Shown here one piece after another: positions 1 through 64,000 of a stretch of DNA of 64,000 nt. The stretch covers positions 512,001 through 576,000 of the forward strand of contig CBDANS010000006.1 of assembly GCA_965197745.1 (NCBI GenBank). Reading direction: 5' to 3'. The notes beneath the pieces were generated by a model, which was given only the letters and a program-made list of their open reading frames with translations, made no database searches and was not told the DNA's origin. Each line of letters starts with the position of its first letter. Within the stretch, counting starts at the first letter, position 1. The position numbers and the translations under genes were made by a program. The DNA comes from Opitutales bacterium. Its GTDB lineage: Bacteria > Verrucomicrobiota > Verrucomicrobiia > Opitutales > PNEW01.

Positions 1-162
1 AGTTTCGGAACCCTCGCCTTCCTCACTCACCGTGGCACTTCAAGTATGGGCCAGTTGCTTACGATCGGCGTTTTTCTTACCATGGCGGTCACCCTCATCG
101 TCTTACCGGCATTCCATTTTCTACCACGCCGGTTGAATATAGAGGATAAGAATTCCTCTTAA
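1..162 (+). CDS. C-terminus of MMPL/RND transporter, HpnN-like (partial, starts before window)
   Basis: Frame 1 reads SFGTLAFLTHRGTSSMGQLLTIGVFLTMAVTLIVLPAF...NSS*, matching the last two TM helices of hopanoid-associated MMPL transporters; neighbour is HpnL-like. Confidence 0.75.
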   Translation, partial: SFGTLAFLTHRGTSSMGQLLTIGVFLTMAVTLIVLPAFHFLPRRLNIEDKNSS

Positions 163-1175
163 CTTTCCGGGTTTTCGGTGTCCGCGCTTGCTTTCACTCC
201 CCGGTTAATCCAGGCGATGAGACGCCGGCTCTCGATCAGTTGCCAGTAAATTAATGCGGGGATGCCGATGACAATGCTTCGGGCGCGGATAAGAAGTGAA
301 AGCGCCAGGGCAATATCGGGTCCGATACCGACGATCATCCCCACGAGAACGAGTCCGCCTTCCTGGACTCCAATCGCTGCCGGTACCATGAAAGCCGCGT
401 TGCGAATCGCGTGCACCATGCTTTCAAGGATGAGCGCTTCGAACACACCGACGTTGTAGCCAAGAAAATGTAACCCGATGATTATTTGACCGGTTCCGAC
501 TACCACTCCGAAGATACGCCATAAGGCTGCGATTACTATATCGGTGCGGCGGCGGTAGATGGATTGTATCGCCTCGTCCAGGATCCGCGCACCTTCCGTA
601 ATAGTGCTCCAGTCACCGACCTTAACCGTCTTTTCCAGTAATTGCGTCAGTTTCAAAAACAGGCCCGCCCGTTGGGCGATATAGAATACTGTAATTAATA
701 TTCCGAGAATGATGATACCGATTCCCGCGGCGATGGCGGTGTCGTTTAATTTATCGTACTGAGTCAATAAAAGGATTCCTCCGCCCGCATAAAATAATTG
801 AGCGCCCACCGCGAAGGTGATGTCAACGATGACACTCGCGCCCGATAGGGCGTTGGACACGCCCCTGAGCGTCAGGAGTCTTGCGCGCACGAAATCTCCT
901 CCCACCTGGGCTACGGGCAGAAGCGAGTTCACTGAACCGCCCACCCATTGCAGCACGAACACTGTCCAAAATGATGGACGGTTCATCGCCGGTATGAGGC
1001 GGCCCCAGCAGTTAGCCGCCGCTACCATGGGAATGAGATGAAAAAGACAAAGGGCGAAAAGTCCCCATCCCGAGGAAACCAGGGCCGCTATTACGCGCTC
1101 AAGTCCGTAGAATGTAATCAGGCCGATGAGTAAGCTGAAGCCGACAACCAGAAAGATACTTACCGCCGTTTTCAT
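159..1175 (-). CDS. HpnL-like membrane protein (lysylphosphatidylglycerol synthase TM / flippase-like domain)
   Basis: Motifs SVNSLLPVAQVGGDFVRARLL and AFMVPAAIGVQEGG...ALALSL..RAR; multi-TM. Confidence 0.8.
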   Translation of the reverse strand: MKTAVSIFLVVGFSLLIGLITFYGLERVIAALVSSGWGLFALCLFHLIPMVAAANCWGRLIPAMNRPSFWTVFVLQWVGGSVNSLLPVAQVGGDFVRARLLTLRGVSNALSGASVIVDITFAVGAQLFYAGGGILLLTQYDKLNDTAIAAGIGIIILGILITVFYIAQRAGLFLKLTQLLEKTVKVGDWSTITEGARILDEAIQSIYRRRTDIVIAALWRIFGVVVGTGQIIIGLHFLGYNVGVFEALILESMVHAIRNAAFMVPAAIGVQEGGLVLVGMIVGIGPDIALALSLLIRARSIVIGIPALIYWQLIESRRLIAWINRGVKASADTENPES

Positions 1176-1207
1176 CTTTTTTATCCAGAAGTAATTAATT
1201 GATTTGT

Positions 1208-2374
1208 CTACTTTATAGCACTGTCCATCGCCTCATCGTAAACCTCAAGGGTCTTGCGGGCACACGCTTCCCAGGTGAAAGTTTGTGCGCGCTGCTGACC
1301 TCGGTGAATTAGTTCGTTGCGCAGCGTTTCATCCTCATTTAATTTAATGAGCGCATCAGCGATCTCTGCCGTCAAAAAGGGATTGACCTGCAGGGCTGCA
1401 TCGCTGCTAACCTCGGGCAGCGCACTCACATTTGAGGTGACCACAGGGGTGCCACAGGCCATCGCCTCCAGGACCGGGATCCCGAATCCTTCGTAGAGCG
1501 AGGGAAAGAGGAAAACACGCGCGCGGTTGTAGAGTCCCCTGAGTTGAGCATCCGTTACACTGGGGAGAATAATCACCTTTTTTTTACCATCGGGACGTTT
1601 AAGGATACGCTTCATTTCCCAATCACCCCAACGGGAGAATCGTCGCACCAGGACAAACTGGAAATCGGAATGTTCGGCAAAGGCCTGCAAAAATGCCTCA
1701 GCTGCGCGTCCCTGGTTTTTATAGGGTGATCCCTGTCCGACGGAAAGAATGAAGCGGGTTTCCGGGGAAATGAGCTCGGCTGTATCGCGCTCCGCCTCTT
1801 CCTCTGAAATGGGTTTGAAGTAGGGTTCAAGGCCGTTATGGGTGACCCGCGTGCGCTGGCCGGCTTCCGGGTTGTATTCGGCAATGGCTTCACGCGAGGC
1901 GTGGGAAACGGTCAATAACAACGTGGCGTGATTGAGGGCATGGTTGATGCCGAAGCGATAGAAATTACCGGCAGCGAACCGGAGAAGAAAAGAAGATGCG
2001 CAGTACTCGGGTCGACACAGCCACATGACATCGTGGATGGTCGCTATCGATCTGCAGGGTATTCCGCGCGGTAGGACGTTGAACGGACTGTGATAGATAT
2101 CCATTTCCTCAAGATTGATACTGCGCATTAGCCCCAGGAGGGTGCGCATGGAATGAGCGGGCGCGTTTAAAGTTACTTCCCGCACCCGGTTCCCATTCGG
2201 TCCATCAACAATGGGACGTTTATTGCCCGATGGGACAATCAGCGTCAGTTCCAACTCGGAATCGAGCTCAATGAAATGCTTAATGAGATGGTGGGTGTAA
2301 CGACCGACCCCTCCAGAAGGAAATACCTCCGTCTCAGTCGTTCGGATGTAACGGGCATCGAGTGCTACTTTCAC
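1208..2374 (-). CDS. Glycosyltransferase family 4 (GT-B)
   Basis: [26 protein letters not shown] (E-x7-E motif), TIHD, GVGRY. Confidence 0.93.
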
Positions 2375-2623
2375 TTTTCGTTTAATTTAAATAAATGGGT
2401 TTGAAATACCGTAATTAAAGGACGAAGCACTCCTCTTTCCCGGAAGAGCCCAATCGTTTCAAGCATACCCGAAGCCAAGAAAACCCAATCCTCTTTCACT
2501 GACAATGCCTAAAATGCTATGGCATTCCCATAAAGTGCGGAAATGCAATAATAGGTGTAAGCGATTATGCGTGTACGCGATAATGGGGATGTATTCCTTC
2601 GCACCCCCGAATAAGTCGATATT

Positions 2624-2651
2624 GGTGGAGCGGGCTGTCTCAGCACGCTTT
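2624..2651 (+). repeat. REP-type palindrome GGTGGAGCGGGCTGTCTCAGCACGCTTT
   Basis: Same unit as both arms of the inverted doublet at 48395-48471. Confidence 0.65.
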
Positions 2652-2742
2652 AGTATAAGTTATGATTAGTGGCTATTCTTCTCTTAAATTCTTTCTTGGA
2701 TTCTTGTCCCTCTTATGGCTATATTCTCAATTCCATGCTTAA

Positions 2743-2828
2743 GCCCGGGTGGCGGAATGGTAGACGCTGCGGACTTAAAATCCGTTGTCCGTGAGGACGT
2801 GAGGGTTCGAGTCCCTCCCCGGGCACCA
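2743..2828 (+). tRNA. tRNA-Leu (anticodon TAA)
   Basis: GCCCGGG acceptor, GGCGGAATGGTAGACGC D-arm, GCGGA-CTTAAAA-TCCGT anticodon arm, long variable arm, GGTTCGAGTCC T-loop, encoded CCA. Confidence 0.97.
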
Positions 2829-3110
2829 TAGAAATACTATGTCTACTAAGTACTTAAATATTTTTTATGTTCGTAATTGAGAAAACCTGAAACGAACACA
2901 ATCGAACAAAAATATCCATATTCGCCCGAAAAAATAGCAACAAATAGCAACGGTTTTATGTCTATTTATTTAAAAATCTCTGATTAACAATAAATCAACG
3001 ACTAATAATACAAGTAAGAGAGGATCACTGAGAAAATGTTGAGTTAGATGTATAATCTCTGGGCGCTGACCCAGAGGCTTTACACTCGAGCCGTTTTGTT
3101 TCTTTATGAA

Positions 3111-3677
3111 ATGGACTATTTAACCCACTATTATAAGAAGGGCGACCAGCCATTTAGAAGTCTATCATTCTTGCCCGACTCTGAGGCGATTCGGGTTGCT
3201 CAAGGATTCCAGGGTGAAACTGCAGTTGTTTACCGACGATTTAAAGAGCCCGAAAAATACTGGTCTTCAAGAAGGAGAACTGAGCGTTGGGTTCGAGAAG
3301 CGTTCATTCACAAAGGCGGAGTTCCCACGGTAGACCATCCTCAATACATGGTTCTTGGATCGTCTTTTTTCATCAGCGAGGGATATAATCTTAATTGCGA
3401 TGAAATTCGAATCCCGTTGTCTGACTTCGACGAAAGTGAAATTAGCTTCACCTACCCTGACAGCATGGTATCTTTGATGTTGCTGGAGGAGCGGCAGGAA
3501 GAGCAGTACTTTCACCCGGAATATCACGGCAAGGTGTTCACGTTGCTAGAAATTGTGGGTGTTGTAGAAGAGTTTGGACTACCGGTTCGTGAGTGGGAGA
3601 AAGATCCCAAGCGAAAATACGACTTTTTCGTCGAGGCACAAGTCTGGACGGATAGGATATTTGACGAACATAAGTAA
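3111..3677 (+). CDS. Conserved hypothetical protein in an integron-cassette-like context (ORF open from 3048; ATG 3111 preferred)
   Basis: YLTHYY...PFRSLS, RRRTERWVREAFIHKGG, SFTYPDSM, FVEAQVW; followed directly by an attC-like site. Confidence 0.75.
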   Translation: MDYLTHYYKKGDQPFRSLSFLPDSEAIRVAQGFQGETAVVYRRFKEPEKYWSSRRRTERWVREAFIHKGGVPTVDHPQYMVLGSSFFISEGYNLNCDEIRIPLSDFDESEISFTYPDSMVSLMLLEERQEEQYFHPEYHGKVFTLLEIVGVVEEFGLPVREWEKDPKRKYDFFVEAQVWTDRIFDEHK

Positions 3678-3680
3678 GAA

Positions 3681-3748
3681 ACATAACAAGCGGATCAAGC
3701 GTGTCGATTTGCCAAACGGCAAATCGTAGCTTATCCCAGAAATTATGT
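3681..3748 (+). other. Integron attC-like recombination site with degenerate R'
   Basis: R'' ACATAAC 3 nt after the stop, L'' GATCAAGC pairing with L' GCTTATC with one extra base, central CGATTTGCC/GGCAAATCG hairpin, R' ATTATGT (GTTATGT expected). Confidence 0.6.
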
Positions 3749-3780
3749 CGCTATGGGATGGAAGAAATAGGGTCAGACCC

Positions 3781-5351
3781 GAATGGCGTTAAGATAAGGG
3801 TGGTTTAGGATGATAAAAGCCTTTGTTTTTTCGTGAAGCAGAGACGGTCATCATGGCTCGTGGATGAGTCAATCGTTGGAAAGGTATAGGTCTACGTTTG
3901 AGGACTCTTGGTTCGTATCGGAAGGGACGTAGGGGGACCGATTCGAGGGCAATGAGGTGTATCATCTCGTCAATGACAGATCGTTGGGCTCTGGGATTAA
4001 ACCGGGTGGCCGCGAGCGCACTTTGATATTGGCGGAGGGTGTCAACAGCCCCCTTGAAGCTTAGCCAGGAGAGGTCGCGGTGGAAGGCACTGGCAGCTTG
4101 CTGCAAAAGAGCGCGGATGAGATTGTAGGCGATGGCAAACATCGCAATCTCTTTGCGCACGAGAGCGACCGAGCGAGAGCGCAGGATCTCCATCCCCATG
4201 GTGGTTTTGATGTGGCGAAAGTAAAGCTCCACTGCCCAGCGCCGATAGTATAATTCTCCGAGATCGTGGTGGGAGTATTGGTGAGGATCGCTCAAGGTAG
4301 TCACGAGGTCTACGCTATGGGCGCGGAAACCTTTGATGAAAATGAAAATCTTCACCAGCCGTACGGGGATCTCATCAGGGATTTGCCGCCACTGCTCGCG
4401 ACTGAAGCCGAAGACATTTTGCGGCTTCTTCCACATGATCAGCCGGTCATACCTACCCAAGGACCTGCCCTGACGAAAGTCGCTTCTTCGTTGCTGATGC
4501 AAACGCATGACCGCTTCAGCACCGCGGCCTTTAAGCAGGGCAATATTGAGGTAAGAGCAAAATCCCCGGTCGGCAAGGACCACATCACCCTTTTGAAAAA
4601 ATCCGATCATGCCCCGCAACAGCACACTGTCATGATGCCTTAGTGAGGACTCCATCCAGTGTAAAAGCGCCCCACTGGCTAAAGAAAAACAGCCCACCAG
4701 CTTCACCACCGGAAAGCCGCAGCCGCTTCGTTGCTGCGAAGGCTGTGGGTAACACCTCTGCAAGCACGGCGTATCGGCGGTGGCGATACCCGTGCCGTCG
4801 ACCACTTTTACCTCGTGACCTTTCCACCGTTGATCGTCGGTCACTCTCCCGGCCACCTCTTCACTGATCGCTTCATGGATCCCGTGCAGGTCTTGCACCA
4901 ACAGCCGTTGCCTCGCCTGACAGTAGGCCGAGGCCGTTCCTTTAGCCAACTTCAGCCCCTTCATGCTGCAATAGCTCTGGAGCTTGCGCACCACTTCCCG
5001 GCAGGCAGTCCGTGGTGAGAGCACTTGGAACAAAAATGCCCAGAAGGTCACGTTTTGGCTGAACAATCTCCGCCGGCTGTTAGCCCCTCGAGGCTTCCGG
5101 TGTAAATACTTTTGCGGCACCCACTGCCCGAAGATATCCGATAGCTCGGAAAGACTTGACCGCCGTATTTCTACCAGCTTACCCTCCATCTGTGCAAGGG
5201 CTGTTCGGGGAGCACGACCGAACAGGACCTGATTAAATCCTGGAAAATAACGAGTTAAGTTTTGTTTTTGCATGCTCGTTAGGGTAGCTCTCCAACGGTC
5301 CCTGTACAAGCATCTATTGCACTCATTCTATCCCTTATCTTAACGCCATTC
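3781..5351 (-). mobile_element. IS4-family insertion sequence, copy 1 (1571 bp)
   Basis: Perfect 20-bp TIR GAATGGCGTTAAGATAAGGG; flanked by imperfect 11-bp duplication GGGTCAGACCC/GGGTCAGACTG. Confidence 0.93.
3789..5309 (-). CDS. IS4-family DDE transposase, apparently intact
   Basis: VVDGT, LADRGFCSY, YYRRWAVELYFRHIK (YREK signature). Confidence 0.93.
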   Translation of the reverse strand: MYRDRWRATLTSMQKQNLTRYFPGFNQVLFGRAPRTALAQMEGKLVEIRRSSLSELSDIFGQWVPQKYLHRKPRGANSRRRLFSQNVTFWAFLFQVLSPRTACREVVRKLQSYCSMKGLKLAKGTASAYCQARQRLLVQDLHGIHEAISEEVAGRVTDDQRWKGHEVKVVDGTGIATADTPCLQRCYPQPSQQRSGCGFPVVKLVGCFSLASGALLHWMESSLRHHDSVLLRGMIGFFQKGDVVLADRGFCSYLNIALLKGRGAEAVMRLHQQRRSDFRQGRSLGRYDRLIMWKKPQNVFGFSREQWRQIPDEIPVRLVKIFIFIKGFRAHSVDLVTTLSDPHQYSHHDLGELYYRRWAVELYFRHIKTTMGMEILRSRSVALVRKEIAMFAIAYNLIRALLQQAASAFHRDLSWLSFKGAVDTLRQYQSALAATRFNPRAQRSVIDEMIHLIALESVPLRPFRYEPRVLKRRPIPFQRLTHPRAMMTVSASRKNKGFYHPKPPLS

Positions 5352-5550
5352 GGGTCAGACTGCGAATTCTTTGATTGATAAGAAACTATGGGAGAACTGG
5401 AATTGCGAGAGAATGGCTCGAAAGCCAAGGATTGAAAGTAACGATGGGCTCTATGTTAGTATCTTTCGGCGTGAGCAGAAGAACAGAAGTAAAGCCTACA
5501 GAACTTTGAATAAAATCAAAGAATTCGCAGTCTGACCCTTTACGTTTTCC
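5352..5550 (+). mobile_element. RAYT-derived MITE copy 1 (left tip at 3758-3780 split off by IS4)
   Basis: 25-bp TIR GGGTCAGACTGCGAATTCTTTGATT...AATCAAAGAATTCGCAGTCTGACCC; internal mini-ORF 5413-5535 MARKPRIESNDGLYVSIFRREQKNRSKAYRTLNKIKEFAV. Confidence 0.8.
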
Positions 5551-5705
5551 TTGGCGATATTTTGTTATCGCTATGATCGAATTTGGCATAACCCAATACA
5601 ATAAGTAGGCATAGAATAGAAACTGTGTAGATTAACTTCATTTGTCTTTAATGCTAAAATCTGAAGTGCGACATTACCGCAATTTTGCTAGGCAAGATGA
5701 GAGCA

Positions 5706-6482
5706 TCATTGCATTCCATCATATACAAAAGGTTGAGTATCCGTAATAGGGTTAAAGTCTCTCTTGCGTAGGATTGGTTCAGAAGTTGGTAACGCATCAA
5801 CAGATGCATATAATACTTTTCTTATTAATGCCTCCTTCAATCTTACTGCTACGATACTCGTGTACAAACCTAGATTTCTAAATTTCTCTCTAGTTTGCCC
5901 ACCATACAAGCCACAGAACTTACTATCTGAATGAAAATAAGCACGTCCACAGGATGCAGGTTCTTCATTCACGTAAGCGACATATATACTCATGTTACTA
6001 GGAGATTTTTCTATCATATATGTATAATGGTTAAATTGATCATCGAAACTTTCGTTATGCACTTCTTCAAATATTACTCTTACATCATTTATTCCTTTTC
6101 TATCATTGATTTTACGTATTTCACATGATGATTTTTTGAAATCGTTTAATGATTCAATGCTTAAGGATAACACCATAAATTTCTCTATTGATTGACCCTT
6201 AAATCCTGCAGACAAAAGTTTTTCTCTCAAACATGATGGAGAATCGTGGCCATATACTTTCCATTCAAGATTACACTTATTCTTTCGTGCATATGAAATC
6301 TGTCTTTTTATCGCTTCATCAATATCTTTTTCAGAATGGTTTGAATATATAATTTCACAGATTTTTCCGTCGTTATGAAAATCTTTTACCACATTCTCTT
6401 CAAATACTCTCTGTGAATCAGGATATTCAATACTTTGCCTTTCCTCATCCAATAATCTCAGAATTTCAATTTTGTTTATCAC
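5706..6482 (-). CDS. GNAT family N-acetyltransferase
   Basis: C-terminal GLYGGQTREKFRNLGLYT acetyl-CoA motif, VDALPTSEPIL; very AT-rich. Confidence 0.85.
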   Translation of the reverse strand: MINKIEILRLLDEERQSIEYPDSQRVFEENVVKDFHNDGKICEIIYSNHSEKDIDEAIKRQISYARKNKCNLEWKVYGHDSPSCLREKLLSAGFKGQSIEKFMVLSLSIESLNDFKKSSCEIRKINDRKGINDVRVIFEEVHNESFDDQFNHYTYMIEKSPSNMSIYVAYVNEEPASCGRAYFHSDSKFCGLYGGQTREKFRNLGLYTSIVAVRLKEALIRKVLYASVDALPTSEPILRKRDFNPITDTQPFVYDGMQ

Positions 6483-6581
6483 GATATTATCAATGGTTTC
6501 GCTCCATCCTTTATAAAATTATACCCAATATGCAAAATAGAAACAGCTAAATACAATCATGGAAGAAATAGGGTCAGAGTG

Positions 6582-8154
6582 GAATGGCGTTAAGATAAGG
6601 GATAGAATGAGTGCAATAGATGCTTGTACAGGGACCGTTGGAGAGCTACCCTAACGAGCATGCAAAAACAAAACTTAACTCGTTATTTTCCAGGATTTAA
6701 TCAGGTCCTGTTCGGTCGTGCTCCCCGAACAGCCCTTGCACAGATGGAGGGTAAGCTGGTAGAAATACGGCGGTCAAGTCTTTCCGAGCTATCGGATATC
6801 TTCGGGCAGTGGGTGCCGCAAAAGTATTTACACCGGAAGCCTCGAGGGGCTAACAGCCGGCGGAGATTGTTCAGCCAAAACGTGACCTTCTGGGCATTTT
6901 TGTTCCAAGTGCTCTCACCACGGACTGCCTGCCGGGAAGTGGTGCGCAAGCTCCAGAGCTATTGCAGCATGAAGGGGCTGAAGTTGGCCAAAGGAACGGC
7001 CTCGGTCTACTGTCAGGCGAGGCAACGGCTGTTGGTGCAAGACCTGCACGGGATCCATGAAGCGATCAGTGAAGAGGTGGCCGGGAGAGTGACCGACGAT
7101 CAACGGTGGAAAGGTCACGAGGTAAAAGTGGTCGACGGCACGGGTATCGCCACCGCCGATACGCCGTGCTTGCAGAGGTGTTACCCACAGCCTTCGCAGC
7201 AACGAAGCGGCTGCGGCTTTCCGGTGATGAAGCTGGTGGGCTGTTTTTCTTTAGCCAGTGGGGCGCTTTTACACTGGATGGAGTCCTCACTAAGGCATCA
7301 TGACAGTGTGCTGTTGCGGGGCATGATCGGATTTTTTCAAAAGGGTGATGTGGTCCTTGCCGACCGGGGATTTTGCTCTTACCTCAATATTGCCCTGCTT
7401 AAAGGCCGCGGTGCTGAAGCGGTCATGCGTTTGCATCAGCAACGAAGAAGCGACTTTCGTCAGGGCAGGTCCTTGGGTAGGTATGACCGGCTGATCATGT
7501 GGAAGAAGCCGCAAAATGTCTTCGGCTTCAGTCGCGAGCAGTGGCGGCAAATCCCTGATGAGATCCCCGTACGGCTGGTGAAGATTTTCATTTTCATCAA
7601 AGGTTTCCGCGCCCATAGCGTAGACCTCGTGACTACCTTGAGCGATCCTCACCAATACTCCCACCACGATCTCGGAGAATTATACTATCGGCGCTGGGCA
7701 GTGGAGCTTTACTTTCGCCACATCAAAACCACCATGGGGATGGAGATCCTGCGCTCTCGCTCGGTCGCTCTCGTGCGCAAAGAGATTGCGATGTTTGCCA
7801 TCGCCTACAATCTCTCATCCGCGCTCTTTTGCAGCAAGCTGCCAGTGCCTTCCACCGCGACCTCTCCCGGCTAAGCTTCAAGGGGGCTGTTGACACCCTC
7901 CGCCAATATCAAAGTGCGCTCGCGGCCACCCGGTTTAATCCCAGAGCCCAACGATCTGTCATTGACGAGATGATACACCTCATTGCCCTCGAATCGGTCC
8001 CCCTACGTCCCTTCCGATACGAACCAAGAGTCCTCAAACGTAGACCTATACCTTTCCAACGATTGACTCATCCACGAGCCATGATGACCGTCTCTGCTTC
8101 ACGAAAAAACAAAGGCTTTTATCATCCTAAACCACCCTTATCTTAACGCCATTC
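6582..8154 (+). mobile_element. IS4-family insertion sequence, copy 2 (1573 bp, inverted relative to copy 1)
   Basis: Same TIRs, near-identical to 3781-5351; flanks GGGTCAGAGTG/GGGTCTGACTG. Confidence 0.93.
6624..8146 (+). pseudogene. IS4 transposase, frameshifted
   Basis: 2-nt duplication AATCTCTCATC near 7811 versus AATCTCATC in copy 1 splits the ORF into 6624-7874 and 7829-8146. Confidence 0.88.
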
Positions 8155-8355
8155 GGGTCTGACTGCGAATTCTTTGATTGATAAGAAACTATGGGAGAAC
8201 TGGAAATGCGAGAGAATGGCTCGAATGCCAAGGATTGAAAGTAAAGATGGTCTCTATGTTAGTTTCTTTCAGCGTGAGCAGAAGAACAGAAGTAAAGCCT
8301 ACAGAACTTTGAATAAAATCAAAGAATTCGCAGTCTGACCCTTTACGTTTTCCAT
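8155..8355 (+). mobile_element. RAYT-derived MITE copy 2 (left tip at 6559-6581)
   Basis: Near-identical to 5352-5550. Confidence 0.8.
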
Positions 8356-8495
8356 TCTAACTTGACTACCCTATCAACAAAGGACGAACTTTAAGCGGAG
8401 GTTAAGTATAATTATCAATCGAATCTCGAATATCTGAGATCATTGATAAATTGATTTAAAATACACCAGAAAGTTGCATCTACGGATTACAATAT

Positions 8496-10073
8496 ATGAA
8501 ACTGAAATTATTTTTTATTATTTTTTTATCATTGGCAATATATACCATAGAGTATGGAGCTGGTTTTCTGGAGGCATACTCATTAGCCCAAGGGCAAATG
8601 GCTGGTGAAGTTTCGGATCACAGTGTTATTCTTCAGACACGAATAACTTCATCGAATCCTCTCTTCGATAAATCGTGGTCGGGGATTCCTGGTTTAACCG
8701 GATGGGCTTGTTTTGAAATTTCGACCACTCCAGACTTTAAAGAATCTTTCCGAACGCCATGGATAAAAGCAGTCCCAGATTACGATTATATTGTTAAGAC
8801 AAAAATAACTGACTTGGATCCGGGTAGGCGTTACTACTACCGTGTTATCTACGGTCCGGATACCATAAACACAGGAAAGGGAATGACTTCTAATTTTAAG
8901 ACCCATGGGGGGGGTAAATCCCATGATGAAATTAGTTTTGCCGTCGTTACTGGAATGCACTACTCAAGGTTTCACCACACAGGTCGGGAAAAACAAAGAT
9001 TCCCCCCAGCAGCGGTGAAAAGAAAGATTCCCCCAAGCAGCGGTGAAGATAAACTGCTGGGATATCCAGCTCTCGTCTCTATTTTAAGGCTCAAACCTGA
9101 TTACTTTGTGGGAACGGGCGATAATGTTTATTATGATGGTCCCTTTGTAGGGCGCGCCGAGACGCAGCAGCAGATAAGGAGAAAATATCAGGAACAGTTC
9201 TCACAGCCGAGATTTGTTGATCTCTTTCAGCAAGTGGCAACTTACTGGATGAAAGACGACCACGATTTTCGTTTCAACGATTCCGATCCCATAAACCCCT
9301 ACCTTGTGGAGCGCAATTATAACTTAGACTATTACCCTAAAACCAACATTTATGAACATGTATCCGGTTCTGGATCACTCCCCTCAGCGAAGCTGGGAAT
9401 AAGAATGTTTCAAGAACAACTCCCGGTGGTTGATCCCGAAGAAAGTAATCCAGTAACTTATAGAACATTCAGGGTTAATGATTGGCTTCAGATCTGGTAT
9501 GTCGAAGGTAGAGATTATCGCGATGCTAACGACAGGCCGGATGGCCCAAATAAAAGCATTTGGGGATTAAAACAAATGAATTGGCTTAAAGAAACACTGT
9601 TACAAAGCGATACAGTATTTAAATTCCTCCTCTCTGCCACGCCAATGATCGGTCCCGGTGCCGGCGATGAGAAACGCGATAGCCATGTTAATCCCGGTGG
9701 ATTTCGCTATGAGGGAGAAGCTTTTTTTCGATGGCTTACCGAGAACGGCTTTCGCGATAAAAACTTTTACCTTATCTGTGGAGATCGGCACTGGCAATAT
9801 CACGCCATCCATCCTTCAGGGTTTGAAGAATTCTCCTGTGGCGCATTGGTTGGCGCCAATGCGACCATGGGTTATCTCCCTGGCGATCCAAATTCCTCCG
9901 ATCCCGAAGGTAAAATCAAACAACCCTATCACAATGAAGAACCCACGGGTGGTTTCTTAATCTTAACGGTGAAATCGGGAAAAGGGAAGAAACAGCCCTT
10001 AGCGCGTATCACTTTTTACGATGAAAAGGGAATAGTTTTATATAAAACAGAAAAGGTCGCTGCAAACAACTGA
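8496..10073 (+). CDS. Alkaline phosphatase D (PhoD)-family metallophosphoesterase, secreted
   Basis: Signal peptide, GQMAGEV, TGDNVYYD, KDDHD, EGRDYR, GDRHWQY. Confidence 0.88.
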   Translation: MKLKLFFIIFLSLAIYTIEYGAGFLEAYSLAQGQMAGEVSDHSVILQTRITSSNPLFDKSWSGIPGLTGWACFEISTTPDFKESFRTPWIKAVPDYDYIVKTKITDLDPGRRYYYRVIYGPDTINTGKGMTSNFKTHGGGKSHDEISFAVVTGMHYSRFHHTGREKQRFPPAAVKRKIPPSSGEDKLLGYPALVSILRLKPDYFVGTGDNVYYDGPFVGRAETQQQIRRKYQEQFSQPRFVDLFQQVATYWMKDDHDFRFNDSDPINPYLVERNYNLDYYPKTNIYEHVSGSGSLPSAKLGIRMFQEQLPVVDPEESNPVTYRTFRVNDWLQIWYVEGRDYRDANDRPDGPNKSIWGLKQMNWLKETLLQSDTVFKFLLSATPMIGPGAGDEKRDSHVNPGGFRYEGEAFFRWLTENGFRDKNFYLICGDRHWQYHAIHPSGFEEFSCGALVGANATMGYLPGDPNSSDPEGKIKQPYHNEEPTGGFLILTVKSGKGKKQPLARITFYDEKGIVLYKTEKVAANN

Positions 10074-10161
10074 AGAGCGAAAATTAAATGGCTTCACCTA
10101 ACGTATTATTGATTTGTGTAGATCATTGGCCTGGTCAATTGCTCGGGATAAGAGGACATCA

Positions 10162-10338
10162 GCGAATTCTTTGATTGATAAGAAACTATGGGAGAACTGG
10201 AATTGTGAGAGAATGGCTCGAAAGCCGGGGATTGAAAGTAACGATGGGCTCTATGTTATTATCTTTCGGTGTGAGCAGAAGAACAGAAGTAAAGCCTACA
10301 GAACTTTGAATAAAATCAAAGAATTCGCAGTCTGACTC
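10162..10338 (+). mobile_element. RAYT-derived MITE copy 3 (left TIR clipped)
   Basis: GCGAATTCTTTGATTGATAAG...GAATTCGCAGTCTGACTC. Confidence 0.78.
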
Positions 10339-10392
10339 TTTATACGTTTTTACTGACCCCTTTCGACTTTGCGTATTGATTTGAGAAAATCA

Positions 10393-11144
10393 CTAAGTGC
10401 TTTCAGCTAATTCATTTCGTCGCTGTAGAGCTGATTGTTTATCCAGTAATGGCCTTTCTCGACCCATAAGGTGTATCAACCATAACTTTGAACGTTCCAT
10501 CACATGCATCACAGCCCACACGATAGGTAAAAGTGAAGTCGGAGCGGAGATATAACCATATTCACTCATAAGCGGACCTAAAGTACGTTCAACCGACCAA
10601 GCTTCACGAAGAGATAAATTGTTTCGATAAATACCAATGCGTGAAGTTGTCAGTGGCTGTTGAGTTAAACTTTTCCACTCATGTTCAACTCTTAGATAGC
10701 CAGGTTCTGTCCTATTTGTGAATTCCAACATCGTGGGTTCGTAAATCTCATCGAGAAATTCGCAAATACGCTTCAATTCTTCTTCAGGGTGTTTTAACAA
10801 TTTCTCATATTGGACAGTGTGTAAGCGTTGACTTCCTAGCTCTTCCGAAAGATCTGAAAGTTTTTGCAGTGCTTGCTGGCAAAATTCTGCGGCCCTTATA
10901 GCCGATTTAGCGGTCCACCAATATTGACTGCGTAACGAAGCTACCACATCGCGAGGATCTCGATAAATATGAATGAATTTTGCATCAGGAAATAGTTCTA
11001 AAATGCGGTGAGCACATGTACCATAATAAGGTGTATTGTCACCAAACCTTATATTATCACCGCTTTTTGGAGATATCTGTTGTAGTATGTGAAGATAGAT
11101 GTCTCGTGTGGATCGTAATCCGGATCGCACCGCAGTATCAAATC
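10393..11144 (-). pseudogene. Sulfotransferase family protein, 5'-truncated by IS3
   Basis: FPDAKFIHIYRDPRDVVAS (3'-PB motif), QYEKLL; frame runs into the IS3 IRL at 11145 and the 5'-PSB loop is absent. Confidence 0.85.
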
Positions 11145-12494
11145 TGGAGTGACCCCCAAAAATGGTATCATTAACAGAGAGAGGTTATCGGGATAAACAG
11201 ATAACCTCATGAAAAGAAAAAGATACACAACAGAACAGATCATCGCAATACTGCGGCAAGCCGATACCGGAAAAACGGTAGAGGAAATCTGCCGAGGCAA
11301 CAACGTGAGTGAACAGACCTTCTATCGCTGGGGTAAAAAGTATGGCAATTTGGAACTAGCCGATGCGAAGCGATTTAAAGAGCTGGAAAAAGAAAACACC
11401 GAGTTGAAGAAGATGCTCGCTGATCAAATGCTTAAGAATCAGGTAATGGAGGAAACGCTGTCAAAAAAGTGGTGAGCCCCAAGCAGAAGAAGCGAGTAGT
11501 AAAAGATGCGGCTGAGAGAGGGCTGTGCTCGTTGCGAAGGGCTTGTTCCTACCTCAGCCTCAGTTGGTCAACTTTCAGCTACCAGCCCAAGCAGGCCAGT
11601 AAGAAAGCTCAGCGGTTGGCCGAGCGGATTATAACCCTGTCCTGGGAACATCCCTGCTACGGTTACCGGCGCATCCGTGCCTTGCTCGTAAAGGAAGGCT
11701 GGACAACAAACAGGAAGTTTGTTCAGGCGGTACGACGTTCAGAAGGGTTGCAGGTAAAGCCACCTAAAAAGCGTAGACACCGTCAAGGGGTCTCTACGGG
11801 GTCGCCTACTAAAGCAACCGGTCGCAATCACCTTTGGTCCTGGGACTTTGTCCATGATCGCACAGACCATGGCGGTCCATTAAAGATGATGACTCTGATC
11901 GATGTACCGAGGAGCTGAAAGCGACGACACTCAAGCGAAGCGAAGCCATATACGCGTGAATGTCTGGATATCCGGGTAGCTCGTCAACTCCCCTCATCGG
12001 ATGTCCTCTCTGTGCTTAGCGAGGCCATTGAAAAGGAGGGAGCTCCCAGCTATATCCGTAGTGACAACGGCAGTGTTCCGAGGAGCGAAGCGACGACATG
12101 CGAAGCCATTCATTGCTCATCAAGTGCAGCAGTCGTTGTCCGACAAAAAGATCAAGGCGATATATATCGATCCGGGCAGTCCCTGGCAAAACGGTTTCAT
12201 CGAGTCGTTTCACAACCGCTTACGCGATGAGTGTTTGAACCGTGAAGTGTTGCTCAGCGTGGCTGAAGCACAAGTTGTAATCGAACAATGGCGCCAGACC
12301 TATAACCATGATCATCCCCACAGTCGATTAGGCTTTAAAAGCCCACAAGAGTTTGTCACATTCCTTTCAGATCCTGGCCGCGTTCGGGCTACGCCCTCAC
12401 TTCGCCAAGATCTCTCATATACATCAATCCTAAAACCATTAATACCCGGGAACTCTCTCACTTAATAATTGGTACGAAAAACGGGGTCCAATCA
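11145..12494 (+). mobile_element. IS3-family element lineage A, copy 1 (orfA 11209-11475; orfB interrupted by two micro-insertions)
   Basis: TG...CA ends TGGAGTGACCCCCAAAAA / ACGGGGTCCAATCA; A6G slippery site at orfA/orfB; WSWDF, SDNG, PGSPWQNGFIESFH motifs. Confidence 0.93.
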
Positions 12495-12606
12495 CAAGGA
12501 TTGAAAGTAACGATGGGCTCTATGTTAGTTTCTTTCGGCGTGAGCAGAAGAACAGAAGTAAAGCCTACAGAACTTTGAATAAAATCAAAGAATTCGCAGT
12601 CTGATT
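12495..12606 (+). mobile_element. RAYT-derived MITE copy 4, right half only
   Basis: CAAGGATTGAAAGTAACG...GAATTCGCAGTCTGA directly abutting the IS3 IRR. Confidence 0.78.
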
Positions 12607-12665
12607 CTTTACGTTTGACCCTAACCCGTGCGCGCACAAACTATATTGTGTGGGAAAGACAAAAT

Positions 12666-13766
12666 TTAGTCTCCCAAGTCAAAAGATGTTTTTAGCTTTT
12701 GCTCTCGTTCAAATCTCTCAATAGCTAGCTGAATAAGTCGATCGATAAGTTCGGTGTAGGATATACCGCTTTCTTGCCACAGGCGCGGATACATACTGAT
12801 TTTTGTGAACCCAGGGATCGTATTTATCTCACTCACAACAAGGTCGCCACTTTCCTTCAAGAAGAAGTCTACTCGACCCAATCCTTCACACTCCAATACC
12901 TGAAAAGTCTTAATTCCCAATTCTTGAATCTTTTTCTTCACTTCCCCCGAGACTTCTGCGGGTATTATTAAAGCCGCTCCATTTTCGTCGATATATTTTG
13001 CTTCGTATGAATAAAATTCATGACTGGTTAGGATCTCGCCAGGAATTGAGGCAATTGGATTTTCATTACCAAGCACGGAGCACTCTATCTCTCGACCGAC
13101 AATAGCTTCTTCTACAAGAATTTTTAAATCGTATTGGAAAGCATCAAAAATAGCTTTTTCAAATTCCTCCTTATCCTTCACTTTGCTCACCCCTACTGAA
13201 GAACCGAGGTTTGCGGGTTTGATAAACACAGGCATGCCGAGTTCCTCACTTACTTTCTCAAAGCTAACGTCGTCGTTTTTCTTAAAAACAAGAAACTTCG
13301 CTACCGGAATTCCAGCACCTCTTAAAAGACGCTTCATTATGTCCTTATCCATGCCGATCGCAGAACCCAACACGCTGGCTCCTACAAAAGGAATATTGGC
13401 AAGCTTGAGAAGTCCTTGCACTGTTCCGTCTTCGCCAAATGGTCCGTGGAGAATCGGAAAAATCACATCTATCAATGTATCTGCTCGGTGCGTAGTGAGA
13501 TTTGAAATCTGACCATCGCTTTGCGGAGTAAGTGCAACATTGTCATATGACTTGTTGAGTTTAATAAGTTTGGGGTTATCACTATTTAGTAAAGGATTTT
13601 GGGTCACGCCGAGGAGCCATCTGCCATTCTTGTTTATGCCAATTGGTACAACCTCATACTTTTCCTTATCAATCGCATCAATGACATTTTTTGCTGACTG
13701 CAAAGACACTTCGTGTTCTGCGGATTTGCCGCCAATAAGTATTCCAACTCGAATTTTCGTTTTCAT
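12666..13766 (-). CDS. ddl: D-alanine--D-alanine ligase (DdlA type)
   Basis: GGKSAEHEVSLQSA, FPILHGPFGEDGTVQG, KPANLGSSVG, FYSYEAKY, EINTIPGFT. Confidence 0.95.
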   Translation of the reverse strand: MKTKIRVGILIGGKSAEHEVSLQSAKNVIDAIDKEKYEVVPIGINKNGRWLLGVTQNPLLNSDNPKLIKLNKSYDNVALTPQSDGQISNLTTHRADTLIDVIFPILHGPFGEDGTVQGLLKLANIPFVGASVLGSAIGMDKDIMKRLLRGAGIPVAKFLVFKKNDDVSFEKVSEELGMPVFIKPANLGSSVGVSKVKDKEEFEKAIFDAFQYDLKILVEEAIVGREIECSVLGNENPIASIPGEILTSHEFYSYEAKYIDENGAALIIPAEVSGEVKKKIQELGIKTFQVLECEGLGRVDFFLKESGDLVVSEINTIPGFTKISMYPRLWQESGISYTELIDRLIQLAIERFEREQKLKTSFDLGD

Positions 13767-13901
13767 AAGTACTTGGTATTCAAAACTCAAATTTTAACAA
13801 AAGTTATAAAGCTGATAGAGCAATACCTCTACCTGCATAATACTTGAGAAATTTTAAAGTCGATAACTTGTGGTTTTCTTGGGTGTTCAGTTAGTTGATA
13901 A

Positions 13902-13992
13902 GGGGTCAGGCTCGGCATGTGAACTGTCGTCCCGCAGTTTCGGGACTCGGTACTGGCATTTTACTATTTTACCGGAATGCAGGGCCTGACCC
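13902..13992. repeat. REP-like inverted doublet GGGGTCAGGC...GCCTGACCC
   Basis: Ends share GGGTCAG with the MITE TIR; internal GTCCCG/CGGGAC hairpin. Confidence 0.65.
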
Positions 13993-13999
13993 ATTTTAC

Positions 14000-14539
14000 T
14001 TATTTGTAATCTTCGCGCAATATAGAATACACAGCTAGATCTTCATATATTCCATCTTTAATTACCTGTTGTCTTAGCGTTCCCTCATACTTCATGCCAG
14101 ACTTAGACATAACACGACCAGATGCTGGATTTCTTGTGAAATGATGTGCGTGTATTTTGTTCAACTTAATTTTTTCAAATCCATATTGTATCAATGCAAT
14201 CGAAGCTTCAGTCCAATATCCTTTGTTCCAATATTTTCTGCCAATCCAATAACCCAATTCGGCCCGTCTGTGAGAATTATTTATACCTAAACTAATGCAA
14301 CCAATTAAACCGTCGTCTTTATTAGTTATAGCAAATGCAACGCCCTTACCGTTTGCACATTCTGTTTCCAGCATTCCGATCCATTGCTCAGCTATGCCAT
14401 CTTCATAAGGATGAGGAACAGTCAGTGTTGTTGACGCTATCTCTTTGTCTCCAGCTAATTCCTGCACTCGGTTAGCGTCGCTCAAAAGAAATGGTCGAAG
14501 AATCAACCTCGTTGTCTTCAGAATTGGTAAATTACTCAT
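14000..14539 (-). CDS. GNAT acetyltransferase, RimJ/RimL type
   Basis: LKTTRLILRPF, AELGYWIGRKYWNKGY, NPASGRVMSKSGMKYEG. Confidence 0.92.
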   Translation of the reverse strand: MSNLPILKTTRLILRPFLLSDANRVQELAGDKEIASTTLTVPHPYEDGIAEQWIGMLETECANGKGVAFAITNKDDGLIGCISLGINNSHRRAELGYWIGRKYWNKGYWTEASIALIQYGFEKIKLNKIHAHHFTRNPASGRVMSKSGMKYEGTLRQQVIKDGIYEDLAVYSILREDYK

Positions 14540-14592
14540 GAATTAAGTAACCTAAACTAACATACTGGCAGTTTAAGTATTTTTATTTGGAA

Positions 14593-14648
14593 GGGCTCAG
14601 GCTTCGCAACTCAACATTTTTATTTTTTGCTGAAATGCGAAGCCTGAC
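14593..14648. repeat. REP-like doublet TCAGGCTTCGCA...TGCGAAGCCTGA
   Basis: 12-bp inverted repeat; near-identical copy at 18908-18964. Confidence 0.7.
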
Positions 14649-14674
14649 TTCTTTTGTCTTATTTAAAGTACTTT

Positions 14675-15286
14675 CTATAATGAAGAGCCTGGCCACTGCA
14701 CTCGCCAACACTCACCACTGACTGTGAGTACGAACGGCTTTGCGTGGGGAAGTGGCTTTCCCCACAATGCCGGGCCATTGTGGCAGAGGGTGCTAACGCC
14801 GACTGTCAGACTAGCTACATGACCGACTACGATAGCAAGACTATCGTGGCATCTCGCGCCGATCTCATTGAACACATTCTTCATGCGCAAAGTGACTTCA
14901 TGGCCGGTTTCCCCATCCGTGAGCCGAGCGCTCAGATTCCCATAAACTATCCATTGTCGAAGTATGTCAACTGCCAAGCCCGGTTTTCTCAGCTCGCGAT
15001 CGCTTCCCCCCATTAAGGCCTCGGCTAGGGCCGGGACAACTTCGATCTGCACCCCTAAATACGAAGCGATTATCGCTCCAGTCTGGCTTGAGCGAAGAGC
15101 CTCGCTGACAAAGACCTTCAGTGGCTTCTTCCTCAGCAACCGGTGAGCGGCTTCATTGGCCTGCCGGTGTCCTCGTTGAGTCAACGGAGGATCCAGTAGC
15201 ACGCTACCGCCTACGGTGCCGCGCGATGAATCCCGGATAGGAGGCTCGGACTCTGCGTGTCGGAGGCAAATCAGTTGGGCGTTCAC
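14675..15286 (-). CDS. Histidine phosphatase (phosphoglycerate mutase-like) family protein
   Basis: LRHAES catalytic motif, PLTQRGHRQA, VVGH. Confidence 0.85.
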   Translation of the reverse strand: MNAQLICLRHAESEPPIRDSSRGTVGGSVLLDPPLTQRGHRQANEAAHRLLRKKPLKVFVSEALRSSQTGAIIASYLGVQIEVVPALAEALMGGSDRELRKPGLAVDILRQWIVYGNLSARLTDGETGHEVTLRMKNVFNEIGARCHDSLAIVVGHVASLTVGVSTLCHNGPALWGKPLPHAKPFVLTVSGECWRVQWPGSSL

Positions 15287-15433
15287 GCAATAGATCCCTT
15301 ACTCACGGAGCCGCTGTTACCGAGAACCTGAGATCGGCGGCTCGTGCTCCGAGATGTCAATGACCGCGGGGGTGTTGCCGGTGGCCTGTATTCCCTCGGC
15401 GGCGCGCTTGTCACGTTGGCCACGTCAACCTCG

Positions 15434-17002
15434 TTAGACTTCGTCTTTGCCCATTTGTTCAACAATGTACTCGGCTTGCCGGATAGCAAGAGTCACAATC
15501 GTTAACGTAGGGTTTTCTCCCCCTCCCGTAGTAAATTGGCTGCCATCCGAGATGAACAAATTAGCAATGTCGTGTGCCTGCCCCCATTTGTTCACCACAC
15601 CGTCGCTAGGCTTCTCGCTCATGCGATTAGTTCCCAGGTTATGGGTTGAGGGATAGGGTGGTGTCTCAATGGTGCGTATGGCGCCTACTGCTTCGTACAG
15701 CGCACAGCCCTGTTTATACGCATGGTTTCGCATAGCCAGGTCGTTGGCGTGATCGTCATAGTGGACGTTGGGGATAGGTAAACCAAACTGGTCTTTCTCG
15801 CTGGGGTGAAGCGTTATCCGATTGTTTTCCCGCGGCATATCCTCGCCGATTAACCATATCCCCGCCATGTGATCATACTGATCTATGAGCTCGGTGAACT
15901 CACGGCCCCATGCCCCAGGGTTAAGGAAAGCAGCCAAGAAGGGTAGACCCAGGGAGATGGTTTCGATGTGATACCCGCCCACAAAACCACGGGACGGATC
16001 ATTGCGGGATTCGTCCTCGACAATGCCGGCCATGGTTGTGCCGCGGTACATGTTGACCTCTTTGTCAAAGATGGCATAGACCGATCCGGTCATATGGCGC
16101 ATATAATTCCGCCCTACCTGTCCAGACGAGTTAGCTAGGCCATCCGGGAACTTATTCGAGGCAGAGTTGAGAAGCAGGCGAGGGCTTTCAATCGAGTTGC
16201 CAGCAACGCAAACCACACGGGCCTTCTGCTCAACCTGGTTACCGTCTTTGTCCGCATAGAGCACGCCAGAGACCTTACCCTGGTCGTTGTGAAGAATTTG
16301 CAGCGCTTGGCTCTGGGGCCGTAAATCGAGCTTGCCGGTGGATTCAGCCTTGGGAATTTCCGTATACAGGGTTGACCACTTGGCGCCCATCTTGCAGCCC
16401 TGGAAGCAGAAACCCAACTGCATACACGAGCTGCGTCCGTCACGCGGTTGAGAGTTAATGGCCATATTGCCGGTATGAACCTTTTTGTAACCCAGACGCT
16501 TGGCGCCAGCGGCCAATACCTTATAATTGTTACTGCCGGGTAAGCGGGGGATGCCATGGGTTCCGGTAACGCCCAGCTTATTCTCGGCTCGGTCATAATA
16601 GGGTTCCAGGTCAGCCAGACTGATGGGCCAGTCAAGCAAGGTTGCACCCGCGACGTTGCTATAAGCGGTCCGGGCTTTGAACTCATGTTCTTTAAAACGT
16701 AAGGAAGCGCCCGCCCAGTGAACCGTGGTTCCCCCAACGGCTTTGACAATCCAGGCTGGCAGGTTAGGAAAATCCTTGGCCACACGCCAGGAGCCCGAGG
16801 TTGTTCGCTTGTCAAGCCAGGCGGTCTTGTTAAACATCTGCCACTCGTCATTGTCAAAATCCTTTATTTCAATGCGCTTGCCCGCCTCAAGAAGAACTAC
16901 GTTGACCCCCTTCTGGCATAGCTCATTGGCTAGGGTCCCACCGCCAGCACCAGAGCCAATAATGACAACAACGCTGTCATCCTTAAGATCATATTGGGCC
17001 AT
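15434..17002 (-). CDS. GMC family oxidoreductase (flavoprotein subunit)
   Basis: IIGSGAGGG FAD motif, GGTTVHW, ESPRLLLNS, HNLGTNRM, NPTLTI. Confidence 0.93.
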   Translation of the reverse strand: MAQYDLKDDSVVVIIGSGAGGGTLANELCQKGVNVVLLEAGKRIEIKDFDNDEWQMFNKTAWLDKRTTSGSWRVAKDFPNLPAWIVKAVGGTTVHWAGASLRFKEHEFKARTAYSNVAGATLLDWPISLADLEPYYDRAENKLGVTGTHGIPRLPGSNNYKVLAAGAKRLGYKKVHTGNMAINSQPRDGRSSCMQLGFCFQGCKMGAKWSTLYTEIPKAESTGKLDLRPQSQALQILHNDQGKVSGVLYADKDGNQVEQKARVVCVAGNSIESPRLLLNSASNKFPDGLANSSGQVGRNYMRHMTGSVYAIFDKEVNMYRGTTMAGIVEDESRNDPSRGFVGGYHIETISLGLPFLAAFLNPGAWGREFTELIDQYDHMAGIWLIGEDMPRENNRITLHPSEKDQFGLPIPNVHYDDHANDLAMRNHAYKQGCALYEAVGAIRTIETPPYPSTHNLGTNRMSEKPSDGVVNKWGQAHDIANLFISDGSQFTTGGGENPTLTIVTLAIRQAEYIVEQMGKDEV

Positions 17003-17016
17003 GGCTCACTCCCCTC

Positions 17017-17544
17017 CTATTCTTCTGGTAACCACCCTATATCGTTAAAACCGCGGTTAAAGTATCCGCCAAACTTCCACGAAGGACCCTCATAGCCAAA
17101 GTGCCGCCACACCAACGGTTGATTGTAGAGCCCGGTAATAATGGACCCCCGCACGGTCTGGAAAAACGGCGTGGTATCCATGCTTTGTAAAGCCTTGAGT
17201 TTGTAACCACCACTTATGTCCAACCACTTCACCTGGTATACGGAGTCCAGTGAGGCTACGCCGTTCTTCAGTAACTTGGCTAAATCAGGGTCGGCTTTTG
17301 CCTTCTCATCAAACCCCTCGACAATTTTGGCGTAGTAGGCGTCGCCAATTTCGTCGTGCGGGTAGAGGTAACGGCATACTGTTATCAGAGTGGCTGCGGT
17401 ATGCTTGTCCAGGGTTGTTGAGGGTATGGCCCAAGCCTTGCTGGGATCCAATAGCACCCCCGTACTGCCAGCAACAGCCGCGCCGGTGACAGCAAGACTA
17501 CTTGTCTGCAAAAATTGACGGCGATTCATGCCCTTCTTACTCAT
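17017..17544 (-). CDS. Tat-exported gluconate 2-dehydrogenase subunit 3-like protein
   Basis: NRRQFL twin-arginine signal; LYPH...FFQTVR...GYEGPS; directly upstream of the GMC gene. Confidence 0.85.
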   Translation of the reverse strand: MSKKGMNRRQFLQTSSLAVTGAAVAGSTGVLLDPSKAWAIPSTTLDKHTAATLITVCRYLYPHDEIGDAYYAKIVEGFDEKAKADPDLAKLLKNGVASLDSVYQVKWLDISGGYKLKALQSMDTTPFFQTVRGSIITGLYNQPLVWRHFGYEGPSWKFGGYFNRGFNDIGWLPEE

Positions 17545-17868
17545 TGATGAACCTGGTCGGACCTCGTTATTCGTACCAATTATTAAGTGAGAGAGTTACC
17601 GGGTGTTAATGGTTTTAGGATTGATGTATATGAGAGATATTGGCGAAGTGAAGGTGTAGCCCGAACTGTTGTAGAATTGCTCAATGTCTGAAATGTCGTC
17701 GCTCATGGATGTATTCAAATGCCAAGATATACCAACAGGCTTTTAAGATTGCCTACGCTACTTAGATATAAAGTCAAAAGGTTAAAATCGCAAATGCCCC
17801 TACAGCTTAGCATTGTCGAGCGTCAGATCGCGATGAGAGCGTTTTGATGGGTTGGGGCAGGAGTGACC

Positions 17869-18639
17869 TTAGAAATAGGTGTTAGTATCAAGTCCCATAT
17901 CACGATGCTGCTTCTTAGCGGCTTCAGCTTGTCGTCTCTTCGCTTCCTCGTCAACTCTACAACTCACGCCTTCGAAATTCATGGCAAAAGCTCGACGATG
18001 TCGGGTTGCTGAACGGTTCGGATCTGCACGGTGAATGATTTCTCCATGATGGACGACGGCATCACCCGGTTGCATTTGTACAACCACCTCCATCCCTTCA
18101 TCTTTAAGGCCGTAATCAGTGATGCCCTGAGAAAAACCAAGGATCGATGTCACTGCATGCGGTCGAATACCGAGAAGGTGAGAGCCGGGGATGTAGCGTA
18201 AACACCCATTCTCTTCTTCAACAGGGTCAATGGCCATCCAGACCGAAGCAACATTAGGGGGATTAAGCTTAAAATAATAGTTATCCTGATGAGGTGGTGT
18301 GCGATGATCTGTTTTTGGCGGTTTGTTAAACCACAAGGGTCCCTCCGTATGGGCTTCCTCACCAATCAAGGTACTGGCAAGTTTATTCCACTTGGAATGG
18401 CTCCGGTACTCCTCGAAGTACGGTTCAAATTTTGCCATGTGCTCCATTTGCTTCAGGGTCTCGGGCTGTGACTTGTCCTGGTAAAAGGCGACTGTGTCTG
18501 GAACTGATGGTACCACCTCGCGGATAAAGCGCTCGACAATCTCGAACAGCGGCTCGTATTCATCTGGCGAAAGAAAGTTTCGCACTACAGCAAATCCATC
18601 ACGATCGTAGTTCTCTTTATATTGCGTATAATCGTCCAT
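17869..18639 (-). CDS. Phytanoyl-CoA dioxygenase (PhyH) family Fe(II)/2OG enzyme
   Basis: DGFAVVRNFLS, TPPHQDN, NGCLRYIPGSH, HRADPNRS. Confidence 0.92.
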   Translation of the reverse strand: MDDYTQYKENYDRDGFAVVRNFLSPDEYEPLFEIVERFIREVVPSVPDTVAFYQDKSQPETLKQMEHMAKFEPYFEEYRSHSKWNKLASTLIGEEAHTEGPLWFNKPPKTDHRTPPHQDNYYFKLNPPNVASVWMAIDPVEEENGCLRYIPGSHLLGIRPHAVTSILGFSQGITDYGLKDEGMEVVVQMQPGDAVVHHGEIIHRADPNRSATRHRRAFAMNFEGVSCRVDEEAKRRQAEAAKKQHRDMGLDTNTYF

Positions 18640-18818
18640 TTCTAGTCCTGCTTATTTTTATCAATCTTTAACTGCCAATAAGAAAGCCGGTATCCAGAGG
18701 TGGATCTCATAGCGCACAAAAATTAGAGTCAATAGTATTACCTCTACGCAGTGGAGGAGATTTTTCTCCGAGGGGAATCAGTATCAGTAATAGTCCTGGC
18801 AGAGGACAGTAATCTCGA

Positions 18819-18897
18819 GTGCCGCGCGATGAATCCCAGATAGGAGGCTCGGACTCTGCGTGTCGGAGGCAAATCAGTTGGGCGTTCACGCAATAGA
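18819..18897 (-). repeat. 79-bp duplicate of the 5' end of the histidine phosphatase gene (15216-15294)
   Basis: Direct alignment with one mismatch (CCCAGA vs CCCGGA). Confidence 0.9.
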
Positions 18898-18907
18898 GGA
18901 GTCTAAA

Positions 18908-18964
18908 GGGGTCAGGCTTCGCAACTCAACATTTTTATTTTTTGCTAAAATGCGTCCCCTGACC
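18908..18964. repeat. REP-like doublet, second copy of 14593-14648
   Basis: GGGGTCAGGCTTCGCAACTCAACATTTTTATTTTTTGCT...CCTGACC. Confidence 0.7.
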
Positions 18965-18986
18965 GCTTAGATTATGACGGGTGAAC

Positions 18987-19910
18987 CTATCCAATGTTTT
19001 CATGTAAGAATTTTAGAACACGGTTCCAGGCATCAATACCAGCTTTAGATACATCCTTTGGGATACCTCCGAACTGGACTGACTCCTTACTAACAGGATG
19101 AATAACTTCCAGAACTGTTGTTGGAAAGAGTCCTACCGGAATGCTATGTCCAACGTTTTCGTAAGCTATATGTTTAAAGTAAAAAGGATGATCGTGTTCA
19201 TTTAACCGGAATATGGATACGTCTGAAAAAAACCTGGAAGACCAGATTCGGTCATCTTTCCCCGAGAAAAGTAGTATTGGTCCATTGATATTTTCCACGG
19301 GAATTATAGAAGCGCCCAAATCAGGATGTTCTTTCATAAAGGACGTATAGCCAGGCACACCACCGTCATTCCCGCTTATAACTAGTCCATCTTTGTATTT
19401 TTCTTGTAGTTCTTGTGAGTAATAAGGAATCGCTTCCCCTTTATATGTCCAAGCAGGTCTTACTTCTGGCGAGGATCCAAAGCCTCCAAATGTGATGCCA
19501 CTTGGAACATAACTAACAACTGCTTTAATGCTTGGATATCGGCTTCCCAGAATAAGCGCCAGTTCACCACCTCGGGATTTACCCACTACGCCGATTCTTT
19601 CACCATCAACAGGTTTCTGTTTTTTTAGCCAATCAATAGCATTTTCGAAATACTCCAAAGGAATATCATAGAGCTCATCTGGCAGGTTTTTTTCTTTAAA
19701 ATACGCTAGTGACAGAGCGGCAATTCCACGAGATGCTATGAGTTCAGATGGGAAATCATTATGCCCACCACCGGACCTTTCTAGAAATATTATAGCACCA
19801 AACGGGCCTTGCCCTTCAGGAATAAAGAGTGTCCCAACGAGACCGCTTTCTTTTACCGGTATTCTTGTAACTTCCGGACTTATTCTCAATCGTGAGATAG
19901 TTTTCGAAAT
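18987..19910 (-). pseudogene. Acyl-CoA thioesterase/BAAT-like alpha/beta hydrolase, 5'-truncated by IS3
   Basis: GLVGTLFIP, IPLEYFENAIDWL, GKSRGGELAL nucleophile motif; the ORF-track N-terminus is IS-derived. Confidence 0.85.
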
Positions 19911-21261
19911 TGGAGTGACCCCCAAAAATGGTATCATTAACAGAGAGAGGTTATCGGGATAAACAGATAACCTCAATGAAAAGAAAAAGATATACAACAG
20001 AACAGATCATAGCAATACTGCGGCAGCCCGATACGGGCAAAACCGTGCAGGAAGTCTGCCACGGCAACAACCTAAGTGAACAGACCTTCTATCGCTGGGG
20101 CAAAAAGTATGGCAACTTGGAGCTGGCTGATGCGAAGCGATTTAAAGAGCTGGAAAAGGAGAATACGGAGCTGAAGAAGATGCTCGCTGATCAAATGCTC
20201 AAGCTTCGGGTGTTGGAGGAAACGCTCTCAAAAAAATGGTGAGCCCAAAGCAGAAGAAGCGAGCAGTAAAAGATGCGGCTGAGAAGGGGCTGTGCTCGTT
20301 TTAGAGGGCTTGTGCTTATCTCAGCCTCAGTTGGTCAACGTACAGCTACCGACCCAAGCAGGCCAGTAAGAAGGCTCAGCAATTGGCCGAGCGGATTTTG
20401 ACCTTGTCCTGGGAACATCCCCGTTACGGTTACCGGCGCATTCGTGCCTTGCTGGTGAAAGAAGGTTGGGCGGCAAGCAGGAAATTTGTACAGGCAGTGC
20501 GACGTTCTTCGGGCTTACAGGTAAAGCCCCCGAAAAAGCGTAGACACCGTCAGGGGATCTCTACTGGGCTCCCTACTAAAGCAACCGGTCGCAATCACGT
20601 CTGGTCCTGGGACTTTGTCCATGATCGTACAGACAATGGCGGTATGCTAAAGATGATGACCTTGATCGATGTACCGAGGAGCTGAAAGCGACGACACTCA
20701 AGCGAAGCGAAGACATATACGCGTAAATGTTTACGCATCCGGGTAGCTCGACAGCTCACCTCAACCGATGTTCTCTCGGTACTCAGCGAAACCATCGATG
20801 AAGAGGGAGTTCCTAGCTATATCCGCAGTGACAACGGCAGTGTTCCGAGGAGCGAAGCGACGACATGCGAAGCCATTCATTGCTCATCAGGTGCAGCAGT
20901 GGTTGTCCGACAAAAAGATCAAGGCGATATATATCGATCCGGGCAGTCCCTGGCAAAACGGTTTCATCGAGTCGTTTCACAACCGCTTACGCGATGAGTG
21001 TTTGAACCGTGAAGTGTTGCTCAGCGTGGCTGAAGCACAAGTTGTAATAGAACAATGGCGTCAGACCTATAACAATGAACATCCCCACAGTCGATTAGGC
21101 TTTAAAAGCCCACAAGAGTTTGTCACATTCCTTTCCGCTCTTGGCCGCGTTCGGGCTACGCCCTCACTGCGCCAAGATCTCTCATATACATCAATCCTAA
21201 AACCATTAACACCCGGTAGTTCTCTCACTTAAAATTTGATACGAAATACGGGGTCCGATCA
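19911..21261 (+). mobile_element. IS3 lineage A, copy 2 (orfB with early TAG and two micro-insertions)
   Basis: Same TIRs and ORFs as 11145-12494. Confidence 0.93.
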
Positions 21262-21348
21262 CTGGGTATTTCTCCGTTTAATGACTTATATCATTTTATA
21301 TTTATCAAGCAATATTCACGTAGCAAGTGAAAGCAGTTAGATCGAATT

Positions 21349-21768
21349 TTATAATACTTGGTCTTGTTTGTTAAAATCAAATGCCTTGATGATTCCAGGA
21401 TATAAATAATCCACAATATTCGGAAGATTTTCTCTTGAGAACCAGCAAGGGGTATGTTGTCCGAAATCATTATTTTCAGTTTTTAAAGTTCCAGACACTA
21501 TTCGGGCCAGATACATAAATGTTATACTGTGCCATGGTTCTTCGGGTCTAATGTTCTGGGCCACTTCAATTAATTTAAGCAATTCAATATCAAATCCAGT
21601 TTCTTCCCGAAATTCCCGGAAAGTTGCTTCTTCAATTGATTCCAGAAACTCTATTCCCCCACCGGGCAGATACCAATTAGTTAATTCCCCATTTTTATAA
21701 TGCGGAACTAACAATACCCTTTCATTTCGAAATACAACTGCACCTGTTCTCGTGTAAATTGTCTTCAC
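21349..21768 (-). CDS. NUDIX hydrolase
   Basis: PGGGIEFLESIEEATFREFREETG Nudix box. Confidence 0.92.
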   Translation of the reverse strand: MKTIYTRTGAVVFRNERVLLVPHYKNGELTNWYLPGGGIEFLESIEEATFREFREETGFDIELLKLIEVAQNIRPEEPWHSITFMYLARIVSGTLKTENNDFGQHTPCWFSRENLPNIVDYLYPGIIKAFDFNKQDQVL

Positions 21769-22190
21769 TGTTTATTTTCTGAAACGAACCATTCATAATT
21801 AGCAGTTGCTACTACAATTTTCTCTACATTCAATATTTCAATCTGAAATGCGATCAGTGCCCTCTTTTTCTTGAAATAGGTTTCATGAAACTTATCCCAA
21901 TCTTCTTTTTCGTAGACACCCTTTGCGTAGACTTGTCCCGTTGCTGGCTTCCGATACTTAATATCTGCCCGGCGTAGAATAGGTAATACCTTTTCTATAT
22001 CTACCTCCAGATTTCGAGAAAGGAATTCTCCACTGGAAGCTTCACCCAAACTATAAATGGCACTGGCATGGATTGTATCGACATGATTTAAATATTTTGG
22101 ATCTGCTGATAGCTGAAATATTCCATCAGTATTTTCTTCACACTTTTGTATTCCTATAATTCTGTTAAATGGCAATTGGGTGATGTCCAT
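21765..22190 (-). CDS. PaaI/hotdog-fold thioesterase-like protein
   Basis: PFNRIIGI, YLNHVDTIHASAIYSLGE, IKYRKPA. Confidence 0.8.
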   Translation of the reverse strand: MDITQLPFNRIIGIQKCEENTDGIFQLSADPKYLNHVDTIHASAIYSLGEASSGEFLSRNLEVDIEKVLPILRRADIKYRKPATGQVYAKGVYEKEDWDKFHETYFKKKRALIAFQIEILNVEKIVVATANYEWFVSENKQ

Positions 22191-22317
22191 TTTATTTCTC
22201 TATTATGGCTATCATTGAATCTCAGCAACTATTCTTGTATCTTTGATCTAAGCCTTACGAATGCCCATCGATTTAATATGCACTAAATTTTTATACCAGC
22301 AGTAAAGCTTCTCGAAA

Positions 22318-22998
22318 TTAAGAAAAGTATGCTGCCAATTCTCCTAAGTTGCCTACTTCCAGTGTTACTTTATCAGCATCTGTGCAGCTTATTACTCTAC
22401 CCTTTCGATTTATCCATATGCCGTCAATTCCGGCATTATAGGCGCCCAGTACGTCACTGGAAAAGGAATCTCCAATGTGTACTACCTCTTCTGCATCTAC
22501 GCCCATTAAGTCGAGCGCTTTTTCAAATATCTCTTTTCGCGGCTTGTAAGATCTGCAGTCTTCGCTCGTAACTACTGAATCGAAAGATAGACCCAGATTT
22601 CCCATCGCTGATAAAATGTCGTTTCGATCGATATTCGAAACGATGCATACAGGAATTGAAAGTGATTCCAGAAAATTCAACGTATCGCTAAATATTCTTG
22701 GATTTTCCCAGTAAGCGTACAATTCCGACGATAGCTGTTCAGCATCGAGGCTGACTTCGAACTTTTCCAGGAGATGCTCCAGGCTTTCACTCTCAAGCCT
22801 TCTTTGTGTTTTAAAGTTTTCGTTAGAAAATCGCTTACAAATTTCGGAAAAATTCCAATTTCTTCCTATTGCTTCCGTATCATTCGATAGGGGTGAAACG
22901 CTCGCAATACTTCGCACAATTCGATCGATGATCTCATCGTCCTCTTCCACAAGCGTTCCATAAAAATCCAGGAATATACATTGATAATTCTTAAGCAT
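22318..22998 (-). CDS. HAD-family hydrolase
   Basis: LDFYGTL, VSN, YKP, HIGDSFSSDVLGA. Confidence 0.92.
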   Translation of the reverse strand: MLKNYQCIFLDFYGTLVEEDDEIIDRIVRSIASVSPLSNDTEAIGRNWNFSEICKRFSNENFKTQRRLESESLEHLLEKFEVSLDAEQLSSELYAYWENPRIFSDTLNFLESLSIPVCIVSNIDRNDILSAMGNLGLSFDSVVTSEDCRSYKPRKEIFEKALDLMGVDAEEVVHIGDSFSSDVLGAYNAGIDGIWINRKGRVISCTDADKVTLEVGNLGELAAYFS

Positions 22999-23595
22999 GC
23001 TCCCAAAGCCTTTTGTAGTGAATTGAACCTGCCCTTCTGTAATCCCTTATTAATTAACTCTATATACTAATATGTAGGCACTTATGAATCAATTTATCGC
23101 TTATGTCCAGAGAAACTAAATAGTAGTATATAGCGTGCAATAGCGAAAAGTGGGGAGCATTAGGGGAGCGGATGTCGCTCAATCTCAATATGTGTTATTA
23201 ACTGTAACAATCGGTAACTTCTGGATGTTAGTCCTAAATACAATGAAGATTCAATTTCAAGTTTAATTCACCGGTGCCCGAGCTCAAGAATTTGCATATA
23301 TAACTCTTAGTCTGAATTCTCAGTAGATAGCATTCTTATTTTATTTGTTTGTGACGGCTATCATCGCGGCCCGCTCTGTAATCTTATGGTGCGCATCACG
23401 TTTAGCACCGGCATTGTTCGCCTGCCTTGCGATCGGGGTAAAGCCCGTTTACCTGTACAACGAGTCTCGGCCGAACAGACTCCTAGACATGCTCTACTTA
23501 ATTCATCACATAAGACGAGGCAAATTAGTAAAACCCCAGCTTATCGGATCCCGTGTCCTGATTGGGCTAAAATCATCAAACCTCATCCAGAATAT

Positions 23596-23630
23596 CTTCT
23601 CAAGTGACTCAGTTCCCGGGGTCACGACCA
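23596..23630 (-). mobile_element. Isolated IS3 lineage-B-like left end
   Basis: Minus strand TGGTCGTGACCCCGGGAACTGAGTCACTTGAGAAG resembles the IRL at 57271. Confidence 0.55.
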
Positions 23631-23734
23631 AACTAATAGCTAGCTGACACTTTATACTTCCCCAACGGATTATCTGTATGATCAAGTCGTAGTTATTACA
23701 TTTAAATTCTACGATTTACTTCTTCCTATAGTGG

Positions 23735-25432
23735 CTACTTCTTTTGATGCTTAGCCAGCCAGGTCTCAGCCCTGTGTTCCGCTTCAGTGATTTGCTCTTC
23801 AGTCATAGCTTTTTTGAGTATGTCTAAATGATTTTGGCTTGTGGGTTCACCTGCGATTGTGGCGAGGCTAATCCACGTATAAGCCCACACATAATCCTGC
23901 GATACCCCATCACCGTTAAAATACATCACACCAAGGTTCAACTGGGCAAGCGCATCTCCCTGCTCAGTTGCTTTGTGCGTCCACTCGAATGCCTTTGCGT
24001 AATCCTGCTCTACACTTTGGCTATAATACATTGCACCTAGATTGACTTGGGCGTGCGCGTGCCCCTGCTCAGCTGCTTTCTCATACCATTTTTGCGCCTT
24101 CTTTATATCCTGTTTGATCACTGAGCTCTGTTTATATACATGGCTTGAAGTATCTATATTACTCCGACTATATCCATAAAGATACCTGTATGGATCTCTG
24201 AAAGCCAACGAGTAGGGGGGATAGTTGTCATATCCCGTTAGCTTTCTTGGTCTCCCGGGAAAAGTTGATTGGTTATAAAGGTGATAAGATTTTATTTTTG
24301 CGCCTCTATCATATATCCTCCCAAGAGTATATTGGGCCTCAACGAATCCCTGTTCAGCTGCTTTTTTATACCAATGGAAAGCTTTCTTTACGTTTTGTCT
24401 GACTCCACGCCCATATTCTAACATCAATCCCAGCTGATATTGAGCATCAGCTAATCCTTGTTCGGCTTCCTTATGAATCCATTTTAATGCGCCCGTATGA
24501 CCCTGTTCGGCCGCTCTGGAATACCACTTTATTGCTCCGACACGATCCTTCATTACACCCTGTCCACGTTCATACATCCACCCAAGAGCAAATTGAGCTT
24601 CCAGGTAATCTAGCCCAGCAGCTTGGTTAATCCATTTGAATGCCACGGTGGAATCTTGCTCTACTCCTCGGCCCTCAGAGTATAATGCCCCAAGGTAGTA
24701 TTGAGCTCCTATGTGCCCCTGTTCAGCCGCCTTGCGATACCACTTTAATGCTTCAGAATTATTCTGTTTTACCCCCTCCCCCTTATTATACAGCATAGCA
24801 AGTCTGTATTGCGCTTTTGTGTGTTCTCGATCAGCAGCCTTACGAAACCAATCGAAAGCCTGTATAGTATCTTTTTCGGTTCCCTGCCCATTGTAATACA
24901 TCAACCCAAGATTGTATTGGGCACTGACCTCTCCTCTTCCAGCTGCTTTACGATATAAATTGAGCGTTTCGGTCTGTGCTTGTTCAGCTGCCTTGTTAAC
25001 AGACTTTAATACCCCGGTATCATGCTGCACCTCCTTTTCTCTATGATATATCGTCATACTAAGCTGGCGAAGGTGGATTCTTGCTTGGCGGTGACCTTTT
25101 GAAGCTGCCCTTTGATACCACTTGCGCGCCTCAGTCACATCCTGCTTAACCCCTCTACCTCTTTCATGCATGAAACCCATGTTGTATAGGGCTTGGGTAT
25201 GTCCCTGTTCGGCTGCTTTTTGATACCACTTGTGTGCCTTGGCATAGTCCCGCACTTGACCTCCCCTTTCATAAACCAGTCCTAGATCAAATTGCGCTTC
25301 AGCATCTCCATTTTCAGCCCGCGCTTTTAATTCTGATAGCTGGCCATCCTCTGTCCCCCATGCAAAGCTGACTAAGAATAAGAAAACGATCAACGATCCC
25401 CAAGACTTCATTCCAAAAATTAAATTAACCAT
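23735..25432 (-). CDS. Sel1-like repeat protein, secreted
   Basis: Signal peptide; many A..WY.KAAEQG...AQY.LG.MY..G.GV repeats. Confidence 0.93.
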   Translation of the reverse strand: MVNLIFGMKSWGSLIVFLFLVSFAWGTEDGQLSELKARAENGDAEAQFDLGLVYERGGQVRDYAKAHKWYQKAAEQGHTQALYNMGFMHERGRGVKQDVTEARKWYQRAASKGHRQARIHLRQLSMTIYHREKEVQHDTGVLKSVNKAAEQAQTETLNLYRKAAGRGEVSAQYNLGLMYYNGQGTEKDTIQAFDWFRKAADREHTKAQYRLAMLYNKGEGVKQNNSEALKWYRKAAEQGHIGAQYYLGALYSEGRGVEQDSTVAFKWINQAAGLDYLEAQFALGWMYERGQGVMKDRVGAIKWYSRAAEQGHTGALKWIHKEAEQGLADAQYQLGLMLEYGRGVRQNVKKAFHWYKKAAEQGFVEAQYTLGRIYDRGAKIKSYHLYNQSTFPGRPRKLTGYDNYPPYSLAFRDPYRYLYGYSRSNIDTSSHVYKQSSVIKQDIKKAQKWYEKAAEQGHAHAQVNLGAMYYSQSVEQDYAKAFEWTHKATEQGDALAQLNLGVMYFNGDGVSQDYVWAYTWISLATIAGEPTSQNHLDILKKAMTEEQITEAEHRAETWLAKHQKK

Positions 25433-25496
25433 CTAACTAAGGCAATCGCCAGGGGAGTAATTATTAAGAGAATTATATATAAAAGTAGTTATGGGT

Positions 25497-26055
25497 GTGC
25501 CCTGATCCCGTAAAACCGGGGTCAAAGATTCAGTCTGACAGGGGTGGGTAACCTAATAAAGAATAGTCGAAAGAAAACCCCATGAACAGCAAGACATAAC
25601 GGTATAAGAAAGAACCCATGATCTATGCTTTAAGGCCGGTTTAAAGCGGACGAAGGATTGCCGAAGCTTGCCGGGTAAAGGCGAGTCTCACTATCGGTGA
25701 TGCAGCACCCCTGAAGCGCTGGTCGACACCTCCATCGGTGGGAGCAAAGTTGCCACCGCACTTGGGGCCTCTGAAGGAATCGGTCTTGCCCAAAACATGA
25801 CCGTAGAAAATAGCTATATTGAGGGTTTCAATGGACGCTTATGTGATGAACTTTCTAACACCGAGATATTTTAACGCTGACTGAAGTGAAAGTAAACTTG
25901 AAGGTCTGGCGGCTTGATTATAATTCTCAAAGACCCCACATATCTCTGAGCTATCGGTCTGCAGCCGAATACGCCCAGAGAGCCGTTTCTAAGCAAATCA
26001 ACACTTACCACCCTGCGCCGGATCTAACACTGGCGTAATCGGTTACAGGGCACGT
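25497..26055 (+). mobile_element. Degenerate, internally deleted IS3 lineage C
   Basis: Fragments of IRL, orfA start, [12 protein letters not shown] and IRR align with 36034-37305. Confidence 0.75.
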
Positions 26056-26238
26056 GTTATTTGGAAAGAGGAATGGGTATCTGATAATGCAATGTTGACT
26101 ATCATGCTTAATCAATTCTTACCTCGAGCTTCCACGAACTGACATTTTCAAAAGGGGTTTTGAAGGGGTGCTCTAAAGCGACAACCATGGGCTCGAATAT
26201 GGCGATGGTTGCCTCATCCGTTCATTCTTTAATTTATT

Positions 26239-26778
26239 TCATTTTATTTGTTCGAGGTCAGGCGAGATCAACCGCTTATTTTGCTTTATCCAATTGTGCA
26301 AAGTTGCTCTGGAGACACCTAAGTTTTTTGCCAGTTTGATGACAGGCAAACCGCGATTGAGTTCTTCTTTTATGTAAGCAACTTCTATATCCAGCTTGCT
26401 TCTACCGCGGGGTCTACCACGACGTTCTGGTTTGCCCTTATGGAATGCAGAAAATTTCTCGAACAGGTCACCAAGATACGGTGAGTCTACGTCCCGATTC
26501 AGCACGATTGAATCGTCTACAGATTGCAACGGAATCCTATTTTCCCAGAGCAGGTACAGCGTATTTGTGATTTCTGATAAGGTTTCACCCAACACTGTGA
26601 TACGTGAGACCACGATTCCCTCGATCATGTCTAGTTTAATCTTGCTCTTTAATTCGTGGACAGACATAAAAGAGTCTATATCAAAATCACTCTTGTTGAT
26701 TGTTCTTGCTTGGCTAGATTCCTGATCATTAGTGGTTTTTTGAATTAACCCGTAAATCTTTTTTCTTTGTCGTTCCAT
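26239..26778 (-). CDS. Resolvase-like protein with C-terminal HTH; catalytic motifs degenerate
   Basis: IVVSRITVLGETLSEI resembles resolvase xVxxLxRLGRS; GRPRG..KLD hinge; LAKNLGVSRATLHNWI HTH. Confidence 0.7.
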   Translation of the reverse strand: MERQRKKIYGLIQKTTNDQESSQARTINKSDFDIDSFMSVHELKSKIKLDMIEGIVVSRITVLGETLSEITNTLYLLWENRIPLQSVDDSIVLNRDVDSPYLGDLFEKFSAFHKGKPERRGRPRGRSKLDIEVAYIKEELNRGLPVIKLAKNLGVSRATLHNWIKQNKRLISPDLEQIK

Positions 26779-27084
26779 TTTTAATTAGTCTTTAATGATT
26801 AAAATATAACAAAACTCTTTTAAAATAAACATAACTGTCAATTATAAAAAAATATATTAAAATAGACAACAGTCCCGCTACTAACCCTTACCTGTACACC
26901 CCATCAAGAGAGAGGGCGTATGCGCTTCTGCGCATTGCAACAGCAAGACGCTCGCAGGCGGCAACGAACATACAGGAGGGTCGAGGTTGCTTTATTCTGG
27001 GATTTACAACTTTCAGCTATTTCTTTGTAGATTACATCTGGTTTCCACGAAGTTTTGATTAGTGGAAATGCTGTGACCGTCAGT

Positions 27085-28143
27085 GCGGTTAAAGCGGATG
27101 CTGGCGGACAAGCTGCTGGGGATAGAGATTCTGCAGGAGACCCTCGAAAAAAAACGGTAAGCCCTGGGCACAAGCGGCAAGTGGCAGAGAGACTTGTGGC
27201 CCGGGGCCAGTGTTCGATGCGTGGAGCGTGCCGATACTTTCACCTGCACCGCTCCACCTATGCGTATCGGGCGAAGTATCCGGATGCCTGGCTAACGAAA
27301 CTGAAGGCGGCAGTAAGGCGGTTATCACGGCAATACGCGAGGTGGGGCTATCCGAAGATCACGAAGCTGTTGAAAGACGAAGGCTGGGAGGTGGGTAAAC
27401 GTCTCGTGCAACGTCTACGACGCGAACTGGCCCTGGCGATCCCCCCACGCAAGCCAAGACGTCGGCGCAGGGGTGTTTCCACCGGGCTGCCGACCAAGGC
27501 CGAACATCCCGACCCTGTTTGGACCTGGGATTTTATCCACGACAAAACGGTCCGCGGTGGCAGTTTAAAAATGTTGACCATGCTCGATGAGTACACCCGC
27601 GAGTATCGAGTGATCCATGTTGATCGCCATATCAATGCGGAAACGGTGCGCGGTATCATGCAAAAACTGCTCGACCCTCATGGGCCGCCACAATATATTC
27701 GCAGCGACAACGGTTCCGTTCCGAGGAGCGAAGCGACGACATGCAAAGCCATTCATTGAAAAGGAATTGAGAGCCTGGCTAACTGCGATGAAAATCAAAA
27801 CCCTCTATATCGAACCAGGAAGCCCTTGGCAGAACGGATACATCGAATCGTTGCATGCCCGTTTTCGCGAGGAGTGTTTAAACCGTGAACAGCTATGGAC
27901 TTTGACCGAAGCCCGCGTGGTGATCGAGGACTGGCGCTGGCTTTACAATAATGTCCGACCCCACCGCAGCCTCGGCAATATCACCCCACGGTGCTTCGCT
28001 GAAGACATTAATACCGAAGGCTTGGGCTCCATTCGGGCTACGCCCTCATTGCGCCCAAGCCTTGACTTCCTCTACCAACTTAACTTCAACATTAACCTCT
28101 CCAGACTAACTCTCTCGGTGGACCAGTTTACGTAACCCGATCA
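27085..28143 (+). mobile_element. IS3 lineage B, 5'-truncated copy
   Basis: Near-identical to the corresponding part of 57271-58587; IRR GTGGACCAGTTTACGTAACCCGATCA. Confidence 0.9.
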
Positions 28144-28173
28144 GGTATAATCGTGTAATTTTATAATTAATAC

Positions 28174-28201
28174 TTGCTAATTACTATATATGTGGTAAAT
28201 T
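28174..28201 (+). promoter_or_regulatory. Candidate promoter overlapped by imperfect palindrome TTACTATATATGTGGTAA (putative BlaI-type operator)
   Basis: TTGCTA, 16 nt, TAAATT preceded by TGG, just upstream of a BlaI-family gene; BlaI repressors are typically autoregulatory. Confidence 0.4.
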
Positions 28202-28208
28202 CCACTAC

Positions 28209-28601
28209 ATGCGTGGTAAAAAGAAGGTAAAGTTGAGCCGTTTAGAATTGGAAGTAATGGAACCGCTATGGAAACTCAAAGAGGCTTCTATTAGACAGAT
28301 CCAGGAGAGCATACCCAAAGACAGGCGCCCAGAATACACGACTGCTCAGACAATTATTAATCGATTGGAAGCAAAGGGGGCGGTTGCTCGTATTAAAAAG
28401 ATAAGTAACGCCCATATCTATGGGCCACTTATCGATAAGAAATCTGCAATCGGGAATTTAGTTGAAGATTTCATCGATACCCTCGGGGGTTCAGTCCAAC
28501 CGATGATGTCTCATCTGGTCGAAACAAGGAAGATCTCATTGAAGGAGTTAAAGGGAATTGAGGCTCTTTTGAAAAGCACTTCAAGAAAAAGGGAAAAATA
28601 A
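28209..28601 (+). CDS. BlaI/MecI/CopY family transcriptional repressor
   Basis: LSRLELEVMEPLW, YTTAQTIINRLEAKG, SHLVE. Confidence 0.92.
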   Translation: MRGKKKVKLSRLELEVMEPLWKLKEASIRQIQESIPKDRRPEYTTAQTIINRLEAKGAVARIKKISNAHIYGPLIDKKSAIGNLVEDFIDTLGGSVQPMMSHLVETRKISLKELKGIEALLKSTSRKREK

Positions 28602-28615
28602 AAATCTCTACTTTC

Positions 28616-30292
28616 ATGATAAATCCTTCTATATCTTTCTGGATAGACTTGGGAAATCATTTATGGCAGGTCACATTGTTTGGTCTCTTCATTATTGGGC
28701 TGATATATTCATTAAAAAGATTACCTGCACGTATTCGATTTTATATTGGATGGATTGGTTTGATAAAATTTATCCTTCCGTCAGCTCTTTTTCTTTTAGT
28801 GCTAGGCGATGTAGTTCGATCCGCTTTTACTTCAAATACAGTATTAACAGAGTCGATCTTGCCATTTAGCGCTAAAATTTCTGAGCCATTATATCTTTTT
28901 AAAAGTTCCGATTTCGTAACGATCGAAACCCATTTTCCTTATGAAATCATTCTTATTTTATTAGGATCTATATGGGTATCAATTTCATTGGCTCTGTTCA
29001 TCTTTTGGCAATTCAAGGTCCATCAATTGTATAGTCATATAAAAGAAAATGCAGTACCTGTTTCAAATTCCATTTCCATTAAAGTAGACAACCTCAAAGA
29101 CTTTTTAGGACTTAAATGTCATGTAAGCTCTCTAATTGCAGACAAGAAGATTGAAACGGGAGTATTTGGTATATTTCGACCAAAGCTGGTTTTAACACGA
29201 GAGCTATTAATGGAGTTCACAGATGAGGAGTTAGATACGATTCTCATCCATGAGTTAATTCACATAAAGCATTGGGATAATCTCTGGGCTCATTTACAGG
29301 TGATTATATTATGTTTATTCTGGTTTCATCCTCTTGTGTGGTGGTTGAACCGACGTATAACTATCGAGTGCGAAAAAGCCTGCGACGAAGCAGTAATCAA
29401 ATATTCCGGGGGAAAGAAAGCGTACGCGTCAGCCATTTATAAAGTTTTTCAGCTCCACTTCGGCTTGAACGTCTACGGATATTCAGGAATTACACAAACA
29501 GGACTAAAAAATCGAATTCAATCTATCTTGAACTTGGAAGCATCTGAAATCTCAATGGCAAAATACCGGTCAGTTATTGTCTTTGTATTAATACTAATAC
29601 TATTGGGGATCAGTATTATTGCGGGGGGGATGTCACCCTTTATCAAAGAATCTCCATCAAAAACAATGACAAACCAATTACCCCATGAGATAGTGGAAGA
29701 AATTGCGACCGAAAATTTAATTACAGAGAGTGAAAGCGCAAATGAGACTGTTTATATAAACCAAATTTTAAATAAGAAGCCCAGGGAAACTATTCCTCAT
29801 ACTTTCTACGTGGAATTAGAAAATTATCTCAGAGTTTTAGATTTTGAGAGAGATAGGATTAACAGGGCGATAAATGATTTAAGAGACTTAAATCATGTAA
29901 ATCCTTCCTATGAAACTATTAACGTCGAGCGGTCACAAATTGGCATGATCGTTGATGTATTAGTACGATTCGACGACTACAGTAATTATCCGCGGGTTAG
30001 AAAAAGTTTTGAACGCGTACAATTCGCGGTGGTTGAAGGGAAATCTGGAAAGTACAAGGATCTAGAACAGATAAGTTTTCCCTATAACATTGAATCGAAT
30101 ATTAAACCACAGGTTAGGAAAAGTTATTTGGGAGAAAATATCTGGATTGGATCATCGATCGCCGTATTTAAAAATAAAACTGCAAAACGAAAAATAAAAT
30201 CTCTAATCATGGCTCTTAATGAAATTGATATAAAAGAAAGAGAAAAATTTCAGGAATTAAGAGATCTAAAAGAGTCGTCCACTAAAAGTTGA
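28616..30292 (+). CDS. BlaR1-like M56 metallopeptidase membrane sensor
   Basis: HELIH zinc motif, FWFHPLVWW, ECEKACDE, LKNRI; no penicillin-binding domain recognised. Confidence 0.9.
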   Translation: MINPSISFWIDLGNHLWQVTLFGLFIIGLIYSLKRLPARIRFYIGWIGLIKFILPSALFLLVLGDVVRSAFTSNTVLTESILPFSAKISEPLYLFKSSDFVTIETHFPYEIILILLGSIWVSISLALFIFWQFKVHQLYSHIKENAVPVSNSISIKVDNLKDFLGLKCHVSSLIADKKIETGVFGIFRPKLVLTRELLMEFTDEELDTILIHELIHIKHWDNLWAHLQVIILCLFWFHPLVWWLNRRITIECEKACDEAVIKYSGGKKAYASAIYKVFQLHFGLNVYGYSGITQTGLKNRIQSILNLEASEISMAKYRSVIVFVLILILLGISIIAGGMSPFIKESPSKTMTNQLPHEIVEEIATENLITESESANETVYINQILNKKPRETIPHTFYVELENYLRVLDFERDRINRAINDLRDLNHVNPSYETINVERSQIGMIVDVLVRFDDYSNYPRVRKSFERVQFAVVEGKSGKYKDLEQISFPYNIESNIKPQVRKSYLGENIWIGSSIAVFKNKTAKRKIKSLIMALNEIDIKEREKFQELRDLKESSTKS

Positions 30293-30978
30293 TAAAAAAT
30301 TCTCCAAAATCTAACACCACATTACACTTAAACAATATGAAATACCTGAATGTCATTATCGCGCTTACAATTATTGCTTGTATTAATTCTGTATTCAGCT
30401 CTGAAGGGGGAGAGATAAACAAAAAAGAAGCTATCATAGAAAAGCTTACTATAGATAATAAACATGGATGTGGTCCTAGTATTAGCGATGGAGAGAGAAT
30501 AGTAATCGAAAAAATAAAGCAGTTAGTTGAAGCAAAAGAATATATTCAAGCGCTTCAAATTCTTGAAAAAGCGATAACGGATGAATCAAGTCCGGCATTA
30601 TTTATTGTTAAAGGAAATGTATACATTAAAGATGGCGAGTTCGAAAAAGCCGCTATTGAATTAGAAAAAACTTTAGATATATATCCGAACTACTTACTCG
30701 TTCAAAAAACTTTAGGGTTTCTTTATACAAGGATGGAGAAATTTGATAAAGCACGTAAGCATTTGTTAAGGGCAATCGAACTCGGAGGTGAAGACGGCCG
30801 TTTGTATGGATTAGTTGGTTATACTTACCAATTAGATGAGGAATGGTTTATAGCAGAAATGTTTTTCCGTGAAGCTTATAAAAGGGATTCTGTGGAACCA
30901 GAATGGAAGGATTCCCTGAACAGGGTAATAGAAGAACAAAATAAGGTAAGAAGTGTAAGGCAAAATATGTCAGGTTAA
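30289..30978 (+). CDS. Tetratricopeptide repeat protein, secreted (likely start ATG 30337)
   Basis: Signal peptide MKYLNVII...; TPR helices. Confidence 0.8.
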   Translation: MIKNSPKSNTTLHLNNMKYLNVIIALTIIACINSVFSSEGGEINKKEAIIEKLTIDNKHGCGPSISDGERIVIEKIKQLVEAKEYIQALQILEKAITDESSPALFIVKGNVYIKDGEFEKAAIELEKTLDIYPNYLLVQKTLGFLYTRMEKFDKARKHLLRAIELGGEDGRLYGLVGYTYQLDEEWFIAEMFFREAYKRDSVEPEWKDSLNRVIEEQNKVRSVRQNMSG

Positions 30979-31212
30979 AATGAAGATTAATAAATTTGAT
31001 CTAATAATATGTCTAACCAGCTGCACTACGTTAATCCTGTCCGTCGATTTTACATATCAAAAGCGTGATATTTAATGAGATTCAAAACGACCGGCAGATC
31101 TTCTTCTTTAACCTCAATTAATTCAACGTTCCTCGATTAGTGCACAGCATGGGATAAATACGATCAGATTTAAGTTTATTAATGGCTTTAAGTAATCAAT
31201 ACTCATCATAAC

Positions 31213-31892
31213 ATGAATAATAATTCTCTTATACAGTTAGATAATATATCCAAAGTTTTTTTTACAGACGAACTGGAAACACATGCCCTCTCGGGCATTG
31301 ATCTAAACATTATCACCGGTGAGTTTGTCTCTATCAATGGTCCCTCGGGTTGTGGAAAGTCTACGTTCTTGTCCATTCTTGGACTACTAGATTCACCCAC
31401 TGAGGGTAATTATACCCTGTCTGACAAAGCAGTTGCTAACCTCACCGAGGATGAACGAGCCCGTATTCGAAATCGCGAAATCGGTTTTATATTTCAAAGT
31501 TTTAATCTTATTGGAGACCTCAGTGTATACGAAAATGTGGAACTTCCTCTGACTTACCGCGGGATGAGATCATCTGATCGAAAAGCGTGCGTTAATGAAG
31601 CCCTGGATAAAGTAGACATGTTCCGAGTCAGCTATCCGGTGGCCAACAACAGAGGGTAGCCGTTGCCCGTGCGCTAGCAGGTGAACCAAGAATCCTCCTA
31701 GCCGACGAACCGACCGGAAATCTCGATTCAAGTAATGGTAAAACGGTCATGGAATTGCTTAAAAGATTAAACGATGAAGGTGCTACAATATGCATGGTAA
31801 CACACAACGAAGATTACATCTCTTATGCATCTAAAGTTGTCCATCTTTTTGATGGTAAAATTGTAGACGGAGCTGCTAAACAGACGGTCTAA
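31213..31892 (+). pseudogene. ABC transporter ATPase (LolD/MacB type), frameshifted by a short deletion
   Basis: Walker A GPSGCGKST in frame 1; after DKVDM the signature [17 protein letters not shown] and ADEPTGNLD continue in another frame to TAA at 31890. Confidence 0.9.
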
Positions 31893-31910
31893 CAGGAACC
31901 ACTACCCCAA

Positions 31911-34385
31911 ATGATGCGAAACATCCTTCAGGATATAGTTTTCGGACTACGCATGTTGAAACAGAATATAGGTGTTTCAGTCATAGCTGTGCTTGCGTTA
32001 TCCATTGGCATTGGACTGGTAGTAACCATATTTAGTATCGCTAATGGATTTATCATCAGAGGTCTGCCCTTTGATGAACCCGATCGGCTTTTTCATTTGA
32101 AATGGGCAAATGTAAAAAGTTACGCGCAAAATTTAAGAGATGATTTATTGATAAATACCTATGACCTCAATGATTTCCAGGAACAACAGACCACTTTTGA
32201 AGGGCTTAGTGGATCCGATAATTCTACGATAAATATAAAAGGCGATGATTACGCACGGCGCTATAATGGTTGTTCAATCTCTACTAATTTTCTTGATCTG
32301 CTTCGAACCAAACCCCTATTAGGGCGAGGGTTTTTTAAGGATGAAAACCTTCCTGGTGCCAATCCAGTAGTGATCATCGGTTATGGAATCTGGCAGAAAG
32401 ACTTTTACGGGGCTGCTGACATTATTGGCCGATCGGTGCTTTTAAACAGTGTCGCACACACCATCGTTGGTGTGATGGATAAGGATTTTAAATTTCCTCT
32501 AAGCGCGGCCCTTTGGTTCCCACGTCGCAAAGATTTTACGTCAGATACAAGAAAAAATAGTGGTAAGTTGAGTGTGTTTGGAAGGCTGAAAAACGGCGTC
32601 ACCGTTGACGAAGCATTAACCGAACTAAACGGCATAGCCCACCGCTTGGAACAGGAATATCCCGAGAGCAATAAGGGTTATAATTCTCTCGAGATAAAAC
32701 CTTATATTAAGGAATTTTTTGGTAAAGAGATGAATATATTGTTTATAACTATGCTTGTGGCTGCATTCATGGTGCTGCTCATTGCCTGCTCTAATGTAGC
32801 GAATCTACTTTTTGCCAGATCGATCTTGCGCAGCAAGGAACTCGCCATACGCAGCGCATTAGGAGCACGCAGGAAAAGAATTATTACCCAAATTCTGACC
32901 GAGAGTTTGATAATATCGATAATCGGTGCAATCGGCGGTTTTTTTATCGCCAATAGATCTTTAGAATTTTTGTGGAATTATTTTGTGGTCATTGTCCAGG
33001 GACAAAGTTTTCCCTCCTGGATAAACTTTGAACTGGATGGACTTGTCTTTATTTTTGTCATCGGTCTCACTATTATGACCGGTGTTATATCGGGTCTTGT
33101 GCCCGCGCTGCAGGCATCGAAAACGGATGTAAACCAATTACTGAAGGAAAATACTCACACAACCTCTAATTTGCGTTCGGGTCGATTCAGTAAGTTTTTA
33201 GTCATTGTGCAAATTGCCATGTCCTGTACGCTTCTTATCGGATCGGGACTGATGTTAAAATTGATGTTTAAGCTGAACGCCGTTGATCTACCTTATAATC
33301 CTGAAGCTATTTTACAGGCGCGCACGGCTTTATTCGACACGGACTATCCCAATGATAGTGATAAAATTTCATTTCTAAGAACGTATCTCAATAATCTCAG
33401 GGCTGTTCCAGGAATTGAGGCTGTTGCATTGACCACTTCACATAGTGAACCGATGGCATTCCCCAGGCGTATTATAATTGATGGGGTGAGCTATGCGTCA
33501 GAGGATGACTATCCACATGCTCAATTTGCGGGAATTTCTGATGGCTATTTTAATGTCTTTGGAGGTTCTATTTTAGAGGGACGCGCATTTAATCATACGG
33601 ACATTGCCGATTCTCAGCAGGTAGCGATTGTTAATACTATTTTTGCGGAAAAATATTGGCCGGATCAGAGTCTGATCGGTAAACAGTTTAAGGCAAAAGG
33701 CCCTGGAGAGAAACCCTGGTTAACCGTGGTGGGTGTTGCCCCGGACTTACAAATGGAAGGTTTTAATTCAGTGACTAACGATGGTTCGGGTTTTTATGTC
33801 CCCATGGCTCAGGAGACCACTTTTAACAGAAATATTACATCGCGTCATATGACGGTAGTTTTACGCAGTACGGGAGGAGATCCCATGAGCTTGTTACCCA
33901 CAGTACGTGCCGAACTGCAAAAATTAAATCCAAATCAACCCCTCTACGATATTAGAACCGTTCAAGGTGCGATCGATCTTTTTTCCAGGGGATTTAAATT
34001 CTTCTCCGGGCTTTTTATTACTTTTGGCATCACAGCATTTTTACTCGCGGCCATTGGCGTATATGGAGTCATGTCGTTTTCGGTAAATCAGCGAACCCAG
34101 GAAATGGGAATCCGAAAAGCAATGGGCGCTGAACCTCGCAATATTATCGCTATGATTATTAAGCAGAGCAGTGTTCAAATTGGTATTGGGGTTGTTTTAG
34201 GATTACTCTTTGCACTAGCTTTTTCCCGAGTTTTATTCAGCCTTATTGAAGATATTTCACCCAATGATATTACCGTCTATACAGTTGTAATCGCATTGAT
34301 CACACTCGTAGGACTATTTTCGGCTTGGTTACCGGCACGGGTAGCTGCTCGTGTAAACCCCATTGAAACATTGAGGTATGAATAA
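31911..34385 (+). CDS. ADOP/MacB-family ABC permease
   Basis: LLIACSNVANLL, ELAIRSALGA, QILTESL, QRTQEMGIRKAMGA, PARVAARVNPIETLRYE. Confidence 0.93.
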   Translation: MMRNILQDIVFGLRMLKQNIGVSVIAVLALSIGIGLVVTIFSIANGFIIRGLPFDEPDRLFHLKWANVKSYAQNLRDDLLINTYDLNDFQEQQTTFEGLSGSDNSTINIKGDDYARRYNGCSISTNFLDLLRTKPLLGRGFFKDENLPGANPVVIIGYGIWQKDFYGAADIIGRSVLLNSVAHTIVGVMDKDFKFPLSAALWFPRRKDFTSDTRKNSGKLSVFGRLKNGVTVDEALTELNGIAHRLEQEYPESNKGYNSLEIKPYIKEFFGKEMNILFITMLVAAFMVLLIACSNVANLLFARSILRSKELAIRSALGARRKRIITQILTESLIISIIGAIGGFFIANRSLEFLWNYFVVIVQGQSFPSWINFELDGLVFIFVIGLTIMTGVISGLVPALQASKTDVNQLLKENTHTTSNLRSGRFSKFLVIVQIAMSCTLLIGSGLMLKLMFKLNAVDLPYNPEAILQARTALFDTDYPNDSDKISFLRTYLNNLRAVPGIEAVALTTSHSEPMAFPRRIIIDGVSYASEDDYPHAQFAGISDGYFNVFGGSILEGRAFNHTDIADSQQVAIVNTIFAEKYWPDQSLIGKQFKAKGPGEKPWLTVVGVAPDLQMEGFNSVTNDGSGFYVPMAQETTFNRNITSRHMTVVLRSTGGDPMSLLPTVRAELQKLNPNQPLYDIRTVQGAIDLFSRGFKFFSGLFITFGITAFLLAAIGVYGVMSFSVNQRTQEMGIRKAMGAEPRNIIAMIIKQSSVQIGIGVVLGLLFALAFSRVLFSLIEDISPNDITVYTVVIALITLVGLFSAWLPARVAARVNPIETLRYE

Positions 34386-34619
34386 GCGTGGTTAAGGTAA
34401 ATACTACTACTATTTATTGTTGTTATGGGTCATGTCTATAACAGATGATGCCTTTAGCACATCTTAAGGATTTTACGATATAGCTTTTGGTGACGATGGT
34501 TAAAAGGATATTCAGGTTCTATGAGGTGCAGTTGGAAGGTCCTACGGGAAAGACCTTTGAATTTAGACAATCAGAGTTTTGGCAAAAGCTCAAAATGATT
34601 CAATCACGTTAATATGGGA

Positions 34620-35210
34620 GTGTTCTTAAACGAACTCGTTGCCGTTGTGAGTGACACGGTTATACTGATCGATCACGGTATGAATACGGAAGGAAGCAGT
34701 TGTTGTTAACTGATCGATCCTAAAGTCCACAGACCTAGCGCTCCTGGGCAGCTGAAGCCACGGGAAGTATACTCGCGCTTGCCCACTGCTTCTGGCCGAT
34801 ACGTCCATCGGTGGGCATAAAGTCGCTGCAGGAATTGGTCTTGCCTAAACCATTACCGTCGATAATGGTCCCGAGTTTGCCGGCAAAGTAATGGATGAAT
34901 TGGCTTATGGCCATGGCATCGAGCTGGATTTATCCGGCCAGGCAAACCCGTAGAAAATGGCTATATTGAGGGCTTCAATGGACGCTTACGCGATGAACTT
35001 CTTAACACCGAGATATCTTGTACGCTGGGTGAAGCGAAAGAAAAACTTGAAGCTAGGCGGCTTGATGATAATACTCAAAGACCACACAGTTCTCTGGGCT
35101 ATCGGCCTCCGGCGCGAATACGCCCAGAGAGACATGTCTAAGCAAATCAAAACCCTTACCACCCTGCCGGAACTAACACTGGCTCTGGTATAGTAAACGG
35201 GTGCACGTCA
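34620..35210 (+). mobile_element. Degenerate IS3 lineage C remnant (3' half with IRR)
   Basis: [12 protein letters not shown] and [15 protein letters not shown] fragments; ends CGGGTGCACGTCA. Confidence 0.85.
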
Positions 35211-36033
35211 TTGTGTCACAGGAATATTGGAATAATTACGCTCCAACTGAAGCGCTTCGGAATTGTGAGAATCCAGAAGACTACATTTACTATCTTTTAG
35301 TTTCTCAAACTCTCACGTCATTTCTGTCTAGTGTCGACTCTGTCCTTGACGTCGGTGGAGGTCCAGGCAGGTTCAGCCTGGATATCGCACCACATGTTAA
35401 AACAGTAGAACACATTGACTTTTCTCAGAAGATGCTCGACTTAGCGGTCAAAAAAGCCCGTAAGCTAGTAATTAAAAATATCAACTTCAAAAAAGTAGAT
35501 GCAAAAGACTTATCTCAATATTCCGACCAACAGTTTGATAAAGTTATTTCTATAAATACTCCAATTTCCTTCTCAGGACATGATTGGAAATTAGCTCTAA
35601 CTGAAATGTGCAGGGTTGCATCAAAAGCTGTTTTATTTACAGTATCAAATTTCATTTCAGCCTTCCCACGGTTGCTTGAAGTTTCACTAGAAAAGGACAT
35701 TGGATGGGACACCCTAGCAACTGAGTTATTTAACAATCATTTATTTGACAGAGAAAGAGGAAAGACTGTAGGTATCGATTTTCCATCGGTTCAATCGTTT
35801 CTCCCTGGAGAGATAGAACGAGAATTTTGGGATCTTGGTTTTCAGGTAAGGGATGTCCGAGGGTTAGCCATTCTATGTCGAATGATGAATCCTGAGCATT
35901 TAAAGACCATTATTAGTGATAAAAAACGGCTATCTTCTTTTCTCGAATATGAATCTATTCTCGCGACAGCGTATGGAAAGTGGGCACCATCACGTGAAAT
36001 TATGTTTATTGCTGAAAGAAAAGTTATAGGAAG
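35211..36033 (+). CDS. Class I SAM-dependent methyltransferase bounded by IS3 ends on both sides
   Basis: VLDVGGGPGRFS, IDFSQKML, VDAKDL; the ORF-track start and stop both lie inside IS DNA. Confidence 0.8.
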
Positions 36034-37305
36034 TGACCTGCACCCGATTACTGTACCAGAGCCAGTGTTAGTTCCGGCAGGGTGGTATGGGTTTTAATTT
36101 TCTTAGACATGGCTCTCTGGGCGTATTCGGCCGGAGGCCGATAGCCCAGAGAACTGTGTGGTCTTTGAGTATTATAATCAAGCCGCCAGGCTTCAAGTTT
36201 TTCTTTCGCTTCAGCGAGCGTACAAAATAGCTCGGTGTTAAGAAGTTCATCTCGTAAGCGTCCATTGAAGCTCTCAATATAACCATTCTCTACGGGTTTG
36301 CCTGGCCGGATAAAATCCAGCTTGATGCCATGGCCATAAGCCCATTCATCCAGTACTTTGCCGGCAAACTCGGGACCATTATCGACGGTAATGGTTTGGG
36401 GAAGACCGATTCCTTCAGCGGCTTTCGTCAGTGCTGCAGCGACTTTGCGCCCACCGATGGATGTATCGGCTAGAAGCAGTGGGCAAGCTCGGGTGTATTG
36501 ATCGACAACGGTGAGTATGCGGAAGGGGCGGCCGTTGGTCAGCCGATCGCTCATAAAGTCCATCGACCAGCGCTTCTGGGCAGCTGAAGCCGCAGGTAGT
36601 GAGACCCGCCTTTGCGCGGCACGCTTCTTTCGTTTCTTCGTGCGCACTTCCAGCCCTTCGGCCTTGTAGATACGATAAACGCGTTTCTTTCCTACCGTCC
36701 AGCCTTCCCGCTTTAATAACACCGTGATTCGCCGATACCCGTAGCGCACGCGCGCGGCGGCGAGGTCACGGATGCGCACGATCAGCGCACGTTCGTCCTT
36801 CTTCACAGGTTGGTAGTTATAACTCGACCAACACAACTGCATCAGCCTGCACGCCCGGCGTTTGCTCACCTCATAAGCTTCCACTAACCACTCAGCAATC
36901 ACCTTCTTGCGCACAGGCTTTACAACTTTTTTGAGATAACTTCCTGCAGCATATGCTTGTCCAGGCTTAGATCAGCCACCAGCTTCTTCAAACTAGTGTT
37001 CTCTTCGTCGAGTTGCTTCAGTCGTCTTAATTCGCTGATTCCCATGCCCGCGTATTTACCCTTCCAACCGTGGTAGGTCTGTTCGCTCACGCCTAACTCT
37101 CGACACACTTCGGCGATCCTTCGACCGCCTTCTACCTGCCTTAGGGCATAGATGATTTGTTCTTTATTATATCGTTTGTCAGGCCTTCTCGGCTGCGCCT
37201 CGTGAACCTTTGCTTTTCATGGATGGTTCTTTCTCTTATTTTTATTAGGTTTTCCACCCACGCCAGACTAAATCTTTCCTGGTCCAGTTTTACGGGGACA
37301 GGTCA
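36034..37305 (-). mobile_element. IS3 lineage C (IS407-like), full length with 3-bp AAG duplication; orfA interrupted
   Basis: TIRs TGACCTGCACCCG / CGGGGACAGGTCA; orfA 37220-36920; A6G slippery site. Confidence 0.93.
36048..36914 (-). CDS. IS3 transposase OrfB, intact DDE domain
   Basis: [27 protein letters not shown]. Confidence 0.92.
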
Positions 37306-37477
37306 AAGGGTGTTAATGGTTTTAGCTGCACTTGGGACAATCGTCTTCAGTCTCTCCCATAAATACACTGACAGCTATTACGCTGCGGCGGTTTTATGTA
37401 TGAGCTTTTCCCTCATCCTGTTTTTATTCTCATTGAAGATAAATAATCCCCAGGAAAAATTTGCACCTTCTCCATAA
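37306..37477 (+). pseudogene. Two-TM tail resembling an MFS transporter C-terminus
   Basis: VLAALGTIVFSLSHKYTDSYYAAAVLC resembles MFS helices 11-12. Confidence 0.5.
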
Positions 37478-37507
37478 CTATTTTACCATTAAGTCTCTTT
37501 ATCAGCC

Positions 37508-38470
37508 ATGAAAGTTCTTTTTCTTCGCAACGCAGACAGGTTACATTTTTCTTATCGTTATCTGGTTGAATTTATTGACGGTCGTTATCCCATTGTAATT
37601 TACGATCCAAACAAACCGGCTGCTGATCAGTTTAAGGAGATTGAGGTAGTCATCGATACGGGAGGGGCCATAGGAACCCATGAGATGATGGACGCGGCTA
37701 AAGCAGCTGAAGTTAAACTATGGCAGGTTACGACCAACGGTCTCGACCATGTCGACACGGAATATATCTTGGGTAAAGGTCTGCTCCTCACCCACTCTCC
37801 GGGGCCCCTAACCGCTGTCCCTCTTGCAGAGCATGCGCTTCTTATGATTCTCTATTTCGCAAAAAACCTCAATCACAATCGCACCAAAGACTGGCATCGG
37901 GTGATGAACGATGAGCTCGAAGGAAAGACTTTGGGATTGGTCGGCTTCGGAGCAAGCGCGAAAGAATTGGCAAGACGGGCCCGGGCCCTGGGATTACGGA
38001 TCATAGCCATTGATAATAGAGATATTCCGCAGCATGAACTCGACGAATTTCATCTCGCCTTTCTTGGATACCCCGAAGATCTTGAAAAAATTCTGGTCGA
38101 GTCTGATTTCCTTTCTGTGCACGTTCCTTTAACCAAGCAAACGCGACACCTGATTGACCAGCACGCTTTCAGCGTAATGAAGGAAAAGGCGGTCCTGATC
38201 AATGTTGCGCGAGGAGAAATCGTTGACAATGATGCACTGATTGAGGCCCTGACAAGCGGTCGCATTAAAGGTGCGGGTATCGACGCATACGCCGAGGAAC
38301 CTTTGGCCCCGGAACATCCCCTTTTAAAGTTAGATAACGTTTTAACTACGCCGCATGTCGCTGGATTCACACAGGGGACGTGGCATCGACGCGCTAAAGC
38401 CGTCGCGGAGAATATTGATCGCTTAGCGAAAGGTTTATCTCCACGCAATCTAGTAAATCCACTGAGGTGA
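37508..38470 (+). CDS. D-isomer specific 2-hydroxyacid dehydrogenase
   Basis: GLVGFGAS, SVHVPLT, INVARG, DAYAEEP, TPHVAG. Confidence 0.92.
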   Translation: MKVLFLRNADRLHFSYRYLVEFIDGRYPIVIYDPNKPAADQFKEIEVVIDTGGAIGTHEMMDAAKAAEVKLWQVTTNGLDHVDTEYILGKGLLLTHSPGPLTAVPLAEHALLMILYFAKNLNHNRTKDWHRVMNDELEGKTLGLVGFGASAKELARRARALGLRIIAIDNRDIPQHELDEFHLAFLGYPEDLEKILVESDFLSVHVPLTKQTRHLIDQHAFSVMKEKAVLINVARGEIVDNDALIEALTSGRIKGAGIDAYAEEPLAPEHPLLKLDNVLTTPHVAGFTQGTWHRRAKAVAENIDRLAKGLSPRNLVNPLR

Positions 38471-38712
38471 CCCCCCCATGATTATAATTCAGTGAACACC
38501 CTGGTCGGCAGTTTCTGACTCTTGGGACTTGCGATGGGCTTCCAGAATTTTCTGCGTATCAGTCTTGGCCGGTGTGGCTTTAAATTAAAATTCGTTGCAA
38601 TATTATTGGGAGTTATTAGCCTTATGGTTTTGATATGGGGAATATCAATTAATAGACTTTCCCTTTATAAATTGCGAAATATGGTATAATTAACAGTCAA
38701 TTAAAGTAAAAA

Positions 38713-39630
38713 ATGCTTACCGCGCATCAACTCACGCACTTCAATACTTTCGGTTTCCTTCCCCTGCGAGGATTATTCAGCCCGGGTGAAATTGAAACCT
38801 TCAAGGAGGAATTCAAGTCTAAGCTGGAAACCACCCGGCGCTACACAGAACCTGAAGACACGCCTCCCCAGGTTATAAGCTGGACCAACCTGGGTGCGCA
38901 GACGCCCCTTCTCGCCACCTTGATCGAAGACCCGCGCATTGTAAGCATCGCAGAACAGATAATGGGGGAAGACTGCGTTGGAATATCCTGCAACTCGATC
39001 AGCTACGTCAATGATACTGCCTGGCATGCCGATGATTATAATTTTCATATGCACGATCTAAAATTCCTCTTCTACCTCCAACCGGTTGATGGGGATAGCG
39101 GCGCTTTGAGGGTGATTCCCGGATCCCATAAGAAAGCTTTTCATAAAGAAATAGCAAAGTATGACGGTCTCACGGGTTATGATGATGCAGAGAACCGCCT
39201 TGGAACAGAACGTATTAAAGAAGGACCAGCCTATATTTGCGACGTAGAACCGGGTGATGGATTTATCTTTGATTCCCATGTATGGCATGCCAGTTGTGGC
39301 GGATCGACGGATCGGCGCACGTTTTCCATCGTTTATTCTGGAAATCCAAAGAACGCAGAAGAAGGAAGGGCTCTAACGGAATATTTGCATATCACTAATG
39401 AAATCAGGACATCGATAGCCGAAAAAACTTTTGATTCTCCGTCTCCGGAATACCCGCTTGAATGGCTGGATAATCCTGAGCAGAATCCCAGGCGGCAGCG
39501 GTGGATAGATTGGCTGCATAAGTGGAGATTTACAGAGATCGCCCAGGGCACGCTAATCCCGGACGATTCGACCTTACAAACCGTAAAAGCATTTTCTGAT
39601 CCCTTTCGAGATACCCCGGCTGACGAATAG
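38713..39630 (+). CDS. PhyH family dioxygenase
   Basis: HFNTFGFL, WHAD, ALRVIPGSH, VWHAS. Confidence 0.9.
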   Translation: MLTAHQLTHFNTFGFLPLRGLFSPGEIETFKEEFKSKLETTRRYTEPEDTPPQVISWTNLGAQTPLLATLIEDPRIVSIAEQIMGEDCVGISCNSISYVNDTAWHADDYNFHMHDLKFLFYLQPVDGDSGALRVIPGSHKKAFHKEIAKYDGLTGYDDAENRLGTERIKEGPAYICDVEPGDGFIFDSHVWHASCGGSTDRRTFSIVYSGNPKNAEEGRALTEYLHITNEIRTSIAEKTFDSPSPEYPLEWLDNPEQNPRRQRWIDWLHKWRFTEIAQGTLIPDDSTLQTVKAFSDPFRDTPADE

Positions 39631-39721
39631 AGTCTGGTCGTGACCATTTATACCAACGATCTATAAGCAGATTTTTAAAAATCTCTGGCATTTAATTATA
39701 AAATAGCAGTTACATTTGCTT

Positions 39722-39758
39722 CCAGATTAATGGGAGAAGTAGACTCCCATTAATCTGG
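39722..39758. terminator. Perfect 15-bp stem-loop, possible terminator
   Basis: CCAGATTAATGGGAG-AAGTAGA-CTCCCATTAATCTGG about 90 bp after the PhyH stop; no clear U-tract. Confidence 0.45.
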
Positions 39759-39942
39759 TGTGAAAGGCCAGCTAAGACGATTACATATATCGCTCCAACG
39801 ATCCGACATCACAAAGCCAACCAATTCTTCTTTGGAGTATATTCCCATTGGTACACATTTTGAATTCTTATCTGCGCATTTCAAAGACTTTGAATTTGAC
39901 GCGATCAGATTTGCTTGATCATAGGTAACTGAGAGTGCAATG

Positions 39943-40055
39943 CCGGAGTATTGCTATGATCTGTTCTGTTGTGTATCTTTTTCTTTTCATTGAGGTTATC
40001 CGTTTATCCCGATAACCTCTCTCTGTAAATGATACGATTTTTGGGGGTCACTCCA
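39943..40055 (-). mobile_element. IS3 lineage A left end fragment
   Basis: Reverse complement of IRL plus MKRKRYTTEQIIAIL. Confidence 0.85.
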
Positions 40056-40735
40056 AGGGCTTCAGAATATCGACGAAGAAAACAGAATCAGCAGCATTGC
40101 AAGAGACTCTCGTTGCCGTTTTAGGCAATGATGTTCCAGGCGTTCAAAAACTGCTCGCTGATTATCTTCTGAAAATTGAAGCCCTGCAGATAGTCTTGGG
40201 AAAAACCATCTAAGCGCGGAGCGATAGCGTGGCGTTGTTGAATTAGCTCAGCAGGCATTGTCGTGTTCGTAGTGGGCTCTATACCGCTGGCGGAGATTCA
40301 GCAGCTTGACCCTGCCCACCGCTTCAAACCTGTAACCGATAAGAAGCCGTTGCTGGTGACTGCAATCGTTTGCCTGTCACGGAAACACTTAACCATTGGC
40401 TACAAAAATTCAATCAAATGCTGGGTGAAATAGTCTCCTAGGTAAACAAGAAACAGGACTGCACATACGCCGCTAAGAGGGACTGCCAGTATCGCTGTAA
40501 AAACTTCGAAAGCAACTACAGCGACCTGTCCACGGGTATGCCTCAAGAGGCCAAACACAGGAATCACGTGTAGGCGTGGGATTTCGTTTAGGACTACACC
40601 CAAAGTGGCGGCAAACTGCGTGTTTTCAGCATCATCGATGTACCGAGGAGCCGCAGGCGATGACACTCGAGCGAAGCGAAGACATAACCACGTGAATGCC
40701 ATATGCTTCATGCACACAGCGCGATCAAGGCAGCC
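40056..40735 (+). mobile_element. Highly degenerate IS3 (fourth lineage, D)
   Basis: EEENRI.., LLAD..LKIEALQ, NHV.AWDFV.D.T..GGKL.VFSIID remnants. Confidence 0.7.
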
Positions 40736-42070
40736 TGGTCGGGTTAAGCAAACTGGTCCACCGGGAGAGTTAGTCTGGAGAGGTTAATGTCGAAGTTAAG
40801 TGGGTAGAGGAAGACAAGGTTTGAGCGCGTAGACCGAATGGAGACCGAGCCTTCTGTATTGAGGTCTTCAGCAAAGCGCCGTGGGGTGATATTGCCGAGG
40901 CTGCTGATGGGGGGCGGACATGATGGTAAAGTCAGCACCAGTGCTCGATCACAACGCGTGCTTCGGTTAAAGTCCATAACTGTTCACGGTTTAAACACTC
41001 CTCGCGAAAACGGGCATGGAAAGATTCGATGTATCCGTTCTGCCAAGGACTTTCTGGTTCGATATAGAGGGTTCTTATTTTCATCGCAGCCAGCCAGGCT
41101 CGCAATTCCTTTTCAATGAATCGCTTCGCATGTCATCGCTTCGCTCCTCGGAACGCAACCGTTGTCGCTGCGAATATATTGTGGCGGTCCATGCCTCTCG
41201 ATCATTTTTTGCATGATACCGCGAACGGTTTCCGCGTTGATATGGCGATCGACATGGATGACCGGACATTCGCGGGTCTACTCGTCGAGGATGGTCAGCA
41301 TTTTGAGACTCCCACCGCGGACCGTTTTATCGTGGATAAAATCCCAGGTCCAAACATGGCCGGGATGTTCGGCTTTTGTCTGCAGGCCGGTGCAGACACC
41401 CCTGCGTCGGCGTCTTGGCTTGCGTTGGGGGATCGCCAAGCCCAGTTCACGTCGCAGACCTTGCACGAGACGTTTACCCACATGCCAGCCTTCGTCCTTC
41501 AACAGCTTCGTGATCTTGGGATAGCCCCACCTGGCGTATTGCCGTGATAACCGCCTTACTGCCGCCTTCAGTTTCGTTAGCCAGGCATCCGGATGCTTGG
41601 CCTTATACGCATAGGTGGAACGGTGCAGGTGAAAGTATCGGCACGCTGCACGCATCGAACACTGGCCCCGAGCCACAAGTCTCTCTGCCACTTGCCGCTT
41701 GTGCCCAGGGCTTACTACCGAGCGTAAGCGACATCTACCATTTTTTTTCGAGGGTCTCCTGCAGGATCTCTATCCCCAGCATCTTATCTGCCAGCATTCT
41801 TTTTAGCCGCACGTTCTCCTTCAAAGAGCTCTTTCATCCGCTTGGCCTGGTTGACATCAATCATTCCAAACTCACGCTTCCAGCGGGGGAAGGTCTGTTC
41901 GCTGACGTTGTTCTCCCGGCACACTTCCTGGATCGATTTACCCCTGTCTGCTTGCCGCAATATCCGTATCTTCTCTTCGGTGGTGTATTTTTTTGCCTTT
42001 CATTGTCTGAGTCCTTTCTAGGTTACCCAGACTAACTTTTCAAGTGTACCAGTTTTCGTGGTCACGACCA
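40736..42070 (-). mobile_element. IS3 lineage B, full length but degenerate
   Basis: Both TIRs present; many indels versus 57271-58587. Confidence 0.9.
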
Positions 42071-42339
42071 CCAGTGATGAAAATATACTCCAATGATATC
42101 CAGCTACAGATAATGATTTCATGGTAAATCACATTGATTATAATTACTAAGCTTCGAACTAAGCCGATAGACTTAATCAGAAGTAAGTAGTAATTTGTTG
42201 GTATTTTAAAAAATAGTCAAAATGATTGGACTGCTATGAGTCACAAGTCCCACCAGAACTTACCATCGTTTCGAGTTATTAGCACATATCGGTGTTGGCC
42301 ATTGAATGGTATACCACCCCGTCGGATCTAAAACTGACT

Positions 42340-42415
42340 TTGGTACAGTAAACGGGAGCAGGTCACACTCGGAATCTCTCTCACTTAAACTGGTACGAAT
42401 AACGGGGTCCGATCA
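42340..42415 (+). mobile_element. Two tandem orphan IS3 right ends (lineage C-like, then lineage A)
   Basis: TGGTACAGTAAACGGGAGCAGGTCA then TGGTACGAATAACGGGGTCCGATCA. Confidence 0.7.
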
Positions 42416-42579
42416 ATTCAGTAAAAACTCGATTCATTTAAAGGAAAATTACTTGTTTCAAGTCTTTGAATGTTTTAAATTGAACTTGATTGCAATATTA
42501 TTGGGAGTTATTAGCCTCTTGGTTTTGATATGGGGAATATCAGTTAATAAATAGTTTACTATAATAAAGGTGAAGACTG

Positions 42580-45435
42580 ATGATCAAACCACGTCTCGGG
42601 AGCATGTGTAATATGAGAAATAACATAACACCCACTCGCTATTCACAACACCTGATACGCTTGATGATGGCAACATTTGCCCTGTTGTTCTTCTTTAGTA
42701 GCTCACTTTATTCCATGAGCAAAGCGCGGAAGGACGCCGAGGTGATGAAAGCACCGGAAGCCTGGGTAATGCGCGGGATTGATAGTTTTGCCCAAGGTCA
42801 TTTCGAGAACGCGGGTAACAATCTCTACGTGAACGCCAAGGGCGAGATTGAGATCATTAACCATTTCGATGTTAACCGTGACGGCTATGTCGACATCATT
42901 CTCGCCAATTCTCATGACCGCATTGAGCGCGGTCCCACCTGGGTATATACGCCCGAAAAAAGTTCGGGTGAGAGTTGGAAGCGACACCAAATGTCCGCGG
43001 ACAGCGGGTTAATGAGCCGGGTGATCGACGTGGATAGTGACGGTTTTAACGATCTGGTAACGGTGAACGCTCACAATGGAGTCACTTCCGAACTAAATTG
43101 TCATATTTACTGGGGAGGACCGGATGGCCCGGAAGCGAGCCGGACCGACATTCCGACGATTGGGGCACACGACGTAAATGCACTCGATATTAACCGAGAT
43201 GGACGGCTCGACCTGATCTTCCCCTCCGCGTGGAAAGACGGCCATAACCCGGCAAAACCACGATTAACTCACGTCTATATACAAGGAGAAAACCGCAGCT
43301 TTGAAGATAAGGGTAAGGAATACGGGATGATAGCAACCGGCGCTCTGGGAATTGATGCTGAAGATCTGAACAATGATGGGCATGCGGATATTGTATTGGC
43401 CAGTTACCGAGTAGGAAAAGTTGACCTCAATACCGAATCGTTAATATACTGGGGAACAGAGGATGGAGTAAATGCCGAGGATCCATTTCCATTACCCACT
43501 TATGGGGCGCGTCAGGTCATCCTTAAAGATCTGAACCGAGATGGGAGCAGCGACATTACTTTCAGCGGCAGTGGTCAAGTTCGCGTCTACTGGAATAAAG
43601 GCGGGACCATTGATACAGAAAACCCGGTAATCATTACAGCGGCAGGGCACACCGCGGAATTCAGCGAGAAAGTAATTCGCGCCGATATTTCTGATGTCGA
43701 TGCCGACGGCATTCCGGACCTCTTGATTGCTACCTCAAATGGCGTGCAGATCCGCTCTGGTGACAACCTGGAGAAAGTAAAATCAACGGTTAATGTGAAA
43801 AATTCCTCTTGGGTTACGGCTGCTGATCTCGACGGAGATGATCTTCCGGAGTTGATCATCAGTAAGCACTATGAGGGGAATGAATTCAGAACGAAGTCTC
43901 CTATCTATTGGAATGGACCGAATGGTTATTCCGATGACAACACCAGTTGGGTCCCGACGATAGGAGTAATAGGGAATGCCGCTGGCGATCTCAACGGGGA
44001 CGGAATACCGGAAGTAATATTTAACAATGTCGATGATGGCCATGTCCATTCCGTGCCCTCTTATATTTATTTTGGAAACAAAGAAGCTGAGTATAGTGTT
44101 GAAAACCGACTGGAACTGGAAACCATTCATAGCAATCTCGCATTAATTGCCGATTTGAACCTGGATGGTTATCCGGAAGTCGTGTTCAGCATTCCCAAAG
44201 GTTTGCGTATTTACGACGGAATGTCCGAAGGAATAAATCCAGACAAGTTTACTGATTTACACACAGGGTATACCCACTTTGATATTGAGACCACCGATTT
44301 TAATCGCGACGGATACCTCGATCTTCTTGCCGTAACCACGGTACTGGCTGTCAAGGATGATCCTGAAAAAACGTCGATCATTTATTATGGATCAGCGGAC
44401 GGATTTTCCAATTCACGCATCGATCGTTTAAAGAACTACGGATTCACCGCCGCGATCGGGGATGTCAATAATGACGGATACATCGATGTCGCATTCCATG
44501 ATATTCGGGATCAGTTACTAATTTACTTCGGTCAAGCCGATGGTTTTTCCGACCGCCACATGCAATTTCTTCCCTGCGACGCGACGGGAGATGCGGTAAA
44601 AATTAATTTTGCCGACCTGAATAATGATGGCTGGTTGGACATGATTGCGAGTATCCTTGGAACCCGCCTCCGCCATAAAGACACTCTCCGTATTTTTTAC
44701 GGCAGCTCTGACGGTTACAGTCCTGAGAATATTCAGGAATTTTTTGGCGGTTACAGTGCCAGGTTTACGGGAATAGCAGATTATAATAATGATGGCAATT
44801 TGGATCTCGTGGTTTCTGCTTATGCAACCCCTACGACAAGAGTGCCACCCGCACAGTTATTTTGGGGTGATGGTAAAGGACTGGATCTGGAGAACCCCGT
44901 TAATTTTACAGCTTATGGGTCGGGTGATGTGATTCAAATAGATTTAAATCGAGATGGCTGGATCGATATCGTCCTGGCCTGCCACCGGGATGATATCGGC
45001 CACCAGGTTGATTCGTTGATTTATTGGAATGGTCCCGACGGGTTCTTTGCAAAAGAGCCGACACGTATCCCCGGGTTGGGACCTCATGGGATGTATTCCT
45101 ACGACCATGGTAACGCTTTCACAAGGAAACCCGAAGAGAATTATTTTTCCCCACCCTTTGAGCTGGGTAATCGAGCGGTTCGCAGTATCCATTGGGAAAG
45201 TGAGGAGACAGAACTTTTAAAGATAAAATTCCAGCTTCGGTGGAGTGAAACGGAAGAGGGCCTGGAGACTGCCGCCTGGTCGGGCCCGGATGGTGACAAT
45301 TCCTATTATCAAACTTCGGGTGAAGCGATTCAGGGTATTCTAAGTGATGCCCAGTGGCTGCAATATAAAGCGACGCTGGTTTCACCCTATGGGTGTGGTT
45401 CTCCTAAATTGAAAGAAGTTCGGATTGTCCTCTAG
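42580..45435 (+). CDS. Secreted FG-GAP/VCBS repeat (beta-propeller) protein
   Basis: Many DxNxDGxxD repeats followed by IYWG/IYFG. Confidence 0.9.
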   Translation: MIKPRLGSMCNMRNNITPTRYSQHLIRLMMATFALLFFFSSSLYSMSKARKDAEVMKAPEAWVMRGIDSFAQGHFENAGNNLYVNAKGEIEIINHFDVNRDGYVDIILANSHDRIERGPTWVYTPEKSSGESWKRHQMSADSGLMSRVIDVDSDGFNDLVTVNAHNGVTSELNCHIYWGGPDGPEASRTDIPTIGAHDVNALDINRDGRLDLIFPSAWKDGHNPAKPRLTHVYIQGENRSFEDKGKEYGMIATGALGIDAEDLNNDGHADIVLASYRVGKVDLNTESLIYWGTEDGVNAEDPFPLPTYGARQVILKDLNRDGSSDITFSGSGQVRVYWNKGGTIDTENPVIITAAGHTAEFSEKVIRADISDVDADGIPDLLIATSNGVQIRSGDNLEKVKSTVNVKNSSWVTAADLDGDDLPELIISKHYEGNEFRTKSPIYWNGPNGYSDDNTSWVPTIGVIGNAAGDLNGDGIPEVIFNNVDDGHVHSVPSYIYFGNKEAEYSVENRLELETIHSNLALIADLNLDGYPEVVFSIPKGLRIYDGMSEGINPDKFTDLHTGYTHFDIETTDFNRDGYLDLLAVTTVLAVKDDPEKTSIIYYGSADGFSNSRIDRLKNYGFTAAIGDVNNDGYIDVAFHDIRDQLLIYFGQADGFSDRHMQFLPCDATGDAVKINFADLNNDGWLDMIASILGTRLRHKDTLRIFYGSSDGYSPENIQEFFGGYSARFTGIADYNNDGNLDLVVSAYATPTTRVPPAQLFWGDGKGLDLENPVNFTAYGSGDVIQIDLNRDGWIDIVLACHRDDIGHQVDSLIYWNGPDGFFAKEPTRIPGLGPHGMYSYDHGNAFTRKPEENYFSPPFELGNRAVRSIHWESEETELLKIKFQLRWSETEEGLETAAWSGPDGDNSYYQTSGEAIQGILSDAQWLQYKATLVSPYGCGSPKLKEVRIVL

Positions 45436-45535
45436 CAAAAACACATTGTATAAGTAAATATTTAGATTGTGTGAGGTATACAGATTAATTGATATTTAAT
45501 CGTTCTCAAAAAACTTCTAATCAGGAAATAAAATC

Positions 45536-45712
45536 ATGCGTATTAAAAAATTTTTAACGCTTCTTGTATTTTCACTGGGATGCCCTGTTTTCCTCAATGC
45601 AGCCTCTCAAGATCTCGACGCTTTTTTCGATTTTGAAAATGTCACGGGAGAGGGCGCAGAATTCATTATCGGTGAATCGCCCAATAGTATCCGGGTTAGT
45701 ATCTTTATTTGA
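45536..45712 (+). pseudogene. N-terminal fragment of a paralog of the 46107 surface protein
   Basis: MRIKKFLTLL...SQDLDAFFDFENVTGEGAEFIIGESPNSIR aligns with PQDQEVFLDFEDAEGSGDFTLGDPPNEIQ. Confidence 0.7.
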
Positions 45713-45933
45713 GGAAATTTCTCTTTAATAAGATGGAGTATATCTAACCCGCTTAATTCAGGTAATCGAATGTCCAAGATGATAAGGTCAGGATTAAGTT
45801 TCATGCACTCTAACATTGCTATCTGACCATTACCGTTGGCTCCTACAACTTCTGCTCCAGGGCAAAATTCTGCCAAGTGCTCAATGAGCATTTCACACAA
45901 AAGTGCATCATCTTCAGCTATGTATATTTTCAT
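45697..45933 (-). pseudogene. Response regulator receiver domain, 3'-truncated
   Basis: IAEDD, PDLIILDIRLPELSG, FPQIKIL, then reads into antisense of the 45536 fragment. Confidence 0.8.
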
Positions 45934-46106
45934 AATACGTACTCAGCCTCTATTATTTATAAACGGCATAGATTTTTCCACCTATAGCTCTCGCATTTAA
46001 TTAAATAATAATTAGATTGGATTATCAACCAACCCGGCAAAAAAATGCTTCATAAGCGCAAATTCATTGCTGCTATCTCTGGCATCGATTTAATCGTTAT
46101 AACAGC

Positions 46107-48349
46107 ATGAAAAGAAAACCTATAAAAATAATTCCGATTCTGCTTCTCTTGCTCTCTTTACCGGCCCGTCTCTATGCCCTTCCGCAAGACCAGGAAGTAT
46201 TTTTAGATTTTGAAGATGCTGAAGGTTCGGGAGACTTTACCCTTGGTGATCCGCCGAATGAAATTCAATTTCTCGGCTTTACGATTGAGACATTAGAAGA
46301 TCCGACACTTTTACACTCGGGAACGAAAGCTTTAACTCTTGGGCCCGGTCAGGAGGGGCTAATCGTAAGTAACCGAGGGATTAATACCCTCGAATTTTAC
46401 GCGGCTGAATCAACAGGTGGTAGCAAAATCGAGCTTAGAGGTTTAGTCAATCCAGAAAGCTTCGGCTTCGCTTTAGATACTACGGTTATAACCGTGATTC
46501 CTGATAATGGTGTGGTTGAAGGACTGCCGGCCAACATCAGCCCTGGAGCCAACCCGCTATTGCAAAGCTTTGTCGCTGACAGCGGCGATTTTCTTGATGC
46601 CACTGACCTGGAATTACTTGAAGGGATAAAAGAAGTGAAGATCCTCAATGTTTCAGGTAAGTTTTCCCTCGATGATCTTGGCTACACCATCACGGATAAA
46701 CCTTCCAATAATACCGTCTACACCCGATTTGAGGAATTTAGTGTCGGTGCAGGCATAATGGATCCTATTGTCATTGGGACATCACCCAATACTGTTACCT
46801 TTGATGGAGGCTCGATTATAATAAGATTTACATGCGGATGTAGTACAATGCACTCGCATTCGCAAGCTTATGCGATTCCGAATGGTGAGGAATTCACGGT
46901 CAACTTTGAAACCCCTGCTTATGAAGTAGATTTTTACGCCCAGAATTCAATTATGGTAAGAGAGCCGTTCGATCCCGATGGCTCATTTGAAGTCTACGAT
47001 ACTAATGATAACCTGATCGGGACCTTCACTAATTTTGAGTCGGCTCTTGATCCGCAATTTAAACCCTTTTTTTTACCCTAAACGCGGTGGAATTAGGAGC
47101 GCCAGGAGGAATCAGCAGGCTTGTTTTTAAGGACGATCCAACGGTGAACACTGGTGGATTCAGCACTACGGGTATAGACGACTTTGGTTTTACGCCGATC
47201 GGCGCTCCAGGAACCAGCACTGAAGGACCACCCCCTGTTGATGCTCCAACCATTACCGTCCAGCCTGCGAGCCAGGAAGTGCAGTCCGGCGCATCGGCAA
47301 GTTTATCGGTTGTCGCCAGCGGCGATGATCTCACTTACCAGTGGCATACTGGCAACAGTGGTGACACTTCGAGTCCAATCGCTGGAGCCACCAGCAGCAC
47401 CTTGACCACCAGCGCTCTCACCGTGAACACAAATTTCTGGGTACAGGTAACCAATGTCGGAGGTACCGCTGACAGCGATACGGCCGTCATCACCATTGCC
47501 GCACCGCCTGTACCCCTGGTCCTCGAAGGAACGGGTGATATCGCCGGAGAGAACATCATGCATCCCAACGGCAATATCTTCGACCAGATCCTGCTCACCG
47601 GAGAAAGCATCAGGCTTCAGGCCAGACCGAATCAGATCACCCGGGTCTCGTTCATGGACGAAACCGAGGATATTGTACAAGTAGAGTTTTCAGGGGCAGG
47701 TACCTTTACCGTAACCCTGGACCCGGCCACCTTCCTGCCCCCGGCGATACCCCCGCGCTACAACCAGGCAGTAGAGTACGTAACGGGCAAACCGAGCGTG
47801 GTGATCGATGGCGCCGACTCCAGTACCTTCTTCAGTATTTTCACGGTGGGGAGGATCAATGCGGTGAACCAGGCCCTCTTCCCCGAGGGACAGGTTTATG
47901 ATGCCCAGGCCGACGTCACCCTGGTGGAAGTGATCAACTCCACGGGAATGGGAGGGATGCAGCTGTCGAACACGGTGTTCAGTGGAAGCACCGGCAACGT
48001 CGGGGTGATTGCTCGAGGCGTGCCGATTGGGGTACGCTTAACCGTAGGGGACATCGATGCTGACGGCGATGCAGTGCCCCACCTCTTGTTTGGTGAAGGA
48101 TCCTTTACCATACCTGCTGGCAACCCCGGGCTGCGGATCACCGGAGGAGACCTGGCGCAGACAAACGGAGCTTCAATTGTAGTCGCGGAAAGTGGATCGA
48201 CGACAACGGGGTTTGACGAGACCTTTATCTCTCAGAACAACTTCAAGTCTGACAACACGCCCCAACCGACTCAGAGTATTGATGCCACCTTCGCTAACGA
48301 GGATGGTGACGACATCATTGTCACTGTGGATGAGATGGTGATTGAGTGA
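46107..48349 (+). CDS. Secreted surface protein with Ig-like domain, split at a T8 tract (ORFs 46107-47081 and 47087-48349)
   Basis: Signal peptide; APTITVQPAS..LSVVASGDDLTYQW Ig domain; C-terminal HPNGNIFDQILLTG domain; T9 instead of T8 at 47067-47074 joins the frames. Confidence 0.75.
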
Positions 48350-48359
48350 TCTTTCAAAA

Positions 48360-48519
48360 AGTTTTAGGTGTTAAGTTTTAAGTGTTAGGCAATTAGGTGG
48401 AGCGCGCTATCCCTAGCGCGTTTGTATATATTCTTAATTAAGAAGTGCGCTGGGGACAGCCCGCTCCACCTCTTAACCTAAAACTTAACACTTAAAACAT
48501 AACACGCGCATAAGCGCTC
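48360..48519. repeat. REP doublet (48395-48471) nested in inverted heptamer arrays
   Basis: AGGTGGAGCG...CGCTCCACCT flanked by AGTTTTA/AGTGTTA-type and TAAAACT/TAACACT-type units; between convergent genes. Confidence 0.8.
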
Positions 48520-48542
48520 ATCCCCTGTGTCATCGCGTGCTC

Positions 48543-50660
48543 TCAGTAGTTTGACCGGCTACGATCAAAAAAGAATTGTTCGGGTCGGGCAATGCCGGGG
48601 GTTTGCAAGGTTGCGCTGTTGGGTGCAACATCGGGAACATTTCGAAAATTATTTTTAACCACGACAACGCCGTTCAAAGCAGGTGTCTGTCCGACGGTGC
48701 CAATAACATACAGGTTGTTTGAATGGATTCTCCACAATTCTTTTCCCAGTTCCGTACGCATCGCTTTGGGTAGACTATTACCTTCCTCAAATATCTCCAG
48801 CAAATGTTTAAGATCGCCGGAAGGCGCCACGCCCTTTTGACCGTCAGTTAAATACCATAAGCCGATGAGCGGGGCGAAAGCACCGCGAAGGATAGGTATG
48901 GTCATATTGGGGTAAGTCCACGGGTTTTCAGAACCGCCACTATACCCCATGTTAAGTTGGTGTTCGTTGTTTCCTCGCCGTCTACCATAGTAACCTCCCC
49001 CTTCAACGCTTAAATGTAATTTTAGGCCGACATCATTCCAATGATTCACGAGAAGTTCAGCTATACTTTGAAAATCTACTAACGCCTGAGTCGGTATTGA
49101 GAGGGTAATCGTCAGACGTTCGTTATTGTCAGTGCGCAGGCGGTATCCTTCACTGTCCTTTTTATCTAAACCGATAGCGTCGAGGATCGCGTTGGATTGT
49201 TCCAGGTTGCGAACCGCATGCTTTTTCTCATATTCAGGACCGGGATAATACGGGTTGTTCGGGAAGGGGAGGAAGGCTCTTGGCTTGCCCATTCCAAGAA
49301 AAATCGATTCGTGTATCTCCTCTCGATCAATGGCAAGAGAGAGGGCTATCCGAAAATCGCGGCTTCTAAGCCACTTTTCTATTTCGGTATCTCCACGCCA
49401 GGTTTGGTTAACATAGATGATGCCGTCGGAACCTCCTAAATTTGGCCAGAAGAGTACGCGGTAGTCACCCTTGTCTGCTTCCCGCTTGAGCACCGGGACT
49501 TTGTCTAAACGGATATGACGATGTTGCATATCCACCTCCCCGGCCATGACGCGTGCATTGAACACCTCGGTGTCCTCAAAGAAGCGCATAACAATCTTGT
49601 CGATATAGGGAAGCTGATTCCCTTCGGGATCGACGGCAAAGTAATAGGGGTTGCGCTCCAAAGAATAATTTTCACTGGTTATCGGAGTGACCATCTTCCA
49701 TGGCCCGACCACCGGTATTTCACGGTTCCTGTGGGGTGAGGCCATGCGTTTGAAGAGTTGCACCCAACTTCTGTCCCCCGTTGCTTTTATTTTATTTTGC
49801 AGTTCACTTAAGGGGGTGTACTTCGGGAGAAACTGCATTAAGTAATGCCAGGGAGCGTAGAGAGGACTTTCCCATCGGCGAACGAACTGGCCACCAACGT
49901 TTAAACCAGCAACATTCTCGATGAACACATAGTTGGGTTTATGAAAGGTATAACGAACTGTGGTCTCATCTAACTTTTCCACTTTGAATAGTTGCCCATT
50001 CGCTTTTGTGTAGCTGAATTTTACCGGGTTGATATTATCATTCAATGTTACATCTTCGAAGGCGAAAACAAAGTCATCAGCCGTGAAAGGCGCTCCATCA
50101 GACCACTTCATTCCCTGGCGCAGATGGAAAGTGAATGTTGTCCCGTCTTCGCTGATATCCCATGATTTTGCGATGTGAGCCATCAGGGCATAGCCATCGA
50201 GGTCAAAGTAAATTAAGTGATCATGTATAATCCGATCCATGTTGTTAGTATCAAGCCCCGTAAAACCGCGGCGCCAGGTGCCGCCGTATTGACCGATGCG
50301 TTCGATAGGCGGAATAATCAATGGCTCTTCCGGCAGGCGGTCTTCTACCGGAGGCAATTCCCCCGCGGCAACGCGCTTCGCCAGTTCAGGAGCTTCACTG
50401 AATGTCGTGGGTGTCGGACCCTTATAAATAAAACTGAATCCCTCAGTACTGACATATTCAGGCTGAGTTACTTCAGGTTCGTGTGAAAGTGAAGGTGGAG
50501 CATCCCTGGAACAACCGAACGGATTACTTATTATAAGAATTAAGAAAAAAACAAGTGACCCCCAATCGATTGCCGATTGCGGATTTGGAAGATGTCGGGC
50601 TTCGCCCTCGGTACTGATTGCGGATTGATCAGAATGCACGATACAGGATCCATGATGCAC
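48543..50660 (-). CDS. ABC transporter peptide-type (family 5) substrate-binding lipoprotein, orphan; true start uncertain
   Basis: FGC lipobox-like, EAPELAKRVAAGELPPVEDRLP, FHLRQGMKWSDGAPFTADD, ERNPYYFAVD. Confidence 0.88.
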   Translation of the reverse strand: MHHGSCIVHSDQSAISTEGEARHLPNPQSAIDWGSLVFFLILIISNPFGCSRDAPPSLSHEPEVTQPEYVSTEGFSFIYKGPTPTTFSEAPELAKRVAAGELPPVEDRLPEEPLIIPPIERIGQYGGTWRRGFTGLDTNNMDRIIHDHLIYFDLDGYALMAHIAKSWDISEDGTTFTFHLRQGMKWSDGAPFTADDFVFAFEDVTLNDNINPVKFSYTKANGQLFKVEKLDETTVRYTFHKPNYVFIENVAGLNVGGQFVRRWESPLYAPWHYLMQFLPKYTPLSELQNKIKATGDRSWVQLFKRMASPHRNREIPVVGPWKMVTPITSENYSLERNPYYFAVDPEGNQLPYIDKIVMRFFEDTEVFNARVMAGEVDMQHRHIRLDKVPVLKREADKGDYRVLFWPNLGGSDGIIYVNQTWRGDTEIEKWLRSRDFRIALSLAIDREEIHESIFLGMGKPRAFLPFPNNPYYPGPEYEKKHAVRNLEQSNAILDAIGLDKKDSEGYRLRTDNNERLTITLSIPTQALVDFQSIAELLVNHWNDVGLKLHLSVEGGGYYGRRRGNNEHQLNMGYSGGSENPWTYPNMTIPILRGAFAPLIGLWYLTDGQKGVAPSGDLKHLLEIFEEGNSLPKAMRTELGKELWRIHSNNLYVIGTVGQTPALNGVVVVKNNFRNVPDVAPNSATLQTPGIARPEQFFFDRSRSNY

Positions 50661-50675
50661 GATGCAGGTTGCAAG
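50564..50675. repeat. Degenerate heptamer repeats (GATTGCS, GATGCAS)
   Basis: GATTGCC GATTGCG GATTTGG ... GATACAG GATCCAT GATGCAC GATGCAG GTTGCAA. Confidence 0.6.
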
Positions 50676-50845
50676 AATTAATGAGTGTGAAAAGAATAAC
50701 GCGTTCGCGTCTTCTCCTAAAACCTAACACTTAAAACTTAACACGCGCGTCAGCGCTCCCGCCATTGCGGGACTATTGCCTGGCAAGTCGGCGTGGCAAG
50801 TTGCGGATTGATTATAACGAATAATGCTATAAGTTAAAAGGTGAC

Positions 50846-51982
50846 ATGGCGAATAAAGCAGAGTATACAAAGGCAATGGCCGCTTACGTTCGCGAGGGGG
50901 AGCGCATGGCCTATGAAATTGGCAACCGCGGCTCCATCAGATTCAATCCCGACGGCACATTGCACAATGACATCACTGATGCCTATTGGCGTTGCGGTTT
51001 CTACGTGTTTGAAGGTGTTCTGAGCGCGGAAGAGCTCAATGACCTGCGTACCGATTTAGCGCGTGTTTTCGACCGCGCGCCCTACACCAAGGATGCGCCG
51101 GTTGATGCCAAGGATCGGCCCGCTCTTGGAGCAGAGTTTTACCGGTCGCCATTCAATTTTGCCAGGCCGTTGAGCGACCCGGTGGGCGGCACCTCGAACA
51201 GCCCCCGCTCCCCGGTCAAGATGAGCGAATCTTCACCTCCCGACAATGCTCCGGACTATGTGATTCACAAGATCTCCAGCAACTTACAGATCATGGACTC
51301 TTGCTTAAGGCTCTACGGACATCCTCAACTCTTGTCGATTGCGGAGCAGATCAACGGCCCCGACTTCACCCCGTTCGCCGAGTCGATCATCGTCAAGCCG
51401 GCGGGATTGGGGGCTACCGTGGCCTGGCACCAGGACGGAACCCGACAGTGGGACAAACCGGACTGGGATGAGGGGACTCACGGGTTCAATTTCATGGCGC
51501 AAATATACGGCAGCACCGCCGCCAACGGAGTATGGGTGCTACCCGGATCACACAAAAGAGGCAAAATCGACATCGAGGCCATGATCAAGGCCAACCATGG
51601 CTCTGATCGCCTGCCCGGTGCGATACCGATGGTGTGCGAGCCAGGCGACGTGGTCATCGCCAACCGCCAGGCCTTACATTGCTCTTTCGCCAACACCTCA
51701 CCGGACAAGCGGATAACAATCAACTTCGGGTTCCACCGTCGTTCATCCGTGCTCAGTCTGCGAACGATAGTCAATGATCTGCCGGTGGTCTACGATGAAG
51801 AGCGCATTTACGAAAGGTCCCGATTGATTGCCCTGGCCATAGATGCCAGACAGCAGCGCTTTCCCCACGAACCGCGCTATATTTACCAGCCCATGTTGGG
51901 ACAGGAGGAAGCCAACCGGTGGAACGAAACGACGAGGGAAAGCATCCTTAAAGACTACGACATCAGGAACCTGGGCAATTGA
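50846..51982 (+). CDS. PhyH family dioxygenase (long type)
   Basis: GFYVFEGVL, VAWHQDG, VWVLPGSH, LHCSFANTS. Confidence 0.9.
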   Translation: MANKAEYTKAMAAYVREGERMAYEIGNRGSIRFNPDGTLHNDITDAYWRCGFYVFEGVLSAEELNDLRTDLARVFDRAPYTKDAPVDAKDRPALGAEFYRSPFNFARPLSDPVGGTSNSPRSPVKMSESSPPDNAPDYVIHKISSNLQIMDSCLRLYGHPQLLSIAEQINGPDFTPFAESIIVKPAGLGATVAWHQDGTRQWDKPDWDEGTHGFNFMAQIYGSTAANGVWVLPGSHKRGKIDIEAMIKANHGSDRLPGAIPMVCEPGDVVIANRQALHCSFANTSPDKRITINFGFHRRSSVLSLRTIVNDLPVVYDEERIYERSRLIALAIDARQQRFPHEPRYIYQPMLGQEEANRWNETTRESILKDYDIRNLGN

Positions 51983-52171
51983 GATTACGCCGCAAAACGT
52001 TGTCGGCTATTACAGTCAAAAGGAAATAAATCAATCTGCTGAACCGCTACAGGAAATATAATTGATTCCTCCCCTATATCGATTGTCTCCTCAACGTATC
52101 GGCTTTCTCTGGATGGAGAGACGGGGTCACTCCTGTCCTTCGCGTCACAAGAGCCCGGCAAAGTCAAAAGT

Positions 52172-52228
52172 GGTCAGGCTTTGCATCTTGGCATTTTTTA
52201 ATAATTGCATAGATTCAAAGCCTGACCC
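52172..52228. repeat. REP-like doublet GGTCAGGCTTTG...CAAAGCCTGACC
   Basis: Same end type as 13902, 14593 and 18908. Confidence 0.7.
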
Positions 52229-52288
52229 TTTTAATTTCCTGTGTTAAATCAAGTTTCCTCTCAGTTACTGTCGTGAGAAAGAACGAAA

Positions 52289-52476
52289 ATGAGCACCGAT
52301 CAGTCACCGACTAAGTCTTACCGCGCCACGGCCTTTGCCGACGCCAAGACGCCAAACCCGAGCTAGCGGCGCCCGGGGCCACTCCGGAGCGGCTGGCCCA
52401 CCTGGAGGAGCATGGCTTCGTCATCATCACCGACTTTGTCAACAACCCGTGGATCCCCCATTCTCCGTGAGGCAGC
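52289..52476 (+). pseudogene. N-terminal fragment of a PhyH-like gene
   Basis: ERLAHLEEHGFVIITDFVNNPWIPILREA, with a frameshift upstream. Confidence 0.55.
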
Positions 52477-52959
52477 ACTCCCACTGGCGGCGGTTCCACC
52501 ACGGTCCCCGCAGCCGTCCCCCATAATACAGGACCTGACTTCTGCCCTGCGCGTCCAGGCGCTGGCGTTGGATCATTAAACTCTGCCGTTGTCGACTTAC
52601 ACTGCGTTGGCGCTCCTCGGCTTCGCTCGGGACATAGACTACACTGAATGCATCCTTGTTGCCGTTGAGATAACGGTCCAAAGACAGGGCCATTTTACGG
52701 GCATCGCGTTGGTCGGTTTTGACTTTCTTGCCATACTCGTCCCAGTCGCGGGGACGGATCACGTAGTTTTGCACTCCCAGCTCCTTTAAGCGCCTATGCA
52801 AGCCGTATCCAAACGGTCCGGCTTCATAGTAGCTGACTACGCGGTGGGCTTCCTTCACTTGTTCTTCTACCCATTTTAGAAACGAAGGGGGACTGAACCG
52901 GCGGGGCGCTTTTGGCGTAGCTGCGTCCACCATCATGACCACCACATAGCGGTCGATAT
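52477..52959 (-). pseudogene. IS110-family transposase fragment (DEDD domain)
   Basis: YEAGPFGYGLHR, KVKTDQRDA; 5' end cut by IS3, Tnp20 domain absent. Confidence 0.85.
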
Positions 52960-54309
52960 TGATGTGACCCCCAAAAACCGTATCATTTACAGAGAGAGAT
53001 TATCGGAATAAACAGATAACCTCAATGAAAAGAAAAAGATAACCAACAGAACAGATCATATCAATACTGCAGCAAGCCGATACCGGCAAAACGGTAGAGG
53101 AACTCTGCCGTGGTAACAACCTAAGCGAACAAACCTTCTATCGCTGGGGTAAAAAGTATGGCAACTTGGAGCTGGCCGATGCGAAGCAATTTAAAGAGCT
53201 GGAAAAAGAAAACACCGAACTGAAGAAGCTGTTGCTGATCAAATGATCAAGAACCAAGTCTTGGAGGAAACGTTCTCATAAAAAGGGTAAGCCCAAAGCA
53301 GAAGAAGCGAGCAGTAAAAGATGCGGCTGAGAGAGGGCTGTGCTCGTTTTAGAGGGCATGTTCCTATCTCAGCCTCAGTTGGTCAACGTTCAGCTATCGG
53401 CCCAAGCAGACTAGCAAGAAAGCCCAATGATTGGCCGAGCGGATTGTAACTTTGTCCTGGGAACATCCGCGCTACGGTTATCGGCGCATCCGTGCCTTAC
53501 TGGTAAAGGAGGGCTGGACAACAAGCAGGAAGTTTGTCCAGGCAGTACGAGGTGCAGAGGGCTTACAGGTAAAGCGAACGAAAAAGCGCAGCCCCCGTCA
53601 AGGGGTCTCAACAGGGCTCCCCACTAAAGCAAAAGAACGCAATCACGTTTGGTCCTGGGACTTTGTCCATGATCGCACAGACAATGGCGGTCCATTAAAG
53701 ATGATGACCTTAATCTATGAATACACACGTATATGTTTAAGCCACCGGGTAGATAGACAGCTCACCTCAACCGATGTCCTCTCTGTGCTTAGCGAGGCCA
53801 TCGAAGAGGAGGGAGCTCCTAGCTATATGCGTAGTGACAACGGCAGTGTTCCTAGGAGCGAAGCGACGACATGCCAAGCCATTCATTGCTCATCAAGTGC
53901 AGCAGTGGTTGTCAGACAAAAACATCAAGGCGATCTATATCGATCCAGCCAGTCACTGGCTACCGAGCGAAGCGACACCTCAACGAGCCATAGCGAGAAT
54001 AACAAACGGTTTCATCGAGTCGTTTCACAACCGCTTACGCGATGAGTGTTTGAACCGTGAAGTGTTGCTCAGCGTAGCTGAAGCGCAAGTGGTAATCGAA
54101 CAATGGCGTCATAATTACAATAATGAACATCCCCACAGTCGTTTAGGCTTCAAAAGCCCACAAGAGTTTGTCAGATTCCTTTCCGATCTTGGCCGCGTTC
54201 GGGCTACGCCCTCACTTCGCCAAGATCTCTGCTATACACCAATCCTAAAACCATTAACACCCGGTAACTCTCTCACTTAAAAATTGGTACGAATAACGGG
54301 GTCCGATCA
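52960..54309 (+). mobile_element. IS3 lineage A, copy 3 (degenerate; two micro-insertions)
   Basis: TGATGTGACCCCCAAAAA...ACGGGGTCCGATCA; stops in orfA and orfB. Confidence 0.92.
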
Positions 54310-54680
54310 CAGCCCCTGGATTGAGACAAAGCGATAATGCAGAAGATTGTCTAATTTTCACAAATCCAGACTGGAGGCAGCGTTACGAAATGCTTCCAGT
54401 TTTCCACTATAATAGCGGCGAAACCATGTTGGTAATACAAGGTTTTCCAAACGGAGACAAATTAACAAAATTTATTAAGTTGTATCTAGTTTCTTATGTG
54501 TTGGGCATGATTGCAAGGTACCTTCCATCCAAGTGGCTTTCCTTGCTACGAAATGAGAAGGGTGATTTTGCACAGCCACTTCTAGTTGGTGCGACGGAAG
54601 AACTTGAAATGAACTTTGCCAAAGAATTTTCAAACCAGTTACACAGTGTTCTACGGAAAATCCCTAATGATGTGAAATAA
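54310..54680 (+). pseudogene. C-terminal fragment of a YaaC-like protein truncated by IS3
   Basis: YLVSYVLGMIARYLPSKWLSLL motif. Confidence 0.55.
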
Positions 54681-55114
54681 AAGGGATAATAGTTCATTTA
54701 GATCAGTGAGATATTAAAGACATAAAAGAGGTTTTGTATTGTGGATAGCTATGATCAACCAATGAACCCGTTGTTGAGTTCAGGCGAACCTGCATCAATA
54801 GACTAAATGCATGAAACTGTGGACGTATAGACAGAAGCATGTTCATGACAACGAGTAGTTTCACCTAAGCTGCTATTGAGAAGAAGCCAATCGAGATAGT
54901 TTAGCTACAATTGACCTTGTGGATGATGACCAACTGACGTATAAGCTCAAAGAATTAGTTTTTGGTGTGAAAACAGAACTTGTGGAAAAGGTGACTGTAG
55001 ACCCTGATTGGTTCCTAGCACTGTGACTTAGGATGACATAGTTTGGGAATTATATATTCGACGATCTCAAAAGTAAGGTAACATAAACAGAAATCAAATT
55101 AGAACATATCGTGG

Positions 55115-55500
55115 TTTAAACAAGAAAAGTGTATTTTGCAGGGGAATTATTCAGCCTCAAAGATTTTATAGACAACGCAGTATTAGCCGCTGTGATCAAT
55201 GAGGGATCAGAAGGGCGTTGTAGCTGCGTTTTACCCAGACCTTGGAGCAGCGTGATACGACGGCCATAAGTATTCGCGATCAGGATATCAAAACGCTTAT
55301 GCATGACACACTGTGAAACGTTCCTTACGAGAAAAGAACACAAGACCTGGCCTTTCGAATCATGTGTACTAGCTACGACTTGATCTGAAAAACACTGCTG
55401 GATCAAATCGCAACTCGGTTTGACAACAACATTGAAAATTTTCTTTTCAACTTTCGTTCAACCAAAAATTTGCTGCCGGAAGTTGAGAAGAAAATTTTCA
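55115..55500 (+). pseudogene. Nucleoside 2-deoxyribosyltransferase-like pseudogene
   Basis: KVYFAGELFSLKDFIDNAVLA...CVLP, frameshift, LEQRDTTAISIRDQDIKTL. Confidence 0.6.
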
Positions 55501-55559
55501 TACAAGCGGCTCTTGTAGCTGACACTGTCCGTAATATCATATACCGATTTGTACAAATC

Positions 55560-55997
55560 ATGCCTATGAGATTTAACCCGTCCTGGCGTTATTGGAAGAC
55601 ACCCGTGCTCTTTGGTGCGGGCTTATGCATACTGCAAACCTTGGTGGCCATCGTGCGATTCGGCGGCAGGGAGAGTTGGAATCCGATCATCCTGTTGGAG
55701 ATACCGTTCATTCTGTTAGGGCTCATCATGTTCTTCCTGTGCGGCCTGTTGATTGGGTTGCTGGTGCAACGGCTATTGAAGGGCTCTAGTGGAGCTTGGC
55801 GCAGTACCTTGATGGTCGCTGTTGCACTAGCAACTCCACTTGCAGTTTGGTTCAGTTTAGTTGGAGGGTTGCTCGGCCCGCCTGGCATACTGTTCGGAGC
55901 GCTGATTCCCTATCTCCTCCTGGTCGGGATTCTGGTGTTGATCCATACCTGCTGCTTGCGTTTGGCAAGATCACGCGTTGCTAAAAAGCGGTCTTGA
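55560..55997 (+). CDS. Small multi-pass membrane protein, unknown function
   Basis: About four hydrophobic helices; ORF open from 55470. Confidence 0.6.
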   Translation: MPMRFNPSWRYWKTPVLFGAGLCILQTLVAIVRFGGRESWNPIILLEIPFILLGLIMFFLCGLLIGLLVQRLLKGSSGAWRSTLMVAVALATPLAVWFSLVGGLLGPPGILFGALIPYLLLVGILVLIHTCCLRLARSRVAKKRS

Positions 55998-57270
55998 GTT
56001 GCTAGGCTAGAGTCGCCCTTATTCAAATCCGATTATCACACTGCTGAAAAATACGTTTTGATGGTTTCCCATTTCTAAAAATCTTTTTTTGAGTTTGCGC
56101 TTAATCTGTTTGGAGAAATAAGCCAAATCGCCTATTCGCCCCTGATAGCTGCACTCATTGATGCCTGGGCATCCCTGGGCTGAGACTTTAGGGTAGACAC
56201 TGAACTGTTGATGGAGAAAAGAGGGAACACCTCGAATTTGATCCTGCTACCCTGCAAGCCGCTTGGATGGTTTCTGGACAAACTGTCGATTGGCAACTGC
56301 ATTTTACAGTTCCTCATGACAGAATTTTATTTCGAGGGGTAGCTGTTTCGGCGCTATTTTCAGAACCTTCCTGGATCTGAGAGATGGTCAAGGAGGGGTG
56401 GTTTTTTTTGCGCCAGATTGCTGCCGCCAATATTGTCATTTTTTATGTCTGTCGTATCTCTTTGTACAACGGTGAACTGTAGACACACTTAAAAAAGGAG
56501 AGGGAGGATCGACACGATCCTCTCTTATCGATCAGCCCATCAATTAAGGGGTTGTTTTAGGTTGTCTACAATGAAGGCCAACCTGTGGACACATAAAAAA
56601 AGAGCGCCTGGTAGTTTGAAGGTTGCCTGAGCAGACCGTTATTGGCGACAGTGTGCACGGACCAAAAGAGGACGGACCTAAGAGAGACCTTGGAGGGCGA
56701 CCCGCACAATCATTATTATGTCCAGTTGATTTGTAAATTATTGATATTCAACATATTAATTTTATACATAAAATTCCTAACGGTCTTATAACGCCGCTAA
56801 TTAAGGAGTAAGCCCCAGTATAACACTCTGATTAAGCCGGGTTGATATACTCGTTGCATACTCACCACGACCCGTGATTTAGGGTTGTCACCTTCTTAGG
56901 ACGAGAGCATGTCTTGAGCAGTCTCCTTGCCCCGCCATCGCTTTAACCGTGCCCTTAGAAGTAGATCATGTTTCAAGGGGGCGGGGGGGTGCGCGATCAG
57001 AAGATATACCGCCAGTCATACTATCGATTTACTCACCGGAAAATATATTTACAAAGGACAAGGTTTGGCAGCAAAAATAATTTTAAAAGAACCACGCTTA
57101 AATTGGCTCTAAAATGTACGATCACTCTTCGTTAGGAACCCAATTTACTGTCTTAAGATGCAAACACCCTTTCTCGAGGCTCTCAGAGCCCTTCACGGGC
57201 AAATCAAATCATTGGTGGTGCTTCAAAAAATTCACCCCGCAAAGAGTAAACCAGCCAGCACTATGACAGG

Positions 57271-58587
57271 TGGTCGTGACCACGAAAACTGGTCCACTTG
57301 AAAAGTTAGTCTGGTCCAACTAGAAAGGACACAGACAATGAAAGGCAAAAGATACACGACCGAAGAGAAAATACGGATGCTGCGCCAGGCGGACAAAGGG
57401 AAAACGATCCTGGAAGCATGCCGCGAGAACAACATAAGCGAACAGACCTTCCACCGCTGGAAACGTGAGTTTGGGATGATTGATGTCAACCAGGCCAAGC
57501 GGATGAAGGAGCTCGAGAAGGAGAACGCGCGGTTAAAACGGATGCTGGCGGACAAGATGCTGGGGATAGAGATCCTGCAGGAGACCCTCGAAAAAAAACT
57601 GTAAGCCCTGGGCACAAGCGGCAAGTGGCAGAGAGACTTGTGACTCGGGGCCAGTGTTCGATGCGAGCGGGGTGCCGGTACTTTCGGCTGCACCGTTCCA
57701 CCTATGCGTATAGGGCCAAGCATCCGGATGCCTGGCTAACGAAACTAAAAGCGGCAGTAAGGCGGTTATCACGGCAATACGCGAGGTGGGGCTATCCCAA
57801 GATCACGAAGCTGTTGAAGGACGAAGGCTGGCAGGTGGGTAAACGTCTCGTGCAAGGTCTGCGACGTGAACTGGGTCTGGCGATCCCCCCACGCAAGCCA
57901 AGACGCCGGCGCAGGGGTGTCTGCACCGGGCTACCGACAAAGGCCGAACATCCCGACCATGTTTGGACCTGGGATTTTATCCACGATAAGACGGTTCGCG
58001 GCGGCAGTCTAAAAATGCTGACCGTGCTCGATGAGTACACCCGCGAGTGCCGGGTGATCCATGTTGATCGCCATATCAATGCGGAAACGGTGCGCGGTAT
58101 CATGCAAAAACTGCTCGACCGGCATGGGCCGCCAAAATATATTCGTAGCGACAACGGTTCCGTTCCGAGGAGCGAAGCGACGACATGCAAAGCCATTCAT
58201 TGAAAGCCAATTGAGAGCCTGGCTAACTGCGATGAAAATCAAAACCCTCTATATCGAACCAGCAAGCCCTTGGCAGAACGGATACATTGAATCGTTCCAT
58301 GCCCGTTTTCGCGAGGAGTGTTTAAACCGTGAACAGTTATGGACTTTGACCGAAGCCCGCGTGGTCATCGAAGATTGGCGCTGGCTTTACAATCATGTCC
58401 GACCCCACCGCAGCCTCGGCAACATCACTCCACGGCACTTCACTGAAAACCTCAATACCGAAGGCTCGGGCTCCATTCGGGCTACGCCCTCATTGCGCCC
58501 AAGCCTTGACTTCCTCTACCAACTTAACTTCAACATTAACCTCTCCAGACTAACTCTCCCTGTGGACCAGTTTGTGTAACCCGACCA
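57271..58587 (+). mobile_element. IS3 lineage B, full length (orfA 57338-57604; orfB broken only by a 32-nt insertion)
   Basis: TGGTCGTGACCACGAAAACTGGTCCAC / GTGGACCAGTTTGTGTAACCCGACCA; A8 slippery run; DDE motifs. Confidence 0.94.
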
Positions 58588-58760
58588 CCCCATAGGGGAA
58601 AAACATGGTATCGCTGTGTTAGATTATGAAAATAATGTAGGACCCCATTTCGGGGGTTATGATTATGCGAGAGCCATTTATTTTGTGAAAAAAGATGAAA
58701 TTTGGTACCCTGTTAAATTTGAGTTTTCGCGCATTCGGAAGGGACAAGTGCAATAGAACT

Positions 58761-59219
58761 TTAAGCAATTTTTTTCGATATTTTAATCTCTTCGGGACAG
58801 CTTGGGTTGTCCGTTTTGTTTCTCTGGTAAACCTTGAACCCATGCTTCATGTAGAATGAACGCGTTATTTCATAAGGTGGGTATTCGACACTTTCCCCGA
58901 GCGTAGATGTAGCGAGTTCATTCAATCCCATGGAAGAGGCCGTCTCTTCGGCTTGCTCGATAAGTCGACTTCCAATGCCTTGTCGTTGGCAGTCCTTATT
59001 AACTCCAAGCCAACCGATATTGAGCCGACCCTCGGAAACGAAGAGGGTAATAAATCCGACGACCCGCCCGTTCAATTCCGCCAGGATTCCGCGCTGATGC
59101 TTGAGATCAACAGGGATGGAATGGTTGCGCGCGTGGTCAGTGAACCACTCGGGAAGACTATCAACCAGGGTTAGAATGGCGGCATGATCTTCAGGTTCTA
59201 TGGATCGAAAGGTGACCAT
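58761..59219 (-). CDS. GNAT acetyltransferase
   Basis: WLGVNKDCQRQGIGSRL, TRSFYMKHGF. Confidence 0.92.
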   Translation of the reverse strand: MVTFRSIEPEDHAAILTLVDSLPEWFTDHARNHSIPVDLKHQRGILAELNGRVVGFITLFVSEGRLNIGWLGVNKDCQRQGIGSRLIEQAEETASSMGLNELATSTLGESVEYPPYEITRSFYMKHGFKVYQRNKTDNPSCPEEIKISKKIA

Positions 59220-59243
59220 CTCATTTTGCAGGCGTCAGTCTAA

Positions 59244-60092
59244 TTATTTTGAATCTTCACCATGCAGCCAGCGAAGTCCACCGGGCCAGCCTTGACTGCT
59301 CATCTCCAGGATGGGATAGCAATAGTCATTGATCCCGCTCAAGGTGTAGTCATATGCCTTACTCTGCCAGGCAAAGTAATTTGCTATGTCCGCGCCTGTA
59401 AATTGATCTACCCAAGTACAATGAGCTGACGGAGATTGGTGCCTCTCAATCAAGGAGGGCTGATTCATGAGATCCCACGTTGACGCCGGTGTTCCATCAG
59501 AATGCCTGTAGACAACCGCTGTTGAGGAGTCCACGGCACCCCACTTACGCTGCCGATAGGCCTCGATAATTACATGCCCACTGTATGCCTGTTTGGTATT
59601 ATACAGGTTTACGATTCGGCTCGGAACACCCGCAACCTGACAAAGAGAACAGGCGACCCTCGCAATATCGGTACACCATTCCGAACCTCGACTGATGATG
59701 GCTTCTTCAGTGCCACCAAATTGCATGGAATCAAGCGTCTCACCAGTGACTTTTTCCTCTAAATTTGCCGTGAACTTAACGATTGCTTCAATGCGCGCTT
59801 CAAGAGTTGGACAGCTCAACGTCACTTGTTCAGCGATATCTTCTATTTCCGCTCGAGACCCCTTTTTATAACTGACCTCGATAGGTGTGTATCCGGAATA
59901 AAGATACGTTGCCGTGTCAGAACACAAACGAATCATTTGCTCAGTCAATACCCTGTCAACCGAACTGGGCGCGTGGGTATCATTGTCCAACATCTTCTGA
60001 TAAGCTGGACCAAATTGTGCTCTCCCCATGAATCTGGAATAATTCATCCCTATACTCAATCTGGTTGATATAATTGAAAAGCCATAGCCCAT
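59244..60092 (-). CDS. Transglutaminase-like domain protein
   Basis: WCTDIAR (Cys), GHVIIEAY (His), WGAVD (Asp) triad. Confidence 0.8.
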   Translation of the reverse strand: MGYGFSIISTRLSIGMNYSRFMGRAQFGPAYQKMLDNDTHAPSSVDRVLTEQMIRLCSDTATYLYSGYTPIEVSYKKGSRAEIEDIAEQVTLSCPTLEARIEAIVKFTANLEEKVTGETLDSMQFGGTEEAIISRGSEWCTDIARVACSLCQVAGVPSRIVNLYNTKQAYSGHVIIEAYRQRKWGAVDSSTAVVYRHSDGTPASTWDLMNQPSLIERHQSPSAHCTWVDQFTGADIANYFAWQSKAYDYTLSGINDYCYPILEMSSQGWPGGLRWLHGEDSK

Positions 60093-60105
60093 ATCTTAAA
60101 ACCCG

Positions 60106-60906
60106 TTACTTTGTAATACATTTTAAATTCAGAAATTCATGAATTTTATTGTAACTGGCATCCCAATCTTCATGGGGGTTCACTAATTTAAGTTTCGGAA
60201 ATTCCAGGTAGGCATGCATCATCTCCGTTAATTTAATAAATTCATCCCAGAATATTATCATCCCTTCCCAATCGCGGTAACCGCGCGAGACAAACCATGA
60301 ACAATCACGATCTCTTTTAACCAGAAAATCAGCCCATTTTTCTCCTCGTATTTCGGGCAATCGACTTATATCTCCTTTTACGTCTGTAGTGTAAAGATTT
60401 ATAAGCACGGGTTGTATGGGATTGATAATCGAAGCGATGCGCTTGTTTACATCTATCACCTCCTCAACTGAAAATTCTGAGTATACCATGGGTAAACTGA
60501 TAGCATTCCAAAAACGACTGTCCATGATCGTAACGGTTTGATCATTAATGGAATTTTTAACAAAGCTCTCCCAATCATGAAGCATCTGGTTGATGGCAAT
60601 ATCCTGCCAGTACCGATTCAGGAAACCATTTTTGTTATAACCCGGATTTTTTTTGTAAAAAATTTCCCATTCAGCAGGATATTTTTGACGAAAGTCGTCA
60701 GAAGTATAAGTGAATGAAAAACGGATGGGATGGTCCCTGGCTTCCTCGGTAAAGATCTGACTGGGAATTCCGTGAAGCTTGTACTGTTGATATAAATAAT
60801 CCTGAAGGGTCGATTTTCCAGCACCAGGAATACCTTCGATCAATATAAGTTTTGTCTCAACCATGTTCTGAATTATTGAAACAGGGTTTGAGCTAATAGA
60901 GCGCAT
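60106..60906 (-). CDS. P-loop kinase-like protein (thymidylate kinase-like fold)
   Basis: KLILIEGIPGAGKST Walker A. Confidence 0.75.
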   Translation of the reverse strand: MRSISSNPVSIIQNMVETKLILIEGIPGAGKSTLQDYLYQQYKLHGIPSQIFTEEARDHPIRFSFTYTSDDFRQKYPAEWEIFYKKNPGYNKNGFLNRYWQDIAINQMLHDWESFVKNSINDQTVTIMDSRFWNAISLPMVYSEFSVEEVIDVNKRIASIINPIQPVLINLYTTDVKGDISRLPEIRGEKWADFLVKRDRDCSWFVSRGYRDWEGMIIFWDEFIKLTEMMHAYLEFPKLKLVNPHEDWDASYNKIHEFLNLKCITK

Positions 60907-60915
60907 GCTGTCTTA

Positions 60916-61683
60916 TTAAATCTTAACATATTTAATTAATTTAAATGCTCTTTCAGTCTTGTACCCTAATTTTCGCCCTAATGCGACCGAGGCTGTATTT
61001 TCTTTTTCAGCGTTCCAGCGAGTCTTAAATCCTTTTTCTGCACATTTGGTAATTAGATAGGCAACGGTAGTGTAGGCATAGCCTGACTTTTTGTAATTTT
61101 CATGAGTAATACCCCCAATCTCAACGTGACCTGCTCCCCAGAATGCCGCATAGGTTTCTACAATTATTTCGGTCTCTTTCATAAGACAATATCCAAGACC
61201 ATTTTTTAAAAAATTATCAATCGTCCCGCAGTTATGAATAATATGTCTACGCCAGAGACATGACTCAATAAGCTCATTATCAATCCTGCGCATACTACAA
61301 CCTGGGGGAAGATCTCTTGCTACCAGTTTCAAGTGTTCAAGCTCATCAGGGAGATCAAGAAATTCCAGGAATTCAGTATCCCCGGTTGCATTTGAGGGGG
61401 GTTCTAATTTACCAAAACCCTGAGAGGGCCAGTATAAATTTATATCAGAGCTCTCTCTAAGAAAAGAAACACTCTCATTGAGATCCTCTTGATCAAAATA
61501 ACCCCCTATACATACACCCCCCGGCAACAGGGCCAATGCCTGAGTTGGGTTCTCCGCATTATCCACAAAAACTTTACCGGGATTTTTTCCCTCAAGAACG
61601 GAAAAGAGCATCGGGTTATTCGGAATGGTATTTTCGAAGAGTGTTTTGGTTATAGAAAAATGTTCAGGTGATAGATCGATCAT
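60916..61683 (-). CDS. GNAT family acetyltransferase
   Basis: FLKNGLGYC, EIGGITHENYKKSGYA, NTASVALGRKLGY. Confidence 0.85.
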   Translation of the reverse strand: MIDLSPEHFSITKTLFENTIPNNPMLFSVLEGKNPGKVFVDNAENPTQALALLPGGVCIGGYFDQEDLNESVSFLRESSDINLYWPSQGFGKLEPPSNATGDTEFLEFLDLPDELEHLKLVARDLPPGCSMRRIDNELIESCLWRRHIIHNCGTIDNFLKNGLGYCLMKETEIIVETYAAFWGAGHVEIGGITHENYKKSGYAYTTVAYLITKCAEKGFKTRWNAEKENTASVALGRKLGYKTERAFKLIKYVKI

Positions 61684-61716
61684 GTTAATAGTGTTTATGA
61701 CAGATGCCGCCCACTC

Positions 61717-62127
61717 CTATACATACCATTGAACCTCTTTCCCCCATTCTTTTTTACCACTGCGAATACGAGATTCCAGATTCGAGGCATGAATTTCCAA
61801 TTTGTGACCGTTGGGATCCAGGAAATAAAAGGAGTCTCCCTCAGTGCTGTTTTCCTGCCATGTACCGATCCCGGCTTGTGTGAACCTCTCCTTTATCAAG
61901 GGAAATTCTGATTCAGAAACCGTGAAAGCAATATGAGTGTACTCCGGTAACGGCTTATTCCTTGCAGCTTTGTCCCTGGCAAGGGCGACCCATAAATCAC
62001 CTGCCAAAAGGTAGGCACTCTTTCTGCTTTTCTGTACCGGTTTAAACCCTAACACCTCTGAATAGAAAGCAAACGACTCGTCAATGTCGCTTACCGCCAG
62101 TGTAATATGATTCAATCCTGTTATCAT
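61717..62127 (-). CDS. VOC family FosA-like (fosfomycin thiol transferase-like) metalloenzyme
   Basis: GLNHITLAVSD, AYLLAGDLW, YTHIAF, EGDSFYFLDPNGHKLEIH...LESR. Confidence 0.85.
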   Translation of the reverse strand: MITGLNHITLAVSDIDESFAFYSEVLGFKPVQKSRKSAYLLAGDLWVALARDKAARNKPLPEYTHIAFTVSESEFPLIKERFTQAGIGTWQENSTEGDSFYFLDPNGHKLEIHASNLESRIRSGKKEWGKEVQWYV

Positions 62128-62170
62128 AGAAATTTATTAAATTAGATTAACGCTAAGGTTTCGCCGTTAT

Positions 62171-62603
62171 TTATTCAGCTTTGTTACGCAGCCATTCATC
62201 GATGGCCCACTCGTGGCATTTGTGATAAAATGAATCATTAATTGTTTCTAAACGTTTCCATAGAAAATGGTGGTCTTTCGTGTCTTGAGGCATTTCGTCA
62301 AATTGACACAGGTAGAAACTGGCTTCCATGTCATAATAGCGATCGTCTGATTCTGCGTAGAAATACTGCCGTGCTTTTGGCAGTGAACTGACAATTCTGA
62401 CTGCTGACGAACATTCTTCATCTACCTTCCCGGTGCAGAGCTTCGCGTTCATCTTCCCCTTCTTTTACACCGCCACCTATGAGGAAAAGCCCCCTCCGTC
62501 CTTCAATGCATGCCACCTGCTTATCCCTGATAATGACCGCATAAACGGCCCGTCGTTTTTCATAGGGACAATTGTCTTTTTTGATTCCAAAAGTTTTCAT
62601 CAT
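62171..62603 (-). pseudogene. NUDIX hydrolase, +1 frameshift inside the Nudix box
   Basis: GGGVKEGEDEREALHRE continues as VDEEC in another frame (extra G near 62426). Confidence 0.8.
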
Positions 62604-62629
62604 GCAGAACGCCACCCTTCATGGTTAAG

Positions 62630-63367
62630 TTAGACGATCTCTTCTGCAGACACTTCATTAAAAGTGTCAGCTACAGATTCGACAACGGTTTTCCACAATC
62701 GCTCCCCCAGTTCCGCCGTGGCGTAGATCGGTGTTCCAATTACGCCGTTAGAAGACAGGTCAGCGAAGTTCAGATTCGGGTTACTCCAATCGACGGGCTT
62801 GCAGTCTGAATCCGTTATTTTGGCTTCTCGTACATGGTCAGGTCTGAGATGGAGGGCGATAGCCGTGGTAAAACTGTCAGCATGTCCGCCATGATCTCTC
62901 GTGTCTCCCAGTTTGACCCAGATAGCGTGATAGGGGTGAGCGGGTATAACGGCCCTGGCTTTTCCACGGTAAGATGCATTGAAAGCTTCTATGACCCCAT
63001 CGAGTTGGTGACCACCACAACCACGCCATAGCACGATACGGCTGAATCCCTGGTCAGCCAGGGATTTAAGAATGGCAGTGACCAGGCCCTGATGGATTTC
63101 ATAGGGCACATCAATATAACCACTTCTAAAATCACGATGTTCCGGCGTTGGTCCGAACGGCATGACGGGAAGTACCAGCACATCCAGCCCGTATTTCTTT
63201 TTCACACGCTCAGCAGCGGTCAGGCACAAGGTTTCGGCAAACCATGTGTCAAAGTCCACGGTCAAGTGAGGACCCTGTTGCTCGGTACAGCCGGTGGGAA
63301 CCACGGCGATGGCTCCATTCTCCGCGTACTGCCTGGTTTCCTCATACGTTAGATCACCCATTTTCAT
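62630..63367 (-). CDS. Creatininase / creatinine amidohydrolase family protein
   Basis: VPTGCTEQQGPHL..DFD, GGHADSFT, NGVIG.P..ATAELGE. Confidence 0.88.
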   Translation of the reverse strand: MKMGDLTYEETRQYAENGAIAVVPTGCTEQQGPHLTVDFDTWFAETLCLTAAERVKKKYGLDVLVLPVMPFGPTPEHRDFRSGYIDVPYEIHQGLVTAILKSLADQGFSRIVLWRGCGGHQLDGVIEAFNASYRGKARAVIPAHPYHAIWVKLGDTRDHGGHADSFTTAIALHLRPDHVREAKITDSDCKPVDWSNPNLNFADLSSNGVIGTPIYATAELGERLWKTVVESVADTFNEVSAEEIV

Positions 63368-63508
63368 GATTTTATACCTCGACGGTTCGCTCAATAGCTT
63401 ATCCGCACAACACAATTTGCAGGATCTCACCGTAGCGGAATACTCGCAAGTATTATATCCATTGGATTTAGCGTGTGACTGTTACGAATCGCTACAACCT
63501 GAATGCGA

Positions 63509-64000
63509 TCAACCGATTTCGTTTCTAAGCTTCGCTATCAGGACCTTGTTAACTTCAGGAATTATCGACAATTCCGAAAGCAACGTCGCTGCATTTTCAT
63601 CTGAATAGACTAACTTTGGCCGCTTGAGTTTCTCGCATGCACAGGCCATATAATGATCGGCATCCGTCCTCCCCCTCTTGGCTTGTTTTACAGCCCCAGA
63701 AATATTCCAGAACGCTGATGTTGCGACAGACCAGTCAGGAAATGGCATTGGCCATTTCTGTGTGCAGTCGCGATCAGACGCGATGAGGATTTCTACTCTC
63801 CAGAACACAGGTAAGTGATGAAAGTTAATCCTCAGATCCTGGGCCATCCGATTGTCATTATAGTCTGGATCGTAACGCAGTGACAGTGGCCCGAAACGGT
63901 CCTGCAAACACACCACGATGTCATCGAAGAATTCCTGATTAAGTTCTTCATGGACTTCAGCCTTCAGATCCACGTCGCTGTAGTCGTCCACCTCCCCAGA
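63509..64000 (-). CDS. Nucleotidyltransferase-like protein (partial, starts beyond window)
   Basis: SGEVDDYSDVDL matches the GS..D.YSDxD NTase motif. Confidence 0.6.
   Translation of the reverse strand, partial: SGEVDDYSDVDLKAEVHEELNQEFFDDIVVCLQDRFGPLSLRYDPDYNDNRMAQDLRINFHHLPVFWRVEILIASDRDCTQKWPMPFPDWSVATSAFWNISGAVKQAKRGRTDADHYMACACEKLKRPKLVYSDENAATLLSELSIIPEVNKVLIAKLRNEIG

Follow-up and report, generated by a model that had tools for sequence, protein, structure and literature searches.

The short inserts that interrupt IS3 transposase genes in this genome are probably members of a REP-like family: very small mobile DNA elements, non-autonomous and site-preferring, that act at the DNA level and occur across the Opitutales. 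A coordinate check located all 12 insert segments reported from the window—the 64-kb stretch of DNA analysed here—at their expected places, and 11 of the 12 begin with T(A/T)CCGAG, as the initial annotation had stated (Table 1). Its picture of very short non-autonomous insertions that recur at the same sites and are filled in some, empty in other near-identical IS copies was borne out. An unbiased self-BLAST found the heptamer in 86 of 97 indel clusters of 15–110 nt between repeats, with 86/86 within IS3. The segment at site 5 is a relative of the others, though of a different subtype (28 nt, beginning with TTCACGAGG), and a family member outside IS3 was found inside the same window (50586..50613).

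Table 1 Short inserts and their IS3 carriers in the window
Feature	Position	Strand	Details
S1 element	11905..11948	+	44 nt, TACCGAG...GAAGCCA; IS3 lineage A orfB, LID|E|YTRE; +42, in frame, with TGA
S2 element	12076..12108	+	33 nt, TTCCGAG...GCGAAGCCA; SDNGS|E|F; net +31, frameshift
S1 element, second lineage A copy	20672..20715	+	RNA-run contig record 17 crosses gap-free
S2 element, second lineage A copy	20843..20875	+	
S2 element, lineage B copy	27719..27751	+	own TTCCGAG present in target
S5 element, type II	37179..37206	-	28 nt, TTCACGAGG...GGCCTGA; codon 5 of orfA, distant IS3 lineage
S1-type element	40641..40684	+	in IS3 fragment adjoining lineage D copy
S2 element, lineage D copy	41121..41153	-	carrier IS on minus strand
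S4 element	41716..41740	+	25 nt, short form, TACCGAGCGTAAGCGACATCTACCA; antisense to transposase; net +23
Intergenic short form	50586..50613	-	TACCGAG-GGGC GAA GCCC-GACATCTTCCA, between CAATCG-type repeats
S2 element, decayed	53849..53881	+	TTCCTAG...
S3 element	53961..54004	+	44 nt; PW|Q|NG; +42, in frame, stop-free
S2 element, lineage C copy	58163..58195	+	4 empty, intact, otherwise identical copies elsewhere in genome
IS3 lineage A copy	11141..12616	+	orfA HTH_Tnp_1; orfB HTH_21 + rve_3; TG..CA ends
IS3 lineage A, second copy	19907..21266	+	
IS3 lineage B copy	27085..28148	+	partial repeat segment
Distant IS3 lineage with S5	36030..37306	-	
IS3 lineage D copy with S2 and S4	40730..42075	-	
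IS3 lineage A-like copy with S2 and S3	52957..54314	+	S1 site empty
IS3 lineage C copy with S2	57280..58591	+	left border approximate

Borders were reset from the alignment of filled with empty IS copies and from one independent contig, in which 37 nt stand in place of 2 nt, matching the replacement rule. The places given earlier held, their exact limits did not: the element reaches 1–2 bases further 3′, and deleting the former intervals and translating the remainder left the frames unrestored. Redrawn in this way, the element starts at T(A/T)CCGAG and ends in (C)CA, and the two bases whose place it takes are AA or AG, in most cases within a Glu codon. Its size is 44 nt at S1, 33 at S2, 44 at S3, 25 at S4 and 37 at S6 (a newly found site), for net gains of +42, +31, +42, +23 and +35, with +28 at S5. 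Filled and empty alleles with exact borders exist for S1, S2, S3, S4, S6 and a MITE; the empty allele of S5 reads AAAGG|CAAACG. S4 replaces an AG immediately beside the A8 frameshift run, and S2 (12076..12108) follows directly on the second catalytic Asp motif. Targets are loosely defined as (G/C)|A-R|(T/A), entered in fixed orientation with replacement of the A-R dinucleotide, and no constant tetranucleotide precedes the insert 5′ (left flanks GATG, AGTG, TCCG, TGGC, CGGC, ATCG, CCAC and TTAC). An IS200/IS605-derived (PATE-like) mini element was rejected because left flanks vary and two target bases are lost; such a two-base replacement is predicted by neither the IS200/IS605 nor the REPIN models.

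The elements share an anatomy: a conserved single-stranded 5′ head, T(A/T)CCGAG, a short stem-loop that varies in sequence but retains its pairing, a GAC(G)ACA box, a second small stem-loop in the long forms, and the (C)CA tail. Read on the complement, GCGACGACA or GCGACATC brings CGTC or TGTC next to the stem; an invariant GTAG tag is lacking, CTAC appearing only where the flank ends in C. The term 'hairpin', initially applied to all inserts, suits the intergenic relatives (stems of 4–7 bp) and only weakly the IS-borne copies, which fold no better than shuffles (standard DNA parameters, MFE −0.6 to −2.3 kcal/mol, z +0.2 to +1.6) and whose long forms have stems of 2–3 bp around GNA loops. Among intergenic classes of 19, 23 and 30 nt, stems measure 2, 4 and 6–7 bp, respectively, and a stem of at least 3 bp is present in 38% of intergenic forms versus 6% of shuffles. 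Pairing in the 23-nt class is retained in 22–26 of the 26 distinct copies, with some compensatory changes. The element at 40641..40684, identical to lineage A S1 at 39–40 of 45 positions, likewise carries a compensatory stem change from GCT..AGC to GCC..GGC.

That the inserts are parasites of IS3 alone, one of the initial readings, is unsupported because copies also occur in non-IS DNA, a finding that the initial annotation had itself set against this reading. The short-form pattern T[AT]CC[GT]AG.{5,26}GACA[TC]C, which describes TACCGAG-stem-loop-GACATCTTCCA, has 116 matches in the genome versus six for the same pattern reversed, and 97 of the 116 lie outside IS3, in intergenic DNA and in a palindromic MITE of 150–200 nt. 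Three further long-form copies sit inside tRNA 3′-end fragments; these element-bearing duplicated ends lie a short way downstream of tRNA-Asn and tRNA-Gln. In this genome, the long-form variants S1, S2, S3 and S6 are restricted to IS3, each site having its own variant, a site specificity not predicted by random insertions from a single pool. For 87 intergenic copies, we observed neither an orientation bias relative to neighbouring genes (26 versus 28) nor a clear link to GC skew. Copies in duplicated tRNA 3′ ends recall RtT of E. coli (RF00391), but membership was rejected, the Rfam match of the tRNA-linked loci being weak (23.7 bits versus a gathering threshold of 45, E 0.3). Rfam otherwise returned only a tRNA from the window at gathering thresholds, chance-level miRNA and snoRNA matches for five MITE or intergenic loci at E up to 5, and no known ribozyme or intron among the elements.

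The host is a marine Opitutales bacterium. Within this order, the long-form core is present in 44 of 401 genomes and 27 of 133 genera (reversed control: one match), and in other genera the element again occupies the DNGP|E|F site, as well as a further site of IS3. A scan of public genomes with an 18-base core gave about 85 of 107 loci that were coding or chance matches in high-GC taxa, one Collinsella gene being matched many times.

The carriers are IS3-family elements with HTH_Tnp_1 in orfA, HTH_21 and rve_3 (DDE integrase core) in orfB, an A8 run at the orfA/orfB overlap, ends of the type TGG...CCA or TCA, and different flanks at each copy. By eye, these ends bear no likeness to those of the elements except for TG/CA-type termini. 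The lineage A copies with S1 and S2—21 in our alignment, including that at 11141..12616—lie at different loci and have intact IS ends. At the sites described, inserts shift the frame or bring in stops; only S3 is in frame and open, S1 being in frame yet TGA-bearing. Among repeated sequences, IS3 stands out: its segments (116 kb) contain 148 elements against none in other repeats (78 kb, in which five other IS types account for about 31 copies), and 78 of 96 IS3 copies carry one or more. Intact copies were found as well, four of lineage C in this genome and two of lineage A, whose orfB frame stays open for 346 aa, in the sister genome G060.

The filled and empty alleles show that elements insert in fixed orientation at (G/C)|A-R|(T/A) with loss of A-R, and we propose that copies persist only where harmless—in intergenic DNA, the palindromic MITE, displaced tRNA 3′ fragments and IS3. 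Within IS3, they occupy a few spots, for the most part Glu codons in conserved motifs of the transposase, and break the gene by frameshift or stop. The few intact sister copies could still supply the transposase that moves broken ones, and such mobilisation in trans may explain why broken copies outnumber intact ones. Because the genome has no insert-free copy of lineage A or B, a supply in trans for these two lineages is seen in no copy here. Recombination may also carry the filled state from one near-identical IS copy to another. Two backbone haplotypes occur in lineage C, with filled and empty states in both.

Other readings start from the same observations. Conceivably, the long forms are a matched set, with one variant for each IS3 site, kept at 32/33 identity while the IS lineages are only about 50–65% identical. 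This would imply selection on the element itself, whether for a reversible switch (operated by the IS or by a host RAYT-type enzyme) or for anti-IS3 insertion at T-loop-like G|AR|T sites; we consider it unlikely.

It also seems improbable that a domesticated RAYT/REP-type system of the host purposely inserts into IS3 transposase motifs and thereby silences the most active IS family. Such a defence would account for the concentration of elements in IS3 among repeated sequences, for the 78 of 96 IS3 copies hit, for occupation of the same site in another genus and in IS3 lineages whose proteins are 43% identical, for the confinement of the S1, S2, S3 and S6 variants to IS3 and for the co-occurrence of RAYT-like genes with the motif. 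However, the IS3 counts are inflated by amplification of already-filled copies, and perhaps 15–20 independent events compare with five other IS families whose unique sequence amounts to about 7 kb, which makes the contrast between IS3 and other IS modest. The 97 short forms in non-IS DNA also speak against a defence; the absence from host genes is explained by purifying selection alone, no targeting component was found, and nothing tested calls for a host process that inactivates transposases. Two observations of the initial annotation fared differently: that none was seen in IS4 or host genes agrees with their absence from other IS families and repeated host genes, whereas its claim of at least one insert in every near-complete IS3 is true of the window and fails genome-wide, where 18 of 96 IS3 places, including the four intact copies, have none.

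Quite improbable, too, is a scenario of old immobile scars, in which each site was struck once in the distant past and the insert then passed on by vertical descent, IS amplification and recombination. Filled copies of one lineage all share the same element sequence, two sister genomes have the same lineage A inserts, and combinations of S1, S2, S3 and S6 could come from recombination. Yet the S2 element is 32/33 identical between lineage A and lineages B and C, while the 150-nt flanks match at only 72–100 of 150 positions (48–66%)—too little homology for conversion and too little divergence for an ancient neutral insert—which contradicts, for S2, the possibility raised initially that each site is one inherited ancestral insertion. 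Moreover, another genus has a different element variant at the same site, and MITE copies at one site differ in their hairpin variant.

That the inserts are regulatory cassettes, spliced from the mRNA, hopped or read through by the ribosome, or excised from the DNA of some cells so that filled copies make transposase, was suggested at the outset and is very unlikely: RNA-library contigs retain S1 and S6 (weak evidence, since contigs drop rare forms), a consistent recoding signal is missing, and intact sister copies exist, so neither splicing nor bypass is needed. In the RNA-covered parts of the stretch, contigs X15 to X17 contain no joint that removes an element. An RNA-run contig without S2 was rejected as a spliced form; it has the AG in place, which no single deletion yields, and represents an empty allele. 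Excision of the element alone would leave the site 2 nt short. Known bypassing elements, such as that of phage T4 gene 60 and the 'byps' of Magnusiomyces mitochondria, are coding inserts of 25–55 nt with small hairpins, and the family here resembles them in insert size, small hairpins and, at S1, a stop soon after the entry point. In favour of such cassettes, dozens of near-identical filled copies have frames that are otherwise open, among them about 30 lineage A copies in G060 broken solely by S1 (one TGA) and a 27-nt orfA insert; element sequence is far better conserved than the flanks, and the AGC codon preceding the S1 TGA recurs in frame seven codons downstream. This AGC..AGC pair was noted by inspection only, however, and S2, S6, S4 and S5 have no common take-off and landing codons; by eye, S1, S2 and S6 share neither a slippery site nor a matched codon. 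Unlike in bypassing systems, the frameshifting inserts (S2 +31, S6 +35, S4 +23, S5 +28) vary by site without a shared slippery or matched-codon pattern, and no processed form was seen in the RNA-library contigs.

For a mobile REP-like family, the most likely candidate for the mover would be a transposase of the host, of the HUH/Y1 (RAYT) type, that works on single-stranded DNA. When we looked for co-occurring HUH/Y1 or reverse transcriptase genes, as initially suggested, the former were present and the latter were not: a retro-mechanism was dropped, as the 92%-complete genome gave no RVT_1 match. Three RAYT-like matches (NF047646) were found, the best at C7:1451512-1451892 (87 bits versus a cut-off of 80), while a second Y1 gene at C6:163380-163706 scored 66.6 bits, under the cut-off. 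Within about 900 nt of the best match there is no T(A/T)CCGAG element and a different REP (GCCACG..CGTGGCCCTCCA) occurs instead; the second Y1 gene has no element copies alongside. A RAYT-like match is present in 39 of 44 genomes with the motif versus 147 of 357 others; the support is weak, since related genomes do not count as independent and both motif and match are missing from small genomes.

Several known repeat families offer comparison. Reportedly, the small dispersed repeats (SDR) of heterocystous cyanobacteria are about 20–30 nt long, apparently mobile and nested in other repeats, and to our knowledge they have no known enzyme; the present family is like them in tiny size, apparent mobility and nesting, and differs in phylum and sequence. 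Closest are the GTAG- and CGTC/TGTC-tagged REP superfamilies with RAYT (Y1 HUH) transposases (Di Nocera et al. 2013, PMC3733652), systems also treated by Bertels & Rainey 2011 (PMC3116915). As far as these accounts describe them, REPs and REPINs share with the elements here a length of 20–45 nt, around a hundred dispersed copies with some inverted pairs inside a palindromic unit of larger size, the presence of RAYT-like genes, and subfamilies differing in stem and loop. A short stem-loop between conserved unpaired flanks, a CCA-type tail and a TGTC/CGTC tetranucleotide adjoining the stem on the complementary strand may be common to both as well. The present family differs from those descriptions in its 7-nt head, T(A/T)CCGAG instead of a GTAG tag, in consisting of single units rather than doublets, with clean filled and empty sites and two target bases replaced, and in a RAYT gene flanked by another REP. 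Opitutus terrae, of the same order, is described as having the most intragenic REPs reported (PMC3733652); in that account, intragenic copies are in-frame decorations of host genes, whereas here transposase genes are disrupted. The Rickettsia palindromic elements are likewise presented there as short palindromic repeats within protein genes, in frame, with host proteins that stay functional (PMC3733652). By that description only S3, in frame and stop-free, compares with them; the other inserts wreck the frame. Searches of open-access full texts yielded no account of REP-like units lying within transposase genes of IS3.

The way in which REP-type repeats move has long been debated as an open question, and single REPs are viewed, in the account of Bertels & Rainey, as immobile remnants, with few clean insertion events reported (PMC3116915). 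This genome and its relatives provide dozens of exact filled and empty sites for single 25–45-nt units at a few hot spots, and these exact sites, with a simple two-base, fixed-orientation rule, make both the target rule and the enzyme directly testable. They also illustrate how an entire IS family is disabled step by step even as its dead copies go on spreading, which bears on the control of IS loads in symbiont genomes. Should IS3 turn out to be targeted actively and not passively, domesticated RAYTs would gain a function.

All 12 inserts listed in the initial annotation were found in the window at the positions it reported, and the T(A/T)CCGAG start was confirmed for 11 of them. The window spans 512001-576000 of contig C6. 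Their carriers are seven IS3-family copies with HTH_Tnp_1 in orfA, HTH_21 and rve_3 in orfB, and TG..CA termini. The micro-insertions are confirmed, with corrected borders: excision of exactly the segments originally delimited left the reading frames unrestored. For border mapping, flank queries lacking the insert were aligned against the whole source genome (4.45 Mb in 7 contigs, 92% complete), retrieving both filled and empty alleles, that is, sites with and without a micro-element. Both forms were recovered for S1, S2 (in three lineages, i.e., IS3 backbone groups), S3 and S4, plus an additional site, S6, at LRD-E-CLN. Without exception, x-AA-y or x-AG-y at an empty site corresponds to x-T(A/T)CCGAG...(C)CA-y at a filled one. 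G or C precedes the replaced pair and mostly T follows it; at S1, S2, and S6 the two bases are the second and third of a Glu codon belonging to a conserved motif. The identical rule holds at S6 in an independent contig from a different sample, where 2 nt are skipped and 37 different letters stand in their place. The S5 element is a 28-nt related subtype starting with TTCACGAGG, its empty alleles reading AAAGG-CAAACG; orfA also holds a 27–28-nt insert that resembles it and adjoins a native TACCGAG.

Insertion sites of the micro-element in IS3 genes and coordinates of related loci (C5, C6, and C7, contigs of the source genome; G114, an Opitutales genome of another genus)
Feature	Coordinates	Element (nt)	Net change (nt)	Effect or content	Filled copies
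S1		44	+42	frame kept, TGA inside	32
S2		33	+31	frameshift	73
S3		44	+42	frame kept, open	11
S4		25	+23	antisense, adjoins A8 frameshift run	7
S6		37	+35	frameshift	12
S2 site (TTC/TTT linkage)	window 27718-27755
1.6-kb IS, inverted pair	window 3769-5548 and 6562-8351			transposase frame ~422 aa
Host repeat (example)	C5:166905-168081			secreted-protein domain
MITE example L016	C6:916370-916560
MITE example L017	C6:596100-596700
tRNA locus L001	C6:355395-355700
tRNA locus L002	C5:236386-236615
Best RAYT-like match	C7:1451512-1451892			87 bits
RAYT gene with flanking REP	C7:1451100-1452100
Y1 gene	C6:163380-163706			66.6 bits
L004	G114:C56:1-976			976-nt contig

The inserts are neither chance matches nor assembly artefacts. 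When net insertions of 15–110 nt between repeat copies were clustered from chained matches of a whole-genome self-BLAST, the heptamer was present in 86 of 97 clusters, and all 86 lay inside IS3. Both filled and empty forms also occur in contigs of a DNA run (X1) and of RNA-library runs (X15, X16).

A tblastn census with an intact orfB query located 115 IS3 places, and in 96 the match extended over 200 residues or more. At least one element was present in 78 of these 96 (one in 40, two in 30, three in 3, and four in 5), and 18 had none. Counts within IS3 are inflated because already-filled copies were amplified; we estimate the independent site-by-lineage events at ~15–20. IS3-like repeat segments (n = 89; 116,281 bp) held 148 elements, versus none in the 62 segments (77,807 bp) of all other repeats, which comprise five other IS types (~31 copies) and a host secreted-protein domain (~28 copies). 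The host repeat, ~1.1–1.3 kb long, encodes a conserved C-terminal domain (..ITTQPASQEVQSG..DDLTYQWYTGNSGD..). A 1.6-kb IS is present in the window as an inverted pair; none of its 12 genome copies carries a micro-element.

Filled and intact copies are distributed differently by lineage. The 13 lineage C copies, 1.3 kb long and nearly identical, occupy different loci; S2 is filled in nine, and four are empty and intact (orfA of 100 aa, orfB frame of 354 aa). The two backbone haplotypes of this lineage each occur in the filled and the empty state, and three bases downstream of S2 the sequence is TTC when filled and TTT when empty—a linkage that is not absolute, as an RNA-run contig from another sample combines an empty site with TTC. 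Together, these patterns point to recombination between copies or repeated insertion. Within this 92%-complete genome, all lineage B copies (94% protein identity to C) are filled, and every lineage A copy bears two or more elements. Since 21 aligned lineage A copies (median pairwise identity 0.98) have intact ends and different flanks, either they transposed once already filled or the elements entered after transposition. Among 40 of 158 candidates scored in the sister genome G060, ~30 lineage A copies are broken solely by S1 and the 27-nt orfA insert, and at least two are S1-empty with an uninterrupted orfB frame of 346 aa, by which transposase would be available in trans there.

A single old scar inherited with the IS backbone fits S2 poorly. 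The S2 element is identical at 32 of 33 positions between lineage A and lineages B/C, a divergence too small for an ancient neutral insert. The 150-nt flanks match at 72–100 of 150 positions, which is insufficient homology for inter-lineage conversion. Either one variant entered one site repeatedly, or selection acts on the element. The element variant differs from one IS3 site to the next, and these site-specific variants are absent elsewhere in the genome, which prompts a bolder, rather improbable reading: a site-matched set of long-form elements under selection, which could serve as a reversible DNA switch or as an anti-IS3 insertion system.

The family is not confined to IS3: the pattern T[AT]CC[GT]AG.{5,26}GACA[TC]C gave 116 genome matches (6 for the backwards control), 97 of them outside IS3 places and 19 within. 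These non-IS3 copies have the form TACCGAG-stem-loop-GACATCTTCCA, in size classes of 19 nt (n = 28), 23 nt (n = 36), and 30 nt (n = 17). They occur within a palindromic MITE of 150–200 nt (ends TTGTCATTGCGAGGAGC...GCTCCTCGCAATGACAA; empty site GACGCGGC-AA-TCCAGG), between short repeats of the CAATCG type, where a start codon often follows within some tens of bases, or adjoining ATAGCCAC...AAAGGCAC repeats. No family-like copy was found within host genes; copies in long stop-to-stop frames fall upstream of the start codon. The MITE is spread genome-wide, and 54 matches to its end motif have the short element, always at one fixed site. Because its arm, GCGAGGAGC-AAC-GCGACGCGGCAATCCA, aligns with the long-form micro-element, a common origin of MITE and micro-element is possible.

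Duplicated tRNA 3′ ends shortly downstream of tRNA-Asn and tRNA-Gln hold three long-form copies, at the exact T-loop position GGTTCG-AA-TCC. At both loci the intact tRNA gene is followed by a conserved ~65-nt spacer and then by one or two units. Each unit consists of an inverted T-arm copy, the micro-element in place of the AA in the T-loop GGTTCGAATCC, and the tRNA's terminal 18 nt, CCA included. Similar units were seen in Puniceicoccaceae and Woeseiaceae MAGs (loci L071, L076, L141). The tRNA-linked units may represent att-site fragments that became displaced or, alternatively, the natural target of the micro-element.

Stems of the intergenic forms are maintained despite sequence change. In the 23-nt class, pairing is kept in 22–26 of 26 distinct copies, with G-C replaced by A-T, T-A, or C-G; the 30-nt class has 6–7-bp stems of several different sequences; and a stem of at least 3 bp is found in 38% of copies versus 6% of shuffles. 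The IS-borne long forms have mini stems of the GC-GNA-GC type only, with G/A mismatches at the sides, and under standard DNA parameters their folding showed no advantage over shuffles (z +0.2 to +1.6). GCGNAGC-type DNA mini-hairpins are reported to be unusually stable. The S1 stem shows a compensatory change between lineages (GCT..AGC to GCC..GGC).

We found little to recommend the earlier suggestion that the elements are removable. RNA-library contigs span S1 gap-free and retain S6, and no joint removing an element was found in them, although contigs drop rare forms. The sole RNA-run contig without S2 reads AG at that position and is therefore an empty allele.

As to the enzyme, the genome contains no RVT_1 match and three RAYT-like matches, the best scoring 87 bits, above the cut-off of 80 bits; the best model for a second Y1 gene is the REP-associated tyrosine transposase. 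The REP flanking the best RAYT (GCCACGACGGAGCGTGGCCCTCCA and its inverse) is a different one, with a CCTCCA tail, and the micro-element is not there. This REP also lies near many intergenic micro-element copies, and a CYTCCA-type tail is common to both. RAYT-like matches occur in 39 of 44 motif-positive genomes versus 147 of 357 others in the order sample, a difference confounded by relatedness and genome size. A RAYT-type enzyme is therefore only the most likely candidate for the mover.

Of 401 genomes sampled from the order, 44 contained the long-form core CCGAGGAGC-N3-6-GCGACGACA; they represent 27 of 133 genera (backwards control, 1 match). In other genera the core is usually extended by ..(A/T)GACCGG-variable hairpin-ACCGGACCA and is intergenic. 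G114 has a different element variant at the identical DNGP-E-F site of another IS3, and another Opitutales genome, G241, has one in the C-terminal region of an IS3. In the G114 contig L004, a stretch reading ...ITVDNGPE is separated by Ns from a second copy of the region that carries the element at DNGP-E-F; the contig may be an assembly bubble containing both alleles. A public scan with one genome per species yielded family-like copies at 14 Verrucomicrobiota loci (named genomes being Opitutales, Puniceicoccaceae, and Coraliomargarita MAGs) and 5 Woeseiaceae loci, again in T-loop-like tRNA 3′ fragments; of the 107 loci hit, ~85 were attributable to chance or to coding sequence in high-GC taxa.

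The nearest class is REP/REPIN. The closest analogue may be the cyanobacterial small dispersed repeats (Elhai et al. 2008). We found no description of such micro-elements in IS3 transposase genes in the open-access literature. GTAG- and CGTC/TGTC-tagged REPs with CCA tails are known, intragenic REPs being most numerous in Opitutus terrae (Di Nocera et al. 2013, PMC3733652), and the mobile unit has been argued to be the REP doublet rather than the single REP (Bertels and Rainey 2011, PMC3116915). Compared with the REPs and REPINs of these papers, the micro-element differs in its 7-nt head, in the clean filled and empty sites of single units, in replacing two target bases, and in disrupting, not decorating, one gene family. 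A removable element confined to IS3 is not supported. We best read the micro-element as a REP-like family whose copies enter at the DNA level, preferably at (G/C)-AR-(T/A), and that has disabled most IS3 copies.

Follow-up and report, generated by a model that had tools for sequence, protein, structure and literature searches.

A 64,000-nt stretch of an Opitutales genome (the window, in genome G000) carries IS3-family transposase genes that are interrupted by short inserts with small hairpins. One of these, inside a decayed IS3 fragment, raises the question of what such inserts are, whether they fold as DNA or as RNA and whether they serve the element that carries them. A first-pass annotation had read the first hairpin of this insert as GCC-GCA-GGC, against GCT-GAA-AGC in IS3 lineage A, with the pairing kept. 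The sequence beginning at 40641 and both hairpins are as it described; its range of 40641–40683 starts correctly and stops one base short, as the insert ends at 40684 (Table 1). Its assignment of the copy to lineage D does not hold, the host being a decayed IS3 fragment and not a full lineage D copy. In a within-window comparison, the region 40562–40698 pairs with 20593–20729 (repeat family D6), and hairpin 1 of the inserts at 11905–11948 and 20672–20715 reads GA-GCT-GAA-AGC-GA. The flagged insert differs from the lineage A site-1 insert at 5 of 44 positions, two of which form a paired T:A to C:G change that, relative to the same insert in other IS3 copies, keeps the 3-bp stem. Two further inserts named in the annotation were recovered as well: the site-2 sequence, CCGAG-GA-GC-GAA-GC-GA-CGA, occurs six times in the window, and its 'site 5' (CGA-GGC-GCA-GCC-GAG) lies in a third IS3 lineage, where we count it as a sixth site. 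The flagged stretch belongs to a family, here called E, of gene-less, tagged-hairpin DNA repeats of about 23–60 nt.

Table 1. Copies of family E in the window and the full-length IS3 host
Feature	Position	Strand	Remarks
Flagged insert, site 1, two hairpins	40641–40684	+	44 nt, inside decayed IS3 fragment
Hairpin 1 of flagged copy	40648–40660 (core 40650–40658)	+	GA-GCC-GCA-GGC-GA
Hairpin 2 of flagged copy	40669–40679 (core 40671–40677)	+	GA-GC-GAA-GC-GA
Site-1 insert, lineage A copy 1	11905–11948	+	44 nt, net +42; hairpin 1 GCT-GAA-AGC; TGA stop in orfB frame
Site-1 insert, lineage A copy 2	20672–20715	+	Homologous-site comparison
Site-2 insert, lineage A copy 1	12076–12108	+	33 nt replacing AG, net +31; directly 3′ of SDNGS motif of rve core; +1 frame shift
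Site-2 insert, lineage A copy 2	20843–20875	+	IS3 copy comparison
Site-2 insert, lineage D copy, 5′-truncated	27719–27751	+	IS3 copy comparison
Site-2 insert, lineage A copy 3	53849–53881	+	Two substitutions
Site-2 insert, lineage D copy	58163–58195	+	Interrupts Pfam rve (102 profile positions) at position 77; rve_3 resumes in +1 frame
Site-2 insert, lineage D copy	41121–41153	−	IS3 copy comparison
Site-3 insert	53961–54004	+	44 nt, net +42; within PWQNG region of orfB; frame kept, no stop
Site-4 insert	41716–41740	+	25 nt, net +23; typical short form, GC-GTAA-GC hairpin; antisense to IS3 gene; adjoins A7 slippery run
Sixth-site insert	37177–37206	−	30 nt; third IS3 lineage, 3′ of orfA codon 5; GGC-GCA-GCC hairpin
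Free-standing short copy	50586–50613	−	Tag, GGGC-GAA-GCCC hairpin, CATCTTCCA tail; within short tandem repeats, outside any IS3
Host IS3-family element, lineage D	57263–58587	+	Full length; orfA, A7 frameshift site, orfB (rve)

Selection in family E acts on the hairpin and not on its sequence

Members of the family consist of a 5′ tag, T[A/T]CCGA, a hairpin closed by G...C, the bases GAC and a tail ending in CCA. The minimal form, of 24–29 nt, reads T[A/T]CC-GA-G[stem-loop-stem]C-GA-CATCTTCCA, and two-hairpin forms span 30–60 nt. A census of G000 by strict regular expression yielded 111 short copies with 70 distinct inner segments. The tag is TACCGAG in 97 of the 111 and T[T/C/G]CCGAG in the remaining ones, and TGTC occurs in E solely on the strand opposite the purine loops.

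The annotation had proposed that compensatory changes preserve the hairpins and had suggested covariation analysis on a larger insert set as a check; on that larger set, stem changes are non-random and the hairpin is kept, above chance across the family. The 70 distinct inner segments from G000 form 163 nested pairs anchored at their ends, where shuffles yield 35.7. When they were pooled with 39 loci from seven other genomes (81 distinct segments in total), the hairpin fitted 72 of the 81, with 177 of 217 positions Watson–Crick and 40 distinct stems. The second hairpin of the long form behaves in the same way, its stems being unrelated yet complementary in all eight distinct forms from other genomes. 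These results show that it is the hairpin, and not the hairpin sequence, that is under selection in E. The GA/GA flanks, which had also been listed as kept, indeed never vary, and are therefore silent on pairing.

The short form was found in 36 of 401 genomes of the order Opitutales (control, 1 match) and the head of the long form in 21 of the 401 (reversed-pattern control, 0), whereas the full short form was found in none of 304 genomes outside the order. As far as sampled, E is thus confined to Opitutales. These order-level scans replaced a loose-pattern scan of all species genomes, which returned mostly chance matches in G+C-rich genomes; among the matches listed, 3 of 80 loci (L014, L053 and L051) were from Opitutales. 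No Rfam family matched E: the whole window gave one tRNA, and nothing was reported around the flagged insert at E-values up to 1. A reading of the tRNA-adjacent copies as a cobalamin riboswitch or another RNA was dropped after Rfam returned tRNAs only. BLAST of a short copy against plasmids produced chance-level matches (E-value about 7). No account of E in Opitutales was found in the literature searched, a comparison whose scope stops short of the consensus sequences for Opitutus terrae in the figures and supplements of PMC3733652.

Filled and empty sites in IS3 elements and other repeats

The host elements belong to the IS3 family, with an orfA that encodes a transposase HTH (HTH_Tnp_1, 5.3e-20) and an orfB that encodes a DDE (rve) core (HTH_21 + rve, 8.8e-17; rve_3, 1.6e-26; all Pfam). 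At the overlap of the two genes, with orfB in the −1 frame, an A7 run is a predicted programmed −1 frameshift site of the A6-7 G type. In an alignment of 78 near-full IS3 copies of G000, 74 carry at least one insert, distributed over five sites, each of which has both filled and empty alleles. An AR dinucleotide is replaced at all five, and AA or CA at the sixth site in the third lineage, where empty copies read GG-AA-AACG or GG-CA-AACG; no target duplication was found at the IS3 sites. The inserts are in the sense orientation at five of the six sites and antisense at one. These filled and empty sites among paralogous repeats suggest that E has been mobile.

The four insert-free copies in the alignment have long open frames. 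IS3-type transposases prefer to act in cis, and insert-bearing copies that had lost their reading frame nevertheless multiplied, with insert-bearing sub-lineages expanding after the insert was acquired; presumably, the four intact copies mobilised the broken ones in trans. Within lineage D, insert variants co-vary with flank variants, and the inserts were therefore inherited through IS3 copying. One observation counts against the reading of E as a mobile repeat that we favour below: lineages A and D are about 66% identical overall, yet their site-2 inserts hardly differ, which calls for either a strong preference for the site or selection acting on the insert.

Most copies lie elsewhere, with 103 of the 111 short copies of G000 outside IS3. 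For one free-standing copy, the flank belongs to a multi-copy gene family, so that no orthologous locus could be singled out in two sister genomes. Apart from transposase genes, E is found in the 3′ stem arm of hairpin repeats of the type associated with the Ssn nuclease, in other hairpin repeats, where it occupies the loop, and within or next to short tandem repeats; it occurs in tandem and hairpin repeats on both strands, and the tandem hexamer or heptamer contexts recur in G000 and four other genomes. Among 206 regular-expression matches to the head of the Ssn-type repeat, 45 contain E, the empty copies read GC-AA-TCC and the entry of E breaks the outer stem; the junction has one extra T relative to the rule that AR is replaced, and the bases lost in tandem-repeat insertions are not always AR. 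Empty host-hairpin copies share a locus (L142) with a filled one. No tetranucleotide is shared upstream of the targets, the flanks being GATG, AGTG, TCCG, TGGC, TTAC, GCGGC, ATCG and CTCAC. Nor is there a replication-strand bias of the kind seen in ssDNA transposons, with 19 plus-strand and 22 minus-strand copies on one arm and 15 and 16 on another.

IS3 copies and Ssn-type repeats are both multi-copy targets, and G000 therefore offers dozens of exact comparisons between filled and empty sites, which define the ends of E, the loss of two target bases and the absence of target duplication. These are concrete constraints on mechanism for a class of sequence, the small hairpin repeats (REP, SRM/NTS, SDR and mitochondrial GC clusters), that is common and whose spread is mostly unexplained. 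The IS3 copies also show clearly how one family of selfish elements can be colonised and inactivated by a second, which bears on how the IS load is restrained in symbiont genomes.

Loop rules of the short stems and the folded strand

According to an excerpt of a Hirao laboratory review (PMC13037366), stable d(GC...GC) mini-hairpins form with GNA, GNNA or GAAB loops. In the pooled set, such loops occur in 17 of 24 distinct two-pair forms; these 17 combine two G:C pairs (GC/GC or CC/GG) with a GNA, GNNA or GAAB loop and fall into the mini-hairpin class. The stems of E with two G:C pairs are thus shown to carry loops that, by analogy with such hairpins, should make them extraordinarily stable. 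The annotation had held that the GNA loop is kept. As a preference this is correct, as GNA closes 24 of 54 distinct forms with short stems (2–4 bp); as a rule it fails, as none of 17 forms with a 7-bp stem has it. The preference for GNA, GNNA or GAAB is a property of short stems and is absent from long ones. E thereby tests the DNA mini-hairpin rules in nature: a constraint on the loop is seen only where the stem is too short to hold by itself.

That the inserts are selected to fold as ssDNA, the central proposal of the annotation, stands in part. The hairpins are under selection, the loops of the shortest stems obey DNA mini-hairpin rules and purine-rich loops are confined to one strand of E. 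A preference for a DNA over an RNA fold was not borne out by the mispairs or the energies. G.T and A.C mispairs in the pooled set number 16 and 12, and wobble therefore gives no signal for naming the folded strand. Nearest-neighbour folding scored the inserts no better than shuffles, be it with DNA parameters (z-scores of −0.84 to +2.27) or with RNA parameters; standard nearest-neighbour parameters fail to capture mini-hairpin stability.

The annotation had also placed a 14-mer with a GCA loop in ColE1. The ColE1 record examined has GTA in the loop instead, and it is the GTA-loop copies of E that share an exact 14–15-nt word with ColE1 positions 1329–1343, near the ColE1 origin. We take this segment to be part of a primosome assembly (PriA) site.

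Competing explanations and relation to known small repeats

The inserts might act at the RNA level, as a +1 frameshift or bypass recoding signal, as a very small spliced element or as a structured regulatory RNA, in which case the IS3 element would stay functional. We consider this highly improbable. The predominant sense orientation, the near-invariance of the site-2 insert between the diverged lineages and the abundance of broken copies despite the cis preference of the transposase are in its favour; against it, the in-frame TGA of site 1 and the +1 shift of site 2 occur in the same IS3 copies, inspection by eye showed neither a slippery motif nor take-off and landing codons that match, E is also found in tandem and hairpin repeats on both strands, and neither Rfam nor RNA folding lent support. 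RNA-library contigs that bridge site 2 read AG or AGTTT where the insert would be. This is the empty DNA allele, and is therefore not derivable from the filled copy by RNA processing; DNA carry-over is possible. No precise-deletion (spliced) form of site 2 was present among the contigs listed; the IS3 copy is partly uncovered in X16 and X17, from which nothing follows. The annotation had the inserts serve IS3 by another route, and in its most developed form this proposal makes them cis-acting signals for single-strand initiation, of the primosome-assembly type, that aid copy-out replication and let insert-bearing copies out-multiply intact ones. The 74 insert-bearing copies against 4 without, the expansion of sub-lineages after gaining an insert and the word shared with ColE1 speak for it, as does the occurrence of DNA mini-hairpins at phage G4-type priming sites and their poor binding of SSB (PMC13037366, in excerpt). 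It is improbable all the same, given that the inserts stop or shift the transposase frame, that one IS3 site is antisense and that E is so widespread outside IS3; the PriA role of the ColE1 word is, besides, putative.

A further alternative, unlikely although it deserves some weight, is that E is a mere sub-type of the Ssn-nuclease repeat system (the SRM/NTS class and CGTC-tagged REPs), bound and cut as ssDNA by the small GIY-YIG nucleases of G000 and spread as a by-product. Ssn cuts ssDNA only, adjoining a tagged hairpin, as described in an excerpt of PMC11893778, and the CCA tail is common to E and CGTC-type REPs (PMC3733652, in excerpt). In G000, four ssn-like genes are flanked by TGTC-tagged repeats, and for three of the four the upstream repeat contains E. 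The larger repeat shows all three features of SRM and CGTC-type REPs on one strand, namely the tag (here TGTC), a stem that begins with AT and a tail of CCA, and its inner module, GCGAG-GA-[hairpin]-GA-CG, is close to E. The distribution of the protein, however, argues against this explanation. The G000 Ssn-type protein (97 residues) was found in 5 of 12 genomes with at least three short-form copies, the other seven having no match at an E-value of 1e-8, and 14 genomes have the protein and no short-form copy. A Pfam GIY-YIG search of five of the seven genomes without a match returned short frames (108–130 residues) in two (G187 and G087) and a partial 77-residue match in G385. Moreover, the entry of E disrupts the outer stem of its host repeat, and a nuclease alone does not account for insertion. 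The link to HUH or RAYT enzymes drawn in the annotation fared no better: the sole Y1_Tnp match of G000 is split, its two frames having 198 and 171 residues, with no E-type repeat within 450 nt and only two bare CCGAG pentamers in the 450 nt downstream, and the targets show neither a conserved upstream tetranucleotide nor a replication-strand bias. A search of five other E-bearing genomes was uninformative, four of them having many Y1_Tnp genes (7–46) and the fifth a single weak match. The links of E to Ssn and to RAYT enzymes are both weak.

We favour the reading that E is a family of tiny, gene-less, tagged-hairpin DNA repeats of the order Opitutales, as far as sampled, that are probably mobile at the DNA level, now or formerly, and would act as hairpin-recognised ssDNA. 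E would fold as single-stranded DNA on the purine-loop strand, and a strand-specific enzyme would recognise the tag together with the hairpin; an Ssn-like GIY-YIG nuclease and an HUH enzyme are the candidates. A bolder version, speculative and distinctly doubtful, would place E among the smallest self-propagating DNA insertions of bacteria (unit 24–25 nt), moving as a single-stranded mini-hairpin that replaces two target bases via an as yet unrecognised enzyme. It would either disable about 95% of IS3 copies, as a parasite of a parasite and a de facto brake, or give broken copies a priming-type site with which to out-replicate intact ones in copy-out.

Family E is a variant of the small repeats of REP, SRM and SDR type, and is itself new. 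With the DNA mini-hairpins d(GCGNAGC) and d(GCGNNAGC) of ssDNA priming sites it has core words and permitted loops in common; as excerpted (PMC13037366), those hairpins are single functional sites in replicons, whereas E is a dispersed insertion family with putative priming at most. The Ssn-related motifs (NTS/SRM) and CGTC-tagged REPs, as far as excerpts of Chenal et al. 2025 (PMC11893778) and Di Nocera et al. 2013 (PMC3733652) describe them, are like E in having a short tagged hairpin, an unpaired tail ending in CCA and copies dispersed by the hundred, frequently as inverted pairs. In G000, repeats of this type flank small GIY-YIG genes and contain the inner module that resembles E. By contrast, the tag of E on the loop strand is T[A/T]CCGA rather than CGTC or GTAG; E also has stems down to two pairs, inserts into the SRM stem arm and into IS3 genes and co-occurs only weakly with the Ssn protein. 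Intragenic insertions are themselves known for REPs, Opitutus terrae, of the Verrucomicrobia, having the largest number of GTAG-type cases (PMC3733652, in excerpt). Mobile GC clusters and double-hairpin elements of fungal mitochondria are hairpin modules without genes, about 40 nt in length, that are gained and lost and, like E, merge into two-hairpin forms, may sit inside genes and have targets that involve an AG dinucleotide (Wu and Hao 2015, PMC4478555, in excerpt). Their flanks are duplicated (AG or ACT) in the excerpted account, whereas E loses AR with no duplication, resides in a bacterial host and gives no sign of translational bypass.

Two other comparisons remain. REP/REPIN–RAYT systems and miniature derivatives of IS200/IS605 resemble E in their tag and hairpin (read as ssDNA), lack of target duplication and inverted doublets. 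Unlike the former, E has no GTAG tag at the hairpin foot and no repeat-flanked RAYT (Y1) gene; unlike the latter, it has no fixed upstream target word and no replication-strand bias. The SDRs of Nostoc and its relatives, which Elhai et al. reportedly described in 2008 (Genome Res 18:1484), are said to be 21–27 nt long, to share a hairpin with compensatory changes and to be embedded in tandem heptamer repeats and other small mobile elements; they were reportedly proposed as the smallest mobile elements, moving through RNA. By this description, E is SDR-like in its length of 24–29 nt, its covarying hairpin and its tandem hexamer and heptamer contexts. It differs from the Nostoc SDRs in belonging to another phylum, probably in its sequence, in obeying DNA mini-hairpin loop rules and in having colonised transposase genes.

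E inserts in IS3 transposase genes

The window carries six IS3-family copies of two lineages, A and D, plus decayed fragments, and Pfam assigns the copies to this family (HTH_Tnp_1; HTH_21 + rve; rve_3). One decayed fragment (40562–40698, a 71% match to lineage A 20593–20729 by alignment) contains, immediately 3′ of ...CGATG, the 44-nt insert (40641–40684) flagged in the first-pass annotation. In an alignment of 78 near-full IS3 copies from the same genome (4.45 Mb, 7 contigs, 45% G+C), 74 copies hold at least one insert of E, a family of small tagged-hairpin DNA repeats with a short, one-hairpin form and a long, two-hairpin form, so that broken copies dominate numerically. The four insert-free copies, all of lineage D, keep long open frames: in two of them the usual orfA, of 100 residues, is accompanied by a 354-residue frame, and in the other two a single frame of 415 residues runs unbroken, as would a fusion of orfA with orfB that dispenses with frameshifting.

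Filled and empty alleles are found at each of five sites across the 78 copies. The empty allele reads N-AR-N and the filled allele N-T[A/T/C]CCGAG...CA-N (hyphens mark the junctions); two target bases are therefore lost to E, without duplication. At a sixth site, in a third IS3 lineage, the insert head is TTCACGAG (or AAAACGAG) and the bases replaced are AA or CA. Among the window copies compared, the site-1 insert is common to lineage A copies 1 and 2, at the same position as in the flagged fragment, and is absent from lineage A copy 3 and from lineage D. In lineage D, a G/A variant within the site-2 insert travels with a flank variant, which argues that the insert is inherited through IS3 copying rather than re-acquired each time. 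The site-2 insert is near-identical in two IS3 lineages that are only ~66% identical to each other, and the site-1 stop and the site-2 +1 shift are present together in the same copies.

Coordinates of the IS3 copies, E insert sites and ssn-like genes (C4, C6 and C7, contigs of the genome of the window)
Feature	Location	Net change	Copies	Remark
IS3-family copies, lineage A	11138–12494; 19904–21261; 52953–54309			window
IS3-family copies, lineage D	27083–28145; 57263–58587; 40734–42078 (minus strand)			window
Insert-free IS3 copies	C4:136857–138145; C7:406740–408025; C7:1352651–1353939; C7:1901264–1902552			the only four; all outside the window
Site 1		+42	31/78	in-frame TGA introduced
Site 2		+31	70/78	directly 3′ of SDNGS, catalytic core; +1 frame shift
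Site 3		+42	12/78	PWQNG region
Site 4		+23	6/78	antisense; adjoins A7 slippery run
Site 5		+35	9/78
Sixth site	37177–37206	+28		after orfA codon 5, third IS3 lineage; 'site 5' of the first-pass annotation
Ssn-like GIY-YIG genes	C7:1541878–1542340; C7:1545540–1546003; C7:483520–483960; C6:787800–788350			between inverted TGTC-tagged nested hairpin repeats

Splicing of the insert is considered unlikely. One lineage D copy served as reference for contigs from three RNA libraries and from one run that is probably of DNA. In run X15, AG replaces 33 nt at site 2 in a contig of depth 22 and AGTTT replaces 36 nt in a second contig of depth 3.1; run X16 has a loose end with the same empty site-2 junction, and filled site 2 also occurs in X15 (contig depth 4.9) and in run X1. 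AG at this place is the empty allele of the DNA, and RNA processing of a filled copy cannot yield it. The bridging contigs, which come from other samples and may include DNA, carry this empty allele; they show that empty copies exist in those samples, with no sign of splicing, and nothing more. At 58162–58199 of the window, the empty site-2 allele is deeper (22) than the filled one (about 5) in RNA-library contigs, from samples that differ from the assembled genome and with DNA carry-over possible; in the assembly, site 2 is filled in 70 copies and empty in 8. No Rfam family matches E.

Conservation of the hairpin and its folding

The first-pass annotation had proposed that compensatory changes preserve GNA-triloop hairpins. 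At 40641–40684 the compensatory stem change is real: GCT/AGC in lineage A corresponds to GCC/GGC, with pairing kept. Between the flagged insert and the lineage A site-1 insert, 5 of the 44 positions differ: two form this stem pair change and one changes the loop from GAA to GCA. A covariation check on a larger insert set agrees, as the 70 distinct inner segments of the genome give 163 end-anchored nested pairs, far more than the 35.7 in shuffles, and 38 of the 70 segments are fully paired down to a 3–4-nt loop. Adding 39 loci from a further 7 genomes gave 81 distinct segments (segments >17 nt, 3 of the genome's 70, excluded); the hairpin fitted 72 of them, with 40 distinct stems. Over 217 positions, 177 are Watson–Crick, 16 G·T, 12 A·C and 12 other; the 9 segments with two or more non-pairs do not enter this count. 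Where the long form occurs in other genomes, the stems of its second hairpin are unrelated yet complementary in 8/8 distinct cases. These results show that the E hairpin is maintained by selection.

The further claim, that the inserts fold as single-stranded DNA, is partly supported. In the pooled set, a GNA loop occurs in 24 of 54 distinct forms with 2–4-pair stems and in 0 of 17 forms with 7-pair stems, which have assorted tetraloops instead; among distinct two-pair forms, 17/24 have GNA, GNNA or GAAB loops. Of the 64 GCNNNGC triloops, according to the Hirao review (PMC13037366), GNA alone makes a DNA mini-hairpin (Tm 70–76 °C), and the same review has GNNA and GAAB tetraloops with GC/GC stems melting at 67–72 °C. 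The loop is thus constrained precisely where the stem is too weak alone, consistent with a need for ssDNA folding, and this rule is the best argument that E folds as single-stranded DNA. Other measures give no support: the inserts score no better than shuffles in nearest-neighbour folding with DNA or RNA parameters, the G·T and A·C counts (16 versus 12) carry no strand signal from wobble, and no replication-strand bias of E orientation was found.

Copies outside IS3

A census of the genome (tag T[N]CCGAG, 3–24 free bases and tail CGACATCTTCCA, with at most two mismatches) returned 111 E copies, only 8 of them within IS3 loci. A larger, TGTC-tagged hairpin repeat takes up E in the 3′ arm of its stem: of 206 regex hits to the head of this repeat, 45 are filled, and many of the others are chance matches within genes. 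Empty copies read GC-AA-TCC, and the E-filled junction has one additional T. Copies also lie within short tandem repeats, such as CCCTGAA, and adjoin other small repeats. A further E-like copy in the window (13925–13950, minus strand), whose long stem (TCCCG...CGGGA) closes a tetraloop, is missed by the strict tail pattern. At 4119–7814, two inverted repeats of 1242 nt, 99% complementary and with a second pair of 351 nt on their flanks, may represent one more mobile element or some composite structure.

Within the order, 36 of 401 genomes and 24 of 133 genera carry the short form (reversed-pattern control, one match), and 21 of 401 have the long-form head, whose middle loop base occurs as all four bases (control, zero); a search of 304 genomes representing other orders and classes of the phylum gave no full short form. 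Contexts recur in other Opitutales: short E lies inside or terminates hexamer/heptamer tandem arrays in other genera (loci L156–L163 in genome G385, L179–L190 in G194 and G087, L170–L171 in G012), and E occupies the loops of other hairpin repeats, one locus (L142) holding empty copies of the host hairpin as well. Several copies stand at contig ends, which suggests multi-copy hosts.

At three loci in other Opitutales (L118 1290–1620; L125 1420–1720; L123 1290–1620), long-form E lies ~100 nt 3′ of a tRNA gene and adjoins a second copy of the tRNA 3′ end (48–63 nt duplicated, including the terminator in L118 and L125; degenerate in L123). The T-arm strand is also present there as an inverted duplicate, which makes a hairpin with E in its loop; the word CTCAC recurs next to E. 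The arrangement resembles a rearrangement of the attachment-site or snap-back type.

Candidate enzymes, priming and known repeats

Ssn proteins, in passages of PMC11893778, are small GIY-YIG proteins that cut only ssDNA, a few bases 5′ of a tagged hairpin, and their genes are bracketed by their repeats. The genome of the window has four ssn-like genes (about 97–130 residues, two interrupted by stops), each flanked by the TGTC-tagged repeat, whose inner module GCGAG-GA-[hairpin]-GA-CG resembles E closely; the upstream flanking repeat carries E at three of the four. Across the order, the association is weak: this Ssn-type protein is present in 21 of 401 genomes but in only 5 of 12 with at least three short-form copies, and 14 genomes with the protein have zero. 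The suggested link to HUH enzymes was not borne out, as the sole Y1_Tnp (IS200-like) gene of the genome (locus L155 881–1863, C6:163,000 region) is split, leaving one frame of 198 residues and one of 171, and has no adjoining E-type repeat. Among five other E-bearing genomes searched, Y1 genes are too numerous in four (7–46) or single and weak in the fifth, and hence uninformative on E. Y1_Tnp relatives in other Opitutales have about 300–350 residues and up to 46 copies.

The 14-mer that had been placed in the ColE1 primosome assembly region is present in ColE1 (NC_001371.1) at 1329–1342, with one change, at the middle loop base. E copies with a GTA loop equal the ColE1 word exactly over 14 nt, and three with a CGAG-starting tail variant do so over 15 nt (1329–1343). 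This stretch is located between the origin region and rop, and we take it to belong to the ColE1 primosome assembly site. The word that follows it is loosely like the inner module of the TGTC-tagged repeat. A minority view is that E is a priming-type signal, favoured by this exact 14–15-nt identity and by mini-hairpins at phage priming sites that, in passages of PMC13037366, exclude SSB.

E is nearest to tagged hairpin repeats. Cyanobacterial SDR elements are reportedly of similar size, with a covarying hairpin and a tandem-heptamer context as in E. Compared by description rather than by consensus sequence, the REPs in passages of Di Nocera et al. (PMC3733652) include GTAG- and CGTC-tagged classes with CCA tails, the CGTC class without a dedicated transposase, and Opitutus terrae has many of them inserted within genes. 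Mitochondrial GC clusters are similar but, in the relevant part of PMC4478555, duplicate AG. From tagged REPs, SDR elements and GC clusters alike, E differs in its own tag, in stems down to two pairs, in the loss of two target bases and in having invaded both IS3 transposase genes and another repeat's stem.

Follow-up and report, generated by a model that had tools for sequence, protein, structure and literature searches.

The window, a 64,000-nt stretch of the genome of an Opitutales bacterium, carries an insertion sequence at positions 57271 to 58587 whose transposase gene is split by a 33-nt insert, here called ins1. The features of this copy are as follows.

57271..58587 (+): IS3-family element of lineage B1, with TG..CA ends
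57338..57604 (+): orfA, 88 aa, HTH_Tnp_1, intact; ends in an A8 run overlapped by the orfB frame
57625..58162 (+): N-terminal part of orfB, HTH_21 plus rve to profile position 77/102; last residues YIRSDNGS
58163..58195 (+): ins1, 33 nt, TTCCGAG..GCCA, in place of the AG of the DNG-S-E-F Glu codon
58196..58579 (+): C-terminal part of orfB, FIESQLRAW.., with rve_3 and the catalytic Glu region; frame shifted +1 from the N-terminal part

Host elements of ins1 belong to the IS3 family, with an rve-containing orfB, a helix-turn-helix orfA, an A-rich run at the overlap, and TG..CA ends. The 3′ end of orfA reads GAAAAAAAACTGTAA, and by inspection of the sequence the orfB frame is open through this slippery run. 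Pfam searches with the intact copy L157 returned HTH_Tnp_1 for orfA (3.6e-20) and rve (1.7e-22), rve_3 (4.2e-26), and HTH_21 for orfB, while in the copy at 57271-58587 the rve core is broken at profile position 77/102, past the second catalytic Asp. The initial annotation, made from the window alone, had found no other lesion in this copy, and comparison with intact copies agreed, the other differences being a silent TTC/TTT change and one base at the right end. The net +31-nt frameshift it had described also held, while the boundaries it had drawn, a 32-nt insert within an original GAA TTC, did not. Because uninterrupted relatives read GAG TTY (9/9 sites examined, three other genera included), the unit is 33 nt long (58163-58195, with a CCA end) and takes the place of AG. 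This insertion shifts the frame by +1 and parts the two catalytic Asp residues from the catalytic Glu, and a carrier can no longer make transposase.

A pattern search of the window allowing ≤3 mismatches recovered the motif in the six copies named earlier (12076+, 20843+, 27719+, 41122−, 53849+, and 58163+, with 0, 0, 0, 2, 1, and 0 mismatches, respectively), compared to an expectation of 0.00 and a maximum of 0 in 100 dinucleotide shuffles. All six lie between G and ATTC, downstream of GAYAAYGG plus five bases and upstream of ATTYAT. Besides the copy described above, the ins1 units are as follows.

12076..12108 (+): ins1 in a lineage A2 copy (IS 11145-12494)
20843..20875 (+): ins1 in a lineage A1 copy (IS 19911-21261)
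27719..27751 (+): ins1 in a 5′-truncated B-type copy (about 27085-28143)
41121..41153 (−): ins1 with 2 mismatches in a B3-type copy (IS 40736-42070, minus strand)
53849..53881 (+): ins1 variant TTCCTAGG..GCCAAGCC in an A-like copy (IS 52960-54309)

As originally proposed, these carriers fall into two clearly distinct IS3 lineages, A and B, with different terminal repeats. Lineage A termini read TGGAGTGACCCC.. and lineage B termini TGGTCGTGACCAC.., and the IS ends seen were TGGTCG..CGACCA and TGGAGTG..GATCA. A-type ends at 40030-40055 (−) and 42391-42415 (+) flank the B3-type copy at 40736-42070, which suggests that 40030-42415 is one IS nested inside another. An additional A-type end is present at 17554-17578 (−).

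In the whole genome of this bacterium (4.45 Mb in 7 contigs, 92% complete), 73 copies of ins1 were found, all 73 of them in the Glu codon of DNG-S-E-F in an IS3-family orfB and none elsewhere, with orfB flanks that make up about 19 sequence types. Two sister-genus genomes contained 12 and 14 copies, and none were found in 38 other genomes of the order, including one of the same family (82% complete). The exact ins1 pattern occurred in one record of a species-representative genome collection, an Opitutales metagenome-assembled genome, and in 0 stretches of JGI metagenome contigs. Searches of Rfam at permissive thresholds with the IS or with a repeat-rich locus returned only chance-level snoRNA matches.

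Copies without the insert were also identified. When the two halves of orfB were searched against the genome by tblastn, 105 adjacent pairs were recovered, 67 with an insert-sized gap and 19 contiguous; ins1 was present in 70 of the 93 orfB copies that could be anchored at the site. Lineage B1 consists of 9 filled and 4 empty copies with a DNA identity of ≥99.5%, and the two states differ as AG followed by TTT (empty) versus the 33-nt unit followed by TTC (filled). Two of the four empty copies (C7:1352654-1353939 and C7:408025-406740) are fully intact, encoding an 88-aa orfA product and a 307-aa orfB product with the uninterrupted motif ..SDNGSEFIES... A search with the intact orfB protein in 81 genomes of the order found at least 9 full-length uninterrupted B copies at 92 to 93% identity in the sister-genus genome G002, as well as uninterrupted relatives in three further genera. 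Lineage A in G002 includes one insert-free copy and another with only a different insert, ins5. An intact donor acting in trans, one of the options first raised for how disabled copies could have multiplied, is therefore supported by the two intact B1 copies here and by the at least nine B copies and one A copy uninterrupted in G002.

Most carriers are dead as autonomous elements for more than one reason. All 15 B2 copies have gained an extra base in orfA (CTC GA GAAGG to CTC TTT GAAGG), and all 24 of the near-identical A1 and A2 carriers (15 and 9 copies) also contain ins5, whose in-frame TGA stops the frame. In total, 39/70 carriers are in groups whose members all have a second frame-breaking lesion, and three or four inserts are present in several copies. 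Only in 5 B1 copies is ins1 the sole lesion. Intact B1 copies, which have ends of the same type, can supply transposase for lineage B. For lineage A no intact copy was found in this 92%-complete assembly despite the 24 A1 and A2 carriers, and their multiplication could reflect trans-mobilization by a lost or unassembled master copy or hits that followed each transposition.

The orfA change is an observation in its own right. The GAG state is found at 57513-57517 and the TTTG state at 41816-41834 (−) in the window, and both recur genome-wide in B1 and B2. Two bases are replaced by three in a +1 frame change that overlaps a CTCGAG site, and the two states are present among filled and empty B1 copies and in B2, a distribution incongruent with that of ins1 (a four-gamete violation). 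The change from GA to TTT was considered as an excision footprint and rejected, as it misfits the target rule of the insert family described below.

Comparison of ins1 with its host genes provides a relative age. Mean pairwise identity of the 73 inserts was 0.981, compared to 0.58 to 0.78 in four 33-nt flanking blocks, bearing out the first impression from the window that the insert is better conserved than its surroundings. Fifty-one of the 73 copies are identical, and recurrent changes occur only at positions 12 and 27 (for example, window positions 58174 and 58189). These positions are the third base of each GCGAAGC motif, with G replaced by A in 5 and 13 copies, respectively; each is the G in a CG pair and, in the mini-hairpin, the first base of the loop. 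The orfB genes of B1, B2, and B3 differ by a dS of 0.11 to 0.34, with dN/dS values of 0.10 to 0.46, on both sides of the insert, and the A and B proteins share about 40% identity in the N-terminal part and about 53 to 54% in the C-terminal part, with catalytic motifs kept. The IS lineages thus diverged as working genes under purifying selection. Roughly 4 to 10 changes would be expected in a neutral 33-mer of the age of the splits within lineage B, and saturation in one dating from the A/B split, yet A and B copies of ins1 differ at 0 to 1 of 33 bases. Because of this, ins1 must be much younger than the lineages or extremely constrained, and extreme constraint fails as an explanation because functional copies and all outgroups are without it. 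These data show that ins1 recently entered several already-separate IS3 lineages, at the same position each time. Repeated invasion of one site, the last of the three options that the initial annotation had listed, follows from an insert so much younger than the lineage splits.

A genome self-comparison for short gaps between otherwise similar repeats revealed that ins1 is a member of a family of 24- to 45-nt inserts. The family plan is 5′-T(A/T)CCGAG, a short hairpin, (C)GAC(GAC)A(T/C), a variable piece, and CCA-3′, with the final CA present in all. Members in IS3 sites (ins1 to ins5) stand in for a target A, AA, or AG, and filled/empty pairs were found at four IS3 sites other than that of ins1. 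At these sites, ins2 (44 nt) has the target ccctggc/AA/aacgg, a net gain of +42, and is in frame in lineage A; ins3 (25 nt) replaces 2 bases just past the A8 slippery run, antisense to the IS, for a net gain of about +23; ins4 (37 nt) has the target cgcgatg/AG/tgtttg and a net gain of +35; and ins5 (44 nt) has the target gatcgatg/AA/tatacg, a net gain of +41 or +42, and an in-frame TGA. Family members in the window besides ins1 are as follows.

11905..11948 (+): ins5 (TACCGAGGAGCTGAAAGCGAC..CCA, 44 nt) in the A2 copy, with in-frame TGA
20672..20715 (+): ins5 in the A1 copy
41716..41740 (+): ins3 (25 nt) in the B3 copy, antisense to the IS, after the A8 run
53961..54004 (+): ins2 (44 nt) at the SPW/QNG motif of the A-like copy at 52960-54309, net +42
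50586..50613 (−): type-I member TACCGAG-GGGCGAAGCCC-GACATCTTCCA, outside any IS, in a short tandem array

A pattern built from the family plan matched a further 83 members, termed type I, of 24 to 35 nt in the genome. These occupy the 3′ arm of the abundant GTCATTGCGAGG..GCAATCCAGG hairpin repeats or are embedded in AACCCTG heptamer arrays and other short arrays. Perfect stems of at least 3 bp are present in 35/83 members, compared to 2.5 in shuffled sequences, and comprise at least 10 different stem sequences. ViennaRNA predicted no fold for ins1 as DNA (z scores of +1.1 to +1.8), and the energy model likewise gave no stable DNA fold for ins2, ins3, or ins5. The GCGAAGC motif, present twice in ins1, has been described as a stable DNA mini-hairpin. 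With a degenerate pattern, about 12 recognizable family members were present among the 121 metagenome matches listed, the rest being chance. AACCCTG arrays in which a type-I insert replaces AA were seen at C5:500022, C7:1485969, and C7:1565302 of genome G000, and arrays with a type-I insert also occur in environmental contigs (metagenome loci L044, L087, L088, and L094). Another IS3-type lineage is represented by two identical, decayed copies, at C4:33092 and C5:224348 of G000, that lack ins1 and have an ins4-like insert (TACCGAGGAACGTAGT..) at the homologous downstream site.

Taken with the age of ins1, this family makes it probable that ins1 is a 33-nt nonautonomous insert that recently and repeatedly disabled IS3 orfB genes at one codon. 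The mobility of ins1 itself is a property we infer from its relatives. Within close lineages, ins1 may travel with IS copies that are trans-mobilized by intact, insert-free ones, and it may also pass between copies by exchange. For arrival at the same site in different lineages, an enzyme provided in trans would insert the element in an element-specific, single-strand manner that depends on its hairpin. The start TTCCGAG is unique to ins1 in the family, and the same heptamer already exists in the empty B site (GG TTCCGAG TTT), which suggests that ins1 arose in lineage B and moved to lineage A as a unit.

Several features are suggestive of inheritance or of exchange among copies. The A27 variant is present in 9/9 filled B1 copies, which shows inheritance or conversion in B1 rather than fresh hits there. 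TTC stands beside the insert in filled B1 and B2 copies and TTT in empty B copies, as a conversion tract would leave them. Chimeric copies with an A/B junction exactly at ins1 were found in opposite orientations at C7:1673745 (−) in G000 and at locus L005 in G001, and the dS between A1 and A2 drops from 0.67 before the insert to 0.07 after it. Because the chimera junctions and this shift in dS both fall at ins1, the insert appears to act as a recombination point, a 33-nt island of identity at which otherwise diverged IS lineages would recombine. In a B-type copy at C6:1393328, the 5′ part of ins1 (TTCCGAGG) is fused to the 3′ end of ins4 (GAAGCGCTCA), and roughly 250 nt between the two sites are deleted; because of this junction, tiny inserts can be said to recombine with each other.

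These features invite another account, in which a single founding insertion was passed on exclusively through ectopic recombination or gene conversion and ins1 never had mobility of its own. Such an account would fit the single site of all 73 copies, the association of A27 with B1 and of TTC with the insert, the chimera junctions in both directions, the deletion joining ins1 to ins4, and the change in dS between A1 and A2. We nevertheless consider it unlikely. The five bases to the left of ins1 remain lineage specific (CAGTG, TTCCG, ATCGG, or TTGCG), and a conversion tract would have to stop at the edge of the element every time. On the left, A and B flanks are homologous over only about 22 nt, with mismatches, and on the right over only 8 nt. 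In addition, family members reside in many unrelated targets, which conversion cannot produce. The initial annotation had named, as grounds for abandoning its reading, an intact insert-free copy together with a short conversion tract shared by A and B. Such a copy does exist, but because the five left bases stay lineage specific, plain gene conversion explains the A/B sharing poorly.

A second alternative is that ins1 serves as a programmed recoding cassette, where a +1 frameshift or ribosomal hop would yield low, regulated amounts of transposase. The downstream frame is indeed +1, both frames are open through the insert, the insert has a GAGGAG and the two GCGAAGC motifs, five B1 copies have no other lesion, and conservation is high. 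When the sequence is read, GCG occurs as a codon in frame 0 and again 10 nt away in the landing frame. This alternative is nonetheless very improbable. Copies that are intact and multiplying, and all relatives outside the family, have no insert; sister inserts elsewhere cause net gains of +35, +41, and +42, one with an in-frame TGA; and a second frame-breaking lesion is present in every copy of the groups that account for 39/70 carriers. To our knowledge, ins1 contains no shift-prone codon pair of the kind known from prfB or T4 gene 60. ins1 thus proved to be a disabling insertion rather than a recoding signal.

Removal of the insert from the transcript like an intron is scarcely credible. Contigs that skip the insert do occur in an RNA-library run, but their joint reads AG or AGTTT. 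This is the empty allele of the genome, seen also in the assembly and in a run of DNA type. Clean excision would instead leave a 2-base deletion because the element replaced AG, and there is no Rfam match. The same RNA-library run also contains an insert-bearing A-lineage contig; the public runs were read as contigs, so that both alleles are visible, with same-locus change, RNA ends, and splicing beyond their resolution. The suggestion of recoding or splicing made alongside the other two options therefore found no support, as functional copies are insert free, most carriers are otherwise broken, and the joint is the empty allele.

For the reading we favor, that of a mobile nonautonomous insert, candidate sources of an enzyme were sought in the genome. 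Seven small GIY-YIG genes were counted here, and the sister genomes have 7 and 6; an insert-free genome of the same family has none, only a UvrC-sized match. Other genomes of the order that lack the insert contain small GIY-YIG genes as well. Of the seven genes here, four have inverted GTCATTGCGAGG repeats on both sides (about −120 and +100 nt), compared to a genome-wide density of 0.1 such repeats per kb. These four genes, all in G000, are as follows.

C7:483646-483864: repeat-framed small GIY-YIG gene
C7:1542004-1542222: repeat-framed small GIY-YIG gene
C7:1545659-1545877: repeat-framed small GIY-YIG gene
C6:787949-788140: repeat-framed small GIY-YIG gene

Two of them form a near-identical inverted pair 3.4 kb apart, and the layout resembles that of an insertion sequence. 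Type-I inserts are nested in 3/4 of the flanking repeat sets, and ins1 itself does not flank small GIY-YIG genes. Repeat-flanked small GIY-YIG genes are only a lead to the source of the enzyme. The published SRM search motif was not enriched in the genome (16 matches, versus 19 in a control read backwards), and ins1 with its flanks had no match to it on either strand. The single Y1_Tnp match in the genome had no family member beside it, and no consistent candidate gene was framed by type-I elements.

A further proposal, which we regard as speculative and doubtful, is that insertion sequences have sequence-directed hyperparasites in these tiny inserts, or that the host keeps the inserts as an anti-IS tool, with a trans-acting, hairpin-specific enzyme at work. 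This enzyme, possibly one of the small GIY-YIG nucleases with flanking repeats of the same system, would cleave the empty GAG-TTY site or install the element there as a single strand.

The closest published analogues are the SDRs of cyanobacteria, the RPEs of Rickettsia, and tagged REPs. SDRs, reported by Elhai et al. in 2008 from Nostoc and its relatives, are said to be tens of nucleotides long, with a hairpin that shows compensatory changes, and to occur inside heptamer arrays, small mobile elements, and insertion sequences, reportedly with filled and empty sites in closely related copies. We know of no enzyme or mechanism found for them since that description. The inserts described here are similar in being tiny repeats in heptamer arrays, hairpin repeats, and insertion sequences with filled/empty pairs. 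Hairpin potential is evident in the type-I relatives (35/83 versus 2.5) and not, by the energy model, in ins1. The inserts differ in belonging to another phylum and another sequence family, in their length of 24 to 45 nt, in replacing an A-purine target dinucleotide, and in the restriction of the ins1 subfamily to a single IS3 transposase codon across many lineages.

RPEs and intragenic REPs are short palindromic repeats inside protein-coding genes that are mostly in frame and tolerated. Di Nocera et al. (2013, PMC3733652) report that intragenic GTAG REPs are most numerous in Opitutus terrae, a member of the same order as our bacterium, and that CGTC REPs end in a CCA tail, an ending that the tiny inserts share. 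In contrast, ins1 adds a net +31 nt and destroys its gene, and only ins2 (+42, in lineage A) is in frame. There is also no GTAG tag 5′ of the hairpin, the element starts with TACCGAG, and no RAYT association was found here. By eye only, TGTC/CGTC on the reverse strand adjoins the hairpin.

Another comparison concerns NTS/SRM hairpin repeats, which small GIY-YIG nucleases, the Ssn proteins, cleave in single-stranded form (PMC11893778). The GTCATTGCGAGG..GCAATCCAGG repeats of this genome resemble the NTS (CGTCATT..AATCYRG), and their framing of GIY-YIG genes mirrors the NTS-ssnA-NTS arrangement given there (PMC11893778). Ssn proteins are nucleases that are not known to have joining activity, and no link of ins1 to such genes was found. 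A likeness to intron and intein homing is also apparent, as one sequence occupies a conserved catalytic codon of diverged homologues, filled and empty alleles coexist, and the flanking TTC marker may be cotransferred with ins1. Unlike introns and inteins, ins1 has no coding capacity, ribozyme, or splicing, and as a result the host gene is destroyed.

Within the open-access literature searched, no prior description of tiny inserts in Opitutales or of tiny inserts that target insertion sequences was found. What is distinctive here is the replaced A-purine pair, the out-of-frame loss of the gene, and the use of one catalytic codon across IS3 lineages. Mobile DNA shorter than about 50 nt is barely understood, and the mechanism in this case is directly testable. 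The system has unusually clean features: 73 matches at one codon, filled and empty alleles among copies with an identity of ≥99.5%, a plan and target signature common to all five insert types, and the synonymous divergence of the host insertion sequences as an independent clock. If the hyperparasite proposal is true, every new IS3 copy would be hit at the codon of the catalytic site and the lineage silenced, in effect homing without an intron and a kill switch for transposase. This case also shows that an element even smaller than an IS can inactivate whole IS families.
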